Below, in pieces: positions 1 through 63,103 of a stretch of DNA of 63,103 bases. Source of the stretch: a virus (lineage: Duplodnaviria > Heunggongvirae > Uroviricota > Caudoviricetes); IMG/VR virus record IMGVR_UViG_3300023202_000102, positions 130,700 through 193,802 of that record. The stretch is one strand, 5' to 3'. The notes under the pieces are model-generated. The model saw nothing but the letters and a program-made list of their open reading frames with translations. It did no database searches and was not told the DNA's origin. Both the position numbers and the translations under genes were made by a program. Positions within the stretch are counted from its first letter, which is position 1; each line of letters opens with the position of its first letter.

Positions 1-866
1 AAATAGATGCTTGTGCTGAGCATTTGTGGGGAACTCAAACCAGATATGAGCGAAGAAAAAGAAAAGAGCTTGGCATAAGAAATACCAAAGAGATTCTTGA
101 GACGCTGAACGTTTCAGGAGAAAGTAATCATTCAATCCCTTTATGTGGTTTTGTTCAATATCCTAAGAAGGACCTGGATATCGATCCTTATTTGTTAGGC
201 CTTTGGCTTGGTGATGGTGATAGATATGGACGAATTGAAACGGCTGATATTGAGGTTTTGTCTAATTATGATTATAGACTTATTGAGTCATCTGTAAATC
301 ATGAAAGTTATTTTGGAAAATCCAAATCAAACTCTTACAGAGTTATCGGGCTAACTACAGCTTTAACAAAGTTAGGATTGGTTTACAATCCTGGTAAGAA
401 GCTAAAAGCACAAGGTAAAGGTTTTTATAAAAAGAGAATACCTAGGGAATACTTAGAGGCATCTGTTGAACAACGTCTGGATCTTCTTCAAGGTTTAATG
501 GATGCAGATGGGTGTTGTAACAAAGATGGCAGATGTGAGTTTGTACAATGTGATGATCGAAAAGATTTAGTAGATGATGTCCAAGAGCTTATTCATTCTC
601 TTGGAATCAAAACAGCCAGGTATAGAAAAGAGTCTTGGAGGTACAACGTAAGGTACCAAGATAAGCATTCTATTCAATTTTACACAACTCTACCTGTATT
701 TAAACTCAATCGTAAACTTCAAAATTTGAAAGTTAAACTAATAAAATCAAACAAAAGATTTATCAAGTCTATTGAGCTAATAGAACCAAAACCGATGCGA
801 TGTATAACGGTGGATTCCCCGTCACATCTTTATTTGGTAACGAGATCGTTTATTCCTACTCATAAT
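1..866 (+). mobile_element. Intein with LAGLIDADG homing endonuclease in TerL (N-terminus outside window)
   Basis: Block B-like 'ACAEHLW', HEN motifs 'LLGLWLGDG' and 'LLQGLMDADG', block F/G 'MRCITVDSPSHLYLVTRSFIPTHN'. His-Asn at 861-866 is followed by Thr at 867. More AT-rich than the extein. Confidence 0.93.
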
Positions 867-2186
867 ACCGTGGACGGAGCGCTCTTTGACGAGGTTCAGG
901 ATATGTCTGACCTTGCCATCGGTGCTGTGACTAAGATTCTTGCGCAGTCTCACTACGGAGCATCCGGTGAAGGTATGCAGGTTTATTTTGGTACACCTAA
1001 GACCAAGGGCGGTTCTTATTGGGAGATGTGGCAAAACTCATCTCAGAATTACTTCCACCTCAGGTGCGAGCGCTGTGACAAGTTCTTCCCTCTGTATCAT
1101 CCTGACAACAACTGGGAGGAGACCTGGCTGTACGGCTACATCGTCAAGTGTGGCGAGTGTAGTCATGAGCAGGAGAAGGGACAGGCCCAGGCACGAGGCA
1201 AATGGATTCCAGATAAGGATCCAGAGTTCTGTGACTATGTTGGGTACCATATCAACCAGCTTTACATTCCGAAGTTTACCAAGGAGACCATTGAGAAGGC
1301 AAAGCCAGAGAAGAACCCTATTAACACTGAGCGTATTTATATGAATGAGGTTCTTGGTGAGTTCTACGATGGTGAAGGCGCTACGATTACTGCTGAGGAG
1401 ATTAGAGAAAACTGTGCAGAGCTTGATCGTCATATGGTCAAGCGCATTGATAGAGGCATTGAGAGGCGTGTCTATGGTGGATTCGACTGGGGACAGAAGG
1501 GTGCACTTGAGCAGATGACAGGTAAGAGAAGCAAAGGCGGAACTTCTTACTCTTGTGCTGTAATTCTAACTGCTGAAGCCAATGTATTTAATATTGAGTT
1601 TGCTACAAGACTTATGCATGCAGACCCAGAGTACAAAGAAAATCATGTTAATGAAATGTTTAGAAGATACAACATGTCATTGGCTATTGGCGATATTGGT
1701 GATGCTTATGACTTAACACATAGACTGCAGAAGTCTTTTGATGAAAGGTTTTTAGCATCTAGAGCTTCTCATAGAGTAACTGGTCATGTTAAGTATTCTA
1801 AAGATGAATGGCCAAAAACTGTAGTCTTTGAAAAGGACTATTACATCTCTGAATTGTTAGGTCTTTTGAAAGAGGGAAGGATTAAATTTCCTTATGGCTC
1901 TCCAGATAGAATTAAGTGGTTGGTTGATCACTGTGCATCTATGGATGTCAAAGTAACTCTGGATAGGGCAGGAGATCCTATCAAACGGTATGTTAAAGGA
2001 GGTGGTCCAAATGATGGAATGATGGCCCTTCTCAATGCTTACCTGGCTTGGAAATTCGATGTAACTCAAGGTTTTACAATCGCTAACCCGCTTCACATGA
2101 AGTACGAGATAGCGAAAGAGCAAGCTCCTGTGCAGGCAGTTCTTGGGCATATACCTGGGATGTTCGGCAAGGGTCGAGGTCGCTGA
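3..2186 (+). CDS. terL: Terminase large subunit (GpA-like, Zn-ribbon), 5'-partial, intein-containing
   Basis: Frame is open from the window edge. After the intein: Walker B 'ALFDEVQD', 'FGTP' coupling motif, CERC/CGEC zinc ribbon, 'GYHINQL', nuclease motifs 'GGFDWG' and 'PNDGMMA'. Lies directly upstream of the portal. Confidence 0.93.
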   Translation: MDACAEHLWGTQTRYERRKRKELGIRNTKEILETLNVSGESNHSIPLCGFVQYPKKDLDIDPYLLGLWLGDGDRYGRIETADIEVLSNYDYRLIESSVNHESYFGKSKSNSYRVIGLTTALTKLGLVYNPGKKLKAQGKGFYKKRIPREYLEASVEQRLDLLQGLMDADGCCNKDGRCEFVQCDDRKDLVDDVQELIHSLGIKTARYRKESWRYNVRYQDKHSIQFYTTLPVFKLNRKLQNLKVKLIKSNKRFIKSIELIEPKPMRCITVDSPSHLYLVTRSFIPTHNTVDGALFDEVQDMSDLAIGAVTKILAQSHYGASGEGMQVYFGTPKTKGGSYWEMWQNSSQNYFHLRCERCDKFFPLYHPDNNWEETWLYGYIVKCGECSHEQEKGQAQARGKWIPDKDPEFCDYVGYHINQLYIPKFTKETIEKAKPEKNPINTERIYMNEVLGEFYDGEGATITAEEIRENCAELDRHMVKRIDRGIERRVYGGFDWGQKGALEQMTGKRSKGGTSYSCAVILTAEANVFNIEFATRLMHADPEYKENHVNEMFRRYNMSLAIGDIGDAYDLTHRLQKSFDERFLASRASHRVTGHVKYSKDEWPKTVVFEKDYYISELLGLLKEGRIKFPYGSPDRIKWLVDHCASMDVKVTLDRAGDPIKRYVKGGGPNDGMMALLNAYLAWKFDVTQGFTIANPLHMKYEIAKEQAPVQAVLGHIPGMFGKGRGR

Positions 2187-2200
2187 TATAGGAGCCTTAG

Positions 2201-4150
2201 ATGGATATCAACAATGAAAAGACCAGAGCAGAACAGCTCGTTGAACAGAATAGACAGATACGTTCTCGCTCTGATGAAATTATTGATAAGAGAGCTTCTT
2301 CGGGAGGTATACCGGAAGTGTCTAATCGTATGGCGCGATCTGTTACTGATCAACGCCGAGAGCTGATGGAACGCCAGCTTGAAAGAGGAGAGTTTAGAGA
2401 GCAGGGTTCGTCTGGTTTCAATGGTGGTTCTTCTGATCCAACTAAGATTCACATGAGACAAACTCAAGCGGGTGTAGTCGCGTCCAACTCCAAGGGTCTT
2501 TACAAGATGGCCTCAGGGGGTGGTGGAGTTGCATCCGGCCACTCTGGCGGCTGGCGTGGCTCTAACGATTCATCAAGACAGATTCCAGAAGTGTATTCAC
2601 CTCTCTGGTTGAATTCGAACCTGAATCTTCCGAGGGATAGAGCAACCATTAATGCATGGTCTCGTTCTTTCTTTGCATTGAATCCTATCGTGCATAATGC
2701 TGTAACACTTCACAGTACGTATCCAATCGCAAAACTTAATATCAAGTCAAAGAATCCAAAGGTTGAGAAGTTCTTCAACCAGATGATGGAAGAAATTGAT
2801 TTGATGAACATGTGCGTTCTCATAGCTCAGGAGTACTGGATTCTCGGAGAAGCATTTGTTTATGCCGAGCTAGATGAGTCTAAAGGATCTTGGTCAAGGC
2901 TTATGATTCTTAACCCAGATTATGTGAACGTACAGCGTTCTGTCATTGCGGCAGAGCCTATTATCTCTCTACGTCCAGATGAGAATCTAAGACGAGTAGT
3001 CTTTGGTAATCAGCCATCTGATTTGCAACAGCGTAAGCAACTTGACCCATCTATCATTGAGCACGTTCGTAGGAATGAAAATATTCCATTGAACAATTTC
3101 TATGTCTCTCACATTGCGCGAAGGATTTCACCCTATGAAATTCGCGGAACGGGTCTGATTGTATCTTGTTTCCGCGCTCTCATGCTGTGGGATAAGTATA
3201 GAGAGTCTAACTATGCTCAGGCTGATAATATGGTTAACCCACTCACCTTGGTAAAGATTGGTGATAATGAATTCAGACCATCTCCTATTGATCTTGAGCA
3301 CTTCAGAAACACATTTGAAGAAGCTCAGTACGATAAGGATTTCAAGATCTTTACTCATAATGCGGTTAATGTTGAGCGTATTGGTTATGGCCAGGGTATT
3401 CATGATACATCTAATGATGTTCAGCAGCTTATCAAAGAGATCTACATTGGTCTTATGGTACCTTCTGTTATCATGGATGGCTCTGATACCACGTATGCTA
3501 CAGGTTCTGTTGCCCTTGATGTTCTTCGTCAGAGGTATATGCAGTTCCGTCAATACATGACCTCTTGGCTGAAGAACCGTATCTTTGCTCCAATTGCTCA
3601 AATCAATGATTTTTATGAGTACGTTGATGGTGAGAAGACACTGATTGTACCAGAGGTAGATTGGAATCATATGTCTCTATTTGATATGGATTCTTATATT
3701 TCCAATATGGTTAACCTGTCTCAGGGTGAGGGAACTCAGAAACGCGTTTCTCTTCAGACAATGTACCGTTCACTTGGTCTGGAGTACGAGGAAGAACAAC
3801 GTAAGATTAAGTACGAGGATATTCAAAACGCCATCCGTGTACGTGAGATGACAGCGATGACTCGTCTTCCACTTCATGAGCTTCAGTCTCTTGGACCTGG
3901 TGATGAGATTCCAGAGATTGCTGATGAGCCAGTACCGGGTGAGTCTCCATACGAACAGCCTGGTCAGGACGCAGGCGGGGCCGGTGGTCCAGGCGGTGGC
4001 CCAGGAGCGCCAGGCGGCCCAACAATGCCAGGAGCACCTCCTCCAGGACCAATTGGAGGCGGTGGTCCAAAGCCTCCAGGCGGCGGTGGCCCACCAGGCG
4101 GCGGTGGTCTTGGTGGTCCTCCACCACCACCAGCAGCTGGTCCAATTTGA
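2201..4150 (+). CDS. Portal protein with Gly/Pro-rich C-terminal tail
   Basis: Immediately follows TerL. Portal-like motifs 'EYWILGEAF', 'LMILNPDYV', 'SPYEIRGTGL', 'IYIGLMVP'. RBS GGAG. Confidence 0.88.
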   Translation: MDINNEKTRAEQLVEQNRQIRSRSDEIIDKRASSGGIPEVSNRMARSVTDQRRELMERQLERGEFREQGSSGFNGGSSDPTKIHMRQTQAGVVASNSKGLYKMASGGGGVASGHSGGWRGSNDSSRQIPEVYSPLWLNSNLNLPRDRATINAWSRSFFALNPIVHNAVTLHSTYPIAKLNIKSKNPKVEKFFNQMMEEIDLMNMCVLIAQEYWILGEAFVYAELDESKGSWSRLMILNPDYVNVQRSVIAAEPIISLRPDENLRRVVFGNQPSDLQQRKQLDPSIIEHVRRNENIPLNNFYVSHIARRISPYEIRGTGLIVSCFRALMLWDKYRESNYAQADNMVNPLTLVKIGDNEFRPSPIDLEHFRNTFEEAQYDKDFKIFTHNAVNVERIGYGQGIHDTSNDVQQLIKEIYIGLMVPSVIMDGSDTTYATGSVALDVLRQRYMQFRQYMTSWLKNRIFAPIAQINDFYEYVDGEKTLIVPEVDWNHMSLFDMDSYISNMVNLSQGEGTQKRVSLQTMYRSLGLEYEEEQRKIKYEDIQNAIRVREMTAMTRLPLHELQSLGPGDEIPEIADEPVPGESPYEQPGQDAGGAGGPGGGPGAPGGPTMPGAPPPGPIGGGGPKPPGGGGPPGGGGLGGPPPPPAAGPI

Positions 4151-4195
4151 TAAGCTCAGCGCATATTTTGGCTTCATAAAGATAGCTGGAGGCAT

Positions 4196-5422
4196 ATGAC
4201 TGACTTTACAAAAGAGGCACAGAGCAGATCCGTTTGGAATAGGGTTACGGAATTCACTGATGTTGGTGAAAGGTTACGCCGTAGACGTAGCCCAGAGTAC
4301 GCAAAAATCATGGAGGAGTTGGTTAAGGCTGACAACCGCATGAGAGAAAAGGCAAAGCAGAACAAAAATAACATGCGTGATGCCCTGCATGATGCCCGCA
4401 TGGCTATGAAGAATCGTCAATACCCTCGGGTTATCTATCATGCTTGGCGGCTTCTCAACATTACAGATAATGTTGTTGCTGATATGTCCAAGCTGGAAAA
4501 AATCAGGGACAAGCAATTTGATAAGTTTTATGGCAAGAACCTTACACCAACTCAGAAGAAGAACCTTCATGAAGGATTGGTAGGACAGGCATCAACCCCA
4601 GCTCCAACAAAGCTTCTTACGGCCAGCACTCCAGACCCAGAGCTAATTACACAGGCTGGAATCATGCAATGGCTCAAAGAAGTTCTCCCAACTCAGCGTG
4701 AACTTCAAGGTGAGGTTCTTGATCGTATCTTCAAGAATAAAATTTCTAAGCAGCGTGAAGGTGCTAGAGATGTTCTGCGAGAAGCTGAAGGCATTTATAA
4801 AGGAATGACTGGGCTTTTCAGTAGGCTTGATGATGCTCGCACTGATTTCAACAAGTACATGGAGACGGTGTCTTCATGGAAAGAAGATTACAATGAATTT
4901 AAGACTACCCTTACCGCACTGTATAGAGAGCATTTTGATGAATTGATTCCAGAAGAGGTAAAGGCAGCTGATCCTGTTCAGGCACCAATCGAGGAGCCAG
5001 CACCTCAGGCCGAGACTGCGGGGGAAAGCACTCCCGAATCAGAGACAGTTGAAGTAACCGATGAGGAGCTTATGGAAGACTCTACACCACAGCCTCAAAC
5101 AGAAGCTGTACCAACAGTTCCTGAAACTACTCATCCGGAATCAGTGATGGAAGATCCTCATACACCTGACGATGCGGCGTATGGAGAAGAGGCACCTGAT
5201 ATTCCAATGGAACAAGAGGATACTGGTAACATAGCTGACTATGTTGTAGCAGAAAAATATACACTATCTCTTATCAGAAAGGCAGAGAAAGCCTTAGAAG
5301 AGGGTGATAAGGGAGTGGCCGTAGCGCTTCTAGCTAAGGCTTCTGAGGTTGCTGATGATCATGGCGCTGAAAAAGTGAGCGCATCTTTACTTGAAGAAGC
5401 ATTGAGGATCTCCCAGGAATGA
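4196..5422 (+). CDS. Hypothetical helical/acidic protein, probable internal head protein
   Basis: RBS GGAGG. Motifs KEAQ, LTAS, TQAG; acidic Pro-rich linker; C-terminal 'ASEVADDHGAEKVS' hairpin motif. Confidence 0.55.
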   Translation: MTDFTKEAQSRSVWNRVTEFTDVGERLRRRRSPEYAKIMEELVKADNRMREKAKQNKNNMRDALHDARMAMKNRQYPRVIYHAWRLLNITDNVVADMSKLEKIRDKQFDKFYGKNLTPTQKKNLHEGLVGQASTPAPTKLLTASTPDPELITQAGIMQWLKEVLPTQRELQGEVLDRIFKNKISKQREGARDVLREAEGIYKGMTGLFSRLDDARTDFNKYMETVSSWKEDYNEFKTTLTALYREHFDELIPEEVKAADPVQAPIEEPAPQAETAGESTPESETVEVTDEELMEDSTPQPQTEAVPTVPETTHPESVMEDPHTPDDAAYGEEAPDIPMEQEDTGNIADYVVAEKYTLSLIRKAEKALEEGDKGVAVALLAKASEVADDHGAEKVSASLLEEALRISQE

Positions 5423-6903
5423 ACCGTGAAGATCAACAAATTCTAAGACACGCAGCACTTGAGCTTATGACCGAGCCAGACATGGTTCGCGTAGCTGGAG
5501 TGCTTCAGCGTGTCAAGAATTGGTGGAAAGCTAGGTTCAATACAGAGTTTGCAAAGAACCAGGAGATGGTTGATGGTGCTTATGATGGGATGAAGGGACC
5601 GCTTGGTGATCTTATCACTAGACTTAAGGAACTTGATGGTGCTTTCAAGTCTCAAGATCCAGAAGAAGTATCTCGAATTCTTTCTGACGTTCAGGCTGCA
5701 ATCAACAAAGTTGATTCAGGAGTTGATAATCTAAAGAAGAAGATTAACAAGTATGAAGATTCTGTAAGCAAAGCAGTATCTGATCGAGGCTATCAGGGTG
5801 AAGATACTGCTGGTGACGCTGAGCAGCGTGCCCAGTGGGAAATGTTACCTGAGCAGTTTAGGAATCAGATTAAGGTGAATGTTCCAATGAACATTCCGAT
5901 CATGCAGACAGATTGGTACGGACAAAACTATAGTACAGATAATGTTACGGTAGCCTCTCAGAGTAAGCCATTTATGAAGAAGGTTCTTGTTCGTGAACTT
6001 ACAAGACAGTTGCAAGAATACCTCACCGCATCAGATATTGAACAGTTAGTAGAGCTTGGGTTTGAGGGGTTTGTAGAAAACCTCAGACAAAGCATTCTGG
6101 CAGAGAACACTATTCTTGTAAGGGTTGAACAAAGCAAGCCCAGTAAAACAGTTACCAGAAGGACCATCAATCAGATGCAGCTAGAGGTAAATCCAGGGCC
6201 AATCATTCTTCCTGCAGGGCAGCTTAAGCTACCAGTAAATCCTGGTAGTGTTTTGCTTACAGATTTGGGAACCTCTGCGCGAGGAGCGAATCATGAGTTG
6301 GTAGTGTGGGCTGTGAAGCATGTGCGCCTTTCAACAGAGGCTTATAAAATACTCCGGCAAGCCATTCAGTATCGAGAAGAGCAAGATTCGCCCATTGAGG
6401 ATACAGAGCCCAAAGATGATGTGGAAGAGCAACCCGAAGAAACACAAGAGGAGAAGGAGGTTGAAGCCTCAGGGCCAATTACTTCTTTGATAAAGCGTGC
6501 CATTCTTCGGGATATTCTGCCAACCACTCATGCTGTGGTTAAGATCTCTGGCTCATCATTCCGTAATCTCAATGAGTGGTCTGATACAATGTACCGAGAA
6601 ATGTTTGGCACTGTTCTATCAAAAGCACTGCGTCAAGAGATAGATGCGGAAGCTGCTCTTCATTCCTCTGATGGCGGTGTTGAAGTACAAGTAAAAATTG
6701 CTGGTTCTAAGATGGCATCGTTACCTGCAATTTATGGCATTTCTATGGACGTTGCCGAACGCTTCAAAAAAGCAACCATGTATGGCGCTGAGGTTGAGGT
6801 TGATGAGGGCAAGTCTAAATTACAGTTGATTGAACCAGATGCGCTTGAGAGATCTAAGCGTCAAGTAACTATTGATTGTTGGAGCGAGCGTGGTGAACAC
6901 TAA
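5419..6903 (+). CDS. Hypothetical protein, probable internal head protein
   Basis: ATGA overlap with the previous gene. Motifs RVAG, VEAS, KRA; coiled-coil N-terminal half. Confidence 0.5.
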   Translation: MNREDQQILRHAALELMTEPDMVRVAGVLQRVKNWWKARFNTEFAKNQEMVDGAYDGMKGPLGDLITRLKELDGAFKSQDPEEVSRILSDVQAAINKVDSGVDNLKKKINKYEDSVSKAVSDRGYQGEDTAGDAEQRAQWEMLPEQFRNQIKVNVPMNIPIMQTDWYGQNYSTDNVTVASQSKPFMKKVLVRELTRQLQEYLTASDIEQLVELGFEGFVENLRQSILAENTILVRVEQSKPSKTVTRRTINQMQLEVNPGPIILPAGQLKLPVNPGSVLLTDLGTSARGANHELVVWAVKHVRLSTEAYKILRQAIQYREEQDSPIEDTEPKDDVEEQPEETQEEKEVEASGPITSLIKRAILRDILPTTHAVVKISGSSFRNLNEWSDTMYREMFGTVLSKALRQEIDAEAALHSSDGGVEVQVKIAGSKMASLPAIYGISMDVAERFKKATMYGAEVEVDEGKSKLQLIEPDALERSKRQVTIDCWSERGEH

Positions 6904-6919
6904 GTTAGCAGGAGCGGAT

Positions 6920-7255
6920 GTGGATGAAAGTGCAAGCTCAGTACATATAGTTTATGAAACCATTGCCGAGGCGATAGGTCATCTATACAAAGACAAGGTT
7001 ATTCAAATCTATCTTGGAGAGTCAGGGGGTAGTACTCATTATTCAGATTTTGATATTGAACAAAAAATTTATATGGAAGGTAAGGTCTTGTGGACTAGAG
7101 GCAATGTAATCGCCCTGGAGAGTATTATTGAGACACAAGATGGAAAAACCTATCCAAAGACAGTGTTGGTAAATGCTTGGGCCGTCACATCTGTAATGGA
7201 AAAAGAAAAAGATGGCGTAGAGATTTCTATGGTCATGAAGGGAATGAGGCGGTGA
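6920..7255 (+). CDS. Small beta-rich hypothetical protein, possibly Sm/LSm-like
   Basis: GTG at 6920 after AGGAG. The pattern 'EGKVL..GNVIAL...VLVNAWAVTSV' resembles Sm1/Sm2 strands; fold is tentative. Confidence 0.4.
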   Translation: MDESASSVHIVYETIAEAIGHLYKDKVIQIYLGESGGSTHYSDFDIEQKIYMEGKVLWTRGNVIALESIIETQDGKTYPKTVLVNAWAVTSVMEKEKDGVEISMVMKGMRR

Positions 7256-7566
7256 ATTCAGTGAGTATTGAAAAGGTTTTAGCTAGTGTGTGTAAGGACT
7301 TAAGGTTGCTTGGAGATAAAGAACTAACCTCTAAGGCTTTGTGTGCCTATGCTGCCGTTACAGACACTGAAAACCCCAAGGTAGATCTTAGTTACTCTGC
7401 TGTTATGAGAGAGCTTCGTAAAGGAGAAAAGGAAAGACAAATTAAGTTCCAAAGGGTATTCAAGGATACTTTTGATAAGGCTTTGTATTCAGATTTAGAA
7501 GAGCCACAAGCAATAGCTTTAATGGAGGCAGTTAAAGCCATTGACTATAAGGAGGATGATGCCTGA
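7252..7566 (+). CDS. Small helical hypothetical head-associated protein
   Basis: GTG start overlapping the upstream stop (GTGA), RBS GAGG. Carries 'VCKDLRLLGDKEL' hairpin motif. Confidence 0.55.
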   Translation: MNSVSIEKVLASVCKDLRLLGDKELTSKALCAYAAVTDTENPKVDLSYSAVMRELRKGEKERQIKFQRVFKDTFDKALYSDLEEPQAIALMEAVKAIDYKEDDA

Positions 7567-8611
7567 TAGATTTGCACAAGTAGTTGAGGGTCTTTACAGG
7601 GGTGGGCGACCATCAGCTGAAGACCTTGCTGCGCTTCAAGATCTGTGGGGAATCAAGAAGGTTGTTAGCCTTGATGAAGAATCAGGCAAAGCTATTGAAC
7701 CTATTTGTAGAGATTTGGGATTGAAGCAAATCATCTGGGGTCTTGGTGATGGAACAGATCCTAAGGTCGCGGCCTTAAAGAGCAAGATAGTTCCGCAGCT
7801 CCTTATGGGTGGACCCACTTATGTTCACTGCTTTCATGGTAAGGACCGAACTGGAATGTGTATAGCTATGTTCCGGATTAACAATGGCTGGCCATTAGAG
7901 AAGGCTTTAAAGGAAGCAGCTTCTTTTGGTATGGGAACTAATCTTGATAGTGATGTAAGAGATTCATATTACAATGCTGTAAAAGAATTTTCTAAAGATG
8001 CAGATGTATCAGATGCAGATATTGTCTCTCAAATGAGAGAAGAGAACTCTTTTGGTATAGCGAGTCCAGCTGTAAATAATCAGAACATACCAAATTCTGA
8101 TTGGTCTATGAACTTTAATGTACCACCACATGCAGACCCAGCAGTGGGCCCATTGGATAGGGTTCTTGCTTATTCTAGAGTTTTTTGTAAATGTGATTCG
8201 TCTAAGTTATTACTGCCAAATGTTAGGTGGTGGGAGACTCAGAAGCAAGCCGAAGCAAACCCCACTGATGAGAATGGTAGGGTTTTTTCTGCAGTATTAG
8301 ATTCATCTACTAAGCTGGAGCGTTTCGATGGAAGGGTCACAGACTCACTGAGGGCTCATGCTTTGACCAAGGATATTGACGTGGCAGCATTTCGAGATGG
8401 TTCTTATTTAGTGGTGTATCCAGGCATCCTAGTAAGCATCCAGGAAGAGGATGACTCTAACGATAACGTTGGAGTAGAGGTTGGAATGCATAACAACTCG
8501 GTAGACTCTCCCTTGGCAGTTCCTGTAAGTGGTTCGGGGGTGGGGTCAGCAATACCGGCAGGCGCGGCAGCTCCAGTAACTTTGCCTTTTACTGGTCCGG
8601 GACAAGTTTAA
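7556..8611 (+). CDS. Cys-based protein tyrosine / dual-specificity phosphatase (CX5R) with C-terminal extension
   Basis: 'LYRGGRP', 'GIKKVVSL' and P-loop 'YVHCFHGKDRTG'. RBS AGGAGG; start at 7556 or 7559. Confidence 0.88.
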   Translation: MMPDRFAQVVEGLYRGGRPSAEDLAALQDLWGIKKVVSLDEESGKAIEPICRDLGLKQIIWGLGDGTDPKVAALKSKIVPQLLMGGPTYVHCFHGKDRTGMCIAMFRINNGWPLEKALKEAASFGMGTNLDSDVRDSYYNAVKEFSKDADVSDADIVSQMREENSFGIASPAVNNQNIPNSDWSMNFNVPPHADPAVGPLDRVLAYSRVFCKCDSSKLLLPNVRWWETQKQAEANPTDENGRVFSAVLDSSTKLERFDGRVTDSLRAHALTKDIDVAAFRDGSYLVVYPGILVSIQEEDDSNDNVGVEVGMHNNSVDSPLAVPVSGSGVGSAIPAGAAAPVTLPFTGPGQV

Positions 8612-8644
8612 TAGGGATAACTAGATATAGGGTAAGGGACGAAT

Positions 8645-9280
8645 ATGGTTGAGAAAAAAGCCTACTCAGTACAGATGAATTTCAATGTACCTGACTCAGA
8701 GAAGCAGGTAGCAGAGAAGGCATCTGAACATTTTGAGCAATTATTGTCCCAGATGCAGGAGGCGTCTGAGTATTTAGACCTGATTTATGTACCTTTTCAG
8801 AAACGTCAGAACGTTGATATGGAGATGATTACAGATTATCGAAAGACGTTCCGTCAGTACAAAGACAGGGTAAAATCAAAGTTTTCTAAAATCATTCGCA
8901 GGGCTTATCAAGGGGTAGCGCTGATGAATGAGTTCGGTATTGATACGGCCACCGAAGAGCTAATGGATTCTTTTATTGGATCCGTAAGAGAATTAGAGAA
9001 GTATATTGATACATTTGTGTCAATATTTTCGAATCTAAATAGTCCGGAGTTTAGAAACCATCTCGTTTCAACAATTGAATCTATCAAAAAACAACTGAAT
9101 CAGATTAGACAATTGCTAAATGATAGGGTTTTAGAACACATAGACAGTAATATTTTGGCAAAGAATTGGGCCAACGATATTTCCGAGCATTCAGAAAACC
9201 CAATACAAGAACGGGTACCCTTGGTTGTTCAGCTTTTTAAGGAACGACAGAAAGCGTTACAAAGCGAACCAAAGGGCTGA
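8645..9280 (+). CDS. Helical-bundle hypothetical protein
   Basis: 211 aa, heptad-rich, N-terminal KKAY motif. Confidence 0.55.
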   Translation: MVEKKAYSVQMNFNVPDSEKQVAEKASEHFEQLLSQMQEASEYLDLIYVPFQKRQNVDMEMITDYRKTFRQYKDRVKSKFSKIIRRAYQGVALMNEFGIDTATEELMDSFIGSVRELEKYIDTFVSIFSNLNSPEFRNHLVSTIESIKKQLNQIRQLLNDRVLEHIDSNILAKNWANDISEHSENPIQERVPLVVQLFKERQKALQSEPKG

Positions 9281-9289
9281 GGAGATAAC

Positions 9290-9445
9290 ATGGGATTTGT
9301 TAAAAAAGGTGACGCAGAAATCATTGGTGTCGTAGATCCTGATAAGACTAAGGAAGACGACAAGAGGAAGGAAGCTTTGTCCGCAGCGATGAACGAGGCG
9401 ACGGAATCTAAGAAGGCTGATGATAAAAAGGCGAAGGAGAGCTAA
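9290..9445 (+). CDS. 51-aa charged protein (absent from the ORF track)
   Basis: RBS GAGGAG, ATG at 9290, MGFVKKGDAEIIGVVD...KAKES. Its TAA overlaps the protease ATG. Confidence 0.7.
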   Translation: MGFVKKGDAEIIGVVDPDKTKEDDKRKEALSAAMNEATESKKADDKKAKES

Positions 9446-12400
9446 TGGGTTTTTACAAGTTTGCAGATTCAGAACTTGCACAAGCTAACATTCAAGATTT
9501 TGATAAGTTAGCACATGATATTGATCTTGACATTGAAAAGCGCATGGCGAAGTTCGCCAATGACCTGAAGGTTATCGCACCACAGGCCAAAGACTTTTTG
9601 TACTTTACTTGCGTTATGATGCATGCCGCTGAGGCTGCTTGTTATAACCCTGATGGCACACCAAAGAAGACTGCCAGTGGAGAGGACGTGTCCGCCCGTT
9701 GGGATAAGCTTGGAGAAGGTGTTGTATGGACATGCAATGACTCAAGCATAATGCCTTACAGAAACAACAATAGGGACATCTTCCCTGAGGCCGAGCTGAA
9801 AGTAGCTTATAAAAACTGGGTTGGCCGTCCATTATGCCTCGATCATCAATCACAGAGTGTTGATAAGATCCGAGGCGTTATTGTTGATACCGTCTATGAC
9901 GACAAGCGCAAACGAGTGATTGCGCTTTGTGCTCTAGACCAAAAGAATTATCCGGACCTTGCTGATAAGGTCCGTACCGGCGTAGCAACGAATGTATCCA
10001 TGGGTACAGCAGTAGGAAAGGCTGTCTGCACTGAATCTGGATGCCATACTGTTGCACGAACCGAGCGTGATTTCTGCCAACACATGCGAGCTAAGTCTTG
10101 TTACGGCGAAATTAATATGGAGCTTTCTCCAATTGAGCTTTCCCTGGTTGTGTCGGGCGCTGACCCACAAGCTAAGGTAAAGCACATCATTGCAAGTGAT
10201 GTTGAGAAGGCCGCAGAAATGTTAACTGATTATCTGCAAATCAAAGAAGCGTCGGACACTGGTGTTTCTACGCAAGATTTGGAATCAGTAAAGAAAGACC
10301 TAGCCAATCTCACTGATAAAATCAGTGTCCTGACTAGTAAAGAAACGAATGACGCTACGGGAATGACAGCATCAAAGTCGATGGAATCGACTCCGCTGCC
10401 ATCTCATAACGTAACAGAAGTAAATGCTCCGAGTGCAATGCCTATGTATGCCTCTGAGCTACAGCGGGCAGTGCTTGGGGCTCAAACCAAAATTGCCAGC
10501 CTACAGGAGAATTTATCTAGACTTTCTAATGAGGAACCAACCATGACGAATAAGAAAACAGCATACTTCCAAGGTACAGAAGAGCCAAAGCCAGGGCAGC
10601 AGCAGTACCCTGTTGATCCAGCAAACGAGCGAGGCAGGCTTATGGATAAGAATTTACATGGGCCAGCTCCATTCCCTAACACAGGGGATGTGGAAGGTCT
10701 GTATCCAGGAGACGAGGAGAAGAAGAGAGAACTTCTTCGTCTTGCTGATGAGAACGAGCGAGCAGAGTTCCGTAGGGTAGCTCTTGAGAAGGCAAAGGCT
10801 CAACTTTCTAAGAAGAGTTACTTCCAGGGCACAGAGGAGCCAAAAGACGGAGGTACTGCACAGTACCCAGTTGATCCTTTGAACGATAAGGCTCGCGAGG
10901 AAGATAAGACACTTGTTGGTGCACCTCCATTCCCAGGGGTTGGTGATATTGAAGGTCTTTACGGAGACGACATGAAGACCAAGGAGAAGCTTTCCCGTGC
11001 AGCTTTGAAGGCACGTTTCAAGAAGGCAACTGCTCCAGACGGTCGTGTTGATAAGGGTGCTTCTAAGTGGGTTGTTTTTGCTAACGACCAGCCAATCATT
11101 GAGGCAACTGTAGATCAGATTTCCAGAGGTAACTCTGACTCTCTGTATGACGGAATTGCAACTGAGAGCTTCGGTCGTTCTATTCTTGACCGAATTCAGA
11201 GCCAAGGGTTCCAGGCAACCGCATCTGCGCTTCTTAAGAAGAAAGCTCAGGATCCAGCGGCTGCAGTAGCTCCTGCTCCCGTACCAGAGGCAGCACCTCC
11301 AGCAGATCTTGATCCACCAGCAGAGGTTCCAGACGAAGCCGGTGATCCAGCTGAGGTTGTAGCTGACCTTCAGGCTCTTAATGATGAGTTGGCTGAGAAG
11401 CTTTCTGATCTTGAGGGTAAGGTTTCTGGACCAGTTGCTGATGATGCAGAGGGTCTTGGAGATGTTCCACCAGCTGGCGACGATGAGTTCGCACCACCAG
11501 CGACAGGAGCAGCACCAGCACCTAAGAGTGCTGCACAGCTTCAGGGTATGCGTAAGCGTGTTAACGGAATGCTCCAAGAGGGTATCCGTGAGACCGTTGC
11601 ATCTCTCAAGAAGCACCTGAAAGAGATTTCTGCTGCAAAGGGCGTTTACGCTAACTACACAGCAATGAACGAGAAGCAGCGAGACTATCTCAACGGTCTA
11701 ACAATTGACGCCGTGAAGGATGCTCGCGCTGTACTTGCAGACACAAACAAGCTAATGGAAGCAGTTGTTAAGTACGCTTACGGCACTGCAGAGCTTGAGA
11801 AGAGGGCAGCAGCTGAGGCTAAGCTCCAGAAGAAGGCATCACCAGAGACTGTTGATTCCCTTCTCAGCGAGATTGACTTTGACGGTGACCCATCTCAGAA
11901 GGCTCTTTCTGCAGTTGAAGATGCCCTTAGGGCAGCCGAAGCAGAGATTACTACTGCAGACACAGCTAACACTGATTTCACCGTTACTCAAGACGGTGAC
12001 CAGGTTGGAACACTTAACACTGACACTGGTACAATTGAACTAAATTCACAAGCAGGAGCAAAATTGGATACAAAAGCATCTCGTGCTGAAGCTCGCGTTA
12101 AGCTTGCCCAGAAGGGTTTGCTTGGATTCAATGAGCTTTCCCAGCAAGCACACCCAGGCGGATCTGCAGATGCAGTTTCTGCCGCTAACCTGGACGTAAA
12201 GCCAACTGCACCAGATGCAGCGTTCCACGTCTACAAGGATCTCAAGACCAAGATGGAGAACCTTGCTAACATGCCACCTCGCGTTCGTAAGCAGGCTGAG
12301 CGTATCCAGGAGCTTGTCTCCGAGGGTAAGCTTGACCCATCGCGAGTTGACGAGCTGACCTCCCACGGTGTTGACCAGGAAGCAGTGTCTTACTGGAAGT

Positions 12401-12804
12401 CATTCTATGGCGAAGCTAAGGACTCTGAGTCTAATGAGTTCGCATCTAAGCTTGTTGCAGAGCATACACAGGCTAAGCAGGCTCAGGAGATGGATGACTA
12501 CAAGGGCCGCGTCAAGAGAGCATACGACATGGCTCATCAGATGGTCGGTAAGGGAATGATTGAAGCTTCCCAGATTGAGTATCAGGTTGGTGAGATTATG
12601 AAGTACAACCAGGCTGGCTTCGATTCTGTGAAGCGCCTAATCGAGAAGCAGGCAGCTGTTAAGACCGCTTCCGTTCCTCAGGTAGGACTCCTCTCCTCTG
12701 GAGATGTTATCCTTCCTGCAGCCCAGCGGCCTACACAGGCCGGAGGAGCAGATATCAAGGGATTCTTTGATGCCTACTTCAACGAGAAGGGAATGAAGTT
12801 CTAA
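9445..12804 (+). CDS. Prohead (maturation) protease fused to a long scaffold region
   Basis: N-terminal HK97/assemblin-type protease motifs 'NNNRDIF', 'LCLDH' (His), 'NVSMG' (Ser), 'IELSLVVSGADP', with a Cys/His insert. Followed by about 850 aa of coiled-coil and low-complexity sequence. Confidence 0.85.
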   Translation: MGFYKFADSELAQANIQDFDKLAHDIDLDIEKRMAKFANDLKVIAPQAKDFLYFTCVMMHAAEAACYNPDGTPKKTASGEDVSARWDKLGEGVVWTCNDSSIMPYRNNNRDIFPEAELKVAYKNWVGRPLCLDHQSQSVDKIRGVIVDTVYDDKRKRVIALCALDQKNYPDLADKVRTGVATNVSMGTAVGKAVCTESGCHTVARTERDFCQHMRAKSCYGEINMELSPIELSLVVSGADPQAKVKHIIASDVEKAAEMLTDYLQIKEASDTGVSTQDLESVKKDLANLTDKISVLTSKETNDATGMTASKSMESTPLPSHNVTEVNAPSAMPMYASELQRAVLGAQTKIASLQENLSRLSNEEPTMTNKKTAYFQGTEEPKPGQQQYPVDPANERGRLMDKNLHGPAPFPNTGDVEGLYPGDEEKKRELLRLADENERAEFRRVALEKAKAQLSKKSYFQGTEEPKDGGTAQYPVDPLNDKAREEDKTLVGAPPFPGVGDIEGLYGDDMKTKEKLSRAALKARFKKATAPDGRVDKGASKWVVFANDQPIIEATVDQISRGNSDSLYDGIATESFGRSILDRIQSQGFQATASALLKKKAQDPAAAVAPAPVPEAAPPADLDPPAEVPDEAGDPAEVVADLQALNDELAEKLSDLEGKVSGPVADDAEGLGDVPPAGDDEFAPPATGAAPAPKSAAQLQGMRKRVNGMLQEGIRETVASLKKHLKEISAAKGVYANYTAMNEKQRDYLNGLTIDAVKDARAVLADTNKLMEAVVKYAYGTAELEKRAAAEAKLQKKASPETVDSLLSEIDFDGDPSQKALSAVEDALRAAEAEITTADTANTDFTVTQDGDQVGTLNTDTGTIELNSQAGAKLDTKASRAEARVKLAQKGLLGFNELSQQAHPGGSADAVSAANLDVKPTAPDAAFHVYKDLKTKMENLANMPPRVRKQAERIQELVSEGKLDPSRVDELTSHGVDQEAVSYWKSFYGEAKDSESNEFASKLVAEHTQAKQAQEMDDYKGRVKRAYDMAHQMVGKGMIEASQIEYQVGEIMKYNQAGFDSVKRLIEKQAAVKTASVPQVGLLSSGDVILPAAQRPTQAGGADIKGFFDAYFNEKGMKF
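10552..10972 (+). repeat. Two approximately 55-aa internal repeats in the protease-scaffold
   Basis: KKTAYFQGTEEPKPG-QQQYPVDP...PFPNTGDVEGLY versus KKSYFQGTEEPKDGGTAQYPVDP...PFPGVGDIEGLY. Confidence 0.9.
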
Positions 12805-12811
12805 TCCCGTT

Positions 12812-12838
12812 GGCGGGGCTAAGGCCCCGCCGTTTCTT
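12812..12838 (+). terminator. GC-rich hairpin, probable intrinsic terminator or attenuator
   Basis: GGCGGGGC-TAAG-GCCCCGCC followed by GTTTCTT, just after the protease stop. Confidence 0.65.
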
Positions 12839-12859
12839 CCCCGCTAAGAGAGGTTTATT

Positions 12860-14098
12860 ATGTCAAAGTTTGATATCGCAAATGAAATGAATTCGATCAT
12901 GGACGGTCCAAAGTTCCAGTCCGTGTTCACCAAGCCACTTACCAAGACTGCTGCCAAGAAATCTGATGATAAAGACAAGGCTAAGGCAGATAAGGAAAAG
13001 GAAATGGCAAAGAACGCTAAGGCTTGTGTAGCTGAAGCTAAAAAGATTATGAAGAAGCACAAGTGCAAAGGTACCGCCAAGGCAGAAGATGGCGGTTGCG
13101 TTGTTACTCTTAAGGGTGACAAGAAAGATTGCGCTGCTGCTAAAAAGGAAATAGCTGCATTCTGTAAGTCCAAGAAATGCAAGTGCAAGTGCACCGTAGA
13201 GAAGACTGCGTCTGACTACGAGATTTGTGTACGTGGCCTTGCAAAGATTTCTGAGCTGCTTGATAAGCAGGGCTTCGAAAAGGAAGCAACAGAAGCGCTC
13301 CTAACTCTTGATTCTTTGGTAACCCGCGCTGCTCCAACTGGAGAGCTTGGTTCTAATACATCCGGCGTTAACGATTGTGGTCCAAAGGGTTCCATGTCAG
13401 ACATGGGTTCTGCCAAGGATTCTGACGACAAGAAAGATGACGACAAGGATGACAAGAAGGATGACGATAAGGATGACAAGAAGGATGACGATAAGAAGGA
13501 TCTTCCTCCATTCATGAAGAAGAAGGACGACAAGGACGACAAGGACGACGACAAGAAGGATGACGACGAGTCTGATGCCAAGGGTCCTAAGAAGGATGAT
13601 GAGGACGACAAGAAGTCTGATAAGGAAGAGGACGACAAGGACGACAAGAAGGATGACGATAAGGATGAGAAGGATGATGACAAGGATAAGTCAGATGCTT
13701 CTGATCAGAACAACGCTGGATGGGAAGATGCTGGCGAAGGTGATCCAATGGACCCAACCCTTGATGTTCGCATCCCAGTAGGAAAGGGCGCAGATGACGA
13801 AGTAGCTTTCGATGATATGATCGCAGAGATTGAAGGTGAAGGAAATCCAGCCGGAGAAGGTCCTAATCTTTCTGAGCTAGCAGGCGAAGGTGAGGGAATG
13901 TTTGAGGATGAAGATCTAAGAGCACTCATGGACTCTATCGACCTTCCAGAGGAAGAGGTTGTTGATCCTCAGGACGATCCAGAAGAGGCTGCAATGGGAG
14001 TTGAGGAGGATGATCCTCTAGCCGCTCTTGAGGCTGCATCAAAGAAGTCTTCTCTTGAGAAGCTCGCTGGCGAACTAAAGAAAAACTTTCTTAAGTAA
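12860..14098 (+). CDS. Highly charged low-complexity protein, probable internal scaffold/core protein
   Basis: RBS GAGG. Lys/Cys-rich segment, Asp/Lys repeat tract, acidic tail; motifs KTAA, KTAS, KLAG and 'ISELLDKQGFEKEA'. Confidence 0.6.
   Translation: MSKFDIANEMNSIMDGPKFQSVFTKPLTKTAAKKSDDKDKAKADKEKEMAKNAKACVAEAKKIMKKHKCKGTAKAEDGGCVVTLKGDKKDCAAAKKEIAAFCKSKKCKCKCTVEKTASDYEICVRGLAKISELLDKQGFEKEATEALLTLDSLVTRAAPTGELGSNTSGVNDCGPKGSMSDMGSAKDSDDKKDDDKDDKKDDDKDDKKDDDKKDLPPFMKKKDDKDDKDDDKKDDDESDAKGPKKDDEDDKKSDKEEDDKDDKKDDDKDEKDDDKDKSDASDQNNAGWEDAGEGDPMDPTLDVRIPVGKGADDEVAFDDMIAEIEGEGNPAGEGPNLSELAGEGEGMFEDEDLRALMDSIDLPEEEVVDPQDDPEEAAMGVEEDDPLAALEAASKKSSLEKLAGELKKNFLK
13417..13695 (+). repeat. Coding low-complexity DDKKDDDK repeats
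   Basis: Imperfect tandem repeats of GAY/AAG codons, e.g. 'aaggatgacaagaaggatgacgat'. Confidence 0.85.
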
Positions 14099-14104
14099 GA
14101 GATA

Positions 14105-14132
14105 AGCCAGGGTGTAAGCCCTGGCTGTCTTT
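14105..14132 (+). terminator. Hairpin, probable terminator
   Basis: AGCCAGGG-TGTAAG-CCCTGGCT followed by GTCTTT. Confidence 0.65.
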
Positions 14133-14168
14133 AATTCTTGTAAGATACTGTAATACAATAGGATAGGT

Positions 14169-14384
14169 ATGGACAAATTCGCAGCACAGATTGAGAGTGA
14201 GATGGCGCTCCTCATGAGCGGGGAACTCAAAAAAGATATTCAAACAGACGACGCCATGGCACTTCTTTCCAAGGCAAAAGACTTGCTTGAGTGTGCTGGT
14301 ATTGATTCATACTCATCCGAGATTGTTAGCATCATGAGAAAGACAGCCACTGAAGATGAGTCTGATATTGAGGTGTCTGTATGA
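14169..14384 (+). CDS. Small hypothetical internal head protein
   Basis: Motifs KFAA, KTAT and 'AKDLLECAG'. Confidence 0.6.
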   Translation: MDKFAAQIESEMALLMSGELKKDIQTDDAMALLSKAKDLLECAGIDSYSSEIVSIMRKTATEDESDIEVSV

Positions 14385-14734
14385 GCAGGATTTTTAAACA
14401 AGGATCTCTTGAAGATGAACTTCTTCAGAGAATGGAAAGTGCACAGGTTGAAGCTGTTAAAAAGGAGGAGTCCAGGCAGGGTGATCTAATCATTCAGGCA
14501 ATGGAAAATCTCAACGCAGCAGCGGGATCTCTTGAGCGTGCTGGTAAGACTGAGCGTGTAAAAGAGGTTTCACGATTAATGATGGCCCTTGCCGAAGGCA
14601 AGAAGCCTAAGAAAGAAAAGAAAGTTTCATCTAAAGATGAGGCTAAAAAAGTATTTATGTTCTTTGGTTTCAAGCCAGAAGACCTAGGATCAGACTTCTC
14701 TGATGAAGGTTCAGATGGTGGAGACGGAGAATAA
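14381..14734 (+). CDS. Small hypothetical internal head protein
   Basis: ATGA overlap, RBS GAGG. Motifs KQGS and 'AAGSLERAG'. Confidence 0.6.
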   Translation: MSRIFKQGSLEDELLQRMESAQVEAVKKEESRQGDLIIQAMENLNAAAGSLERAGKTERVKEVSRLMMALAEGKKPKKEKKVSSKDEAKKVFMFFGFKPEDLGSDFSDEGSDGGDGE

Positions 14735-14759
14735 GTCACAATTTCTATAGAGGATAACA

Positions 14760-15209
14760 ATGAGTAGAGAAGCATTTGCAAAGAAAGCTGCCAAGCTTGC
14801 AGCTGTTGAGATTTATAAGGCCGCTAAGGATGCTCCAACTGTTAAGGTTGCAAGTGCTGGTGGCATTAAGGAAACATTTGATATTGAGGTTCTTGCCAAG
14901 AAGGCCGCCGTTGAAGCTTACAAGGCTATTATGAAGGCGGCTCAGCCAGTAGCCCCGGTAGCTCCAGACGCAATGAATGTTCAGGGTATGGCTATGAGGT
15001 TTGGAATGAGAAATCTTGCTGGATACCTTGGTCGTCAGGTGCAGGGAGAGGATGTATCCGGAGAAGCACAGTATGCACAGAAAGAGGTCCCAGGATTCCT
15101 TTCAGCATACCAGGCTCAGAAAACAGCTGACGGAACGGATCCTTCCGTTTTGGCTCAGCACCTAGAAGTTGTAAAGAAAGTTCTAAGAGACGCTGGTCTA
15201 CAAGCTTAA
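14760..15209 (+). CDS. Ala/Lys-rich hypothetical protein
   Basis: RBS GAGGA. Internal repeat 'AKKAA..AVE.YKA'; motifs KVAS, KAAQ. Confidence 0.6.
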   Translation: MSREAFAKKAAKLAAVEIYKAAKDAPTVKVASAGGIKETFDIEVLAKKAAVEAYKAIMKAAQPVAPVAPDAMNVQGMAMRFGMRNLAGYLGRQVQGEDVSGEAQYAQKEVPGFLSAYQAQKTADGTDPSVLAQHLEVVKKVLRDAGLQA

Positions 15210-15232
15210 TCTTAAACTTAGCTTAACTTTAC

Positions 15233-15261
15233 AAAGCCTCGGCATCTTTTGCTGGGGCTTT
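15233..15261 (+). terminator. Hairpin with G-U pairs, probable terminator
   Basis: AAAGCCTCGGC-ATCTTTT-GCTGGGGCTTT. Confidence 0.5.
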
Positions 15262-15286
15262 GTTATATGACCTTAAGAGAGGCAAT

Positions 15287-15985
15287 ATGGTATTAAAGAT
15301 TGTACAAGTGGGAAACTCAATTCCCGTATCTTATCCGGTAGATGCTACGGCTGAATTTGAGCCTGGCATGATAGCCCAATTTTACTTACAAGGTAATCAG
15401 CTTGTTTGCGGTGTATCCGATGGACGAGCCCCAGTAGGTATTATTGATGATTTCAAAACAAGAGCATTCACAGCTCCCAGTATTGACGAAGTAGTAATCG
15501 CACAAGGTGTGCCTACAGTTGATGGTGGTGGAGGGCGATTAGTTACTCCTGTTGATATTAAGCAGGAACTAAAGAATCCAAACATTATTCCGGCAAGTTT
15601 TATTACATCTCCAGTCAATGTTCATTTGATTCCAAGAAATGGAATGGTGGTATTCCCAGCGGGAACCGAGGTGAATTTTGACGCAGACGGAGATGGAATC
15701 CCTGATTCGATCAGGACGGTTGTTAACTATACTTATCAGATTCCAAATGTTAGTGGTGATGATTCTACGGCGGGTTCAGGAAAGATAACTGTTTGGTTCC
15801 AGCGTGGAATTTTTCAGACTGATATGTATGAAACAAGACAGCGCTATCCGCTGAATGCTATTCTGTTTGTATCAGAAAATGGAAAGCTGACGACATCTCA
15901 GCCAAACGATAACTATCCAGGTATTGCTATGGTAACGGGACCTCCGACAGCAGCATTTAGTACGCTTGAGTTCATGTGGCTCTAG
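15287..15985 (+). CDS. Head decoration / capsid cement-like protein (paralogue 1)
   Basis: 'FEPGMIA', 'PVGIIDD', 'GSGKITVW', 'Y.L.A.LFVSENGKLT' pattern shared with 16002 and 23282. RBS GAGG. Confidence 0.6.
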   Translation: MVLKIVQVGNSIPVSYPVDATAEFEPGMIAQFYLQGNQLVCGVSDGRAPVGIIDDFKTRAFTAPSIDEVVIAQGVPTVDGGGGRLVTPVDIKQELKNPNIIPASFITSPVNVHLIPRNGMVVFPAGTEVNFDADGDGIPDSIRTVVNYTYQIPNVSGDDSTAGSGKITVWFQRGIFQTDMYETRQRYPLNAILFVSENGKLTTSQPNDNYPGIAMVTGPPTAAFSTLEFMWL

Positions 15986-16001
15986 AATTTTAAGGAATTT
16001 T

Positions 16002-16403
16002 ATGTTCAAAGTTGTTGAGGCTTTGAGTAATGACCCAGTTAGATTCCCAGTAAAACCTGGAGCGAAGCTTACCCCAGGACATGTTGTAAGCCTAGTAGAG
16101 TACGAGGGTCATCTCGTTCTAGATATGTGTGATGGCTACAGACCCTTTGGATTGATGGCTAGCCGTTGCCATGGTGGTAACGAACTAGATATTACCAAAA
16201 GGATAGGTGCTTGGCCCCAGAGAATGGTAGTCAACCTTGACAAATTTGATAGGTCTAGCGAGGTTCGTTCTGGCAATTCTTTGTATTGCAATAGGCGGGG
16301 GACTCTAAGTACGAGAAAGCCATTTGAAGGGGCTCTGCCGTTGGCGAAGGTGATTTCTCCTGCTGATGAAGAAAAGAAGTACATGTCGATTCTCTGGCTG
16401 TAG
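16002..16403 (+). CDS. Head decoration-like protein (paralogue 2, short form)
   Basis: Aligns by eye with 15287 (PG.V, DG..PFG, LYCNRRGTLS). Both proteins end in 'WL'. Confidence 0.5.
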   Translation: MFKVVEALSNDPVRFPVKPGAKLTPGHVVSLVEYEGHLVLDMCDGYRPFGLMASRCHGGNELDITKRIGAWPQRMVVNLDKFDRSSEVRSGNSLYCNRRGTLSTRKPFEGALPLAKVISPADEEKKYMSILWL

Positions 16404-16470
16404 CTAACAAGGCATAACCAGCCATATCAATAGGTTTTTTGCATAGCCCTAAAACGCACAGGTGTACCCA

Positions 16471-16800
16471 ATGATTGATGAGGTTTGGAAGGAATTTTTC
16501 ACTGATAGGCAGACTGCACGAGTTATGAACAGCTCTGAAGTCTGGCGTAACTATTCACAGGCCGAGATGGCCAGAGATGAGCTTCGTCAGAAGCGTGCAG
16601 CAGAAGCAAAGGTAGATGAGGAGAATCATCTACTGGATTCCCTTGAGGCATTCCGCCAAAAGGTTGCCGCTGATCCTGCGCTGAAGGCTGAGCTGAAGAA
16701 AGCTGCCGAAACATTGAAGCAGCACCCAGAGTTGAGGGACAGTGTTGACCCTAACTTTTTGAACGGCTTAGAGCTGCTTGATCTTGATAGCGAGGACTAA
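16471..16800 (+). CDS. Small helical hypothetical protein
   Basis: Motifs 'DEVWKEF', 'SEVWRNY', KRAA. Abuts the next gene. Confidence 0.55.
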   Translation: MIDEVWKEFFTDRQTARVMNSSEVWRNYSQAEMARDELRQKRAAEAKVDEENHLLDSLEAFRQKVAADPALKAELKKAAETLKQHPELRDSVDPNFLNGLELLDLDSED

Positions 16801-18468
16801 ATGAGTATTGCCAAGTACAACAAGAACTTACATGCATCTGAAGTCTTTCGTGAGCTGGAACGACAAGCAGCAAAGAAGGGCTTCTTTAATCCAACAGAGG
16901 AGGAGCAAGTAACACTTGCCGCCCAAACTGTAGCGGAGAAGAAGGTTGCAATTGCAAGCGATGATCTTCAGGAAACCGAGGATCTGGTACTTGACGTTGC
17001 TATGCTAGCTACTGCTCTTCGTGACCGTGGCCTTACCAAGCAAGCAGATGAGATTGAGAATAATCTTGTGATGTTCAAGCAGGCAGAGAGTGCTTTGTAC
17101 AATGTTACTGAGGAAACCAATAAGGACTTCATTGACTTTGCGCATCGCGAAGGAGACTTCCAGGTAGTACCTGGTGACTATGGTGCGGTTGAGACTGTTG
17201 AGTCTGCAGCCGAAAAGATACTCGCAGTAGTAAGGAAAACCCCCACGGGAAAACTCCCTAAGGAAGCATCATTGGCCGGATTGGCTTCCTTAATCAAGGA
17301 GGCTGAATTGCCAGCGGCCAGTACTACTGGGGCCGGAAGCGGAAACGTTGAAACGCTCAAGGTAGATTATGATACTGTTAAGAAGTATTTGGATGAGCTT
17401 GCCAGACTATTTGTTATGGCAGGAGATGGAAAACTCACCTTCTCAATTCAAGATCCTCTTCATGGTAAGGGACATGCATCAGCTCTTTTCAACATGCTAA
17501 CCAATAATGGATATCAACCCCTTAACACTTATGGTGTTATGGCTAAGTCTCTTTTTGCTGGTGGTAATGAAAGTAAAAATACAATTGCCGCTAATATTAG
17601 AGCCAGAGGCAATGACTACCTTAGAAGTATATTGTCTGGACGTTATGTAATTGCCTCTAGAGAGGATGAGCTTTTAAAGATGGCAGACCCAAGAGCAACA
17701 TTTGCTCCTCATCTTATACAGCAAGATACAACACAGCAACAGGCAGCTCAAAGTGAGATGGCCAAGATTGAGCAACAGGCAGACGTAACCGCACAGAAAA
17801 TATGGAACGATTACGAAGCTGCAAAATCAGCCGCAATAGATGCTGTTAACAAAGCAAATACACAACTAGCCAGGTTGCAAGCGGATGCAAATCAAATTAA
17901 GCAACATCTTAGTACACTAAGCGATAGACCATTGCGAACAGCTCAAGATTACAGAGCTTTTTCCGCAGAGATTGCTCGCACTATTCCTCAGCTTCGTCAG
18001 AGAGCGGCGTGGCCTGTAAGAATTTTGAATGGTTTTGGGAAGCTTAATGAAGCAGCAGAGTTCAAAACAAATACGGATTCTCTTGATCAGGCAAACCGTC
18101 GTCTATCAGCAAAAGCTGAAGTGGCAGCTAAAGCAGCAGAAGATGACAAGCTTGATGAGGGTCGTGTTAGAGCAACTCTTGGTAGGCTCAAGTCTATTGT
18201 AAAGCAGCTTGAGGATGGCGTTAAGAACTACGGCATGAAGAATGTCCAGGGAACTATTGATGATGTTAACACATTCATCTCTGAGATTCAGAAGCGTTAC
18301 GGTTCTGGTAGCATTAGCTATCTTCTCGAAGGTTTGAAAAACTTTGGTGATTATAAAGACAAGGATGGTAATCCAAGTTATCAAGCACTGGACAATGATA
18401 CTATGGCTCTTCTTGAGTCTGTAAAGAAAGATATCGCTGCAGCCAAGAAGAAGGCTGAGGAGAAGTAA
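16801..18468 (+). CDS. Helical internal head / ejection-like protein
   Basis: RBS GAGG. LRDRG hairpin, AH module, several K-x-A motifs, coiled coils. Confidence 0.55.
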   Translation: MSIAKYNKNLHASEVFRELERQAAKKGFFNPTEEEQVTLAAQTVAEKKVAIASDDLQETEDLVLDVAMLATALRDRGLTKQADEIENNLVMFKQAESALYNVTEETNKDFIDFAHREGDFQVVPGDYGAVETVESAAEKILAVVRKTPTGKLPKEASLAGLASLIKEAELPAASTTGAGSGNVETLKVDYDTVKKYLDELARLFVMAGDGKLTFSIQDPLHGKGHASALFNMLTNNGYQPLNTYGVMAKSLFAGGNESKNTIAANIRARGNDYLRSILSGRYVIASREDELLKMADPRATFAPHLIQQDTTQQQAAQSEMAKIEQQADVTAQKIWNDYEAAKSAAIDAVNKANTQLARLQADANQIKQHLSTLSDRPLRTAQDYRAFSAEIARTIPQLRQRAAWPVRILNGFGKLNEAAEFKTNTDSLDQANRRLSAKAEVAAKAAEDDKLDEGRVRATLGRLKSIVKQLEDGVKNYGMKNVQGTIDDVNTFISEIQKRYGSGSISYLLEGLKNFGDYKDKDGNPSYQALDNDTMALLESVKKDIAAAKKKAEEK

Positions 18469-20345
18469 TGACTCTATCTAGTAGGCATAAGCAAAGAACT
18501 ACAAGTGCCCCTGCCTCCAAGCCATCTGGTGGCTCTGGTTCAGGCGGCGGCGCTGCGCGTCAAGGTGCAAAGCCATCGGGTATGTCCGAGGCTCAGCACA
18601 ATACTGTTCAGTTAATGCAGCAGACAATGGCTAAGCTTAAGTCTGAGGTTTACAACAAAGCCGAAGACATTGCGAGGCTTCTTGCTCAGAATGGTATTCA
18701 GGGTTTCGATGCAGAAACTTTGAGACAGACATCTTTACCCTTTGGTAACACATCTGCCGGTGGAACTCAGGCAACACTTGATGGCCGGTGGGGACCTAAT
18801 ACTAAGAAGTCCATGGAGGCCATAAAAGAGTTTGTTGGTAAGCTTACTCCTGGTTTGACATTTCATGTTGGCGAGGGCGTGTCTCCATACAAGGAGATGG
18901 ATGATGCTAAAATCACAAAGATTGCAAGAGAGAACCTTGAGAGTTTCAGACTGTTTTTCAGTAAGCTTAACCTTGCAGCACCAGAGGGTTTGCGGGAAAG
19001 CGCTAAGGGTGGGGCGTCTTATGTTCTTGATAAAGTCCCGCAGCAGCCAGCAAAAACACAGGTAATAGATCCTCTGAACGAAATGAATCAAGGAGAAGTT
19101 TCCGTTAAGGCGGGAAACTTGGTAAGACTTGATAAGTTTATGTACTTGGCTCGTAAGATGGTTGCTGGAGTTGATTGTCAGCCAATTCTCAAAGAAGAGG
19201 AAGAGAAAAAGGCTGTGTTTGAATCTGATCTTACAAAGATTGCTAGTGATATTTTCCAGAACAGTATTTTCAAACTAGCTGAGCCTGATGGTCTAACTGC
19301 TGATCCTTCTAAGATGAAGGATGGGGACTTTGAAACAGGTGAGGGTGTTGAAGAGATTGAAACTATTAAGGAGCAGCGGGAAGCGGCTGAACAAGCGGTA
19401 GCCGAAGTTGCCGGTGAGGGTGTGGCTGGTGGTGGTGCCGCCAGAAAGAAACCAAAGACCGAAGAGGATGTAAAAGAAGAGCGTGAAATTGCTTCTTCAG
19501 ATTATCCTTGTTTTAACCAAGTTGAATGGCTTTTGAATTGGTTCATAGATAGAGCTGATGGTCTTTACGATCAGCTTGATGAGGCGCTCTCTCAAAAGGA
19601 CCAGCTTGGTGGTGGACTGCATCCAGTACGTGGTGACGCAATCACTCGTCGTGATATGCAGGCTGCTGAGTGGTATGCAAACCAGACCAAAGCTCTTGCT
19701 GATCAGTGGGATCTAGTAAGAGATGACGTATATGATTATCTTGCTGACAAGTCTTCTAGTAGACCAAAGGTTACTCCAGGCGTCCTTAGAAGATCAGGTG
19801 CAGGAGGTGCTGGCGGAGGCGCAGCTCGACGAGGTCGTTACCGTGGTCGTGGTGGGGCTGGTGGACGTACTGTTTCTGGCGATGATCTCGAAGAAGGTCC
19901 ACTCAGAAAGAATATGGATCTAGCGGGCTTGTCAGAGGGTGGTATGTACGAGACTGGATACGAAGATCAGATTCGTGCACTTTCTGTTGGTAACAGATTA
20001 CCATTCATTGATCGTGATGATTTCATGGGTGATTGGGTTGCTCAAGCAACAACCATTGCAAAGGGTAATACAAACACCGAAAGAATATACAACTATCCAG
20101 AACTTCTTAAAGTTCTTCGACTTCATATCAATCAACTTTTCAATACGTGGAGATCTGAAACGGCGGGCGATGCTGATAGAAGAGTGGTAGCTCGTCAGAA
20201 CACAGAGAATAGAAGGTGGCAGGGTGCGCTGAAGTCTGCGCTTGGTCGTTCCTCTGGAGAAAACGCTGCACGAGCAGCTGCAACCTTCCGTGGCCAGCCT
20301 GGCGAAACAGAGGCTATGAAAGCGCGTATGCAGAGTACTCGTTAA
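18468..20345 (+). CDS. Internal/ejection-like protein with a peptidoglycan-binding-like motif
   Basis: 'LDGRWGPNTKKSM' resembles the PG_binding_1 DGxxGPxT motif. Gly/Arg-rich linkers; KIAS, KLAE. Confidence 0.5.
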   Translation: MTLSSRHKQRTTSAPASKPSGGSGSGGGAARQGAKPSGMSEAQHNTVQLMQQTMAKLKSEVYNKAEDIARLLAQNGIQGFDAETLRQTSLPFGNTSAGGTQATLDGRWGPNTKKSMEAIKEFVGKLTPGLTFHVGEGVSPYKEMDDAKITKIARENLESFRLFFSKLNLAAPEGLRESAKGGASYVLDKVPQQPAKTQVIDPLNEMNQGEVSVKAGNLVRLDKFMYLARKMVAGVDCQPILKEEEEKKAVFESDLTKIASDIFQNSIFKLAEPDGLTADPSKMKDGDFETGEGVEEIETIKEQREAAEQAVAEVAGEGVAGGGAARKKPKTEEDVKEEREIASSDYPCFNQVEWLLNWFIDRADGLYDQLDEALSQKDQLGGGLHPVRGDAITRRDMQAAEWYANQTKALADQWDLVRDDVYDYLADKSSSRPKVTPGVLRRSGAGGAGGGAARRGRYRGRGGAGGRTVSGDDLEEGPLRKNMDLAGLSEGGMYETGYEDQIRALSVGNRLPFIDRDDFMGDWVAQATTIAKGNTNTERIYNYPELLKVLRLHINQLFNTWRSETAGDADRRVVARQNTENRRWQGALKSALGRSSGENAARAAATFRGQPGETEAMKARMQSTR

Positions 20346-20353
20346 GGAGAGGG

Positions 20354-21457
20354 ATGAACGGTGAGATCCAATACATTGCAGACTCATTTCTTCTTGAAAG
20401 GGTATTCAAGATCCTTAACAACTCTGGTGAAGAGGGGTTGCAGAAGCACGCCTTTGATCTTGGATCTGTTCTAAGTGGTATTGGAAGTTCCATCAAGTCT
20501 TATGTTGGTGGTAAGGTAGCTGGAAAGGATGAAGGAGGCGTTGCTAGAACGGTAACTAACCTATTGGCTCCAGCTATGTTCTTTAGATTGCATCCGATTC
20601 TTGGAATGGCAGCAACGGCAGCTCAGCTTTTTGGTATTGATTTATATTCAATATTCCAAAAAATCGCTGGAGCTATCATGCCATCTGTAGAAAAGGGCGA
20701 ACCTGTTAGTTCCGATGTTGTTAATCAAGCAGCAATGGGAGCAGCGGGTAATACAGCTATGGCTTCTGATGATTTCTTAGCCCCCCTTCGTGCAATGGAA
20801 GAGTCTGGTGAGTTGAAAAAGATCGCTGTATCTTGGGGAAGACCTAGGGGAAACGCATGGTCTCGTCAAGAGTTCATACCCAAGGATAAGAGTCCTTTCG
20901 TTAGGATGTTCTCTTTTATGCGCCCACGTCAACGTGGAAGTATCTTGGTAGGGATTGTTGTATGGTTTGTTAAAACTATACTAATGTCTGCTGGGCTCTT
21001 AGCGGGTGTAGGAGCGGCTTCTTCAATGTTAGGCAAAAAGCCAACTGGAGTTAGTTCAAGTCCACAGCAGAGTCAACAGCAGCCAACAACCCCACAAGGT
21101 GGCGGGGGTGGTGCTGCCAGGACATCTCCTGGTGTTGACCAGCGTAATACTGGAGCTGGAGCCACGAATTATAAGCCCAATCCAAATGATATGTGGATAG
21201 AGAATCTTGGAGGTCAGCAGCCACATGAGCGTCTTTTACAGTGGACTGAAGAATCATATCCAGGACTTTACCAATATCAAGACATAATCTTAAGGACACC
21301 TGCCTTTTGGAATGCGGTATCTGCAATGACTAAAGGGTGGCCCACAGGACAGCAGCAACTAATAATTGAGAATCCTAACTTCAAGAGTAGGGATGATATT
21401 TTGAAACTGTTTGTTCCACAGGTGTTTGATCAAATTAATAGAGGAAATGTAGCATGA
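20354..21457 (+). CDS. Membrane-active internal/ejection-like protein
   Basis: ATG at 20354 after AGGAG. Hydrophobic segments 'LLAPAMFFRLHPILGMAATAAQLFGI' and 'ILVGIVVWFVKTILMSAGLLAGVGAA'; KHAF, KIAV. Confidence 0.55.
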   Translation: MNGEIQYIADSFLLERVFKILNNSGEEGLQKHAFDLGSVLSGIGSSIKSYVGGKVAGKDEGGVARTVTNLLAPAMFFRLHPILGMAATAAQLFGIDLYSIFQKIAGAIMPSVEKGEPVSSDVVNQAAMGAAGNTAMASDDFLAPLRAMEESGELKKIAVSWGRPRGNAWSRQEFIPKDKSPFVRMFSFMRPRQRGSILVGIVVWFVKTILMSAGLLAGVGAASSMLGKKPTGVSSSPQQSQQQPTTPQGGGGGAARTSPGVDQRNTGAGATNYKPNPNDMWIENLGGQQPHERLLQWTEESYPGLYQYQDIILRTPAFWNAVSAMTKGWPTGQQQLIIENPNFKSRDDILKLFVPQVFDQINRGNVA

Positions 21458-22719
21458 GTGATATTTGGGATGAGTTTGAAAAGATAGCTGTAGCTCAGGG
21501 ACTCGTAGTTGAGGCTGAGGAAGACGGCGGTCAGCGAAAGACCCCAGTTCGCTACGACTCTTTGTCTGATGATGCGGTACGTATGCTTTACAATGTAGAG
21601 CCAGAAAGCATCTTTAAGGAAAAGGACATCATTGAGGTGGCTCATCCAGAGACCGCCGTTGTCACAAGGACTTACGATGCCATGAACGCTGTAGTTGAGA
21701 ACGTTAACCAGCGTCAAGATATGATGGCGTACATTGCACAAAAGATGCCAAACGGTCATCTTACTTACAGGCGTTATGTTGCGGCAAAGCAAGAGCTTCT
21801 TAACTCTTTGATAAGAGCGGCGTTTACATTAGACAATCAGGATGACGAGAAGCTGATGGCTTTTGCTGACTCTTGTGCTGAGCGCTTGGAAAAAAAAAGT
21901 GAAAAAATCGTAAAAGAAGCGATTGCACCCTTAGCTGTCGGATTGATTGGTGGCGCTGCTGCTCTGTTAGGAGCTGGATGGTATGCGCTTTATGGAGCTG
22001 AAAGCGTTAAGAACGTGTATGTAAATGCTCAGGCTGTGCTTGAGGCATTGCGCCCATTGATGTCACAGCCTTATGCAAGAAAAATCTATAGTGAAATTAC
22101 AACACTAATGACAGAGGCTCGTAAGATTTATCCACTTTTTCCAGAGCTAAGAAAGATTCGTTCCATTGAGGACTCGGTAAATACAACTAAGGTGGTGGGA
22201 GATGCTCGGGCCAAGGCTATTGAGGCTCAAATTCAGGCATGGATTAAATTACTTGAATCTGCACAGATGAAGCTTCCTGTATGGGTGGCTGAAATTGAAG
22301 AGGCTGAAGACCTAAGAACTGATGAAGATACAGGCATATGGTCTAGACTGAAAAATATAGCCGACCCTCTCTATGATACAGCTTCTGAAAAATTAGTTGG
22401 TGCTTTACAAGGGCGATCTAATTGGCTTGGTGAAGGAACATCTGGTGGTTTACAAGACGCTCTAGCTAAGGATTATAGGATTGCACAATCTGCTCTTGCT
22501 GCGGGGCAACAGCAACAGCAAGAGATTCAAAGAGTTGTTCAAGAAGAGCAGATGCAACAGCTTGAGCAAACACAAACACAGCCAGAGCAAGATCTGTTTC
22601 CACAGTTTGAGCCCGTTCCGGCTCCTGCTCCATCTATGCCGGGGCAGGGTGGCGGCGTAGCTAGAAAGAACCCAGGAATCCAAGAGGGATTCGATCCAAC
22701 CGGCCCTACATGGAGGTGA
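21454..22719 (+). CDS. Internal/ejection-like protein with a transmembrane-like segment
   Basis: AHP module and hairpin motif, then KEA followed directly by IAPLAVGLIGGAAALLGAGWYALYG. Confidence 0.55.
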   Translation: MSDIWDEFEKIAVAQGLVVEAEEDGGQRKTPVRYDSLSDDAVRMLYNVEPESIFKEKDIIEVAHPETAVVTRTYDAMNAVVENVNQRQDMMAYIAQKMPNGHLTYRRYVAAKQELLNSLIRAAFTLDNQDDEKLMAFADSCAERLEKKSEKIVKEAIAPLAVGLIGGAAALLGAGWYALYGAESVKNVYVNAQAVLEALRPLMSQPYARKIYSEITTLMTEARKIYPLFPELRKIRSIEDSVNTTKVVGDARAKAIEAQIQAWIKLLESAQMKLPVWVAEIEEAEDLRTDEDTGIWSRLKNIADPLYDTASEKLVGALQGRSNWLGEGTSGGLQDALAKDYRIAQSALAAGQQQQQEIQRVVQEEQMQQLEQTQTQPEQDLFPQFEPVPAPAPSMPGQGGGVARKNPGIQEGFDPTGPTWR

Positions 22720-22722
22720 TCT

Positions 22723-23190
22723 ATGTACGAGGATTGGAAGGGATACCTTCAGTCTAAGGGCCTTTGGGATGATAGCCCGTTTGCGTTTCGCCGAGGAATG
22801 CAGGCACTAGAGCGTAAACTCACCGATAGGTTGCCATCTGTTCGCGGAATGGTGTGGCTGAATGGTGATGTAAACCCACAGGCAAAGGTCGCCGACGTAA
22901 AAGAGGCGCTGTCTTTGTTAGAGCGTTTTGGTGTGGCGAATTTTGATGCTCTTGGACCACCTGGAGAAGATTCAAGATCTAACATCTTCAATGAGATGTT
23001 CATTTCACAAGAAGATTCAAAAATTAATGAGACAGATCCTTCAAATAATCAGAATGCTGGTAACTGGAAGAACCCTGCGCCTAAAAAAATAGACGGTCCT
23101 TTCGTAAATAAACCAGCCAAAAACAAGGATGATGTTGATGCAAGAATGCAAAAATTAATTCAATTGATAGATGAAGTAAAAAAAACTTAA
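22723..23190 (+). CDS. Hypothetical protein
   Basis: RBS GGAGG, 155 aa, co-oriented with neighbours. Confidence 0.55.
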   Translation: MYEDWKGYLQSKGLWDDSPFAFRRGMQALERKLTDRLPSVRGMVWLNGDVNPQAKVADVKEALSLLERFGVANFDALGPPGEDSRSNIFNEMFISQEDSKINETDPSNNQNAGNWKNPAPKKIDGPFVNKPAKNKDDVDARMQKLIQLIDEVKKT

Positions 23191-23281
23191 GTTTTCTACT
23201 ACTACATCAACATTCCTTTAGAGTAAGACCCTCGATGTAAGACAATTTTAGCGTCAAGCATTAGACGCAAAAGGATATAAA

Positions 23282-23983
23282 ATGGCTTTAGAACTAGTAC
23301 AGCCAGGCATTCAGCCGCTTGGCCAATTTGATGGACATGATGATGTCTACCTTACCGTAAAGGGTGGAGAGGTTGCAACTATCGTTGGTGTTCCTCTTCG
23401 AACCTCTGGTGGAACTGACCTTCACGCAGCAGACGCTGATGACGGTTACGTTGGAACCACTCGTCCAGCAGCTACCACAAACCTCACCTCTGGTGACCGT
23501 CCACTATTCCTCGTTGACGATGGAATTAAGGGATACGGAACTCTTTTCGGTTCTGTAATCGGCGGTGTAGCTGGTCAGATTTCTGACGGACTTGGGCAGA
23601 CCAACGGTCAGCTCCTCGGACCACACACTGCAACAGCTTCTGGAAAGCTTACCCTTTGGGATAAGCCAGGAACTTATGCAGTAACACTCGACGCTGTTCA
23701 CACTGATCCACTTGTTGGTCTTGTTCCAACAAACGCTACTCTTAGCATTGGTGATGCTGTTTACGCACGAGCTGATGGAAAGCTTACACCAGATTCTGGT
23801 TCTGCTTTCGAGGCGGTAAACGTAGGATTCTTCATGAACTTTGAGCCTTACAAGGGAGGCAGCCTTGTAACGACTCCAGTTAACCTGGTGTCTGCTGCTA
23901 ACTCTCCTGTTGGACTCGGTCAGCCACAGGCTTACGCTCTGCAGCGTGCGTTGATTCACTTCAACCCACCATCTCAGGCATAA
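23282..23983 (+). CDS. Head decoration / minor capsid protein (paralogue 3, adjacent to MCP)
   Basis: Directly upstream of the MCP, with similar codon bias. Motifs 'PLFLVDD', 'ASGKLTLWDKPG', 'GDAVYARADGKLT'. Confidence 0.7.
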   Translation: MALELVQPGIQPLGQFDGHDDVYLTVKGGEVATIVGVPLRTSGGTDLHAADADDGYVGTTRPAATTNLTSGDRPLFLVDDGIKGYGTLFGSVIGGVAGQISDGLGQTNGQLLGPHTATASGKLTLWDKPGTYAVTLDAVHTDPLVGLVPTNATLSIGDAVYARADGKLTPDSGSAFEAVNVGFFMNFEPYKGGSLVTTPVNLVSAANSPVGLGQPQAYALQRALIHFNPPSQA

Positions 23984-23995
23984 GCTGAGAATTGG

Positions 23996-24023
23996 AACCG
24001 AATGGGCTTCCGCCCATTCGGTT
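23996..24023 (+). promoter_or_regulatory. Perfect 12-bp hairpin between the decoration and MCP genes
   Basis: AACCGAATGGGC-TTCC-GCCCATTCGGTT with only a short T run; could be a stabiliser, attenuator or terminator. Confidence 0.6.
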
Positions 24024-24084
24024 TCGCTATAGTTGTTAACATATCGTTAGCAGCTTATTTACCAAACCAACTTAGGAGATACTT

Positions 24085-25095
24085 ATGTCTTTGTTCGACA
24101 CTAAAGGTGAAATGAACGCCAGCTCTGTCAAGGACGCACTTAACACACTCGTTAGGTATGCATCTGTTCTTGAAGAGAACCAACCACACAACACCGCTCT
24201 CGCAGGTCAGCCACAGCTGAACGATGAGAAGCGTGACGAGCTTATTGCTCGCGCCATTATGACTCAGGAGGGCAAGCTTGCTCTCGCTCAGGCAATGGCT
24301 AACCCAATCCGCCGTAACCTCGATTACCAGGGAATTGCACGTCGTCTGCTCGTTGTAGACGCACTTCCACAGGGTGTCGATCCAAAGTACGAGCGCGATA
24401 TCGATGTTGCCGCAACCGTTGTTTCTTCTAACGGTACAGGCGGTGAGTCCCGTGTATTCGGTGACCGTATCGTAGTTCCAACCTTCGAGCTTTACTCTAA
24501 CCCAACCGTTAGAATCTCTGAGGTTCGGCGTCGTCGCTTCAACGTGATTGACCGTGCTGTGCAGAAGGCTCGTCAGGAGCTTATGGCACAGGAGGATGCA
24601 AACATCTTCGCTGCTGTTGACGCTGCATCTTCTGTTGAGAACGTTCTTCAGGACATCTCCGATGGTGGTCTCCTCAAGCGCGACCTCGTTGAGATCAAGG
24701 TTCAGATTGATCGTTGGGACCTTGTTACAACCAAGTTCTTCATGAACATCAATGAGTTCACCGACATCCTGAATTGGGGATCCGGTGGTGGCCAGGGACC
24801 AGGTGGTGGTGAAGTTGACCCAGTTACCCAGCGTGAGATTCTTCAGACAGGTCTTTACGCTCACATCTGGGGAGCAGACATCATGGTTTCCAAGATTGTT
24901 CCTCCAGGAACCGTCTACGGTGCAGCAGACCCAGAGTTCGTTGGTGTTATGCCTATCCGTCAGGACATCGAAGTTATCCCAGCTGATGAGCCAAAGCAGC
25001 TCAAGCTTGGATGGGTTGTCTCTGAGGAGATCGGAATTGGTATCGTGAACCCACGCGGTGTTGCAGCAGCTCGTAAGAGCGTTGTAGCTGGCTAA
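24085..25095 (+). CDS. Major capsid protein (HK97 fold)
   Basis: 336 aa with 'PIRRNLDYQGIARRLLVVD.LPQG', 'VVPTFEL.SNP', 'IWGADIMVSKIVP.GTVY', 'GWVVSEEIGIGIVNPRGV'. Strong codon bias, RBS AGGAG, followed by a terminator. Confidence 0.92.
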   Translation: MSLFDTKGEMNASSVKDALNTLVRYASVLEENQPHNTALAGQPQLNDEKRDELIARAIMTQEGKLALAQAMANPIRRNLDYQGIARRLLVVDALPQGVDPKYERDIDVAATVVSSNGTGGESRVFGDRIVVPTFELYSNPTVRISEVRRRRFNVIDRAVQKARQELMAQEDANIFAAVDAASSVENVLQDISDGGLLKRDLVEIKVQIDRWDLVTTKFFMNINEFTDILNWGSGGGQGPGGGEVDPVTQREILQTGLYAHIWGADIMVSKIVPPGTVYGAADPEFVGVMPIRQDIEVIPADEPKQLKLGWVVSEEIGIGIVNPRGVAAARKSVVAG

Positions 25096-25117
25096 TTCTA
25101 GTCACATATAGCAAAGG

Positions 25118-25144
25118 AGGCTGCGAGAAATCGCAGCCTTTTTT
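25118..25144 (+). terminator. Rho-independent terminator after MCP
   Basis: AGGCTGCGA-GAAA-TCGCAGCCT followed by a T tract. Confidence 0.88.
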
Positions 25145-25217
25145 GTATGCATTCTACGGCATTGTTGTGTACCTCGTGCACGAGGTGCATTGTAATTAAT
25201 CAACAAAATGGTGAGTG

Positions 25218-26039
25218 ATGAAGCTACCTCTTGATGCCAAGATTTCAGTAATATCTAGAATAGCAAAGGACTTTGTAGATTGTGTCGAGAGCGAGTCTGT
25301 CCCAGCAGAGCTGACATACAGAACATTGTATGTTGATGGGGGTGTTGAGGAAACTCAGAAGGCCCGCATGGCTGCATTCGCGGAGTTGACTCCCAGTCCA
25401 ATAACAAAGTTTGCTTTTGACACCCGCCGAGTTGATCAAGAGGGTTCTCGTAATCCTCGAAAAAACTTACAATATTGGCACCGGTCTGATCAATTCATTG
25501 ATGAAGGTGATGAGAAAAGGCTCAAGACATTTGCTAAGCTAGCAAAGGTTTTGAACAAAATGAAGGACCGCCTCGGAACCTCTCCGGAATGGTTTGAGAG
25601 TTATTCACGACAGCTTTATGATAATGTCTTCAGAATTCTGAGGGTAAAAGAAGCTGACCTGGATATCTTTAGACCACAGATTTCTTATCTTGAGCAGCTA
25701 GTATTTGCTAGGTACAGACTATCTATGGAGAACTTGGAGAAGTACTCTGAGGAAAAGCTAGAAGAAAGACTCCTATCGAAAGATGAGGAGCTAATTGGAA
25801 GGTCTCTGTATCTTAAAGAGACACAAACAGAAGAGAGCGAGCTGGTTTCAAAATCTATGTCGAAAGAAGCGCCTCTTCAGACGGGAGGTCTCACTCAGGA
25901 GTCCATCGTCAATGCTATTTTTGGTGGACAATCTCTCCTGAAATCTGGAGATAAGAGCGTAGAGAGAACGATCACGATCACACTTAGGGATAACGTTATC
26001 GAGAAGGAAGCTGAAGAGAAAGACTCTGATAACGAATAA
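25218..26039 (+). CDS. Hypothetical protein
   Basis: About 273 aa, helical; motifs RIAK, KFAF, KLAK. Confidence 0.55.
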   Translation: MKLPLDAKISVISRIAKDFVDCVESESVPAELTYRTLYVDGGVEETQKARMAAFAELTPSPITKFAFDTRRVDQEGSRNPRKNLQYWHRSDQFIDEGDEKRLKTFAKLAKVLNKMKDRLGTSPEWFESYSRQLYDNVFRILRVKEADLDIFRPQISYLEQLVFARYRLSMENLEKYSEEKLEERLLSKDEELIGRSLYLKETQTEESELVSKSMSKEAPLQTGGLTQESIVNAIFGGQSLLKSGDKSVERTITITLRDNVIEKEAEEKDSDNE

Positions 26040-26048
26040 GGAGGGGAT

Positions 26049-26654
26049 ATGCCAGCGGTTGGTTTTGAAACTTGGTTTCCAAAAGAATGTCCCACGGTCT
26101 TTGTTGTCAAGAACATTGCCCCTGAAGGGAAAAGAATTAAGATCTTTGATTACCCTATCAAGAATGGAATGGAAAGAGATCTTATGACGATTCCTTATGT
26201 TTCAGAGGCTGACATTCGTCATGCGCTTCTAAAGGGTGAGCTTCTTACTAAGCTGCGTTCTGGTGAGGCTACTGTTATAGATTCTAATATTGATCTTATT
26301 CAGTTTGATGAGTGTCACAAGGCATTCTTACAGAGTGTGGGTATTACCAAAGGCCTTGAAGCTACTGGAGGAATCGCAGAGATTCCATACCTCTTCAAGC
26401 AGCAGGTTGAATTGTTTGGTGTAAAGAACAGCTCTAACAGAGTATTTACAACACCAGATGCATTCCTTAATGGTATGGTTAGTGGTAACGATTTTAGAAT
26501 TCAACCAAAACACAATGGTAGGGATTTGGTTGAAAACGTTGATTATTTTGTTGCTGAGAGTGGCGGCCCTGGCACCGGGTTTGACACAATCATTTTGAAC
26601 TTTTCCCCGAAGGCGAGGAGCGTGCTGGTAGCAGACTATGTAGTGGAGGCTTAA
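26049..26654 (+). CDS. Putative virion structural protein
   Basis: RBS AGGAGG. C-terminal beta module 'NGRDL...DYFV.ESGG.G....I...P.....LVADY' typical of phage structural proteins. Confidence 0.55.
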   Translation: MPAVGFETWFPKECPTVFVVKNIAPEGKRIKIFDYPIKNGMERDLMTIPYVSEADIRHALLKGELLTKLRSGEATVIDSNIDLIQFDECHKAFLQSVGITKGLEATGGIAEIPYLFKQQVELFGVKNSSNRVFTTPDAFLNGMVSGNDFRIQPKHNGRDLVENVDYFVAESGGPGTGFDTIILNFSPKARSVLVADYVVEA

Positions 26655-26655
26655 T

Positions 26656-27825
26656 ATGGCAACCACTCTAGACAATTTGCTAGACCAGTCGCTGGACATT
26701 GCTGGTACATGTGAACAACGAGACGATCTTGATGTCACTGAAGAATCTCTTCAGTTAGGTCAAGAGGTATCTGGTCAGCTTGGTAGTACAGCATCTATCT
26801 CAGGTATAGTTCCTAACATTGTCATTTCTGGCCTTACAGGGATGGTAGAGAACAGCGAGGGGAGGTTCTTGACAATCGAGGGTGCCTCTGATCCTGGAAA
26901 CAATGGAACCTTTTTGATAACTCAATACATCAGTCCAAGCACTGTTGTTGTAGAGAATGTTTTTGGTTTTGGTCCTGATGCAAATAATGGTTCTGTTATC
27001 TGGACAGAGAGGCAGCCATGGGTTGCACAGGATGACCATAACTACCATAGGTCTGACAGGGCTAACATCAAAGGTGTAGCTTTTGATGGGTCTGTACCAA
27101 CCTATTTCAGAGTGGACAATAAAATTGTTCCGGTTCCAGCAAATCTCGCAAATATTGCCGGTAAAACAACAGATGCAAAAGCACTTGTTGATAACCTGAA
27201 GTTTCAAACTCTTTCAGTATCTCCTGGAGATACGTTTATCACACTAACTTCAGTTGGAGATCTTAAGCACGCTGATGCTGTAGACACTACGGGCGTTCCA
27301 ATTTGGGACGGATATGATGCTGGAAATATCGGAGGTACTTTTGTAGCGATTCTAGATGACGATGGCTATGCAACAGAATTGACAGTTGCTCAAGATCAGC
27401 TTGGTGGAGCTATGCAGGGTTGGAGAATTATCGGCAGAACACGAGCCGGTGCATCAACATCTCCAAACTCTGTTGAAGTTGAGTTTAGGGCGGTTGAGCT
27501 TGGGGCTGAACTATCTACATCTGTACCTTATACTTGGGAATCTTCCCAACCATCAGAGATAGATTCAATCATAGGTTACAGAACCGGTATAGATGATTTA
27601 GACGAGAATGCTCTAAGAAAATTACTATTGTTTGGGGTAGTTTATGGCGGACAGTCTACCGGAGGAGGATCTGGACCTAGCGTTAATTTGCCATTACCTA
27701 CAGAGTATGGACAGTTCTTTTTCTCGCAAGATGGGGTTGAGTTCATTCCAGCAGTACCTGTAGTGAACGATGAAGGATTGATAATGGTAGATGAGAACGG
27801 CAAAGTCGTTGTGGTTGGTGTATAA
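26656..27825 (+). CDS. Putative virion structural protein (fibre base / adaptor)
   Basis: Acidic and beta-rich; 'LTIEGASDPGNNGTFLIT' module; two DGY motifs. Confidence 0.55.
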   Translation: MATTLDNLLDQSLDIAGTCEQRDDLDVTEESLQLGQEVSGQLGSTASISGIVPNIVISGLTGMVENSEGRFLTIEGASDPGNNGTFLITQYISPSTVVVENVFGFGPDANNGSVIWTERQPWVAQDDHNYHRSDRANIKGVAFDGSVPTYFRVDNKIVPVPANLANIAGKTTDAKALVDNLKFQTLSVSPGDTFITLTSVGDLKHADAVDTTGVPIWDGYDAGNIGGTFVAILDDDGYATELTVAQDQLGGAMQGWRIIGRTRAGASTSPNSVEVEFRAVELGAELSTSVPYTWESSQPSEIDSIIGYRTGIDDLDENALRKLLLFGVVYGGQSTGGGSGPSVNLPLPTEYGQFFFSQDGVEFIPAVPVVNDEGLIMVDENGKVVVVGV

Positions 27826-30800
27826 TGGTAAATGCTTTTCATGGTAGACAAACAGTAGATCAGGGTATTCACGGATTGGCTGCGTTTGAATATGCAGACG
27901 AAGCCGCCCGTCTTGCTGCAGGACCATTTGAAACATACGATAGAAATAAAGTTGCAAGACAGCTTGATGATGATTCTTTCTGGATTCTAGTAGATGAAAC
28001 GGGACCAACATGGCAGAGTATTGGTACGGCAGCATCCCTCATTGATAGAATCAGTGTCATGCCTGGGGTCATTTCTGGAGGAATTCTTAGCGTTAATGGT
28101 GGAGATCCTGCAACCTTTGATATCTCTTCCGGCATTGGTTATATCGTAGATTTTTGGACAGACCCACTAAACCCAGTTGTTTCAGAGGTTACACTAGGAG
28201 GTACGGGTCTAGCTGTAACAAACCTTGCGACACAATCAGCTACATATATTCTTGTTGATGATACTAGCACTGTAATTCAACAAGGAATCTCACCAACCGC
28301 AGAAGAAAGAAGAAGGTACCTATATCTTGGACAGCTTGGTCACTCTAACAACACAACAATCGGTACGGCAGTTCCAACTCCTTCATATGCGTATTCCATA
28401 CGGCATGATTATGAAGACCTGACCGAAGCTATTGGAACCATTAACAATGGTGTTTTTGTAATTCCAAACGGCACCAACTTAAACATTAATAGATCTGATG
28501 GTTATTTGTTTTTCAGAGACTCTAATGTTGACAATAACGCTAGAGATCCAAACAACGTTGCCATAACAAGCCAAGCCCCATTAACATTTAGACTAAGAAC
28601 ACAAACTGGTAATGGTTCCACTAGTACGATTTTAGATGTTGGTAACTATGACAGTGCAGGAATAGTTACCGCGATAGCTGGTACTCAATATCAAAACTTT
28701 AGAGTTTACCAAATTCCATCAGGTAATACAGTTATACAATATGGTCAAAATCTATACCCCAACATTGATGATGCTGTTGATGCGCTTGGTACAGAGTCGT
28801 TTAGCGTACTATCTAGCCTGGTAGAGTCAGCAGCTTTAATTGGTGTTATTACCGCTTCATCTACAGCTGTAGATCTTTCCAACACCAGCCAGGCAAGGTT
28901 CTTTTCTGTTTCAAAATTTGGTGAGCTTACCTCTTCTGCTGGAGGTTCAGCAGTAACATCACACAGTCTTCTTACGGGTCTTGGTAATGATGATCATACA
29001 CAATACCTTCTTGTGGATGGTTCTAGAGCCATGTCTGGTGATTTAGACATGGACGGTTATGATATTGTTTCCGTTGGATTGGTAGATGGCGTTGATGTTT
29101 CCCTTCATGCTTCAAGGCACGAAACCGGAGGAGCAGATCCTTTAGATGGTTATCAGATAGATTTGGTTTATTCTCCAATCTCCTACTTGCCACCAATAAA
29201 TGATATCATTGGTGAACATATTGCTAGAATAGATGAGGCACTCACTGGGGCGATAGGAACAGGAGATGTTAATGGCCCAGCATCTTCTCTTGATAACGCA
29301 ATAGCTAGGTTTGATGGTAGTACGGGTAAGCTAATCCAAAACTCTGGTGTTACTCTTGAAGACAATGGTAACATTCTGTTTTCTGATACGCTATCAGCTG
29401 CTTTACTAAGACAGCTTGATACTACGGCTGCTTTTGCATCTAACTTCCAAATTTACGCACAGTCATCTACTGGAGGCGGCTCTGTTGGTGGTGATCTTAT
29501 TCTGGCATCAGGATCTGGTACATCAGCAAGTGGAGATATCGAACTAACAGTTGGATCTTCCGTAGCCTTAGCTCTCAATGATAATACGGTTTCAACCTTA
29601 TCCGCTGCTGGTGATGGTTATCTTGTAGCTTACAATCAGTCAGAAAACGCTGTTGAATATATTGATCCGATTACTGTTGGAGTAACTGATCATGGAGGTC
29701 TTACTGGCCTTGGTGATGATGATCATACACAATACTTACTGGTAAGTGGTACAAGGCCTATGTCTGGAAACCTAGACATGGGCTCCAATGATATTGTTTC
29801 CGTTGGCCTGGTGGATGGAGTTGATGTATCCGCTCATTCCACAAGACACGAGAACGGTGGAGCTGATGAAATCAATGTTGGTGGCTTGTCGGGACTTCTT
29901 GCAGACCCTCAGACACCTCTTGCACACGCATCCACGCATGAAAGTGGAGGTACCGATGCCCTTGATGGTTATCAAATAGATCTTGGGTACTCTCCGGTCA
30001 ACTACCTAGCACCTACCAATGATATTATTGGCGAGCACATTGCCAGAATTGATGAGGCCCTTGCAGGGGCCGTAAGTACGGGAGATGTTAACGGACCAGC
30101 ATCTAGCACAGATAATGCCATCACCAGATTTGACGGTGTAACGGGCAAGTTAATTCAAAACTCTTTGGTAACAATATCTGATACTGGTTCAATCACCCTT
30201 GATGCAACCGTTACATCTCCAATTATATCTCAAGCAGATGATGCCACCCCAGCTACAGCTGGTGATAGGTTGACAGTCCAGGCTCAGAATATGACCGGTG
30301 GAACCACAGTCGGTGGTGAACTTTGGCTCACATCAGGCTCTGGAACTACAGATGGTGATGTTGTTATCTTGACCGGTGGCAATCTTGCAATGCTGTTTGA
30401 TGAGGAAACGGCCACATCGTTCGCGGCAGCTGAAGACGGATACGTAGTTACATACAATGCTGTAAACAATGCGGTTGAATACTCTCCCCCTACTGAAACT
30501 AAGAGAATTGTTACAGTTGATTTTGCTTTGACAGAAGATGCTTTCAATTTCTCTCCATACTTTTTCACTTGGAGATCTACCGGATCTGATTCAACTACAG
30601 GCAAAAGATCAACCTCTGCATCCGGCATGTCAACGCCAAATGCTTGTAACCCTTATATAGTTCCATTTGACGCAACAATTACCAGAGCAATTTTAGTAGT
30701 TCGTGGGGTGGGTGTGCAGAATGGTTCTGTTACTTATCCAGTATCTTACAGGGCAGATCTTCTTGATGTAGGGTTTACTGGAAATACAAAGATTGCAGAT

Positions 30801-30998
30801 GTTGACTTCTCAATCTCTAACTCATTTACGGTTGGAACATTCTCCGTAGGTAACACTAACTTTAGAGGTGGAATGAGCATGAACCTTGATGTTGATGAAG
30901 GGGATACGCTGGGTTTGCAGTTTAACCACGGAGTTGGTGCATCAATCGCAGGCCAAACAAGAATGGCATTTGTTACCTTCGTACTAGAGGAAAGATAA
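27825..30998 (+). CDS. Fibre protein 1 (DDDHTQY / HxxxH repeats)
   Basis: Repeats 'H..LTGLG.DDHTQYLLV.G.R.MSG.LDM', 'VDGVDVS.H..RHE.GG' and 'GDV.GPASS.DNAI.RFDG.TGKLIQNS'. Confidence 0.75.
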   Translation: MVNAFHGRQTVDQGIHGLAAFEYADEAARLAAGPFETYDRNKVARQLDDDSFWILVDETGPTWQSIGTAASLIDRISVMPGVISGGILSVNGGDPATFDISSGIGYIVDFWTDPLNPVVSEVTLGGTGLAVTNLATQSATYILVDDTSTVIQQGISPTAEERRRYLYLGQLGHSNNTTIGTAVPTPSYAYSIRHDYEDLTEAIGTINNGVFVIPNGTNLNINRSDGYLFFRDSNVDNNARDPNNVAITSQAPLTFRLRTQTGNGSTSTILDVGNYDSAGIVTAIAGTQYQNFRVYQIPSGNTVIQYGQNLYPNIDDAVDALGTESFSVLSSLVESAALIGVITASSTAVDLSNTSQARFFSVSKFGELTSSAGGSAVTSHSLLTGLGNDDHTQYLLVDGSRAMSGDLDMDGYDIVSVGLVDGVDVSLHASRHETGGADPLDGYQIDLVYSPISYLPPINDIIGEHIARIDEALTGAIGTGDVNGPASSLDNAIARFDGSTGKLIQNSGVTLEDNGNILFSDTLSAALLRQLDTTAAFASNFQIYAQSSTGGGSVGGDLILASGSGTSASGDIELTVGSSVALALNDNTVSTLSAAGDGYLVAYNQSENAVEYIDPITVGVTDHGGLTGLGDDDHTQYLLVSGTRPMSGNLDMGSNDIVSVGLVDGVDVSAHSTRHENGGADEINVGGLSGLLADPQTPLAHASTHESGGTDALDGYQIDLGYSPVNYLAPTNDIIGEHIARIDEALAGAVSTGDVNGPASSTDNAITRFDGVTGKLIQNSLVTISDTGSITLDATVTSPIISQADDATPATAGDRLTVQAQNMTGGTTVGGELWLTSGSGTTDGDVVILTGGNLAMLFDEETATSFAAAEDGYVVTYNAVNNAVEYSPPTETKRIVTVDFALTEDAFNFSPYFFTWRSTGSDSTTGKRSTSASGMSTPNACNPYIVPFDATITRAILVVRGVGVQNGSVTYPVSYRADLLDVGFTGNTKIADVDFSISNSFTVGTFSVGNTNFRGGMSMNLDVDEGDTLGLQFNHGVGASIAGQTRMAFVTFVLEER

Positions 30999-30999
30999 T

Positions 31000-33885
31000 A
31001 TGGCTATTAGAAATATCATAGTAGAACTAAGGAATACTACAGGTAGTACCATTACAATGGGTACTCTGAATATTTCTGCGGCCTCTAGTGAAATCATCTG
31101 GGATACTACTAACTATTCAGTTGGTGCAACCGACAACTTTGAGCAAGTTCTCTCCGATCCGGAAACCTTTAACGAGGCCATTGGTAATGGTGACCTGGTT
31201 ATGGAGATTGACAACGTAGATCAGTCTTCTGCCGATGCATGGGCTCAGTTTTATGAGCTTCAGATTTCCTTTACAGATGAGCGCATTAAGGATGAGTTTT
31301 CTATATTAAGACAGGAGGGTGAATCTACTCTTGGTCTTGATATTGAGGCTGGTGGAGATGTTAATGTAAACGGCAATGACATTACTAATGTTGGTCTGGT
31401 GGATGGGGTTGATGTGTCAGATCACTCGGCACGACATGAGAACGGTGGAGCCGATGAAATTTCTGTAGCTGGCCTTTCTGGTGTATTGGCGGATCCTCAG
31501 ACACCAGCGTCTCACGCAAGCACACACATCTCTGGTGGTGGAGATGAAATTGATGGCGACCAAATCGACATTGATTGGAATCCCACAAACTATACTCCAA
31601 CCACAACTCCGACAGAAGTAACATCACTCGATCACTTAACCGCACATCTTGCAGGTATTGATACCACCTTGGGTACAGTGGTTACAGATCACGGCGGACT
31701 TACTGGTTTATTGGACGATGACCATACTCAGTATCTTCTTGTAGATGGCACTCGTGCTATGTCAGGAAACCTGAATATGGGTACCAACAATATAACCAAT
31801 GTTGGTACTGTAGATGGGGTAGACGTATCGACCCACGCATCTCGTCATGAAAATGGTGGGGCAGACGAAATATCAGTCGCTGGCCTTTCTGGATTGCTAG
31901 CAGATCCACAAACTCCAACAGCTCACGCCTCGACCCATATCACATCTGGGTCTGATGAGATTGATGGTGATCAGTTAGATATTGACTTTACACCCTCTAA
32001 CTATACCCCAATCACAGCTCCCGCTGAGGTTACTGATTTAGATCATCTCAGCGCTCATTTGGCGGGCATTGACACAGCTCTTGGAACTGTGGTTACAGAT
32101 CACGGTGCCTTAACCGGCCTTGGAGATGATGATCACACTCAGTATTTGTTAGTGGATGGTACTAGGGCTATGTCCGGAGATTTGGACATGGGTACTAATG
32201 ACATTACCAATGTTGGTACCGTAGATGGTGTTGATGTTTCCACACACGCGGCGAGGCACGAAAACGGTGGAGCTGATGAAATCAATGTAGCCGGACTTTC
32301 CGGACTTCTTGCAGACCCTCAGACACCAACCTCTCATGCGAGCACTCACATCTCATCTGGATCTGATGAGATGGATGGTGACCAACTTGATATTGATTGG
32401 AACCCTTCCAATTATACTCCTACAACCTCTCCGACAGAGGTAACATCACTTGATCATCTTACTGCTCACTTAGCCGGTATTGATGCGGCGCTTGCCGGAT
32501 TCGGTACAGGAGATGTGGTAGGCCCAGCATCAGCTACAGACAATGCAATAGCGAGGTATGATGGTGGTACAGGCAAGCTAATCCAAAACTCAGGCGTTAC
32601 CATAGATGACTCTGGCAACATGAATCTTGGTGCTGGAAACATAACAACATCAGGTACTGTAGATGGTGTTGATGTTTCGGCTCATGGTTCTCGTCATTTA
32701 CCAGCAGGAGCAGATCCATTAACAACCGCCGCCCCTCCAGGAACGGCCGTCCAAATTGGAAATGCCGCTGCAGTGGGCACCGCAAATTCCTTTGCAAGAT
32801 CTGACCATGTTCATGCAGTTGCCGCAGGAACTCCTGTTAATGTTACTAAATCTGCAAACTCAGCCGGCGTAGCAGCAACGTTTGCACGATCAGATCACAA
32901 ACATGACATAACAACAGCCGCCGCAGTAGGTTTAAGTGCTAACTCTACAAATGCAGAGGGCGGTGCAACATCACTTGCAAGATCTAATCATACTCATGCT
33001 ATCGATGTAACAACAGGAACTCTTTCTACAGTTAATGCTGGAGATACTGCGGTTAATGGAACTGCAGCTGGTCTTGCGAGAAGGGATCACCAACATCCGG
33101 TAGCTACAGCTACAGCATCTACTCTTTCAGGATCTAATGCCGAGGGCGCTTCAACATCGCTTGCTAGGGCGGATCATAATCATGCCTTGGGTGGTACTGT
33201 TGGCGGAGATCTCTCTGGAACACTTCCAAACCCAACGGTTACAGATCTTACAATTTCTGGGGAGACGCACGGAGATGTTCTTTACAGGAATGCAACTAAT
33301 TGGGTAAGACTCGCTCCAGGAACCTCAGGTCAAGCATTGCTTACCCAAGGAGCGGCAGCTAACCCAATCTGGGGTGCCCCATCAGCAAATAAAGTAGTAA
33401 CAGTTGAGTTTGCTCTTGACGAGAATGTATCTAACTTCCAGCAGTATTTCTTTACTTGGAGAGGTACAGGATCAGACACTACCACAGGCAAGAGATCTGG
33501 AGCATCCTCTGGTATTCAAAATGCAAATGCGTGCACCCCATACCAAGTACCATTTGATGCAACCATCATTAGTGCGGTATTAACACTAAGAGGAGCTGGG
33601 GTTCAAAACGGTTCAGTAACCTATCCGGTAACGTTCCAAACAGATTTGTTTGAGCAAGGATTTACATCTGAATCAAAGATAGCTGATATTGATTTTTCAA
33701 TATCTAACTCATTTACAGTTGGAACATTTGCTCCAGCAGCCACCAACTTTAAAGGTACCACCAGCCTAAATATTGATGTGGATACTGGTGATATGCTTGG
33801 TCTTAAGTTTATCAATGGAACAGGAGCTAGCTTGGTTGGACAGCTAAGAAACGCCTTTGTAACACTGGTGTTGGAGGAGAGATAA
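31000..33885 (+). CDS. Fibre protein 2 (DDDHTQY and AR.DH.H repeats)
   Basis: Same repeats plus five AR[SRA][DN]HxH units. C-terminal domain closely similar to fibre 1; N-terminal domain closely similar to fibre 3. Confidence 0.75.
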   Translation: MAIRNIIVELRNTTGSTITMGTLNISAASSEIIWDTTNYSVGATDNFEQVLSDPETFNEAIGNGDLVMEIDNVDQSSADAWAQFYELQISFTDERIKDEFSILRQEGESTLGLDIEAGGDVNVNGNDITNVGLVDGVDVSDHSARHENGGADEISVAGLSGVLADPQTPASHASTHISGGGDEIDGDQIDIDWNPTNYTPTTTPTEVTSLDHLTAHLAGIDTTLGTVVTDHGGLTGLLDDDHTQYLLVDGTRAMSGNLNMGTNNITNVGTVDGVDVSTHASRHENGGADEISVAGLSGLLADPQTPTAHASTHITSGSDEIDGDQLDIDFTPSNYTPITAPAEVTDLDHLSAHLAGIDTALGTVVTDHGALTGLGDDDHTQYLLVDGTRAMSGDLDMGTNDITNVGTVDGVDVSTHAARHENGGADEINVAGLSGLLADPQTPTSHASTHISSGSDEMDGDQLDIDWNPSNYTPTTSPTEVTSLDHLTAHLAGIDAALAGFGTGDVVGPASATDNAIARYDGGTGKLIQNSGVTIDDSGNMNLGAGNITTSGTVDGVDVSAHGSRHLPAGADPLTTAAPPGTAVQIGNAAAVGTANSFARSDHVHAVAAGTPVNVTKSANSAGVAATFARSDHKHDITTAAAVGLSANSTNAEGGATSLARSNHTHAIDVTTGTLSTVNAGDTAVNGTAAGLARRDHQHPVATATASTLSGSNAEGASTSLARADHNHALGGTVGGDLSGTLPNPTVTDLTISGETHGDVLYRNATNWVRLAPGTSGQALLTQGAAANPIWGAPSANKVVTVEFALDENVSNFQQYFFTWRGTGSDTTTGKRSGASSGIQNANACTPYQVPFDATIISAVLTLRGAGVQNGSVTYPVTFQTDLFEQGFTSESKIADIDFSISNSFTVGTFAPAATNFKGTTSLNIDVDTGDMLGLKFINGTGASLVGQLRNAFVTLVLEER

Positions 33886-33886
33886 T

Positions 33887-36800
33887 ATGGCCATTAGAAA
33901 CATAACAGTAGAGCTTAGAAATACAACTGGCAGCACTATATCTTTTGGTTCATTTGATATTCTTGCCGGGCAGCAGGGTCTTATATGGGATGCGGTAAAC
34001 TATACAGCAGGCTCTACAGATAATTTCGAAGAGGTTCTTAATGATGAGGCTTTATTTAATGAGTCCATTGGTAATGGGGATTTGGTTATGGAGGTCAATG
34101 ATGTTGACCAATCTACAACAGATGCCTGGGCCCAGTTCGATGAGTTAAGAAATGCGTTCAAAGAATCAAAAATAAAAGATACATTTGCCATCTTGAAACT
34201 CGAAGGTGAAAATACTATTGGTCTTAACATTGATTATGACTCATCAACATTTAGTATTACATCACCATTTGATTTGGGTGGGCAAAACATTACTAACGTA
34301 GGTAACGTTGATGGTAGAGATGTCTCTGCTGACGGAACCACATTAGACAACCACGTCGGCTCTACTGCCAATCCTCACAGCACAGACCTTAGCAACCTTG
34401 GCTCTGGTACCCTTGCGGAGCTTAATGTTCTTATTACAGATGCAACGCTTACAGACGATCATGGTTCTTTGAATGGATTATCAGATGATGATCATACTCA
34501 GTACCTATTAGCTGACGGCACTCGTGCCATGACTGGTGCTTTAGATATGGGAACAAACAACATTACCAATGTTGGCACTGTAAGTGGTGTTGATTTGGCA
34601 GATGTTGTTATAGGGCCCGCGTCTGCTGATGATGATTCTATAGTTACATTTAACGGTACTACTGGAAAGTTAGTGCAGGGGACAATGGCCTCTGTAAATT
34701 CTTCTGGACACTTAACGTCTGTAAGATACTTATTAGGTTCTGATCTGTCTCTTGTTCCTATTGTTGGCGGACAGTCAGTTATGACTTCCTGGCATGGACT
34801 TCAACTTGTTGGAAACAAGCAGTCTACCGTTAATTACTCTCCAACAAACGTTGGTACTGCAAATCAGTTTGGCGTTGTTGTACCGTCACAAGACACAAAT
34901 GCAGACGCTTCTTTTGCTATAGTTGGAGCTTCTGGACAGACAGGTGATTTGTTCAGAGTTCTTGACGATGGTCTTACTGAGTTAATGTCTATTGATATTT
35001 CTGGAAATATTACATTTGCAGGTTCACAGACTGTAGATGGCGTAGATGTTTCTACACATGCCTCGCGTCACATCTCTGGCGGGGCTGATGAGATTGATGG
35101 TGACCAAATCGACATTGATTGGAATCCAAGCAATTATACACCTACAACATCACCTACAGAAGTAACATCACTTGACCATTTAACAGCTCATCTTGCAGGA
35201 ATAGACTCTGCATTATCAAGTGTTGGAGTAACAGATCACGGTGCTCTTACTGGGCTTGGCGATGATGATCATACCCAATACCTATTAGTAGATGGCACTC
35301 GTGCTATGTCAGGTGATTTGGATATGGGTGCCAATGACATCACTGATGTTACTCAGATTACCTTCGACTCACAGAACATCGATGCCATTCAGGTTAATGA
35401 TGGCGGAACCACACGTAGGATGTTTGGGTTCCGAGGTTCTGATCAAACATTGTTTATTGGGGATGACAATGCTATTTCCGGCATAGACAAGCATAAGTAT
35501 GAAGCCGTTACGCGAATGCTTTGGGAAATATCCGGCAGCGCAAAGATTACAATTACCTCTACCACTACTACTTTTGGCAATCCGTTGGACATGGATGCCA
35601 ATGCCATCACTAATGTTGGCAATGTTGATGGAAGAGATGTCTCAGCAGATGGCACAGCATTAGACAATCATATTGCCTCTACGGCGAACCCTCATTCTAC
35701 TGATGTTGGAAACTTAGGATCTGGAACATTAGCAGAGCTAAATGCTGCTATAACAGATGCTACATTAGATGATTCCTCTGATTCTAGGACACCATCAGGG
35801 TCTGCTGGAGGAGATTTAAGTGGAACTTATCCAAACCCAACTGTAACTGATTTAACAATTACAGATGAAGAGCGTGGCTCTATCATTTTCTTTAACGGAT
35901 CTAATTGGGTTCATTTGGCACCAGGAACCTCTGGTCAGGTTCTTGAAACACAGGGCACTGGAGCTGATCCAATATGGGCAACTTCTCCTACGGGTGTTAC
36001 TGACCATGGTGCATTGTCTGGTCTTGGGGATGACGATCATACTCAGTATCTATTAGTTGATGGCACTCGTGCAATGTCTGGTAACTTGGATCTTGGAACT
36101 AACGCCATCACGAACGTTGGTAATGTAGATGGCCGAGATGTATCAGCTGACGGAACAGCATTAGATAATCATATTGCAAATACATCTAACCCTCATTCTA
36201 CAAGTATATCCAACATCGGATCAGGAACTTTAGCTGAACTAAATTCAGCTGTTACTGATGCCACTCTCGATGACTCTTCAGATCCTAGAGATCCTAATGC
36301 TCATGCAACCTCTCATGAAAGCGGAGGATCTGATGAGATAGAGATCTCTGATATGGGAACATCTGAGAATAACACAGCCCTTGTATTGTCTCCGGATGGA
36401 GCTGGTGGTGTAAGCTGGACTGCTGCAGCTGGTGACGTAACTGGACCGGGCTCATCTACAGACAATGCTTTAGCTAGGTTCGATGGGGCGACGGGCAAGC
36501 TTATCCAGAACTCTGGCATTACTATAGATGATTCTGATATTATTGATGGTGTTTCCAGGTTGGACTTTGCTGGAGCAACGGCCACATCTGGAAGTATCAA
36601 TATTCCTGACGAGGGTAGCATCTGGACCCACTCAGATGCAGCCGATAGAAGAATGCTTGAAGTCACTGACGACACTATGTATGTCGGCCAGAACACGGGA
36701 GGGGGGTCACTAGCTACTGTAGACCTTGAGGCCGCCACATCCGTAACAGTTTCTATTGGTGCAACCGATGTAATAGCAACTTTTGCAGAAACGCTGTTTG

Positions 36801-38113
36801 ATCTTGAGACTGATCTCGACATGAACAATAACGACATCATTATGGGCACTGGCCTTGTTGATGGTGTAGATGTATCTTCTCACGCTTCTAGGCATGAGGA
36901 GGGTGGTGCTGATGAAATTGAAGTTTCTGACATGGGAACATCAGAAACAGACTCTACTCTTGTTCTTCAGCCAGATGGTTCTGGCGGGGTTGAATGGGGC
37001 CCTGGGCCTGTAGCTCCTGTTTTCGAAGCTTATGATGCTACTGGCGGTACATCATTCACGGGGACTGCTGTAACTGTCCCTCTTGCAACTGAGCGTATAA
37101 AAGATTCTATTTATACTCACTCGACTGTTACTAATAATGGTCAGGTAACAGTTACAGAAACAGGAGATTACAGGATTACAGCTCAGGTTGGTACTCAAAT
37201 TACATCGGGTAATGCGCGTTCAACATCTGAGATGTGGCTTGAAGTTGATACTGGCGGGAGCTTCTCAGAAGTTCCAGGCTCTAGAGGGTTCATGTATAAC
37301 CGTAAAACTGACGAGGGCGGAACTCACGCATCAAGAACTCTTCTATTAAATGTCACAGCTGGTGATGTTTTCAGAATGCGTGTGGTAAGAACCTCAGGTT
37401 CTAACGCCATAACTCTTAAAGCAAATAACTCATCGCTAGTTATTGAGCAAAGGGGAATCGTTGGAGTGTCTTCTCCGGCAGCGCATGCAAGCACTCACAT
37501 ACAAAACGGGTCTGATGAGATTGATGGTGATCAGTTAGGTATTACATATGCTCCAACTAATTATACTAGAACAACATCTCCAACTGAGGTAACTCTTGTA
37601 CAGCATTTAACCGCTCATTTGGGTGGTATTGATGATGAGCTTGCTACTTTGGTAACTGGACCAGGGTCAGCTACAGATAATGCCATTGCAAGATTTGATG
37701 CAACCACAGGTAAGTTAATTCAGAACTCTGGTATCACCATTTCTGATGGAAACAATATTGCAAACATGAATGCTGCATCATTTGATGCTGAGGGTTCTGC
37801 TGGATCTTCGGGAGCTGGAACATTCAATATTAACTTTAGCACATTAGGTCAAAAAGTAGCGGCAACCCTTACAGGAGACTGTACCTTTACATTCACCTTC
37901 CCAGGTGTTGGTAACTACATCTTAAAGCTTACTCAGGACGGTACGGGTGGTAGAGATCCTACGCTACCAGCAACAATGAGAGCTGCATCTGGTTTATTGA
38001 ATCTTTCATCGGCTGCTAACTCAATAACTGTTTGGGCTTTATATTATGATGGAACTAATGTATATGCGTCGGCTATGCCTTCTGCATCTACAGCAACAGT
38101 GAATTTGGTGTAA
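33887..38113 (+). CDS. Fibre protein 3 (1408 aa, repeat-rich)
   Basis: Same repeat family plus 'NH...T.NPHST' units, a C1q/TNF-like segment 'GQVTVTETGDYRITAQV', and a C-terminal 'LKLTQDGTGGR' module. Confidence 0.75.
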   Translation: MAIRNITVELRNTTGSTISFGSFDILAGQQGLIWDAVNYTAGSTDNFEEVLNDEALFNESIGNGDLVMEVNDVDQSTTDAWAQFDELRNAFKESKIKDTFAILKLEGENTIGLNIDYDSSTFSITSPFDLGGQNITNVGNVDGRDVSADGTTLDNHVGSTANPHSTDLSNLGSGTLAELNVLITDATLTDDHGSLNGLSDDDHTQYLLADGTRAMTGALDMGTNNITNVGTVSGVDLADVVIGPASADDDSIVTFNGTTGKLVQGTMASVNSSGHLTSVRYLLGSDLSLVPIVGGQSVMTSWHGLQLVGNKQSTVNYSPTNVGTANQFGVVVPSQDTNADASFAIVGASGQTGDLFRVLDDGLTELMSIDISGNITFAGSQTVDGVDVSTHASRHISGGADEIDGDQIDIDWNPSNYTPTTSPTEVTSLDHLTAHLAGIDSALSSVGVTDHGALTGLGDDDHTQYLLVDGTRAMSGDLDMGANDITDVTQITFDSQNIDAIQVNDGGTTRRMFGFRGSDQTLFIGDDNAISGIDKHKYEAVTRMLWEISGSAKITITSTTTTFGNPLDMDANAITNVGNVDGRDVSADGTALDNHIASTANPHSTDVGNLGSGTLAELNAAITDATLDDSSDSRTPSGSAGGDLSGTYPNPTVTDLTITDEERGSIIFFNGSNWVHLAPGTSGQVLETQGTGADPIWATSPTGVTDHGALSGLGDDDHTQYLLVDGTRAMSGNLDLGTNAITNVGNVDGRDVSADGTALDNHIANTSNPHSTSISNIGSGTLAELNSAVTDATLDDSSDPRDPNAHATSHESGGSDEIEISDMGTSENNTALVLSPDGAGGVSWTAAAGDVTGPGSSTDNALARFDGATGKLIQNSGITIDDSDIIDGVSRLDFAGATATSGSINIPDEGSIWTHSDAADRRMLEVTDDTMYVGQNTGGGSLATVDLEAATSVTVSIGATDVIATFAETLFDLETDLDMNNNDIIMGTGLVDGVDVSSHASRHEEGGADEIEVSDMGTSETDSTLVLQPDGSGGVEWGPGPVAPVFEAYDATGGTSFTGTAVTVPLATERIKDSIYTHSTVTNNGQVTVTETGDYRITAQVGTQITSGNARSTSEMWLEVDTGGSFSEVPGSRGFMYNRKTDEGGTHASRTLLLNVTAGDVFRMRVVRTSGSNAITLKANNSSLVIEQRGIVGVSSPAAHASTHIQNGSDEIDGDQLGITYAPTNYTRTTSPTEVTLVQHLTAHLGGIDDELATLVTGPGSATDNAIARFDATTGKLIQNSGITISDGNNIANMNAASFDAEGSAGSSGAGTFNINFSTLGQKVAATLTGDCTFTFTFPGVGNYILKLTQDGTGGRDPTLPATMRAASGLLNLSSAANSITVWALYYDGTNVYASAMPSASTATVNLV

Positions 38114-38114
38114 C

Positions 38115-38831
38115 ATGGCAGTAGCATTTGACGCAGTAGCTAATGGTTCCGGGTACCCACAAAACCCAGTAACTGTATCTCACTCCTTGGGTTCGGCTTC
38201 AGGAAACGATAGAATTGTTTTAGCTTTTGTGGAAGCTATTGGTCCTGCTCCGCATGTATTTATACAGTCTGATTATGATGGCGTTGCCATGACTCAGCTT
38301 ACTCAGGAGTCTGTAACTATTTTTGGTCGTGAAACTTCCGTTACTGTCTTTTATCTCTTAGAATCTGACCTGCCAGCTTCCGCAGGTTCTTATGATTTTG
38401 AATTTGAAATTAATGCTGGGGCTTACGGTTCTTTTGCAGGCATTATTTCCTATACAGGAGTTAACCAGGTTGCCCCTCCATTTGACGGCTCTAGTAACTC
38501 TAACAACCCAGCATTATCTGGTGCTTACTCCACTAATATAACTGTAGCTGCGGGAGATGGAATACTAGTAGATGTATTTGGTGGAGAGCCTTCTGCAGGA
38601 GCCGGGACGGGAACTCCAGGAGCATCTCAAACAGAACGAGTGGATGTGGGAGATTTGGATGAGTACTTTTTCATATCAGATAAAGTTTTCTCATCATCTG
38701 GGGCTAATTCAATGTCCTGGACTCCATCTGGAAGTTACTGGACAGCCGCTCATGTAATCGTAGAGCTTGCTCAGGCTGGTGGCGGCGGCGGTGGCGAAGA
38801 AGAATCAATGATGTTCGGAATGAATTTTTAA
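38115..38831 (+). CDS. Putative fibre-tip / beta-sandwich structural protein
   Basis: Two beta-sandwich-like halves rich in Ser/Gly/Ala; abuts fibre 3. Confidence 0.45.
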   Translation: MAVAFDAVANGSGYPQNPVTVSHSLGSASGNDRIVLAFVEAIGPAPHVFIQSDYDGVAMTQLTQESVTIFGRETSVTVFYLLESDLPASAGSYDFEFEINAGAYGSFAGIISYTGVNQVAPPFDGSSNSNNPALSGAYSTNITVAAGDGILVDVFGGEPSAGAGTGTPGASQTERVDVGDLDEYFFISDKVFSSSGANSMSWTPSGSYWTAAHVIVELAQAGGGGGGEEESMMFGMNF

Positions 38832-38840
38832 GGTAATATT

Positions 38841-39998
38841 ATGACAATTTCAATAGCAAAATTAACAAACATATCAGATGAGGAAATATTCGTTGGGAAC
38901 GTTACAGCAATGCCTGGCGAATCATTAACCTATTGGGATGTTGGAGATCAGTCTGAAGCGGATGAAATCCTTACAGAGATAAGACTTGCAGAGTCTGAAA
39001 TGTTTTCTTTGATAGAGGACGGATATGCCGAAATGATAGAAGACGGGGCAACTATATCCTTTGAGGATTCCGTCCAACATTTCAATGCAATAAAGGTTAA
39101 CTCAGATAGGAACAAAAATGTTGGAGCTATTATTGCCAATGGCATTACCCTGAATGAAAATAAAGACTCCAGAGGCAATATGATGTTTGTCAATGAGTCT
39201 AGAACAGGCTCTGATCTTGAAATAGTTACTCATAATTTTTCTGATAGAACAACGTGGTATACAGAATCTGTAAGAGTTTATGGAGAAGATGTTACAGAAT
39301 TTACTTCATCTGAAGACGGGTATACATGTGAGTTAAACCATAAGTTTGTTATAGACCTGGATCATGGAAAAGTTCATAATGAGGATAAGATTTGCAGTGA
39401 ATCTATTGCAGCCGGATCTCATGGTTATAGACCAATTGTGTTCGTAGATGGCTATGTGCAGTGTGAGCTTACACCATGGGAGGCTTCAGTTGATAACTGT
39501 AATTATAAAATAAACTATAGAGATGGGTACATTACTTTTTTTGAGGATGTATCAGAGTCACTTGTTAAGGTTGACTATTCATATGAGAATGGTTCAACTT
39601 GGATACTTCAGCCAAATCCTGGTAAAGGTGTTGACATTGAAAAATCAGAGGCTCAGTTTTCTAAAGACTTAATTTTTAATGATGCTATTGATTTTCAAAT
39701 TTGGGCGTACAATCCCTATGACTTACCTAACAGAGTTCCCGTGCAAACTGCATCTTACAAGTCTATTCATAACTTTGTAGACGAAGCTGCAGGATCGTAC
39801 CCGTTAATAGACCCTGTAGGTGGAGCAGCGCCATTGGGTTTGGTATCTCCAATAATTGGATTTCCTTTTAATTACAATACCATAAGATCATTAAACAGCT
39901 CTCAAGGTGTTCAGTTAAGGATTTCAACAAGAAATGATAGAGAGTTTGGAGGAGAAAGGGCTACGGCTACTTTTTACTGCACAATTCGTGACGAATAA
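38841..39998 (+). CDS. Putative virion structural protein
   Basis: N-terminal domain resembles those of fibres 2 and 3; 'YKINYRDGYITF' module; four DGY motifs. Confidence 0.5.
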   Translation: MTISIAKLTNISDEEIFVGNVTAMPGESLTYWDVGDQSEADEILTEIRLAESEMFSLIEDGYAEMIEDGATISFEDSVQHFNAIKVNSDRNKNVGAIIANGITLNENKDSRGNMMFVNESRTGSDLEIVTHNFSDRTTWYTESVRVYGEDVTEFTSSEDGYTCELNHKFVIDLDHGKVHNEDKICSESIAAGSHGYRPIVFVDGYVQCELTPWEASVDNCNYKINYRDGYITFFEDVSESLVKVDYSYENGSTWILQPNPGKGVDIEKSEAQFSKDLIFNDAIDFQIWAYNPYDLPNRVPVQTASYKSIHNFVDEAAGSYPLIDPVGGAAPLGLVSPIIGFPFNYNTIRSLNSSQGVQLRISTRNDREFGGERATATFYCTIRDE

Positions 39999-40034
39999 AT
40001 GTATGATTATTGTCGTATAAATTCGAGGTAACTT

Positions 40035-40334
40035 ATGGGTACAGAGAATATAGGAAAGGATTTTAACTACTACAGAAGAGTTACTGCCGTTGCTGGTACG
40101 TGGCCTCTTCCAGAAACAACCAATCCAGATGTGCAAATTGCATTTCGTGGTCCACGTCGTATGATGTTTGTTTGCACTTCAGGAACCGATGTTGAGTATT
40201 CGTTCAATGGTAACACCATTCATGGAAGAATTTCTGCAGGTCAAATTTTCAACTTTGATGTAAGAGGCGAAGATAAGGTTTGGATTCGTGGTTCCGGTGT
40301 AGTTGATGTACATGCATGGCATGTCGGAACATAA
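40035..40334 (+). CDS. Small beta-rich hypothetical (structural?) protein
   Basis: RBS GAGG, 99 aa, 'VEYSFNG...HG'. Confidence 0.55.
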   Translation: MGTENIGKDFNYYRRVTAVAGTWPLPETTNPDVQIAFRGPRRMMFVCTSGTDVEYSFNGNTIHGRISAGQIFNFDVRGEDKVWIRGSGVVDVHAWHVGT

Positions 40335-40413
40335 CAAAATACATTTAAAACTTTGGCCTCTTAGCCTAATCTTGTATACAGTAGTCAATTAGTAAGTTAT
40401 ACAGGTGAGGTAC

Positions 40414-40479
40414 ATGAAGGCTTTAGTTTTATCAAGTGGTCAAGTTGGGATTTGCAAAATTACTTGGAGGCATATATGA
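40414..40479 (+). pseudogene. Degenerate duplicate of the patatin N-terminus (21 codons)
   Basis: MKALVLSSGQVGI versus MKALVLSGGGCRGAFQVGV in the next gene. Has its own GAGG RBS; its stop overlaps the patatin ATG. Confidence 0.6.
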
Positions 40480-41450
40480 AAGCGCTGGTGTTGTCAGGAG
40501 GAGGTTGTCGTGGCGCTTTTCAAGTTGGTGTTTTGAAAAAAATGCTAAAAGAAAACCCTGAGCTGGATTATGACATCTATTCTGGTATTTCTGTTGGAGC
40601 ATTGAATACATCAATGCTTGCAAGTGGTCCTCTTAAAGAAACCTTACCAGCTCTTGAGTCTATTTGGACTCAAGACATTAAAGGCAATCGTTCTGTGTGG
40701 AAGCACAAGATGATGAAAGCTATAGGTATGTGTTTGGTATCTCTTGTTACCAGCATATGTATGGGGTTTGTGTCGTTTATTGTGGGGTGGCCGCAATGGC
40801 TAACGCTTGTTTTTGGAGGAGCCTCTGTGGCTTTATTTGGTGTCCTTGCGGTGTTTCCATTTGTTAAGTTTTTACCAAATAACAAATCTTTCTATGACAC
40901 CACGCCTCTTAGAGAGATAATAAAGAAAAGACTTAACCTTGAGAATCTTAAGAATTCTGGAAAGAGACTTCGGATTGGCGCTGTATCTTACAATTCAGGA
41001 AAGTATAGGTCTGTCAATGAAAAATCTGACAGTATTATTAGTTGGATTATGGCCTCTTCTGCCTTTCCAATTTTCTTTCCAATGGAAGATATTGATGGAG
41101 AGCTTTGGCTTGATGGAGGTGTAACTGAAACAGCACCACTAAAAGATGCTCTTGAAATGGGCGCGACTGATATTGATGTCATTCTTACCGGGCCACTCTG
41201 TGTAGCTGAAGATGACGACGATAGAGGAACTGTTATTGATCAGATGTTTAGAGCTATCGATTTGATGAGCACAGAAATTATGGCTAATGATGTGATTCAT
41301 GACAGCTCTTTACATGATAAAGGGATTAAGATTCGTATCATTGCTCCAAAGAAGCATTTTTCAGTTAACCCTCTTAGCTTCAAACCAGATAAAATAAGGG
41401 AGATGATGGAGGCAGAATTCGAATCTATCGAAGATGCCCACAATCATTAA
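40476..41450 (+). CDS. Patatin-like phospholipase with an inserted two-helix hydrophobic segment
   Basis: Oxyanion 'LSGGGCRG', nucleophile 'GISVG', 'ASSAFP', catalytic 'DGG'. Hydrophobic insertion at about aa 80-130. RBS GGAGG. Confidence 0.9.
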   Translation: MKALVLSGGGCRGAFQVGVLKKMLKENPELDYDIYSGISVGALNTSMLASGPLKETLPALESIWTQDIKGNRSVWKHKMMKAIGMCLVSLVTSICMGFVSFIVGWPQWLTLVFGGASVALFGVLAVFPFVKFLPNNKSFYDTTPLREIIKKRLNLENLKNSGKRLRIGAVSYNSGKYRSVNEKSDSIISWIMASSAFPIFFPMEDIDGELWLDGGVTETAPLKDALEMGATDIDVILTGPLCVAEDDDDRGTVIDQMFRAIDLMSTEIMANDVIHDSSLHDKGIKIRIIAPKKHFSVNPLSFKPDKIREMMEAEFESIEDAHNH

Positions 41451-41470
41451 GAGTTGATATAGTCTGGTTT

Positions 41471-42538
41471 ATGCCTGAGTTATTTCTAGACGCTAACGCA
41501 CACCTTCCAATGAATCCAAAAGCTGTTAAGGCTTTTGTTGACTTTAACCAGTCTCTTGCAGGCCATGGTCACGCCATGGCCTCATCTGCTCCTGGGCGTA
41601 AAGCTGCAGGAGCTATTGAAGAGGCACGTAAGAAAATTGCCCAATTGATTGGTGCGGAAAAGCCAGATCAGATTGTGTTCACGTCATCTTGTACACAGGC
41701 ATGTGAGTGGGGTCTAAACCTTTTGAAACAACAGGGTTTCAATAAGGTGTACCGTTCTCAAATCGAGCACAAAGCAGTATCTGAAAAAGCTAAGGAACTA
41801 TTTCCAAACAGTGAAGAGTTGTATCCGTCAAAGAACGGGCTAGTGGCATGTGGGTTTAATCCAGAACCAAGCGCGGCATTTGTGTGTATGCATGTCCAGA
41901 ATGAGATAGGAACTATTCAGAAGATTGATACTATAAAAGTACCATTCTTTTGCGACATGTCCCAATCACTTGGTAAGACCAAAGTAAATGTATCATCAAT
42001 GCCAAATTTGAAGGTGGCTGTATTTGGTGCTCATAAATTCGGCGGACCAGTTGGTGTGGGTTTCATGTATGTCAAAGACACATCTTGGTGGAAAGCGTTT
42101 GGTTCAGGTTCTAGATATTACATGGATCGTCCGGGAACGCCAGATGCAGGTATGATTGTGGCCACCGCTATAGCATTGGAAGAGGCTATCAAGAGCTTTC
42201 CTGAGAGGTATGGGAATGCTGTTCTTTTTCAAGACATTATTGAGGCTAAGATAGAGTCTAAAGGCCTTTCAATAATTGGGAAGGATAGGATACCCTTTAC
42301 TACTTTCTTTAAGGTAGGAGGCAACAGAGGGCCGTATTTGATGGCTCAGATGGAAACTGAGGGTATGTACATTGGTCTTGGCTCTGCTTGTGGCTCTGTT
42401 ACCGCTACATCCTCTGCCTTGATGACCGCAATGGGTCATGGAGGCTCAGCGCAAGATTATGTCAGGATTTCAACCTGGGGAGAATACGGCGTTAACGAAG
42501 CAAAAACGGTGGCTAGAGCTATAGCAAAATACTGCTGA
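41471..42538 (+). CDS. Cysteine desulfurase-like PLP enzyme (IscS/NifS family)
   Basis: 'FLDANA', 'IVFTS', 'IEHKAV', 'QNEIGTIQ', PLP lysine in 'AHKFGGP.GVG', 'RPGT', catalytic loop 'GSACGS', 'VRIS'. Confidence 0.88.
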   Translation: MPELFLDANAHLPMNPKAVKAFVDFNQSLAGHGHAMASSAPGRKAAGAIEEARKKIAQLIGAEKPDQIVFTSSCTQACEWGLNLLKQQGFNKVYRSQIEHKAVSEKAKELFPNSEELYPSKNGLVACGFNPEPSAAFVCMHVQNEIGTIQKIDTIKVPFFCDMSQSLGKTKVNVSSMPNLKVAVFGAHKFGGPVGVGFMYVKDTSWWKAFGSGSRYYMDRPGTPDAGMIVATAIALEEAIKSFPERYGNAVLFQDIIEAKIESKGLSIIGKDRIPFTTFFKVGGNRGPYLMAQMETEGMYIGLGSACGSVTATSSALMTAMGHGGSAQDYVRISTWGEYGVNEAKTVARAIAKYC

Positions 42539-42551
42539 TATAGCTCTGTGT

Positions 42552-42848
42552 ATGGGCAGGCGCAGGAAGCAAAAACTTGAAAAGATTCATTGTGAGGTTT
42601 GTGGTGAAGATAACAAAGCAACTTTACATAAGCATCACATTGTAGAGCGTACAGATCCGAATTCTAATGATCATCCAATGAACTTAGCTGTTCTTTGTTC
42701 GAATTGTTAGAAAATAACTATCACAAGTACCAAGTTGCCATACAAAAGAACCCTTATCTATGAAGAAGATGGGGTAAGTAATTGTCCAGGAATTAAAGAG
42801 CCTTACTATGTTCCAAAGGCCAAATCTACGAGGTTATATTTACCATGA
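42552..42848 (+). pseudogene. Small HNH endonuclease interrupted by an in-frame TAG
   Basis: CEVC...HKHHI...NLAVLCSNC, then TAG at 42708-42710. The same frame continues 45 codons to TGA 42846-42848, which overlaps the next ATG. Confidence 0.7.
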
Positions 42849-43156
42849 GAAAGATCAGTACACGAAAAAGAGCAGTAATGTCCGAAGGGGATACCATTAA
42901 ATCAATTCTTGCTTTAGCACGAGAGCAGGGGGTTGAGGACAAGGTAAAGAAAATTATCTTAAAGTATCAGGATGCAGTTAAAGGTGCTCGTGATGAGTAC
43001 CAAAGAAAGCACATTGCAGCTATGGGTTTGGCCGAAATTCACCAAACAATCGGGTGTGTTGGTGGTCTTGTAGTTGATGGTGCACAGGTTCTTCCAGAAG
43101 ACCCTGGTTATCAGGATGCCATTAACCTACATAAGTCAACCGTTAAGTTAGACTGA
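42845..43156 (+). CDS. Hypothetical protein
   Basis: 103-aa helical ORF; alternative start at ATG 42878. Confidence 0.55.
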   Translation: MRKISTRKRAVMSEGDTIKSILALAREQGVEDKVKKIILKYQDAVKGARDEYQRKHIAAMGLAEIHQTIGCVGGLVVDGAQVLPEDPGYQDAINLHKSTVKLD

Positions 43157-43215
43157 GTAGTTAAAAAAAACCATGCATAATCCACCATTTATCGGTAAGA
43201 CCCATAGGAAATAGT

Positions 43216-43473
43216 ATGGAAGAGAAATATGTTGGTAAAGTAGTTTGGTTTGATGCCAAACTTGGATATGGTTTTATCTCCAGAACTGGAGAGAAGGATA
43301 TCTTTGCTCATTGGTCAGATATCACGAGTGAGGGATTCAAGACACTAAAGAAAGGGCAAGAGGTTGCTTTTTCAGTAGGTCTTAACCATCGACAGCAACC
43401 TAAGGCCGTTGACATTGTTATCATCGGCGTAGAGGCCGAAGAAGTAGATGGTAATACGGAAAACGAAGGATGA
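43216..43473 (+). CDS. csp: Cold-shock domain protein
   Basis: 'GKVVWFDAKLGYGFI' (RNP1), 'DIFAHWSDI' (RNP2), 'GFKTLKKGQEV.F'. Confidence 0.92.
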   Translation: MEEKYVGKVVWFDAKLGYGFISRTGEKDIFAHWSDITSEGFKTLKKGQEVAFSVGLNHRQQPKAVDIVIIGVEAEEVDGNTENEG

Positions 43474-43930
43474 AGAACTTTGGATAACTAATGTCTCTCC
43501 TAAGATGGACATTAGCCTAAGCGATCTTAGAATCACGATTCGTCGTGGTCAAAGCATTAACCTGTATGCGAAAACGCCTAGGGGTAAGCCCAGGTGGAAC
43601 TTTACCAAAGAACAGATTGATGCATCTGTAGAATCTGGCTCAATCTTCAAGAAGGGTAAAGTAATTAAGATTCGAAAGGTTGCGCCCTTGATGTTCAGTA
43701 ACCGTATTGATATCAAAGAGGATGCCGTTTCTCGTGACGCCTCTAGACTTAAGCGAAAAGCTACTGAGATTGTGGTTGAAGAATTTCCAGATTTGGATTT
43801 TGAGGATGGTACAGATGCGGTTTCTCAGGAGCGTTTTGCAGCTGAGAATGCGGAAATGGATTTCCTCGATAGGGCTCCAGCTATTCCGGTGGATCCTAAG
43901 TTTAAAAAGCTATCTCAAGACGATGAATAA
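43448..43930 (+). CDS. Hypothetical protein
   Basis: 160 aa; N-terminal 'ITNVS...L.DL.ITI..GQSINL' domain, acidic tail. Confidence 0.55.
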   Translation: MVIRKTKDEELWITNVSPKMDISLSDLRITIRRGQSINLYAKTPRGKPRWNFTKEQIDASVESGSIFKKGKVIKIRKVAPLMFSNRIDIKEDAVSRDASRLKRKATEIVVEEFPDLDFEDGTDAVSQERFAAENAEMDFLDRAPAIPVDPKFKKLSQDDE

Positions 43931-43938
43931 ACCAGCAT
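43927..43938 (+). promoter_or_regulatory. Putative phage late promoter element ATAW-N4-GYAT
   Basis: ATAA-acca-GCAT, 6 nt, ATG 43945. Same spacing recurs at 49419, 51888 and 62653. Confidence 0.55.
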
Positions 43939-43944
43939 AGTACC

Positions 43945-44280
43945 ATGGGTGCTGGAACTTACATATTTGCTAACACCGGACAATTGGTTCGACTCGTTGT
44001 TCAAACTCTTGATGGATATGGAAATCGAGTGGACGGATACGTTCCTGTGGTTCAAAATTTCATCTACCCTGACTTGGGTGTAGCTTTGGGGTACCCAGTT
44101 AACATGGTGCGCCTAGAGACAGGACTGTATGCTCACGGTATTCTTATGCCAGAAGGCGCAGATGCCCTAGGCACTTACATAGCAAATGTGTACTGGGAAG
44201 AGAATGGTAACCCGAAGTGGGAGGCTTTCGCTATCTCCCTCTCCAGACCATTTGGTAATACAGCAGTGTCACCTATTTAA
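43945..44280 (+). CDS. Small Ig-like virion protein
   Basis: 'GQLVRL', 'M.RLETGLY', 'GTYIANVYW' pattern similar to the N-terminus of 46262; two DGY motifs. Confidence 0.5.
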   Translation: MGAGTYIFANTGQLVRLVVQTLDGYGNRVDGYVPVVQNFIYPDLGVALGYPVNMVRLETGLYAHGILMPEGADALGTYIANVYWEENGNPKWEAFAISLSRPFGNTAVSPI

Positions 44281-44642
44281 CGACACTCAGACTCAATCTG
44301 CTCACATGAAGTAATGTGAGCTTGACACTGTAGCCCTTGGTGAACGCCTTGGGCTACAAATGCTTCACAGACCATTTCACAGGTCTCACCACAATTACCA
44401 ATGCTCTCACCCTCATTTTTGATACAAATAGTTGGGTCTGGACAGTCTTTATCTGTAGAGCATTCATCTACCCATTCAAGTGGCTTACCTTCCTGGCATC
44501 CTAACTCTTCAAGATTAGAACATGCATTGGTACAGTCTGCTGCATCGTCTTTCTCTACAACCCCTGGAGATGAGGGTTCGTTACACATAGGGGCCATCAA
44601 GCAAAGTGATAGTCCCATTACAAAAAGTCTTCTCTTAATCAT
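44277..44642 (-). CDS. Cys-rich secreted protein / lipoprotein
   Basis: Basic-hydrophobic signal peptide followed by Cys (MIKRRLFVMGLSLCLMAPMC); many paired Cys residues. Confidence 0.65.
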   Translation of the reverse strand: MIKRRLFVMGLSLCLMAPMCNEPSSPGVVEKDDAADCTNACSNLEELGCQEGKPLEWVDECSTDKDCPDPTICIKNEGESIGNCGETCEMVCEAFVAQGVHQGLQCQAHITSCEQIESECR

Positions 44643-45451
44643 TTTTCAGTCCACGCTTCCGAGCCATCTACTATGACCCAAAGATCTCTAGTGCTAGGGT
44701 GTGTAAACACCTCTGGTTTGACATAAGCAAAACCATCATCTCCCCATTGAGTGCCCCAAGAGTTCTCGACTATGAAGATTCCATCTACATAACCTACTAC
44801 AACCATTGCATGGCCACCTTTAGGTTTATTCTCGACTCCAATAGTCTTTCCACCTCTGTATCCAAACCACTGATCACCAACCTGGGTACCAAAGATAATT
44901 GGATTGCCAGCTTTCAAGTTGAAGATCATATCTTCAAGAAGTTCCTTACCTTGAGACTTGATCTTAAAGTGTGATGTGATTCGATTTAGCCTGGATTCAC
45001 GAGCAGCCAATAAGGTTGGCTTCTTGGTAACATCTCTTACTTTGAATGGATGAAGCTCATCTCGACAAACACCGATGTCACGAAGAACATCACAAGCCAA
45101 TGATATGTAGGTTCCTTCATCCTTTTTAACTTGAGATGGGGTCATTCTATCACGAGCATTGTAATATAGGTTAAGTACAGATAGGTCTGTGTGTTTTTCA
45201 TGACCATGCTTCATGATGCGTTTGATTTCAAGTGCTTTGATAGTGCTCTGACCAACACAAGATCCTGTTGCACCTTGGTCGTGACGGGGGGAGGTGTAAG
45301 GGCGAAGGTCTACATCATCTCCGCTTTGGTACTGGTTGTTAGATTTTGACAAGGATAGCTTAGATCTATCGAACTTGTAGTATTTTTTATTGGCAGGATC
45401 TGGTTGCCATCCGCCTAGCTTAAACTTCTTTCTTCGAAATAATTTGAACAC
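44639..45451 (-). CDS. Papain-like (C1 family) cysteine peptidase
   Basis: 'VDLR', 'DQGATGSCVG' (Gln, Cys), 'GGHAMVVVGY' (His), 'ENSWG' (Asn). GTG start after GGAG. Confidence 0.9.
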   Translation of the reverse strand: MFKLFRRKKFKLGGWQPDPANKKYYKFDRSKLSLSKSNNQYQSGDDVDLRPYTSPRHDQGATGSCVGQSTIKALEIKRIMKHGHEKHTDLSVLNLYYNARDRMTPSQVKKDEGTYISLACDVLRDIGVCRDELHPFKVRDVTKKPTLLAARESRLNRITSHFKIKSQGKELLEDMIFNLKAGNPIIFGTQVGDQWFGYRGGKTIGVENKPKGGHAMVVVGYVDGIFIVENSWGTQWGDDGFAYVKPEVFTHPSTRDLWVIVDGSEAWTEK

Positions 45452-45452
45452 T

Positions 45453-46226
45453 TTAACTCCTAAATCTCTTTGCAATTTCAAATTTTCTATCTAAATAATC
45501 TTCACCATCATCATACAGCCATGAGAAAATCTTTCTTGCATTGCCATTACCACAATATTGTATTATGAAAATTCCAGATGATAGACTAACTTTTACTGGG
45601 TTAACACCGCTGTATTTTACCAAAAAATCCCTGTACGAGAGAAGGAAACTTTCTGTTCCACGAACAGAAATTGCCGCTTGTGATTTTTTGTTTATTGATA
45701 CTCCTCCATCTCCATCAAAATATCCTCTCATGAAATGTTTTACCAGATCGGGATCTACGTTTGGGAATGTGTACTTCTTTGTTTTTCTTGGCGTGATGTT
45801 AAACCTTTCAAGATCCTTGGCCATTTTTCTTGATACAATATCGATAGAAGAGTAGTTTTCATACTTCTGCACCGGCTCTTGTGCTTTGCAAAAATTTTTG
45901 AACTTTTCAATGTGTTCAACATCTCTGTTTGCTAATGAAAGGGATACTATTTTTGTATTTTTGTTTTTCTCTTTGATACATCCGTCAGCTGCTATAAACC
46001 CAGCCCAATAGTAGGACTGCGGAGAGTCTCTTGAAAATACCAAATCATCATGATTGTATTTTGTTTTGTACTTGATTTCTATATCGTACCGGTTCATTAA
46101 ACCTCTTAATGACTTGGTATCAAAACCAGTGGCTCTAGAAACTCCCTGAATGCTACCGTTTATCTGGTATAGATCTAGGAACTCTTCTTTGGTAAGTACT
46201 TTATACAGCGGCGTTCCTTTTGGCAT
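45453..46226 (-). mobile_element. Free-standing LAGLIDADG homing endonuclease with N-terminal HTH
   Basis: 'YWAGFIAADGCI' and 'FMRGYFDGDG', C-terminal 'YLDRK'; AT-rich. Confidence 0.88.
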
Positions 46227-46261
46227 ATCAATATTCAAGTATATTAGTATAGGGGATAATA

Positions 46262-47161
46262 ATGGCTATCGTTCCAAGATCGGAAATTGTACAACCAGGA
46301 GATACCGTTGCTCTTCGCGCACGGTTTACCGGACCTGACGGAATGGAAACTGATCTTGATGCGTTTCCAACGGTTACTGTAATTCAACCGGGAGGTGGTG
46401 TAGCTGTTGGGCCAACCTCAGCGGGTGTAGCAAGAATTGGTATTGGTCAATATCAATTTAATTATAGCATTGGCCTCTACCCTCCTATTGGAACATGGAG
46501 AGATGTTTGGAGAGGTGTCTTGAGTGGGTATGAGGTTATTGGTGAATTTACATTCACAACTCATACTACGCAGATGCCTGCGATTAATACTGACGGATAT
46601 AAAAAGCTTGGAGACGACCCAGGATTCAACTTTTCTCAGACTGCCATCTGCAACATCAATAACTTACTGAAGTCTTTGCGTGCTCGTTTAAAGAGCCGTG
46701 GAAAGTCTAAGACTACCGATCAGTTCGGAAATGTTATCTACAAAGATTGTGATGTTTATACGGTGGATGAGCTGGTGGCATTTCTCTGCCAGGCCCTCTC
46801 AATGTTCAATGAAATTCCTCACTTCACATTCTTTGTGTGGGAGGATACTCCTATTATTGAACAATTCCATGACGTACTGGTTCAGGGTGGGCTTTATCTT
46901 GCTCTTGCTGCGCAGGCTCTTATTGAGCGTGGTCGTGAATTTACTGTAAATGACAATGGTATCGGATTTACTCCACCAACCATTTCTGAGCTTTTGAACT
47001 CTCAGTACCAGAAGGAAATGGATTCCTGGTATGAAAAGGTTAAGCTTATCAAGCACAACATGAAGCCTTCGCCGCTAGGCCTTGGAACCTTGAGCTTTGT
47101 GGGTGGAGCAAGCCCTCAGGTGCGCCGTTTGCGCCATTTGAGGCAGCGCCAGATCTTCTAA
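46262..47161 (+). CDS. Putative neck / head-tail adaptor protein with Ig-like N-terminus
   Basis: Ig-like N-domain; helical C-domain 'LRARLK...YTVDELVAFL..ALS.FN..P' and 'F.VNDNGI' reminiscent of adaptor proteins. Confidence 0.55.
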   Translation: MAIVPRSEIVQPGDTVALRARFTGPDGMETDLDAFPTVTVIQPGGGVAVGPTSAGVARIGIGQYQFNYSIGLYPPIGTWRDVWRGVLSGYEVIGEFTFTTHTTQMPAINTDGYKKLGDDPGFNFSQTAICNINNLLKSLRARLKSRGKSKTTDQFGNVIYKDCDVYTVDELVAFLCQALSMFNEIPHFTFFVWEDTPIIEQFHDVLVQGGLYLALAAQALIERGREFTVNDNGIGFTPPTISELLNSQYQKEMDSWYEKVKLIKHNMKPSPLGLGTLSFVGGASPQVRRLRHLRQRQIF

Positions 47162-47212
47162 AAAAGAGCATCAGGGTTTAATCCGCCTCTGCATAACCAG
47201 GCAGAATAGGGT

Positions 47213-48835
47213 ATGGCTAAGTTATTGGAAAAGTTGGCTGAGGCAGGTCTTATCAGCAATGCTGTTGGTTTCAGAACCAGGGCCCCTGGCAGGGTTGGAA
47301 ACAAACCTGGCCAGGGTTTAGGGCGTGCTCATCCGGTAAAACGACCAGTGCCTCCGACCGTTGCCCCAAAGCCAGCTCCAAAGCCAGCTCCACAAGCATC
47401 GCAAGTCTCTGCGCGAGGACTGAAGCTTGACCCCAAAGGCAACCTTGTCAGAGGTCAGCAGCCTAGGTGGTTCTATGAGCTTCCTCAGGCAAAGCAGATG
47501 AAGCTTCTCCAGCAAGCTCAGCGTCTACGTAAGAGTACAAAGATAGAGGCCAAGAGGCGTCTAGCAAACATTACAAAGATTAGAAGAGCACACAAAGTAA
47601 GAGATGCTAGAAACTATGTTAGCGACAGTATCTTGACTTACAGAAATAAACTTCCCGGCCTGATGCAAAAGGGCCTGGGAGCAACAGCTGCCTTCTCAGC
47701 ATTGTACTATGCCCTTTCTGGTAATTCACCATCTGCCTCAACACCAGACACTCAGGCAATTGCGACCCTAACTCCACAAGCCGTGGCTACAGTAAACCCT
47801 GTTGTGTCATCTCTAAAAGCAATACAAACTTTGAAGGGATATCTTGGTGAGGATGAAAACTCAGCTAAGGTTAGTGCAATCCTTGGACAGCTAGAAAGCG
47901 CACTTGCTCCGCTTACAAGTACACCAATGTCCCTAGACAATCCATCTAGCGTTGCTGCCTTTGCTGGATCTGCAAACACAGCAGAAGATGCAATCATGGC
48001 TTTTCTAGATAAGTCAGAACAGATTGGTCCGTACCTTCAGAACTACCCAGAGTGGCTTGATCTTTTGACAGGTCTCACTCAGATTGCTTCTGATATTGAT
48101 GCAGCCCGTGCAGTCAAGAATGAAATGCACCCTCTACCAGGAATGGATGAGTTAGAAACCGAGGCATCAAAGATTGATTTGGTTTTGAAATACTCCAGTG
48201 TTTACAACCTTCGTGTAAAGAGAGCTAATCCTGCAGCTATCTGGCCAATTACCATGGTCTTTGAGGCAATACGAGCAGACACGGTAGACTTCAATCAGAT
48301 CAAAGAGCATCTTGTAGATATCAAAGAGGTGATTGAAGGGCAGCGAACCTCAGGGTTCAATGACCTTTGGATGGCAAAGGGCTTTGATAAGTATACCCCA
48401 ATGTTCGATCAGTACCTCGGTAATCTTAAAAATACCATCGATCTTATCAACAAAATGGTAAGACCACCATCACATCAGATGGATAGAACTCAGATTGATA
48501 GCATTTCTCAGTTCATTTCTTCCGCACAAAGCGTACTTGATGGTTCATATGATGTGCTAACCGCGTTAAAAGATATTCAAGGTGGGTATTTTGATTTTGC
48601 TGGTAAGGTTCAGAATTTGGGCCTTGGTCTTGGAATGGACATGACTCCACACAACTCTGTAGCCAGAGACCTGGGTCAGGTTGAGGGTGCGCTTAGTCAG
48701 AAAATTAAGGAGCTTACAGAGCTTCTTGAAAGAGCACGTCAAGCAGAGGCTCAGGGTCAGATGGTAGCGCAACAGCAAATAGCTCCTGCAGCCTCCGGGT
48801 CTGCGGCACAGCAGATTGCAAGCATTGTATTGTGA
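47213..48835 (+). CDS. Probable internal head / ejection-like protein
   Basis: Basic N-terminus, hydrophobic 'GLGATAAFSALYYAL', two helical domains; motifs KLAE, TEAS, KRAN; no DGY. Confidence 0.45.
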   Translation: MAKLLEKLAEAGLISNAVGFRTRAPGRVGNKPGQGLGRAHPVKRPVPPTVAPKPAPKPAPQASQVSARGLKLDPKGNLVRGQQPRWFYELPQAKQMKLLQQAQRLRKSTKIEAKRRLANITKIRRAHKVRDARNYVSDSILTYRNKLPGLMQKGLGATAAFSALYYALSGNSPSASTPDTQAIATLTPQAVATVNPVVSSLKAIQTLKGYLGEDENSAKVSAILGQLESALAPLTSTPMSLDNPSSVAAFAGSANTAEDAIMAFLDKSEQIGPYLQNYPEWLDLLTGLTQIASDIDAARAVKNEMHPLPGMDELETEASKIDLVLKYSSVYNLRVKRANPAAIWPITMVFEAIRADTVDFNQIKEHLVDIKEVIEGQRTSGFNDLWMAKGFDKYTPMFDQYLGNLKNTIDLINKMVRPPSHQMDRTQIDSISQFISSAQSVLDGSYDVLTALKDIQGGYFDFAGKVQNLGLGLGMDMTPHNSVARDLGQVEGALSQKIKELTELLERARQAEAQGQMVAQQQIAPAASGSAAQQIASIVL

Positions 48836-48841
48836 GGAACT

Positions 48842-49414
48842 ATGCCTGAGGAAATTGTAACCAAAGGAATTCCACATAAGAAACTAGCTCCTATCTTGGA
48901 GAGAGTTCGTAAAGATGTGATTGCAAGTGATACTTTCAAAGAGATGGCTGAGAAGTATGACCTATATGAAGAAGAGTATGATTTGATTCCGTTAGCATTT
49001 GCTGAGCTTCCGGTTTCTGCCCGTACTGATCATGGGTGTATTTACGTTAACATTGAATTGCTTGAGAATTTTCTTAAGGATGGAAAGATAGATGAAGATG
49101 AGCTAAAGGAGATTGCTCACTATGTAGCTCATGAGAAAACTCATTTCGGCCAGCAGACTACTGGTAATAAGCCAACACCAGGAAGTACAGACGAGAATTA
49201 TTTAGATAACCCTGTGGAACAAGAGGGTTTCAAGAACCAGACGCAATACATTGCAGAAACTCAGGATGAGGAAGCAGCAGAAGAGTACATTGAAAAAGTA
49301 CTAGATCATCATGATGAATATCATGAAGACGATAAAGAGCGTGAGAGTCGTAAAAAGAAGCTGATTGATCTTGCCAGTGAAGTTAGACTACAGGTGTTTC
49401 TGAAGGGGTTTTAG
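48842..49414 (+). CDS. Zincin-like (HExxH) metallopeptidase-fold protein
   Basis: 'VAHEKTHFGQ' followed by 'YLDNPVEQEGF'. Confidence 0.65.
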   Translation: MPEEIVTKGIPHKKLAPILERVRKDVIASDTFKEMAEKYDLYEEEYDLIPLAFAELPVSARTDHGCIYVNIELLENFLKDGKIDEDELKEIAHYVAHEKTHFGQQTTGNKPTPGSTDENYLDNPVEQEGFKNQTQYIAETQDEEAAEEYIEKVLDHHDEYHEDDKERESRKKKLIDLASEVRLQVFLKGF

Positions 49415-49418
49415 ACGG

Positions 49419-49430
49419 ATAATCTAGTAT
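49419..49430 (+). promoter_or_regulatory. Putative late promoter element
   Basis: ATAA-tcta-GTAT, 6 nt, ATG 49437; no SD. Confidence 0.55.
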
Positions 49431-49436
49431 CCGTAT

Positions 49437-51059
49437 ATGCCTAGCTGTAAACCACAAGTCAGTATTCGTACTTTTGACCGTGCACTCTATGGACTCAAAT
49501 CAGTGGGCTTCCATGGGGATGGCTATTCCGTATCTATGGAATGGTACAAATCTTATGTAGAACCAATCAATTATGATTTGGTTTACAATATCTATTGGTC
49601 TAACCTGAAGAGTGATGTTTTCACAGAGGGTGTAAAGTTTGTAGTTCCTGGTGATCAGCTTCAGGCCACATTTATCAATCTCTTCAAAGCCGGAGAGACT
49701 TATAATTTTGCAGTGCGAGCAGCGGCTCATGAACCAGGTACTTTAGATTTTGATAGTCTTCCAGAATCACCAGAGAATGGCAAAATGTATCCGCAGGCCG
49801 CTTTGCGTGAAGATATTACTGCAACTGACCTTATCATCCCATTAGATGATGTTTCCATGTTTCCACCAATGGGTATTGTACTGATTGGTGCAGAACCAAT
49901 CTCGTATTCAGCGATTGATATTGTAGATAACAATCTTGTTCTTTTCAGTCAAGACCAGCGTGGTCTGTACGGCTATGATGCTCGATTACACACTACAGAT
50001 GGTTATGATGGATACCATCAGTTTGACGATCCGTTTGTGAATCTTTGGAAGGGATTTGAAGATGAAAATGGGGTTACAGGAGTTGATACTAATAAGTTTG
50101 AGCACCAGTATCCGAGAACTAACGCAGACGGCTACAGAGGTCAGCAGGATATCATTACAGGATCTAAAAACCTAGATGTTGTTGATGATATCAATGACGG
50201 GTTCCCTTCTTGGGATCACGCTGGTTGGGACAGAAACCCAGTTACAGATTATTTAGCAGGTAGGTGTATAGGCACTTACTTTGGTGGTGAGTTTGGATGC
50301 GCAGATGGTTACGATTCTACAGGGCCAGAACGTGGACTTTCTATTGGTGACCACATTAACATGAGAGAGGAGTACCTTCTTGAGATTACTGGTGAGCCTG
50401 TAACATTGGTACGTCGCATGTGGGAGGGTAAGAATTCCAAACACTATAGCCCAACCCGAGAGAACACTGCTTATCGTGGACTGGACAATCATGGAACAGG
50501 GTTTGTTAGCGGGTACGACCAGTATTTCAATACCAGGCGTTCAGATGGAAAGATTTTAGTTCGCTTCGGGCCAACCAAAGAGGACTTTAAGCGCGAAGAC
50601 TCTGGTATCGAAAATGAGTTCATTCCTAACTGTTGGACTTTGGTAACACCATCTGTGCAAGATGGTGACTTCATCATTCGATACAATGATGATGGCTCAG
50701 AGGAGTGGAGGTACGAGATTATTGATGTTGATCGTAATAGAACATTTTCTGAGATTGCTGGTGGCTCTAATGGTGCTCAAAAGTTTACAGCCGTGCGTGT
50801 TCGTAAGACTGATCCAATTTATCAGTGGAGAGCTATTAGAGATACATCCATGTTCCCATCAGAGGTACTTACTCATTTTGGCTCTGTTTCTGGGCCTGGA
50901 GGAATTCCTCTACATATGCACAGAATCGTTATTAACGAAAACATCGTTTCTTTGCAACAAATCAATCAAACCACCTCTATTGAGAGGGGGCATAATCATG
51001 TCGTAGAAAACGGAGTTGTTTTACCAGCTCTTGGGCATACCCACACATTAATATTATGA
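49437..51059 (+). CDS. Putative neck / head-closure protein with FN3-like N-terminus and His-rich C-terminus
   Basis: 'YNIYWS...YNFAVRA' (FN3-like); 'TGEPV.LVRR...WTLVTP.VQDGDFII...RYEI..V' (closure-like); terminal HMH/GHNH/GHTH; five DGY motifs. Confidence 0.55.
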   Translation: MPSCKPQVSIRTFDRALYGLKSVGFHGDGYSVSMEWYKSYVEPINYDLVYNIYWSNLKSDVFTEGVKFVVPGDQLQATFINLFKAGETYNFAVRAAAHEPGTLDFDSLPESPENGKMYPQAALREDITATDLIIPLDDVSMFPPMGIVLIGAEPISYSAIDIVDNNLVLFSQDQRGLYGYDARLHTTDGYDGYHQFDDPFVNLWKGFEDENGVTGVDTNKFEHQYPRTNADGYRGQQDIITGSKNLDVVDDINDGFPSWDHAGWDRNPVTDYLAGRCIGTYFGGEFGCADGYDSTGPERGLSIGDHINMREEYLLEITGEPVTLVRRMWEGKNSKHYSPTRENTAYRGLDNHGTGFVSGYDQYFNTRRSDGKILVRFGPTKEDFKREDSGIENEFIPNCWTLVTPSVQDGDFIIRYNDDGSEEWRYEIIDVDRNRTFSEIAGGSNGAQKFTAVRVRKTDPIYQWRAIRDTSMFPSEVLTHFGSVSGPGGIPLHMHRIVINENIVSLQQINQTTSIERGHNHVVENGVVLPALGHTHTLIL

Positions 51060-51072
51060 TAGGTGGTGTTGT

Positions 51073-51888
51073 ATGACTGGTAGATTTGAAGATATGCATG
51101 GAATAACAAAGAGAGACTTACAGATTAAGTATGAAAAGTTTGGATCATTGAGAGGTGTAGCAAAAGAATACGGTACTGATCATAATGTTATTCGCGGTAT
51201 GATGGGTCGTTTTGGTTTGAATTACAAAGTAATAAATTATAAATCACTACCTGTTAATCATGATTTTTTCTCAGAGCATACCTATCAGTCATGTTATTGG
51301 GCTGGTTTTTTGGCTGCAGATGGCTGCATACATAACAAATATGTAAAACTGTCTTTGTCTGAAAAAGATCTTAATCATTTAATGACTTTTAAAGAACATA
51401 TAAGCTCAGAACACAAATTAACAAAAACGGAAAGTAAGGGATCTGTTTGTTATTGTTTATCTGTTAGTTCTTCTAAAATGGTGAGTGATCTTAAAAAATT
51501 TGGAGTTGTTCCAAGAAAAACACAAACATTAGATTTTCCAAAGATACCTAGCGCTTTGGCTTCATATTTTTGTAGGGGATATTTTGATGGTGATGGATGT
51601 TGGGCCGTTCACAAACCATCCACTCGTCCAGGCAGAAAAGGTCAATTGGTATTTTCAACCAGAGGTACTGAAAAGTTTCTTGAAGGATTTAACAAATGTC
51701 TTGTAAATTACGCTGGATTACCAGAGAGGTGCCTTGACAAGTCATTGAAGGGATGGAGAACTTCTGTGCTTCAGTATAATGGTAATAACATTTGTAGAAA
51801 GATAGCCGATTGGCTTTACAAAGATATTGATAATTCTGATGTGTTTCTTGATAGGAAATATCAGATTGTATATGGTGATAGAGTATAA
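51073..51888 (+). mobile_element. Free-standing LAGLIDADG homing endonuclease
   Basis: 'YWAGFLAADGCI', 'FCRGYFDGDG', 'FLDRK'; paralogous to 45453-46226; AT-rich. Confidence 0.88.
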
Positions 51889-51899
51889 TATTGGAGCAT
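51888..51899 (+). promoter_or_regulatory. Putative late promoter element
   Basis: ATAT-tgga-GCAT, 6 nt, ATG 51906; no SD. Confidence 0.55.
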
Positions 51900-51905
51900 T
51901 AGATT

Positions 51906-53558
51906 ATGGTAAGGACTAGGTATACTGGCACTGGACGAGCCCGTGAGGGCGGACTCGCCGCAACCCACAGACAGGACTTTGAAGCTCACCACACAGGTGG
52001 AGATTGGCGTCATGGGGCTTTGGACATTGATATGGATCCGCCAATCACCGAAGGTGATGGTATCTATCAGGGAGATACTGTTCAAGAAACTCTTGAAGCT
52101 ATGGCAAATGTATTCTTGACAGGAGGTCAGGGGTTCATTGCTATTGGTGATGGTTATGGAAATTGCTCTCAAGATATTGCTCCAGCTTTTGAAGGAGCCT
52201 TTACCAATGCTCGTCTCGTAAATGGCGGTGTGATTCTGGTTAAGGCTGGAACATATTGTTTGCAGAACACGGTAACTGTCCCAACAGGTATTACAATTCT
52301 GGGCGAGCCCGGTGCATCGGTCATCATTGGTGAGACAGCAGAGGCTCCGCTGTTTGAGTTCCAAACAACAACTACCATTAATGATGTTGGTGATGGTGGC
52401 TTTACAATGACAGAGTCTCAGGACAAGAACCGCATTGTTGATATGGTTTTTTATGATGACCTGAACGACAATTCAGCGGGTGGACCATCCAGTCTTCAGA
52501 CAGTTCCGTTTGTTAGGTGCGAGCGTGGCTCTGATTTGACGATTGATAATTGCCAGTTCATTGGAAAAGTAGAGACTGGACCAAATGCTGTAACACACAG
52601 AGTAGTTGGATACACTGGTGCAGCTTCACTTAACGGAACAACCTTACAGTTTTTGAATTCATTTGCTGACGGTGTAAAGTCATTAGTGGAATTTGATGCA
52701 ACTCTTGGAGCGCCCGATAGGTTAGTCATTGAAAACAATAGGTTTAGAACTTTTGGTGATGGAATCAATGCAGACTCTGAAAGTACCTATGCTGTTTCAT
52801 TCACTAATTGTAACTGTACAATTGCAAACAACCATCATGTAGGCGTTAACTCAACTTATCAAGCACATGGATTTGCTTTCATCAAAGACTTCGCTGTTGC
52901 CGATTCTAGTACTTACATATCAATTACTGGAACAACTGGTGGTGTAGACTCTACGTTATCAGATACAAACACGCTCATTTTTGATGATAGAACAGTTAAG
53001 AATGAAATTCAAACTGTTGCCTTAAATTCTTGGGGCCCTCCAACCTTAACAACTTCACATCCATTTTCTTTGGCATTGGCTGGTGATATTCGGGCGAATG
53101 GTGATGCAGAAGTATCTGGGGGAGATACAACTATTGCTCGTGGTGTTGTTCACCACGCATTTGCACACAGGTACATGAATGACTCTACTGCTGTAGATAA
53201 GCAGTACACCCTTGATCCTAGATATGAAGCTCACGCAGTTGGAACGGCTGGTGCTGGATTCGGACTATTACACATAGTTGTTTCTGCGGCAGCTGCAACT
53301 CCGGTTACACTTACAATCGACACAACGGCCGGAGCCCTGCCTCTTGGTGGAATATTTGAGATTGTAGTTTCAAATATTAATGGTGCGGACATTACAATGT
53401 CTTGGGATTCTGAGTTTGGTTTCCAAAGCGCTGGAGACGATCAGTTCGGAACATCTAATCTAATAGCAGAGACTGTTGTAAGGTGGACCGGAACTGTAAT
53501 TTCTCCAGTTAGCTCTATGCCAAGAATTCTCATGGACAGAAAGGATTATCTTCCATAA
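51906..53558 (+). CDS. Tailspike-like protein with pectate-lyase-type beta-helix
   Basis: 'GGVILVKAGTY.L...VTVP.GITILGE' N-cap and repeats such as 'IDNCQF', 'IENNRF', 'IANNH'. Confidence 0.7.
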   Translation: MVRTRYTGTGRAREGGLAATHRQDFEAHHTGGDWRHGALDIDMDPPITEGDGIYQGDTVQETLEAMANVFLTGGQGFIAIGDGYGNCSQDIAPAFEGAFTNARLVNGGVILVKAGTYCLQNTVTVPTGITILGEPGASVIIGETAEAPLFEFQTTTTINDVGDGGFTMTESQDKNRIVDMVFYDDLNDNSAGGPSSLQTVPFVRCERGSDLTIDNCQFIGKVETGPNAVTHRVVGYTGAASLNGTTLQFLNSFADGVKSLVEFDATLGAPDRLVIENNRFRTFGDGINADSESTYAVSFTNCNCTIANNHHVGVNSTYQAHGFAFIKDFAVADSSTYISITGTTGGVDSTLSDTNTLIFDDRTVKNEIQTVALNSWGPPTLTTSHPFSLALAGDIRANGDAEVSGGDTTIARGVVHHAFAHRYMNDSTAVDKQYTLDPRYEAHAVGTAGAGFGLLHIVVSAAAATPVTLTIDTTAGALPLGGIFEIVVSNINGADITMSWDSEFGFQSAGDDQFGTSNLIAETVVRWTGTVISPVSSMPRILMDRKDYLP

Positions 53559-53566
53559 GGTGAATT

Positions 53567-55144
53567 ATGACACGTATAGCTAATTTAGAAGCAGACCAAG
53601 TAACACACGTACCAGCAGTATATACGGTTGACAACACTCTCATGAATGCGGGAGGCGTCATCACTATTGACTATCCATACCCTACACATATCAAGTTAGA
53701 TGTTCAGGGGCTAGACAATGGCGGCAGAGTAACTCTTGTTTTTACGGGAGACCCAAAAGATGGAGAAATGTTGAACATTACAGTGCAACAGCCAAGTGAT
53801 GAGTTCAATGTTGGTATCCATGATATCTCAGTGAGTGTTGCTGGCTCTCCAGGATCTCCAGGTTTTGCAAGACAAACTCCCAATGACATTCTTACTCCAG
53901 ATCCTCACGAGGAAACAGTAACACACTTTCAGCTTGTTTACAATGCTGACAATCATCATTACATCAAAATCTCAGAGGGTGTAACTGGATATGGGCCAAG
54001 TTCTGACTTTCAGTATGATTACAATACTAGATATTTTGATAAGCCACAGAAAAGCTGGCGAGCTATGTCTAATATGTGGGTGCCATTGTCCGGATCTCAG
54101 TGGGAGTCTGATGACTTTGGCAAGGTAACTAATCCCGTATTTGTTGAAAGATCTACAGGACCATTCAAGGAAGGATTGGTTATGTGGGCATCTGTTGATT
54201 TTGGAGTAAACGCTTATTTGTATTGGATGCGTCCAGGGGGAATGACACATAGAACAACCCTTGGTCCTGTTACCGGAAATGCAGCTTGGACACTGGCAGT
54301 TCGTGAGAGAATTTCAATCTCTGATGATACGATTTTTCTTAAGCTGAGAACAAATGATAACACCTATTCATTACGAGTAACCTGGAATCTTAATGTTTTC
54401 AATGTAGATACTTTTGCAGCACTTGGAGAGAGTGGTTCACCAAATAACAACCTGATTTATAAAGATATTGGATCAGATCGATTTTATTGGATTGGTGGAG
54501 CTTCTGCTGAACTTGTACGATCTCAAGATGGGGCTGGTGCTTTTGCTCCAGCAACTGTATTTACAGCGTCTGGTTTTATGTATGGAATGGCCCGAGCACC
54601 TAATGGAAGAATTGGCGTTGCTATCTCTGCAGCAACGGCTCGATTTGCGGTTTCCACTGAGACGCGCAATGCGTTTGCAAGTACTTGGTCAGCTGAACAA
54701 GTTGTAGGAGCTGCTCCGGGCGCACCTACAGGCGGTATTGCTTGGGACAGGCCAAGAGCTAGATGGATAATTCTCTCTGGTGATTTTACTGTCTGGGCAT
54801 CTACAGACATCGAGGGAACATCATGGTCTCAAGTTGGAGATATCTCGGCTTTTGTAGGTGGTGTTGGACCTGCAGTTTACTTTGCTGGTGTAGGTAATAC
54901 ACTTGTAGCTGCTCGTAACACATCTCCGGTAACTGGATACACTATTGTTAGTTATGATGGTGGGGTTACATGGACTCAGTTAACAACTGATTCTGGTGCT
55001 TCACTTCGCTCTATGGGTATTGGCGGTATTGGGTACATGGCTGGACGTTTGTTCGCTCCTTTGTATAACGAACAAGACTCTGCGATGGCTATGATCTCTT
55101 CTGTTGATTGCAACAGGTGGGGTCCTTTAGATATTGATAAGTAA
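53567..55144 (+). CDS. Receptor-binding-like protein with BNR/Asp-box beta-propeller
   Basis: Asp-boxes 'SYDGGVTW', 'STDIEGTSW', 'SQDGAGAF'. Confidence 0.55.
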   Translation: MTRIANLEADQVTHVPAVYTVDNTLMNAGGVITIDYPYPTHIKLDVQGLDNGGRVTLVFTGDPKDGEMLNITVQQPSDEFNVGIHDISVSVAGSPGSPGFARQTPNDILTPDPHEETVTHFQLVYNADNHHYIKISEGVTGYGPSSDFQYDYNTRYFDKPQKSWRAMSNMWVPLSGSQWESDDFGKVTNPVFVERSTGPFKEGLVMWASVDFGVNAYLYWMRPGGMTHRTTLGPVTGNAAWTLAVRERISISDDTIFLKLRTNDNTYSLRVTWNLNVFNVDTFAALGESGSPNNNLIYKDIGSDRFYWIGGASAELVRSQDGAGAFAPATVFTASGFMYGMARAPNGRIGVAISAATARFAVSTETRNAFASTWSAEQVVGAAPGAPTGGIAWDRPRARWIILSGDFTVWASTDIEGTSWSQVGDISAFVGGVGPAVYFAGVGNTLVAARNTSPVTGYTIVSYDGGVTWTQLTTDSGASLRSMGIGGIGYMAGRLFAPLYNEQDSAMAMISSVDCNRWGPLDIDK

Positions 55145-55213
55145 GGTCTTTTTGACAGGAATATTCTGTCATACAGGCATGGGCCAATTTTGGCTCCCAA
55201 CAAGGAGGAACTT

Positions 55214-55624
55214 ATGGAAGATGCTATCACAGGTATTTTTACCACAGGCGCATTGGTTTTTTCCGTTGTTATCGCACTAGCAACGGTTGCTGTCCGTAAG
55301 GTAGTTGAGACAGTGTTCAAGAAATTGGAGATTGTCATTCCAGACAAGGCTGAAGATCTGATGAGGGATTTTTGGAAGCAGTGGGTTTTGCGCGCACTTC
55401 CAATGATTCTTGGCGGGCTTGCGGCTTACATGTTTCAGACATTCCCAGTTCCAGAGGTTTTCGCAGAATCTACTTCTGGACGTGTTTTCTTCGGAATTGT
55501 AGCGGGTTTGTTCAGTATGCCGCTATATGACGTAGTGAAGTACCATACTAAGAAACACCTACCAGAATCTGTAAAAGAGAAGGTTACCAGCATCATTCCA
55601 AAGATGCCACCAAAAGAAGACTAA
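55214..55624 (+). CDS. Holin-like membrane protein (about 3 TM segments)
   Basis: RBS AGGAGG; three hydrophobic segments, 'GIVAGLFS..LY', basic C-terminal tail. Confidence 0.6.
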   Translation: MEDAITGIFTTGALVFSVVIALATVAVRKVVETVFKKLEIVIPDKAEDLMRDFWKQWVLRALPMILGGLAAYMFQTFPVPEVFAESTSGRVFFGIVAGLFSMPLYDVVKYHTKKHLPESVKEKVTSIIPKMPPKED

Positions 55625-55638
55625 CAAGCTAGAGAGTT

Positions 55639-58600
55639 ATGACAGTATTTCCAACTGCAATTGATGATGATCGATCAATCATAAGAATAGACGATAATCT
55701 TTCGGAAATGGGTGGTACATCCATCAATCAAATCCGAGAGGCTATCTTTGCTATTGAAAGAACTCTGGGCCTGAACCTGCAGGGCTCAATGGGGAGCCTT
55801 GCAGAACGCCTGAATGTATCTATCAATTCAGATGGAACTCTAAGAACAGATGCCCTTCAAGCTGTCGGTTTGGCAACACTGCCAATCCATGACAACCAAG
55901 TGGCTGCGACTGCGGGGATCCAGGAATCTAAGTTAGACCTGGATTTCAGCACGTCCGATCTTGCAACTCAACTTGCTGCTCTCGATGCTTTGGTAAACTC
56001 CACAGCAGATCTTGCAACGCTAACCAATGCAGACTTGCTCATTCATATTGCTGGCGGTACGCTGCTGAATGACAACTCTACCCAGGCACGTCACGTTGCT
56101 TCTCAGATCGATATTAACAATGTTCCCCTTGATACCAGAGACGGTACCTACATCTGGGGTGGTCTTAAGGACAAGAACGGTAATCTCCGTTCTGCAACTC
56201 AGGTAGCAGAGGCATTACTTCAGATCAATGATGATTTCGTTGCTCACCAAAACGCCATCTCAGAAGCTCATGTTGCTACGGCCATCTCTGTAGATACAAC
56301 TAACTTCCTTGAGATTCCTAAAGAACTTACAGATGTTCAGGCTGTCTTTGATTACTTTGATGATCAAGAGACTCTATCTACAGGGCTTGACCGAGCTACC
56401 TTACATACTAATGGCATCATCCGAGATGTGCGTGCAGAAGATCCACGAGTGGCTGTAGATGGATACAACACCAGCATCGTACCAGAAACGAAGGTCGCGG
56501 CATACTTGGCTGAACCAAGCCAGACAGCACCAAATGACAACGCATCCAATGGTGATGATGTTATTCAGTTTTTCCCAGAAGACAACTCTAAGTTTACCTT
56601 TGACGCTCAGTTCTCCCAAGTAAAGGTTGGAGACACCCTCCGTATTAACTATGGAATGGGAATTGAGGCTGTTTTCCCAATTAAAAGTATTCGCTTCAAG
56701 CCTGGAACTGAGTGGGCTGTTCGAATTAGTACTTACAACCTCAAGAACCTTGATGGTTACAACGGCACAGACGGATACGATGGGTATGCCCGCATCGATA
56801 AGTCCAGATTCGACAACAACACTTGGGGTGTGTTTGCAGCAGCTGGTGCTGTGCCTAACACCAACCCAGGTGGGGCATGTGATATTCAACCACAAAGCGT
56901 TATCATCGGAAATCCAAAAGGAGCTACAGCGCTAGGTATAGGTTTCGACCCTGGTAAGTTGGATATTGATCATTACAAACTATATCTTAGACTGTACCCA
57001 TCTGGTGATCCCGAGGTGTTCACAGACCTTCCATTTATTGATGTGACAGGTAATGCTGGAACCACCCCAGGTGCGTACAATATCGACAGAGTTGTAGAGG
57101 CTACAAACGCAGAGTTCCGTAAGGCAGGGTATAATTACAGATTCATTGCATTCAACTACAAGGGTGAGTTCGGCCTCATGCTTGCAGACGCCTACAACAA
57201 CGCTTCTTTCTCCATCATTGCTGGTCAAATCAATGGTACATCCATTGAGGAGGCTTCCTTTACTGAAAACGCAATTGGAGATGCCACAGATGGTTACGAC
57301 GGCTTAGGATTGGGCGCAGGAAGGGCTGGATTTGCAACACCAGTCTTACCATCAGGATCTGACTTTACAGACGCTCAGGCGGCAGCAAGTCTATCAACAC
57401 TGGTGATTCCTCCGGTAACTGGCAGAGATTCTATTATTGACGGCGCTAGACAGGATATTTTAGGAACGCCATCTCTTACCCAAGGTGATGGGTATTGGAT
57501 TGGTACCGTTACAGATGTAACAACAAACATCATTGAAAACACCAAGACTGTAACATATACTGTTCCTTTAGATCTTTCTGCTCAGGAACTTGCTGTTGGA
57601 AAAACTATTGTTATACAACCAACCGATCCTACAAATGCAGACATTGCGGGATATGGTCGTTTTATCATCGGTAATGTTACCTATGATGATAATTGTGGTA
57701 CGGTAAATCAAACCATTATTTCTGTTATCAATGGTATTCATGGAACCGGAGATCCATTAGGTACAACTCTACCTCTTAACACTGAGGTTAAGTTGTACTT
57801 CTCAGAGGACTCTGTTGGGTTTAACAATACCAATGTAGTTGGTGATACCGCAGATTACTTTAGGTATCATGAGATTTTTGCAACTCCAACAAGAGAGACG
57901 TTTGCTGTTGAGCGAGCGCGCATGCCAAAACAGACTGAGACCGGTATTCTTCTTGGTACGCTAACGGAGAATTGGAGAATTAGAAAAGTTTCTCCAAAAC
58001 TTAAAGGGGTTAGAACAGGTTCTGATTTTCGTAGCTTTGTAAGGTTTGTTGTTACTGACTATGATCCTGCAACGGGAAGGTATGACGGTTACATTGGAGA
58101 GCCAGATGGAGATTCAATTCTTAACCCAGGACCAATTGTTAGTGGTAAGAAAGATCGTACGGTACGGTTTTATGATGGAACCTACGTTAGTCATATAGAT
58201 ATAGAGTTTAGAGAATTTTCTACCACTCCTGGTGTTAACATTATGCCAGATACCTCTCCAAGGTATGTGGATATTGAGGTTTTTGATACTTTACAAAGAC
58301 ATGATGAATTCTTTGTTCTTGCTGGTGTTAGTCACAATGTTTTGGACTTTCAATCCATTACCGATCTTCGTGAGTTTGGAACACTATCTGAAGATAACTT
58401 TACAGATTCGGCAATCAAATTTATCCAAGCTGGAGAGCGTTATCTTCATGCTAATGGAGTTGTACGAGGATTTGAATACGAAGGTACGGCAACGAACTCT
58501 GAGGCAGTGCTTGGGTTTACTGGAGGTATAGCGCTGGTTAATGGAGCATTTGTTGCAACAGATTCCTTTGAGGTAAAACTTCCAGAGGTTAAATCCAGCT

Positions 58601-60789
58601 CTTCTGATGAGGTGAATTTTCTCATCTGTGTTACCGAAGGAGGACAGCTTCAGGCGGTCGTTCAGGAGACCGGAACAGGGGCGCAATTCTATGCCGTAGA
58701 TACTGGCTACTATGTTGAGACGTTATCGTTCAGAGATGTTGTTAACAAACACAAAAAACTTACCATTGTAGCTAAGGTAAATGCCACAATTGCAGATCAA
58801 GATGGGGGTGGAACCACCTACTCATTAAACTCTGTGGTAGATGCAAGGCGTTTTGTTTACAACGAAAGTGTTCGTGGACCATGGTCATTGACTGTAAGTC
58901 CAGAAGAGGATGGGTATGTCGCTACATTCAGATCAGCTGAGGCGGTAACGTGCTGGGTTAATGAATACGATATTTCTGAGGTTAAAATAGTTTATTTAGA
59001 AACAAATGAATGTATTGATCTATCAGGAATGAATAACAAGGTTAGATTCTATGGAGGAAATGCTCTTATAAATTCAGATGTTGGTGTGATGATTGGAAAC
59101 AATGTGCACCTAGATGGCATAGACTTTATCTACAATCCAAATCAAGCAGAAATTGTAGATAACAATCTGCATCTAAACACTGACTTTGGGTGTGTATACT
59201 CTGAGGATTACGAAAACATGAAGGTCACAAATTGTACTTTCATTTCAACCGTAGAATGCCCACCAGCAATTCACTTCAAACCAACTTCTTCAAATGACTT
59301 GGTAGCAATTGAAGTTTCTAACAACAGGTTCAATCTTTCTAGTAATGTTCAGAACTGCGCAATTGCGTTTACAAAGCGTGGTTCAGTAACTGATGAGCTT
59401 AGTCTGAATTCAGTTATTGTATCTGGAAACACATGCGAAGGCTCACAGGCAATTGTTATTTCGGTTGATGCAAATGTATTTGATGGTGATTCAATTGACT
59501 CAGATCCGTTTGTTACCAATAATGTATCGATAACTCGAAACCAGTGTGGTGCTATTGGTTTCCTTACGTCTGAAGCAGGCCAGAATCATACTGCGCTTCA
59601 GATTTCTGAGAATGACGCTCTCATCATCACAACAATGGATGGTGGCGGAAACCAGATTGACATTGACGATTTTGATATTCCTGACGAGACGGGAGCTGTA
59701 ACTATTGATAGAAATAAGTGCTACAGTATTGGGGTTACTATAGACAACACCTCTGCCTCTTCATACATCAACATCACGAACAACAACATTGTTTCCGGAA
59801 GCAGTTCTGTATTCCCTGGCGGGTACAACAATACCTATGGAAGTATTGGTATTTATGTTTGCTCTCCATACATTGGAACGGTTTCTGGGGCGCAGGTTTC
59901 CAATGTAAAGATTATTGGAAACTCCATATACCAGATACCAGAGTTGGGCAGAACTTATGATGGTGGTATTGAGCTTCACAAAGCTGGTATAATTGCCAAC
60001 AACTCAATCGGTGCGCTTGCAAGCGATGCCGTTGGTATCAGACTTGTTGGTGTCGATACCAATGATGACAATGACTCAAGAAGAGAAATTTCTGTGCATA
60101 ACAATGCTATCAATAGAGGAAGCGTGGCAATTGATGCATTTATCTCAATTGATGCAGTTGTTGACGATCCGACCTTCTACAAGATTGTAGATAATTATTT
60201 CGATTCGAGGTACATCGATCTATTGAATACGGATGATGATACGATAAAAATCAGTAATAATCCCAAGTCATTGATTGATAGAAATATAAATCATTTGCAA
60301 ACTACAAACTATCATCTTACGCCATATTTTGGTCCAAGAAAAACATCATCTTCTGGCGCTATGGTTTATAATAGATTTTTTGATCAGCCTCAAGTTGACA
60401 ATGTTAGAGGGGTCGTATATAATGCAAGTGGTTTAACAGTTGAACTTGATACTGGTGGAACTTCTGATTTAATTGGCGTCATACCACTTAATACGGTTTT
60501 GCCACCAGGAGCAAAGCTAGTTAAAATAAGTCAAGGAGGTCTTGGTCTTGACATTATTGCCGGAGAACTTTCTATAAGTGTTTTTGGTACTTTATCTGGA
60601 TTGATTGATTCTGATACACAAGATTTGTCTGTTTTTGCAGGGGGCACTTTAGAGTTAGACGCACCAAGCACCACACGCAGTGTAGAGGCAGAGCAATATA
60701 GACTTGTTATTGTATTAGATGATATCAAACCTGATGCGGGAGGCGGTTCATGGGTTTTTACTTTTTCAACAATTACTTACACATGGTAA
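55639..60789 (+). CDS. Large virion structural protein (1716 aa) with C-terminal beta-helix
   Basis: N-terminal 'FPTAIDD...INQIREAIFAIERTLG', 'NGVVRGF' module, beta-helix repeats ('VSNNRF', 'VSGNTC', 'IIGNSI', 'IANNSI'); eight DGY motifs. Confidence 0.7.
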   Translation: MTVFPTAIDDDRSIIRIDDNLSEMGGTSINQIREAIFAIERTLGLNLQGSMGSLAERLNVSINSDGTLRTDALQAVGLATLPIHDNQVAATAGIQESKLDLDFSTSDLATQLAALDALVNSTADLATLTNADLLIHIAGGTLLNDNSTQARHVASQIDINNVPLDTRDGTYIWGGLKDKNGNLRSATQVAEALLQINDDFVAHQNAISEAHVATAISVDTTNFLEIPKELTDVQAVFDYFDDQETLSTGLDRATLHTNGIIRDVRAEDPRVAVDGYNTSIVPETKVAAYLAEPSQTAPNDNASNGDDVIQFFPEDNSKFTFDAQFSQVKVGDTLRINYGMGIEAVFPIKSIRFKPGTEWAVRISTYNLKNLDGYNGTDGYDGYARIDKSRFDNNTWGVFAAAGAVPNTNPGGACDIQPQSVIIGNPKGATALGIGFDPGKLDIDHYKLYLRLYPSGDPEVFTDLPFIDVTGNAGTTPGAYNIDRVVEATNAEFRKAGYNYRFIAFNYKGEFGLMLADAYNNASFSIIAGQINGTSIEEASFTENAIGDATDGYDGLGLGAGRAGFATPVLPSGSDFTDAQAAASLSTLVIPPVTGRDSIIDGARQDILGTPSLTQGDGYWIGTVTDVTTNIIENTKTVTYTVPLDLSAQELAVGKTIVIQPTDPTNADIAGYGRFIIGNVTYDDNCGTVNQTIISVINGIHGTGDPLGTTLPLNTEVKLYFSEDSVGFNNTNVVGDTADYFRYHEIFATPTRETFAVERARMPKQTETGILLGTLTENWRIRKVSPKLKGVRTGSDFRSFVRFVVTDYDPATGRYDGYIGEPDGDSILNPGPIVSGKKDRTVRFYDGTYVSHIDIEFREFSTTPGVNIMPDTSPRYVDIEVFDTLQRHDEFFVLAGVSHNVLDFQSITDLREFGTLSEDNFTDSAIKFIQAGERYLHANGVVRGFEYEGTATNSEAVLGFTGGIALVNGAFVATDSFEVKLPEVKSSSSDEVNFLICVTEGGQLQAVVQETGTGAQFYAVDTGYYVETLSFRDVVNKHKKLTIVAKVNATIADQDGGGTTYSLNSVVDARRFVYNESVRGPWSLTVSPEEDGYVATFRSAEAVTCWVNEYDISEVKIVYLETNECIDLSGMNNKVRFYGGNALINSDVGVMIGNNVHLDGIDFIYNPNQAEIVDNNLHLNTDFGCVYSEDYENMKVTNCTFISTVECPPAIHFKPTSSNDLVAIEVSNNRFNLSSNVQNCAIAFTKRGSVTDELSLNSVIVSGNTCEGSQAIVISVDANVFDGDSIDSDPFVTNNVSITRNQCGAIGFLTSEAGQNHTALQISENDALIITTMDGGGNQIDIDDFDIPDETGAVTIDRNKCYSIGVTIDNTSASSYINITNNNIVSGSSSVFPGGYNNTYGSIGIYVCSPYIGTVSGAQVSNVKIIGNSIYQIPELGRTYDGGIELHKAGIIANNSIGALASDAVGIRLVGVDTNDDNDSRREISVHNNAINRGSVAIDAFISIDAVVDDPTFYKIVDNYFDSRYIDLLNTDDDTIKISNNPKSLIDRNINHLQTTNYHLTPYFGPRKTSSSGAMVYNRFFDQPQVDNVRGVVYNASGLTVELDTGGTSDLIGVIPLNTVLPPGAKLVKISQGGLGLDIIAGELSISVFGTLSGLIDSDTQDLSVFAGGTLELDAPSTTRSVEAEQYRLVIVLDDIKPDAGGGSWVFTFSTITYTW

Positions 60790-60792
60790 GGT

Positions 60793-61608
60793 TTAGTAGC
60801 AGCAGTATACTCCAATGCCATAATCAAGATTTATATTAAAATTATCACACGTCATACCAGAAGAATTTTCTGGTAAAGATACATTATCGGTACTTTCTGG
60901 TTGGGCACATGATACGATTTGAATATCATCAAGAGATGATACTTCGGGAACATTAATAATTGTAGAATTACAGAAAAATTCTCTCATCATTTCATTTGAT
61001 GCTTGGTTAATACAACCACCAGAGCACATACCAGAAATACCTTCCCATCTTTCCGGGAAGGTATTGTCCATTACCCATGAAAGATGGGTGTTGCGATTTC
61101 CTCCACAATAATGCCAGTCAGACTGACAAGAATCACAAGTAATAATACCACCACATCCATCATTGTGATTTGCACAAGCAGAACCTTCTGTGCCTTGTTC
61201 TGCAAATTCTGAATTATTAAGCTCAAGAGTAATTTCATCACATGTCTTAGGAATACAAACCCCACTACCACCAGTTGAGGTTTCACCACCAGATGCACCA
61301 CCTGATGGCATCCCTCCGGAATTACCGGATACATCACCACCCGTTCCACCGGTTGAAGATCCTCCGGACTCTCCGGATTGTTCACAATCACAAAGACCCC
61401 ACTCACCGGCCTCACAAAATTGAATGCCTGCGCATTCGTCTTGGCCAGAGCAATCTACTGGATCTGTATTGTCAGAATCACAAACCGTTCCAGTGAGCTT
61501 GTTGGGAACTGGCTCTTTGGGTCCGGTTGATGTGGTGGTGAATTCGTCACCACCGCAGGCGATGGTTAAAGACATGCTCGCAATGATTGTCAGGATGTAT
61601 TTGTTCAT
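60793..61608 (-). CDS. Cys-rich lipoprotein with Gly/Ser/Thr linker
   Basis: Lipobox 'LTIAC-GG', 'GGSSTGGTGG...GGETSTGG' linker, 'C.PKTC...C....DGCGG...C' motif, C-terminal 'YCCY'. Confidence 0.75.
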   Translation of the reverse strand: MNKYILTIIASMSLTIACGGDEFTTTSTGPKEPVPNKLTGTVCDSDNTDPVDCSGQDECAGIQFCEAGEWGLCDCEQSGESGGSSTGGTGGDVSGNSGGMPSGGASGGETSTGGSGVCIPKTCDEITLELNNSEFAEQGTEGSACANHNDGCGGIITCDSCQSDWHYCGGNRNTHLSWVMDNTFPERWEGISGMCSGGCINQASNEMMREFFCNSTIINVPEVSSLDDIQIVSCAQPESTDNVSLPENSSGMTCDNFNINLDYGIGVYCCY

Positions 61609-61697
61609 GTGTTTTCGTTTCGTTTTGGTTTTCTAGGTCATCGGATATTCCGGGAATCGCTGCGGGCTTTGGGGTTTTTTGCCCCGAAGACACCATG

Positions 61698-61726
61698 AAG
61701 CTACCTCAAACCAAGAGTTCTGTCAA
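61698..61726 (-). promoter_or_regulatory. Sigma70-type promoter for the antisense lipoprotein
   Basis: On the minus strand: TTGACA, 17 nt, TAGCTT, about 90 nt upstream of ATG 61608. Confidence 0.7.
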
Positions 61727-61780
61727 GGAAAAACGACACATTGCATTTGTATGCGCTTTTTCGCTATTTTGGATTCGTAC

Positions 61781-62656
61781 ATGAAGACTTCTCATGTCGA
61801 GTTTCAGAATGAATATTCCAGCACAAATGAAATGGAATATGAATCAGCTAAGTGCTCAAAGTGCAATAGAGTGCTTCCACTTGATCGTGAGCATTTTCAC
61901 GTACGCACGAATGAACCATTGCAATTCAGAAAGGATTGCAAGGAATGCGTTGCAAAGCGCGGTGCTTCTTACCGGAAGGTGAACCGAGACAAAGTCTTGG
62001 AATCTAAACGCAGATATCGTGAAAAGAACCTCGACAAAGTGCGTGAGTATACGCGCGAATATAATGCCCGACCAGAAGTGAAAGAGCGCATACGTGAGTA
62101 CCGTAAGTCTGATGAGCAGCGTGCAAAGCAGTCGGTAAGGAACAAGCGTTACAGTTCTAAACCATCTATTAAGGCGAAGAGGGTTCAGAAGAGAGTTGAG
62201 CAATACCACTCGGACATAGAAGCCTCTAGAAAATCTCAGTGCGAATACAAGAGGCGAGAAGAAGTTAAACAGCGAACCAGAGAGTATTACCACAGAACTA
62301 AAACGCCAGAAAAACGTCTGAGGGCTTCTGTCAAAGCATCTATCATCTACCACCTTAAATGCCAAGGCAAATCAAAGAACGATTCTTTGATAAGGCATCT
62401 AGGATATACTCTTGAAGAGCTGAAAGTTCACATAGAATCTTTGTGGGAACCATGGATGAGTTGGGATAATTGGGGGCTATATCGGGTCGATACCTGGGAT
62501 GATAATGATCCATCCACATGGACCTGGCACATAGATCATATTCAGAGGCACCATACATTTGGGTACGACTCAATGAAGCACCCTGATTTTAAGCGGTGTT
62601 GGGCATTGTCAAATCTAAGACCTCTTTCGGCTAAAGAGAACGTAATCCGGCAATAA
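61781..62656 (+). mobile_element. HNH-type homing endonuclease with Zn-finger and basic helical repeats
   Basis: CSKC...CKEC, R/K/Y/E-rich repeats, 'LGYTLEELK.HIE..W...MSWDNWG...WHIDHI...CWALSNLRPL...N'. Start uncertain. Confidence 0.8.
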
Positions 62657-62664
62657 TTTAGCAT
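62653..62664 (+). promoter_or_regulatory. Putative late promoter element
   Basis: ATAA-ttta-GCAT, 6 nt, ATG 62671; no SD. Confidence 0.55.
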
Positions 62665-62670
62665 CCTGGC

Positions 62671-63103
62671 ATGACGCCAGGAACACTAAATTTTCATAGG
62701 ACGGATCTGTATCAAATTCATCATGTGGTACAGAATACCCTAATGAGTTATCCTAAGGAGCTTGTAATTGATATCCTTAGGAAAGAATTTAGTAAGGATT
62801 CATATTATGCGTACCGCCAAGATGAGTGGGGGTACCCTAAAGTTGTAGATCTAACCGATGTTCCCCTAGAGGCCGGTTATGATGACGATAGAACCACCCG
62901 AATCTTTATCGGGGAAGCGTTCAGGCAGGATGCAATTCTGTACCCAGCGCTGATGGTTCGTATGACCTCAGCGAAGTCAGTGCCCATTTCGATGTCCCGT
63001 AACAAGGAGACCATCGAATATGAGAAGCAGTTAGTAATTGATGGGTATGGAAACACAAAGGAGTTTTTCATACCTCGGTACATCGACCTGGCTGGGGCAT
63101 GGG
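62671..63103 (+). CDS. Putative tail-completion/terminator-like protein, 3'-partial (absent from the ORF track)
   Basis: Open frame MTPGTLNFHRTDLYQ...IFIGEAFRQDAILYPALMVR...VIDGYGN... to the window end; 'YPALMV' resembles tail-completion proteins. Confidence 0.5.
   Translation, partial: MTPGTLNFHRTDLYQIHHVVQNTLMSYPKELVIDILRKEFSKDSYYAYRQDEWGYPKVVDLTDVPLEAGYDDDRTTRIFIGEAFRQDAILYPALMVRMTSAKSVPISMSRNKETIEYEKQLVIDGYGNTKEFFIPRYIDLAGAW

Follow-up and report, generated by a model that had tools for sequence, protein, structure and literature searches.

Genes of the head block

The window analyzed here is a 63,103-nucleotide stretch of an uncultivated giant phage, a relative of Bacillus phage G, and its head-gene block comprises the ORFs between positions 2201 and 26039. 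A sequence-only reading had drawn attention to the pattern K/R-x-A (the bare motif) in these proteins, and all the K/R-x-A tetrapeptides that we checked from its list were found in the genes it had named. We additionally scored a strict motif, [LIMFV]-x-[KR]-x-A (hydrophobic-x-Lys/Arg-x-Ala, or Phi-x-[KR]-x-A), whose hydrophobic position was chosen post hoc from the data and afterwards replicated in other sets. Sites are found in both the portal and the major capsid protein (MCP); arrows mark the bond after the Ala position.

2201..4150, + strand: portal protein gene (649 aa; phrog_16240, E 1.3e-53)
2498..2512, + strand: site in the portal, L-Y-K-M-A↓S (Ala 104); 86% of orthologues have the K-x-A
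24085..25095, + strand: major capsid protein gene (336 aa; phrog_2522, E 1.9e-78)
24148..24162, + strand: MCP site L-V-R-Y-A↓S (Ala 26), within an N-terminal extension

The portal K-M-A-S is common to this phage and phage G, where it stands at the aligned place, and the phage E3 portal has M-P-R-V-A↓S. Phage G gp27 (PDB 6wkk) matches the MCP at 53% identity, the alignment beginning at MCP residue 44; the motif lies inside the preceding ~43-residue N-terminal extension, for which the solved capsid protein of phage G has no counterpart. The [KR]-[YF]-A core of the MCP site was present in 80/80 related loci among the matches listed and in every one of the 63 distinct orthologue sequences that were scored, and the phage E3 MCP carries L-G-R-F-A↓K near the same place.

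Enrichment of the motif in head proteins

Expected counts were obtained from within-protein shuffles, with local shuffles over 10-50 aa as a second null. The bare motif occurs 119 times in ORFs 2201-26039 against 93.6 expected (z 2.95), or 121 against ~96 (z ~3) with the local shuffles, and is therefore enriched only ~1.3x, an excess driven by four ORFs (9445, 14760, 16462 and 25215). The enrichment proposed for K/R-x-A is thus slight for the tripeptide itself, and a hydrophobic residue at -4 is needed for it to stand out: the strict motif was counted 62 times in the head ORFs against 22.4 expected (z 8.4, ~3x), 48 against 18.6 (z 7.0) when the protease ORF was left out, and 64 against ~24 (z 8.2-9.0) under local shuffles. 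The remainder of the window showed no enrichment (7 versus 19.2 expected), and positions 1-116.8 kb of the contig held 87 strict sites versus 73.3 expected. There is a weak baseline in other genes (1.2x overall, 1.7x at N-termini), and a tRNA nucleotidyltransferase has an N-terminal site too.

Among 400 Phi-x-a-x-b combinations, Phi-x-K-x-A ranked first (46 versus 13.2, z 9.1), and reversed, shifted, acidic and polar control motifs occurred at expectation. The assemblin consensus [VLI]-x-A-S was not enriched (13 versus 8.9), and neither [LI]-x-E nor [AGS]-x-E had an N-terminal bias or real enrichment here. The suggestion that the pattern is sometimes K-x-G/S did not hold, K/R-x-[GS] being depleted in the window (100 versus 127.6), and the residue following Ala showed no clear preference, and none for Ser.

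Head proteins are Lys/Ala-rich and many of the sites lie within predicted helices, as would be expected if the motif had no dedicated function and arose from amphipathic helices in which positions i and i+4 are hydrophobic and i+2 is polar. Phi-x-[KR]-x-L is also mildly enriched (~2x) both inside and outside the head block, and helix periodicity therefore contributes something. As an account of the motif itself, we consider this very unlikely: z stays at 8-9 when local composition is preserved, against an explanation by Lys/Ala content, and Asp/Glu or Gln/Asn/Ser/Thr at the middle position gave no enrichment and low conservation. These results support the short Ala-containing motif as a selected feature of head-module proteins and not a by-product of their Lys/Ala content.

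Position and conservation of the sites

Strict-motif density is 3x higher in the first 40 residues of head proteins. N-terminal sites, defined by an Ala within residue 40, number 17 against 2.7 expected and occur in 12/22 head proteins against 2.5 expected (maximum 7 in 1000 shuffles), with p values of 7e-5 and 3e-4 in Fisher tests against other contig genes; helicity does not explain this bias. The motif occurs at N-termini that resemble propeptides and, in the protease-scaffold ORF, where conserved stretches give way to hypervariable ones; the sequence-only reading had placed it at N-termini and domain boundaries. Outside the head block, only two N-terminal sites were found among 29 ORFs (28 beyond 26039 plus TerL). 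One of the two is in the following ORF, a candidate extra substrate.

47213..48835, + strand: ORF outside the head block, starting M-A-K-L-L-E-K-L-A↓E (Ala 9)

The sites found in other head ORFs were as follows.

4205..4219, + strand: ORF 4196, F-T-K-E-A↓Q (Ala 8); 10/10 orthologues have K-x-A, while the local background identity is 0.19
5440..5496, + strand: ORF 5419, two sites: I-L-R-H-A↓A (Ala 12; conserved in 100% of orthologues) and M-V-R-V-A↓G (Ala 26; in 89%)
8648..8662, + strand: ORF 8645 site V-E-K-K-A↓Y (Ala 6); 73% of orthologues
12860..14098, + strand: ORF 12860 (412 aa, Lys/Asp-rich); 7 strict sites, first L-T-K-T-A↓A (Ala 31)
14169..14384, + strand: small ORF (71 aa) starting M-D-K-F-A↓A
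14760..15209, + strand: ORF 14760 (149 aa); 6 strict sites, first M-S-R-E-A↓F
16855..16869, + strand: ORF 16801 site L-E-R-Q-A↓A (Ala 23); 4/4 orthologues
20438..20452, + strand: ORF 20354 site L-Q-K-H-A↓F-D-L (Ala 33, counting from the ATG at 20354); 97% of 35 orthologues
20813..20827, + strand: second site of ORF 20354, L-K-K-I-A↓V; 86% of orthologues have K-x-A, region identity 0.15
21475..21489, + strand: ORF 21454 site F-E-K-I-A↓V (Ala 12); 96% of 23 orthologues
25401..25415, + strand: ORF 25215 site I-T-K-F-A↓F-D-T-R-R (Ala 67); 44/44 orthologues

In orthologues of 25-70% identity the motif is kept as a conserved island within indel-rich regions, which helicity again leaves unexplained. 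The Ala 33 site of ORF 20354, for example, has indels on its flanks and a background identity of 0.25, while that of ORF 25215 forms the border between a variable N-terminus and an invariant segment (K64, A66, F67 and D68 are invariant in homologue set A3) and is predicted to lie in an exposed, low-pLDDT coil between helices. An ORF upstream of the window has a start similar to that of ORF 8645, M-V-E-K-N-A-Y. ORF 14760 contains 12 K/R-x-A against 4.0 expected; an orthologue search with it found none, and ORF 12860 yielded no alignable orthologues.

The conservation foreseen for K-x-A in divergent orthologues was borne out: mean joint conservation was 0.48 at strict sites compared with 0.17-0.34 in controls, and the K(+2)A spacing was the most conserved of 14 tested. 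K and R are interchangeable, and Ala is the best conserved of the motif positions (0.86 overall, 1.0 where Lys varies), its replacements across all conserved sites being mostly S and G. Some conserved K-x-A look structural, not cleaved, such as residue 888 of the protease ORF, where relatives have V, L or I for Ala, and residue 259 of ORF 18468, where relatives do not retain the Lys.

The protease-scaffold ORF

The ORF at 9445-12804 combines a protease domain with a long extension.

9445..10194, + strand: prohead protease domain, residues 1-250 of the 1119-aa ORF (phrog_18299 'head maturation protease', E 1.1e-15)
10195..12804, + strand: scaffold-like remainder, residues 251-1119; 11 strict sites, out of 14 in the whole ORF
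9544..9558, + strand: protease N-terminal site M-A-K-F-A↓N (Ala 38); F/K/A in 84-86% of 113 homologues
10549..10563, + strand: K-K-T-A↓Y-F-Q-G, start of repeat 1 (Ala 373); family columns K 0.84; A 0.71, G 0.18, S 0.11; then Y 0.92
10804..10818, + strand: S-K-K-S↓Y-F-Q-G, start of repeat 2 (residue 458); Ser in this phage, whereas 80% of homologues have Ala
11233..11247, + strand: L-K-K-K-A↓Q (Ala 601); family K 0.84, A 0.89
11794..11808, + strand: L-E-K-R-A↓A (Ala 788); family A 0.91, K 0.71
12283..12297, + strand: V-R-K-Q-A↓E (Ala 951); family V 0.83, K 0.60, A 0.90
12655..12669, + strand: A-V-K-T-A↓S-V-P (Ala 1075); family K 0.80, A 0.75, then S/G/A, then P 0.82

The protease domain matched no protease family in Pfam. 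Its invariant columns include His134 and Ser185 (V-S-M-G), and its AF2 model (pLDDT 78.5) is closest to T4 gp21 (5jbl, Z 8.7), followed by herpesvirus proteases (Z 6-8.4). The predicted fold of the N-terminal domain is thus that of T4 gp21 and herpesvirus assemblin, and the head gene set includes such a protease as had been proposed. Ala 601 directly precedes a hypervariable Pro/Ala-rich linker, Ala 788 a hypervariable acidic region, and Ala 1075 lies 44 residues short of the end of the conserved C-terminal tail. The protease-scaffold homologues contain 12.0 sites per protein against 4.2 expected, exceeding expectation in 113/113, and their top two patterns are Phi-x-K-x-A (3.1x) and Phi-x-R-x-A (2.5x). 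The repeat-start Ala column admits A, G or S only, a restriction that helicity would not impose.

A probable recognition motif of the prohead protease

The phage's prohead protease, residues 1-250 of ORF 9445-12804, probably recognizes hydrophobic-x-Lys/Arg-x-Ala as its own motif. Literature searches found no cleavage sites or mature N-termini for phage G, phage E3, cluster C mycobacteriophages or this protease family.

The N-terminal sites would also suit an uncut docking or capsid-targeting signal that binds head proteins to the scaffold, protease or shell interior during prohead assembly. The motif behaves as a short linear motif, conserved amid variable, disordered context, and shared helical motifs had been noted from sequence alone as a possible targeting signal; in T4, moreover, the sequence that targets proteins to the capsid is also where they are cut (PMC5694885). 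We nevertheless regard docking as quite improbable, as it leaves unexplained both the dozen or so copies in the protease-scaffold, exactly at domain/linker borders and repeat starts, and the sites at residues 1-5 of small proteins. Targeting and cleavage are compatible with each other.

If the motif is a cleavage signal, its three fixed positions suit a cut after Lys/Arg (hydrophobic P3, Lys/Arg P1, Ala P2') equally well as P5/P3/P1. A cut after Lys/Arg would resemble the 'hydrophobic-x-P1' layout of [LI]-x-E in T4 gp21, the best structural match, and the Lys↓Ser cut in the HK97 capsid protein, and the interchangeability of K and R recalls trypsin-like P1 sites. This register is rather unlikely, however, since Ala is the most invariant position, the repeat-start column is confined to small residues, and a stringent P2' would be unusual; furthermore, Phi-x-[KR] without Ala was not enriched once strict sites were taken out, nor was [KR]-S (51 versus 60.7). 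We therefore infer Ala at P1.

Cleavage at Ala by this protease would follow the logic of T4 gp21, whose fold it shares, and of phiKZ gp175 and SPN3US gp245: a single serine protease encoded among the head genes acts at a short motif that recurs in many head proteins, with N-terminal propeptide removal and self-processing, as we propose for this phage. The SPN3US prohead protease cuts after A-x-E (PMC10052503, PMC5694885). Such motifs end in Glu, whereas in this phage the last residue is Ala and a basic one stands at -2, and the protease here is fused to an 870-residue extension. Herpesvirus assemblin/UL26 shares the fold (VZV Z 8.4, PRV Z 8.1) and is likewise N-terminal in a long scaffold-like protein. 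The likeness extends to candidate sites that follow the protease domain or lie ~44 residues before the C-terminus, and to a small residue (Ala) as the most fixed position. The assemblin cleavage consensus is (V/L/I)-x-A↓S; by comparison, the phage motif has a basic residue two before Ala and no Ser preference after it, sequence identity to the herpesvirus proteases is 9-16%, and the host is bacterial. Another prohead protease from this structural clan, HK97 gp4, strips an N-terminal segment from the capsid protein, cutting beside Lys (Lys103↓Ser104). In HK97, however, it is the capsid protein that carries the scaffold (delta domain) as a fusion, whereas here the scaffold-like part is fused to the protease, and a profile search gave no match of the phage protease to the HK97 family.

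The closest cultivated relative is phage G gp19, whose protease domain is 32% identical. The strict motif is enriched in the phage G head region (33 versus 15.3; gp19 alone, 7 versus 1.0) compared with a control region (25 versus 20.9). In gp19, L-V-K-T-A↓A shortly precedes the conserved block K-x-I-A-P-x-x-D-F-L-Y, which here follows the Ala 38 site, but gp19 is 300 aa long and lacks the long extension.

Proposed head maturation

The estimate of about 20 substrates proved too high, as a site that is conserved or N-terminal is present in ~10-13 proteins, and the mutual exclusion proposed with a 'DGY class' was not significant, since DGY proteins expect just ~1 K-x-A each. Judged by their motifs, the well-supported candidate substrates would number ~10-13, and the scaffold part would contain many sites of self-cleavage. 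Within the assembled prohead, the protease would cut at or beside Ala, the favoured bond being that after Ala (P5 hydrophobic, P3 basic, P1 Ala). Short N-terminal propeptides would be lost from the portal, the MCP and ~8-10 internal or accessory head proteins. The protease would also dismantle its own extension, with its putative scaffold and tail functions, at about a dozen sites, including the two K-x-A↓Y-F-Q-G repeat starts and two that abut hypervariable linkers, and one of these cuts would free the conserved C-terminal tail.

Head module and protease

The window makes up the final 63 kb of a viral contig of 193.8 kb (IMG/VR), which CheckV estimated to be 45% complete. The protease gene comes after the portal gene and before the gene for the major capsid protein (MCP), in a tailed-phage head module with the following identified members:

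Identified genes of the head module (window coordinates)
24-2186, large terminase (TerL)
2201-4150, portal
7541-8611, protein tyrosine/dual-specificity phosphatase domain (PF03162, E 1.8e-10), between portal and protease
9445-12804, protease ORF, 1119 aa (PHROG 18299 'head maturation protease', E 1.1e-15, from residue 106 or 115 to 217)
24085-25095, MCP

Most ORFs between portal and MCP had no family match, ORF 7541 being one exception (ORFs are named by their start in the window). The nearest cultivated relative is Bacillus phage G, whose MCP is 53% and whose protease domain (gp19) is 32% identical. In the environment the MCP is part of a very large clade: 1923 capsid homologues were counted at E <= 1e-10, and the contigs that carry them reach 480 kb.

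Neither a Pfam family at E <= 0.01 nor a PDB sequence match was found for the protease ORF, and Foldseek by itself gave a weak hit (E 3.8e-3). Alignment with VIA-align of an AF2 model of residues 1-300 (pLDDT 78.5) retrieved T4 gp21 (Z 8.7, with an rmsd of 3.2 over 127 aligned residues), the VZV protease (Z 8.4) and herpesvirus proteases in general (Z 6-8.4); the best 25 structural rows were all gp21 or herpesvirus proteases, with no other fold among them, and the model places the protease domain in the assemblin/gp21 beta-barrel fold. His134, followed by Ser185 (V-S-M-G), did not vary in two alignments, one of 9 and one of 18 sequences, with identities as low as 44%, and the pair is also found in phage G gp19; these are the putative catalytic His and Ser, in the order of prohead proteases. 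Fold, putative His-Ser pair and portal-MCP gene position all fit a prohead/assemblin-fold serine protease, the class of T4 gp21, HK97 gp4, phiKZ gp175 and herpesvirus assemblin.

Shortly after Ser185 there is an inserted cluster of Cys195, Cys200, Cys211 and His213 (window 10027-10086, residues 195-214), shared with phage G gp19, which looks like a small zinc-binding knuckle. The protease genes of some relatives (loci L091:9577-14055 and L092) carry a ~370-residue insertion in the protease domain, just before a conserved D-I-F-P-E block, which looks like an intein; many homologues of ~1500 aa align with the query in two pieces, the pattern that an insertion there would give. A release site at I-I-A250↓S (the arrow marks a putative cut) is tempting, as A250 is kept in 99% of the family, but it has no basic residue, and A250 may be the end of the last strand.

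A pentapeptide motif enriched in head proteins

The sequence-only reading had proposed that K/R-x-A marks about 20 head proteins as candidate protease substrates, and every tetrapeptide checked from its list is present in the gene named. Across the 22 head ORFs (window 2201-26039), bare K/R-x-A occurs 119 times against 93.6 expected from shuffled proteins (z 2.95; similar under local shuffles of 10-50 residues), a modest excess that by itself comes close to being explained by Lys/Ala content. At the second position ahead of the Lys/Arg, conserved K/R-x-A sites share a hydrophobic residue, and it is with this residue that the enrichment becomes strong: [LIMFV]-x-[KR]-x-A was found 62 times vs 22.4 expected (z 8.4), or 48 vs 18.6 when the protease ORF is left out, and local shuffles gave 64 vs ~24 (z 8.2-9.0). 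The remainder of the window held 7 vs 19.2; this deficit in the tail genes (7 vs 19) probably reflects fold class and not avoidance. An unbiased scan of 400 Phi-x-a-x-b patterns (Phi, any of L, I, M, F or V) ranked Phi-x-K-x-A first (46 vs 13.2, z 9.1), whereas reversed, shifted, acidic and uncharged-polar versions of the motif occurred at expectation and were poorly conserved. The variant K-x-G/S, also proposed, was depleted in the window.

Several further features of the head ORFs were observed. Phi-x-S-x-I is also over-represented in window 2201-26039 (20 vs 6.0, z 5.7), and several of its copies, in ORFs 5419, 16801 and 21454, share residues with the main motif (S-L-I-[KR]-x-A). The phosphatase ORF 7541 starts M-P-D-R-F-A-Q, with R-x-A present and the hydrophobic residue at -4 absent. 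The 412-aa product of ORF 12860-14098 combines a Cys-rich N-terminal part, a long Lys/Asp low-complexity run (D-D-K-K-D-D-D-K-like) and seven motif sites, and had no alignable orthologues among the fetched loci. ORFs 15260 and 15966 (window 15260-16403) are paralogous (blastp E 2e-7) and are weakly resembled (E 0.012) by ORF 23282 (window 23282-23983), which lies directly upstream of the MCP gene, the place of the decoration gene gp26 in phage G. These three ORFs, the 'DGY class', contain no strict pentapeptide site. The suggestion that this class and K-x-A exclude each other did not reach significance: with about one K-x-A expected in each, the 0, 0 and 1 observed carry no weight.

Position in proteins and along the contig

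Motif density in the head ORFs is ~1.9 per 100 residues within the first 40 residues vs ~0.65-0.7 further in. The first 40 residues hold 17 sites vs 2.7 expected, and such an N-terminal site is present in 12 of the 22 head proteins vs 2.5 expected; 1000 shuffles never gave more than 7. Elsewhere it was found in 21 of 148 genes (contig 1-116.8 kb) and in 2 of the 29 other window ORFs (Fisher p 7e-5 and 3e-4); the general N-terminal baseline is therefore weak (~1.7x), and the head block stands far above it. The two ORFs concerned in this window are 47213-48835 (L-E-K-L-A↓E, Ala 9; Ala/Lys-rich, with a Pro-rich linker) and 53567-55144 (M-T-R-I-A↓N, Ala 5).

Directly upstream of the terminase, beyond the edge of the window (G000:C1:116800-130700), the motif is enriched in a further block of ORFs: it occurs 33 times where 13.7 are expected, and 10 times at N-termini where 1.3 are expected. 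The set of head proteins probably extends into this block. This block includes a 1334-aa ORF, and its only PHROG match was a tRNA nucleotidyltransferase.

Conservation of individual sites

In alignments with orthologues of 25-70% identity, K/R-x-A sites were conserved above 16 control patterns, and a K/R-to-Ala spacing of +2 gave the highest joint conservation among 14 spacings, with or without the protease ORF. The most clear-cut conserved sites are those in the following proteins:

Conserved sites in head proteins (↓, putative cut after Ala)
Portal: L-Y-K-M-A↓S, Ala 104; the portal of phage G has K-M-A-S and that of phage E3 M-P-R-V-A↓S
ORF 4196: Ala 8, conserved island
ORF 5419: Ala 12 and 26, conserved islands
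ORF 8645: Ala 6, conserved island
ORF 16801: Ala 23, conserved island
ORF 20354: two sites, K-x-A kept in 97% and 86% of 35 orthologues, amid indels and a background identity of 15-25%
ORF 21454: Ala 12, conserved island
MCP: Ala 26, [KR]-[YF]-A in 80 of 80 related loci
ORF 25215: K-x-A↓F-D-T-R-R, Ala 67, at the exact junction of a hypervariable N-terminus and an invariant segment

The ORF 25215 site falls in a low-confidence coil between helices of the AF2 model, and the MCP site lies within an N-terminal extension of ~43 residues that is absent from the solved phage G capsid protein (6wkk). A capsid homologue search with the MCP added no divergent N-termini, as all the matches listed were >= 80% identical.

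Related signals were found in phage G. Its first 30 kb, from the terminase to past the MCP, contains 33 motifs vs 15.3 expected (z 4.7) and gp19 alone contains 7 vs 1.0, with several small proteins carrying the motif within 12 residues of the start, while a 49-kb replication/tail control region gave 25 vs 20.9. Candidate cuts in phage G would follow Ala45 or Ala52 in gp19, Ala12 in gp20, Ala9 in gp13, Ala8 in gp38 and the K-M-A of the portal. Searches of the literature on phages G and E3, on cluster C mycobacteriophages and on the specificity of HK97 yielded no published cleavage sites for this protease family.

The putative protease-scaffold family

Beyond the protease domain (residues 1-250), the remaining 870 residues of the protease ORF consist of conserved blocks between hypervariable Pro/Ala-rich and acidic linkers, and include two tandem modules of the form Y-F-Q-G-T-E-E-P ... 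P-F-P ... G-L-Y (window 10558-11000). A free-standing copy of this module exists as well: a 112-aa ORF that starts M-K-R-K-A-Y-F-Q-G-T, encoded beyond the window on the upstream side of the terminase gene (G000:C1:126739-127077). The family comprises 194 clusters at E <= 1e-30, mostly of 1100-1300 aa, and its 113 full-length members average 12.0 motifs per protein vs 4.2 expected, each of the 113 exceeding expectation. In their C-terminal parts, Phi-x-K-x-A (3.1x) and Phi-x-R-x-A (2.5x) were the two most over-represented of 400 patterns. Family-wide conserved K-x-A columns correspond to residues 38, 373, 445, 458, 529, 601, 778, 788, 888, 951, 1024 and 1075. Residues 373 and 458 are the starts of the two repeats, where the 'Ala' column is solely A, G or S, so that Gly and Ser do replace Ala here; residues 601 and 788 directly precede hypervariable linkers; and residue 1075, followed by S, G or A, stands ahead of a conserved C-terminal tail of 44 residues.

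The motif is a real, selected sequence feature, and its best-supported reading is that the prohead protease recognises it and would cleave there. It would mark N-terminal propeptides on ~10-13 head proteins, fewer than the 20 or so first proposed, and would provide many self-processing sites in the protease-scaffold. A docking signal that is not cleaved, or a by-product of helix periodicity, is less likely, as neither explains both the N-terminal bias and the scaffold-internal sites that border linkers.

Comparison with known cleavage codes

To our knowledge, few prohead proteases have a described cleavage code, namely those of T4, the phiKZ/SPN3US group, HK97 and the herpesviruses. The Glu-P1 code of T4 and phiKZ was not seen in the head proteins: [LI]-x-E occurred 93 times vs 75.3 overall, without enrichment at N-termini (6 vs 8.5 within the first 40 residues), and [AGS]-x-E 131 vs 139.5. 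Nor did sequence counts recover the (V/L/I)-x-A↓S sites of assemblin, to whose Ala-Ser cuts the sequence-only reading had pointed: exact [VLI]-x-A-S was not enriched (13 vs 8.9, z 1.4), and no preference for Ser after the conserved Ala was seen.

For the cleaved bond, we favour a cut after Ala, because no other position varies as little as Ala, because Ser and Gly are its main substitutes, and because Phi-x-K/R without Ala is not enriched. A cut after Lys/Arg, in which P3 would be the hydrophobic residue, the arrangement of T4, is a less likely alternative; the Lys↓Ser signature of HK97 gp4, [KR]-S, was not enriched in head proteins (51 vs 60.7), a result that leaves room for cutting after the basic residue of the present motif. 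The motif most likely represents a new specificity variant of the prohead-protease cleavage code, common to a large megaphage clade and open to direct testing in phage G, which is cultivable and for which virion mass spectrometry has already been done.

The layout of the protease ORF, with an N-terminal protease in residues 1-250 of 1119 and a K-x-A site 44 residues from the end, recalls herpesvirus UL26, in which an N-terminal protease is followed by an R site, and an M site frees the capsid-binding C-terminus (PMC12474303). A scaffold function and MCP binding are putative roles of the C-terminal part. It is conceivable, if on balance doubtful, that the protease of the megaphage clade and phage G cuts after Ala like assemblin and belongs to a polyprotein organised like UL26, in which protease and scaffold form one chain, a release-type site follows the protease domain and a maturation-type site precedes a tail that binds the capsid, and that freed Y-F-Q-G modules of ~55-85 residues stay as internal head peptides. 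Were this combined picture true, a small-residue P1 and a fused architecture would be common to bacterial and animal HK97-fold viruses. If the motif is indeed a cleavage code, it would provide a phage counterpart of the Ala-directed herpesvirus protease, packaged or ejected proteins without other annotation would become flagged, and the mature head proteome would be predictable for a very large, mostly uncultivated clade of megaphages.

Follow-up and report, generated by a model that had tools for sequence, protein, structure and literature searches.

In this huge phage and its relatives, fibres, tail-periphery proteins and decoration-like proteins carry the tripeptide Asp-Gly-Tyr (DGY) about ten times as often as expected by chance, and the enrichment is clade-wide among these huge phages and limited to peripheral virion proteins. 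Our literature search found no paper describing the DGY pattern. From the behaviour of the motif in these sequences we suggest, with a probability of roughly 0.4, that DGY may be a short tag recognised in trans, most plausibly by an enzyme that acts on the tyrosine hydroxyl.

Within the window, that is, the whole 63,103-nt stretch analysed here, 32 in-frame copies of DGY are distributed over 11 ORFs (1, 1, 2, 6, 4, 2, 1, 5, 1, 8 and 1 in window order), reproducing ORF by ORF the count of about 32 made in the initial annotation. Its rough expectation of about 4 also agrees with the values obtained from composition (4.0) and from within-protein shuffles (3.66 +/- 1.92, maximum 12 in 5000 shuffles), and a first-order Markov model gave 6.5. 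DGY ranked first in enrichment among all tripeptides of the window (Poisson p ~1e-18). The excess stands after composition correction, and the DGF, DGW and NGY controls proposed for it are flat; window counts were DGF 2, DGW 0, NGY 1, EGY 0, SGY 3, YGD 2 and GDY 3, and none of DSY, DAY, DGF, DGW, NGY, EGY, YGD and GDY rose above expectation. Proteins from 23282 onward carry 31 copies versus 2.1 expected, the head and internal proteins of the window carry 1 versus 1.1, and the enzymes none, as first described. The enriched region had been drawn from 16002; since the site at 16131 belongs to the chance-level head module, the enriched stretch starts at 23282, and the claim holds from there on.

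It is barely conceivable that composition, dipeptide bias, repeated domains or a DNA-level signal produces the excess artificially. Asp and Gly are indeed abundant in tail proteins, and about one third of the DGY sites lie in paralogous or overlapping contexts, including repeats in fibre 1 (6 sites, 4 contexts) and in the fibres at 2-15.3 kb of the source phage record (12 related sites). However, both null models fall well short of the observed count, and when paralogues are collapsed the 52 sites of the genome still leave 27 independent contexts, several-fold over expectation, so that composition, dipeptide bias and paralogous repeats account for a minor part of the excess only. At the DNA level, the pattern GAYGGNTAY occurs genome-wide 52 times in frame 0, against 0 in frame 1, 6 in frame 2 and 9 in antisense, and the codons of DGY sites match background usage, with GAT dominant. 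This in-frame restriction and background codon choice rule out a DNA-level motif and bear out the earlier conclusion that selection acts on the peptide. The variable region of a diversity-generating retroelement, whose variation would be restricted to a single C-terminal region and to AAY-derived codons, was likewise rejected, since DGY is spread across more than 15 proteins with background codons and GAT dominant.

The tandem copies reported previously were all recovered, namely DGYNGTDGYDGY at 56752-56787 (codons GAT GGT TAC / GAC GGA TAC / GAT GGG TAT), TTDGYDGY and LDGYGNRVDGY, as were the replacements in fibre 1 (LDGYQID versus IDGDQID, and MDGYDI versus MGSNDI). In these paralogous repeats the tag alone makes the difference (DGY versus DGD, DGY versus GSN), and an outgroup has GGY. 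No extended consensus was found around DGY in 100 instances; the flanks showed a weak Asp excess (2.7-fold) five residues after the Tyr and no fixed pattern. A calcium-binding loop of the DxDxDG type was discarded because the flanks hold no acidic residues at fixed spacings.

All DGY-bearing genes of the window lie on the plus strand. The most upstream, a 145-aa head-module ORF (15966..16403), has one DGY at chance level and is probably outside the phenomenon. A 233-aa Gly-rich protein (23282..23983) has one copy, and two in its orthologue of the relative G001; its gene immediately precedes the major capsid gene, the place occupied in Bacillus phage G by the capsid decoration gene gp26. The fibres are preceded by a 389-aa protein of no known family (26656..27825) with two copies, whose G001 orthologue has four, mostly elsewhere in the sequence. 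Fibre 1 itself (1057 aa; 27825..30998) matches tail-fibre PHROGs over residues 80-392, and its H-x-x-GG-x-D repeats are also found in Haloferax tailed virus 1 gp42; its six copies represent the four independent contexts mentioned above. Further downstream, a 385-aa protein of no known family (38841..39998) bears four copies, a 111-aa protein (43945..44280) two copies seven residues apart (one to three in its orthologues of G001, L023 and L024), and a 299-aa conserved tail-module protein (46262..47161) one copy, kept in G001. P0001 (540 aa; 49437..51059) combines an FN3-like N-terminus with a C-terminus containing invariant HxH pairs, and a fold search returned weak matches to phage neck proteins and FN3; all five of its DGY sites occupy columns that are invariant or nearly so in a 391-member family. 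One copy is present in a 550-aa protein (51906..53558) with a sub-threshold pectate-lyase-like beta-helix match, eight in P0145 (1716 aa; 55639..60789), including the tandem array, and one, kept in G001, in a protein start cut by the record end (62671..63103). A fold search with the P0145 segment gave no match, the protein atlas was uninformative for proteins 47213 and 38841, and no homologues of P0001 or P0145 were found in the cultured-phage collection.

The same distribution was seen along the source phage record (G000, ~45% complete), where the fibres at 2-15.3 kb hold 14 DGY versus 1.3 expected and the part from 153.9 kb to the end 31 versus 2.7, with 7 versus 5.7 in between. In G001 (~33% complete), 49 copies were counted versus 5.6 expected; its tube initiator, 1738-aa protein and Baseplate_J block contribute 2 versus 0.6, and its two terminal fibre-like proteins 19 versus 0.65. 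DGY is the top-ranked tripeptide in G001, L023, L024, L027 and L029, with up to 10 sites in a single protein, and all sampled relatives with this tail module share the enrichment. A general property of phage fibres is excluded, as T4 fibres gp34-37 have no DGY, and two unrelated huge phages show 1 versus 3.2 in the fibre region (LR745206) and no excess (LR745208). The T4 half with head and baseplate had 10 versus 2.9 and the half with gp34-37 had 1 versus 2.3; in Tunturi_5 and Rctr197k the DNA pattern was two- to three-fold in excess, diffusely and with no cluster. In Bacillus phage G, gp420-431 show a local DGY excess that is weaker.

Comparison of orthologues, suggested in the initial annotation as a check on gain and loss, revealed turnover of sites with upkeep of their number. 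Between G000 and G001, ~48% of aligned DGY sites are kept, versus 10.8% for any tripeptide, and gains are seen on both sides. Among 120 relatives of the P0145 family, DGY occurs 623 times versus 46 expected, whereas DGF (48 versus 54) and NGY (49 versus 55) do not exceed expectation; DGY is found there in 60 rare columns, and its gain rate per unit expectation (1.29 versus a median of 0.39) is the first of 3220 tripeptides. Some of these gains involve three substitutions (e.g., PAT to DGY). Furthermore, some of the DGY columns of two protein families are near-invariant within gappy, variable loops, many DGY sites equal core structural residues in invariance, and loss of the Asp often leaves the Tyr in place.

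Twelve DGY sites were read as secondary structure in two predicted models, which place DGY at turns leading into beta-strands: at 11 of the 12 sites the models assign Asp and Gly to coil or an isolated bridge, and Tyr occupies coil, a short bridge or a strand start, also at 11 of 12; in the one exception a hairpin comes first and Tyr is already within the strand, close to its beginning. Compared with other tyrosines, those of DGY have flanks that are slightly more hydrophobic rather than more hydrophilic, an observation that goes against a tag.

Taken together, the need for all three residues in order, selection at the peptide level, restriction to the periphery, conservation in the clade and recurrent gain support a functional mark, and Asn-Gly, the classic best former of the type I' turn, is flat here, which argues against turn propensity alone. 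In the mechanism that we propose, the tag would mark junctions between loop and strand in fibres, in large tail-side proteins and in a decoration-like protein, and would be read in trans, most plausibly by an enzyme modifying the tyrosine hydroxyl, with Tyr as putative acceptor and O-glycosylation as the leading candidate modification. The other roles named in the initial annotation, namely phosphorylation, cross-linking, isoaspartate chemistry and docking of an accessory protein, are conjectural. A more specific version, in which DGY would be the sequon of a virion-coating system whose phage or host cytoplasmic enzymes modify the Tyr of every exposed DGY, with a sugar or another group covering fibres, tail periphery and capsid decoration, seems to us rather unlikely.

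A modifying enzyme was also looked for, as proposed earlier. A GT2 glycosyltransferase at 638-1513 (minus strand) of G000 closes the DGY-rich fibre operon, and all four homologues fetched sit in tail or fibre modules, next to proteins with above-expectation DGY. However, no member of the GT2 family was detected in the G001 fragment, in phage G or in the 250-460 kb contigs of the clade, and no glycosyltransferase of any kind was found in the tail region of the G001 fragment. The initial reading of a functional mark is partly supported, through the pattern of the motif, and the GT2, missing in most tag-bearing relatives, is only a candidate, with no universal reader identified; given the partial completeness of G000 and G001, gene absence in them is weak evidence either way. 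The genes upstream of the GT2 homologues have no recognisable kinship to each other, and the GT2 profile matched solved structures only over a generic GT-A N-terminus (5hea GalT1, E = 5e-5). PIMT, a Ser/Thr/Tyr kinase (Pkinase) and GT1 were not found in the available part of G000. Among other genes considered, a weak Sulfotransfer_1 gene adjoins the P0001 homologue in L024 and was set aside, having no homologue in G000 or G001; the class-V aminotransferase of the tail module is a NifS/DndA-like cysteine desulfurase, and the module's patatin and papain-like genes show no connection to DGY.

The main rival of a tag is a self-acting DGY, in which a compact Asp-Gly turn presents Tyr where a beta-strand begins; it would serve either to staple hairpins robustly in long-lived extracellular proteins or as an adhesive or ligand patch (carboxylate plus phenol), multivalent for host surface sugars or cations. 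We consider this rival quite possible, if short of probable. The predicted setting of the sites is what such a turn would require, flanks resemble ordinary beta-protein sequence, and the lack of a universal reader in our search is in its favour. Moreover, invariance like that of core residues and a Tyr that outlasts the Asp fit a structural tyrosine and count against a tag. Asn-Gly is deamidation-prone, and its avoidance could explain why NGY is not used. On the other hand, other phage fibres manage without DGY, enrichment is lacking for DGF and DGW, which would pack similarly, and the interchange of turn formers and aromatics expected of a structural turn was seen neither in the window nor among the 120 relatives. 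A staple also fits poorly with the strict residue order (YGD and GDY flat) and with tandem DGYDGY, and a fold-specific element would not usually be gained at 60 columns irrespective of position. A docking or assembly role, in which a phage protein (for instance a chaperone of the fibres, a decoration protein or a fibre-subunit joint) would recognise DGY non-covalently, is distinctly improbable. In its favour, the motif is confined to peripheral proteins that need to be joined together, it is kept in the weakly neck-like protein and in large tail-side proteins, and trigger factor, DnaJ and Hsp20 are all encoded by the phage itself. However, no candidate binder was identified, and a defined geometry is hard to reconcile with as many as 10 sites in one protein and with 60 gain positions scattered over a single family.

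If DGY is a tag for modification or recognition, it would represent a new short code by which virus particles are decorated, common to a widespread and uncultured huge-phage clade of which metagenomes contain hundreds of family members. The tag would then make modified surface sites predictable from sequence alone and lead to the enzymes responsible, and DGY might be reused as a small protein-engineering tag; under the sequon reading, huge phages would write their surface chemistry in a three-letter code. Even if DGY is self-acting, it is unusual for one tripeptide to be selected on outer virion proteins in a clade-specific manner and independently of position, and a physical cause, for instance adhesion, stability or metal binding, is needed to explain it.

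Among known systems, the classic tyrosine corner of Greek-key beta proteins is L-x-P-G-x-Y, and turn statistics favour Asn-Gly. DGY resembles type I' turns and tyrosine corners in having Asp-Gly in a turn, Tyr at a strand start and Tyr preferred to Phe; in contrast to those universal motifs, it is confined to the peripheral proteins of a single clade. Sequon-directed glycosylation uses Asn-X-Ser/Thr, or D-(S/T)-(A/I/L/V/M/T) in the O-glycosylation of Bacteroidetes. Like these sequons, DGY is a three-residue code enriched on surface proteins and independent of the surrounding sequence, its near-miss motifs are not enriched, and its sites are gained and lost at many positions while their total is kept up. 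Unlike them, its presumed acceptor is Tyr, its substrates are virion proteins assembled in the cytoplasm, and it is a putative tag known from sequence alone. Mycobacteriophage virions are reportedly glycosylated by phage-encoded glycosyltransferases, a modification said to have been demonstrated; similarly, a phage glycosyltransferase encoded beside structural genes would here modify exposed virion proteins, whereas the mycobacteriophage system is untied to a DGY code or to Tyr, and the counterpart here is one GT2 gene without clade-wide occurrence. Tyrosine O-glycosylation occurs on S-layer proteins of Paenibacillus and Thermoanaerobacter (PMC2943079). This system employs an oligosaccharyltransferase at the membrane, and a DGY consensus was not found in the part of that source available to us; it offers a bacterial precedent for a stable sugar-tyrosine linkage on a repetitive surface array (PMC2943079).

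When 50 non-overlapping ORFs in the window were translated (20,285 aa), 32 Asp-Gly-Tyr (DGY) tripeptides were found, agreeing ORF by ORF with the initial annotation, against 4.0 expected from composition, 6.5 under a first-order Markov model and 3.66 ± 1.92 in within-protein shuffles (maximum 12 in 5000). DGY was the top-ranked tripeptide for enrichment in the window (p about 1e-18), and the near misses were flat (DGF 2, DGW 0, NGY 1, EGY 0, SGY 3, DSY 4, DAY 3, YGD 2, GDY 3); Asp preceded 32 of the 70 Gly-Tyr dipeptides. All sequence details quoted previously were present, including the tandem at 56752-56787, encoded by three different codon triplets. The proposal that selection acts on the peptide and not on the DNA was borne out, since GAYGGNTAY across the whole virus record (G000; 193.8 kb, linear, CheckV completeness about 45%), of which the window forms the terminal 63 kb, lies mainly in frame 0 (52 occurrences; 0 in frame 1, 6 in frame 2 and 9 antisense), and DGY codon choice tracks background usage. 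The 52 sites of G000 reduced to 27 contexts when paralogous or physically overlapping ones were collapsed by lenient single-linkage, still well over expectation, and 100 DGY instances from two genomes revealed no consensus beyond the three residues.

The excess was confined to particular proteins. Head and internal proteins (3-26654, minus 23282) carried 1 DGY against 1.1 expected, and the large proteins from 23282 onward 31 against 2.1; inside the tail module, enzymes and homing endonucleases lacked the motif, as had been claimed. Gene 23282 (23282-23983) directly precedes that of the major capsid protein (24085-25095; phrog_2522 match, 53.5% identity to Bacillus phage G gp27), the position of the phage G decoration gene. 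Beyond the window, 14 DGY against 1.3 came from five fibre-like ORFs in G000 (2-15.3 kb). One of these, a 1160-aa fibre-operon protein (4851-8333, minus strand), has four Laminin_G_3/ConA-like lectin domains, with the tandem DGYDLDGYELDG between domains 1 and 2. The 42,865 aa encoded between these fibres and the DGY-rich end held 7 DGY against 5.7. Fibres 2 and 3 (31000 and 33887) are tyrosine-poor and have zero DGY. Separately, fibre repeats of the form H-E-x-GG-x-D ... L-A-D-P-Q-T-P (29800-29965, 31400-31560 and 35000-35100 of the window) match tail fibre gp42 of Haloferax tailed virus 1 (PDB 9h7v, 9h5b; E = 1e-8), as well as Halorubrum phage Hardycor1 and uncultured huge phages, and this fibre module therefore spans archaeal and bacterial viruses.

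Enrichment recurred among relatives, where DGY again ranked first. In G001, a syntenic IMG/VR record of 139.6 kb sharing 70 proteins with G000 at 25-77% identity, 49 DGY were counted against 5.6 (p = 4e-29), distributed as 4 against 2.9 below 74 kb and 24 against 1.6 at 74-111 kb; the block of tube initiator, 1738-aa protein and Baseplate_J had 2 against 0.6, and the two terminal fibre-like proteins 19 against 0.65. The other clade contigs were L023 (453 kb, 20 against 1.3), L024 (265 kb, 13 against 1.2), L027 (219 kb, 16 against 1.2) and L029 (13 against 1.2). Among comparison phages, no excess was found in the T4 half with fibres gp34-37 (1 against 2.3) or in a fibre-encoding stretch of LR745206, a 635-kb phage (1 against 3.2), nor in the DNA pattern of DGY in LR745208; the T4 head and baseplate half had 10 against 2.9, scattered singly, and in Tunturi_5 and Rctr197k the excess was diffuse and no more than two- to three-fold. 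Phage G was intermediate, with 15 of 52 forward-strand hits within 28 kb over gp420-431 (14 DGY against 2.2), 6 of these 14 being supplied by a repeated DGYWYVRG module. At 316.8-347.7 kb of phage G (gp420-431), four giant proteins have in common a repeat ending N-G-R-H-T-DGYWYVRG, which may be of cell-wall-binding type; phage G homologues of the window tail proteins were not detectable.

Conservation of the motif combined fixed and mobile sites. All five DGY of protein 49437, which has 391 relatives in the database, occupy invariant or near-invariant columns among 56 relatives (44-71% identity), with tyrosine in 54 (Y190), 55 (Y233), 51 (Y30) and 50 (Y292) of the 56 sequences and phenylalanine at most once per column. 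The same family has invariant His-x-His pairs in its C-terminal 50 residues (H493/H495, H519/H521, H534/H536), together with two invariant cysteines (C277 and C288), an arrangement reminiscent of the HxH sites at T4 fibre tips that bind metal. In the 1716-aa protein at 55639, compared with 120 relatives (41-61% identity), the family total was 623 DGY against 46 (mean 5.2 per protein), with DGF (48) and NGY (49) at expectation. Four columns were near-invariant (reference Y276, Y380, Y619 and Y818), two of them in very gappy surroundings, and sixty more had DGY in 5% of sequences or fewer; per unit expectation the number of such rare columns was 1.29, first of 3220 tripeptides (median 0.39, 95th percentile 0.64). 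Some subclades made DGY from three different residues, e.g., PAT or NAT at reference position 623. Of the DGY sites that align in G000 and G001, about 48% were kept (10.8% for tripeptides generally); DGF, DGD and DGH occurred as alternatives, and new sites appeared on the G001 side. The suggested substitution of DGY within paralogous fibre repeats was likewise confirmed, the repeats differing exactly at the tag. Fibre 1 (27825) reads PLDGYQIDL where fibres 2 and 3 read EIDGDQIDI, and inside fibre 1 LDMDGYDIV is paired with LDMGSNDIV; the outgroup LR745206 reads LGGYQIT at the corresponding repeat.

AlphaFold models of protein 49437 (pLDDT 85.3) and of residues 240-860 of the 55639 protein (pLDDT 85.0) were read as secondary structure and confidence. 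Asp and Gly lay in coil or an isolated bridge at 11 of the 12 modelled sites, where Tyr was in coil, a short bridge or the first residue of a strand; the remaining site (816-818) lay just within the strand following a hairpin, and confidence at DGY sites ranged from below 50 to 94. At semi-conserved sites the replacements were often Thr, Val, Ser or Glu, which would suit exposed strand positions. Relative to the other tyrosines of these proteins, DGY had slightly more hydrophobic flanks (-0.15 against -0.33, p = 0.02), which counts against special exposure, and the loop bias of rare DGY columns was no greater than that of control tripeptides' rare columns. The 49437 protein has an FN3-like N-terminus and matched phage neck proteins weakly; the modelled 55639 segment matched no solved fold.

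The expectation that modifying enzymes would accompany the enrichment held in part: a GT2 glycosyltransferase was found in the G000 fibre operon, but GT1, PIMT and Pkinase were not found in the record (about 45% complete), and several related records, themselves incomplete, gave no match to the GT2. The GT2 gene (G000 638-1513, minus strand; PF00535, 28 bits), whose family has an invariant DDDD-YY block, comes last among the large genes of this DGY-rich operon. The family has 24 database members, and in each of the four genomic contexts retrieved the gene falls within a tail or fibre module, next to proteins with above-expectation DGY, a co-occurrence that is not independent evidence because the four contigs come from one clade. 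A short-word search of incomplete records did not find it in phage G, in the G001 fragment or on the 250-460 kb contigs that encode 49437 or 55639 homologues, and the G001 tail region showed no glycosyltransferase of any kind; given such a search and such records, GT2 is a candidate reader for G000 only, rather than one established for the whole clade.

Tail-module genes encode a patatin-like lipase, a NifS/DndA-like cysteine desulfurase, a papain-like protease and homing endonucleases. The patatin-like phospholipase and desulfurase pair (40452-42538) is kept in G001, L024 and L029; at the L023 tail-module edge, genes for an NDP-sugar epimerase/dehydratase and a GFO_IDH_MocA oxidoreductase, in place of the lipase, hint weakly at sugar chemistry. 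The papain-family cysteine protease (44639-45481) and a LAGLIDADG endonuclease (45453-46238) are both on the minus strand, and the counterpart of 44277-46238 comprises two C1 peptidases in L023 and none in G001. The G001 tail region encodes two ORFs with Cas12f1-like TNB (TnpB-type) domains, two LAGLIDADG_2 endonucleases and a protein matching Dockerin_1. In the rest of G000, Pfam matches listed included two ClpP, ribosomal protein L7/L12, IF3, trigger factor, DnaJ, peptide deformylase and Pol III alpha, and 15.4-130 kb also encodes Hsp20, Thg1, TANGO2 and a PP-loop ATPase; the translation and proteostasis genes are a set typical of huge phages.

We tentatively favor, at a probability of roughly 0.4, the reading that DGY would be a mark recognised in trans on peripheral virion proteins, which fits an ordered, strict three-residue motif with no flanking consensus, restricted to such proteins and clade-specific, with invariant anchor sites and a steady supply of new ones; sequons behave in this way. 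A structural or adhesive loop acting by itself stands close behind and is a serious possibility: many DGY sites are conserved like core residues, tyrosine outlasts aspartate, exposure of the motif is presumed, and its proposed reader is a candidate in G000 only. An explanation by turns only would predict enrichment of Asn-Gly-Tyr and Asp-Gly-Phe, and neither is enriched. Most of the weight on a trans-read mark goes to modification of the tyrosine by a glycosyltransferase, although as an overall reading this is rather doubtful; a motif serving non-covalent docking seems improbable, and a small remainder is left to other explanations.

No description of such a motif in phages was found in the literature searched. 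Tyrosine O-glycosylation is described on bacterial S-layers in PMC2943079.
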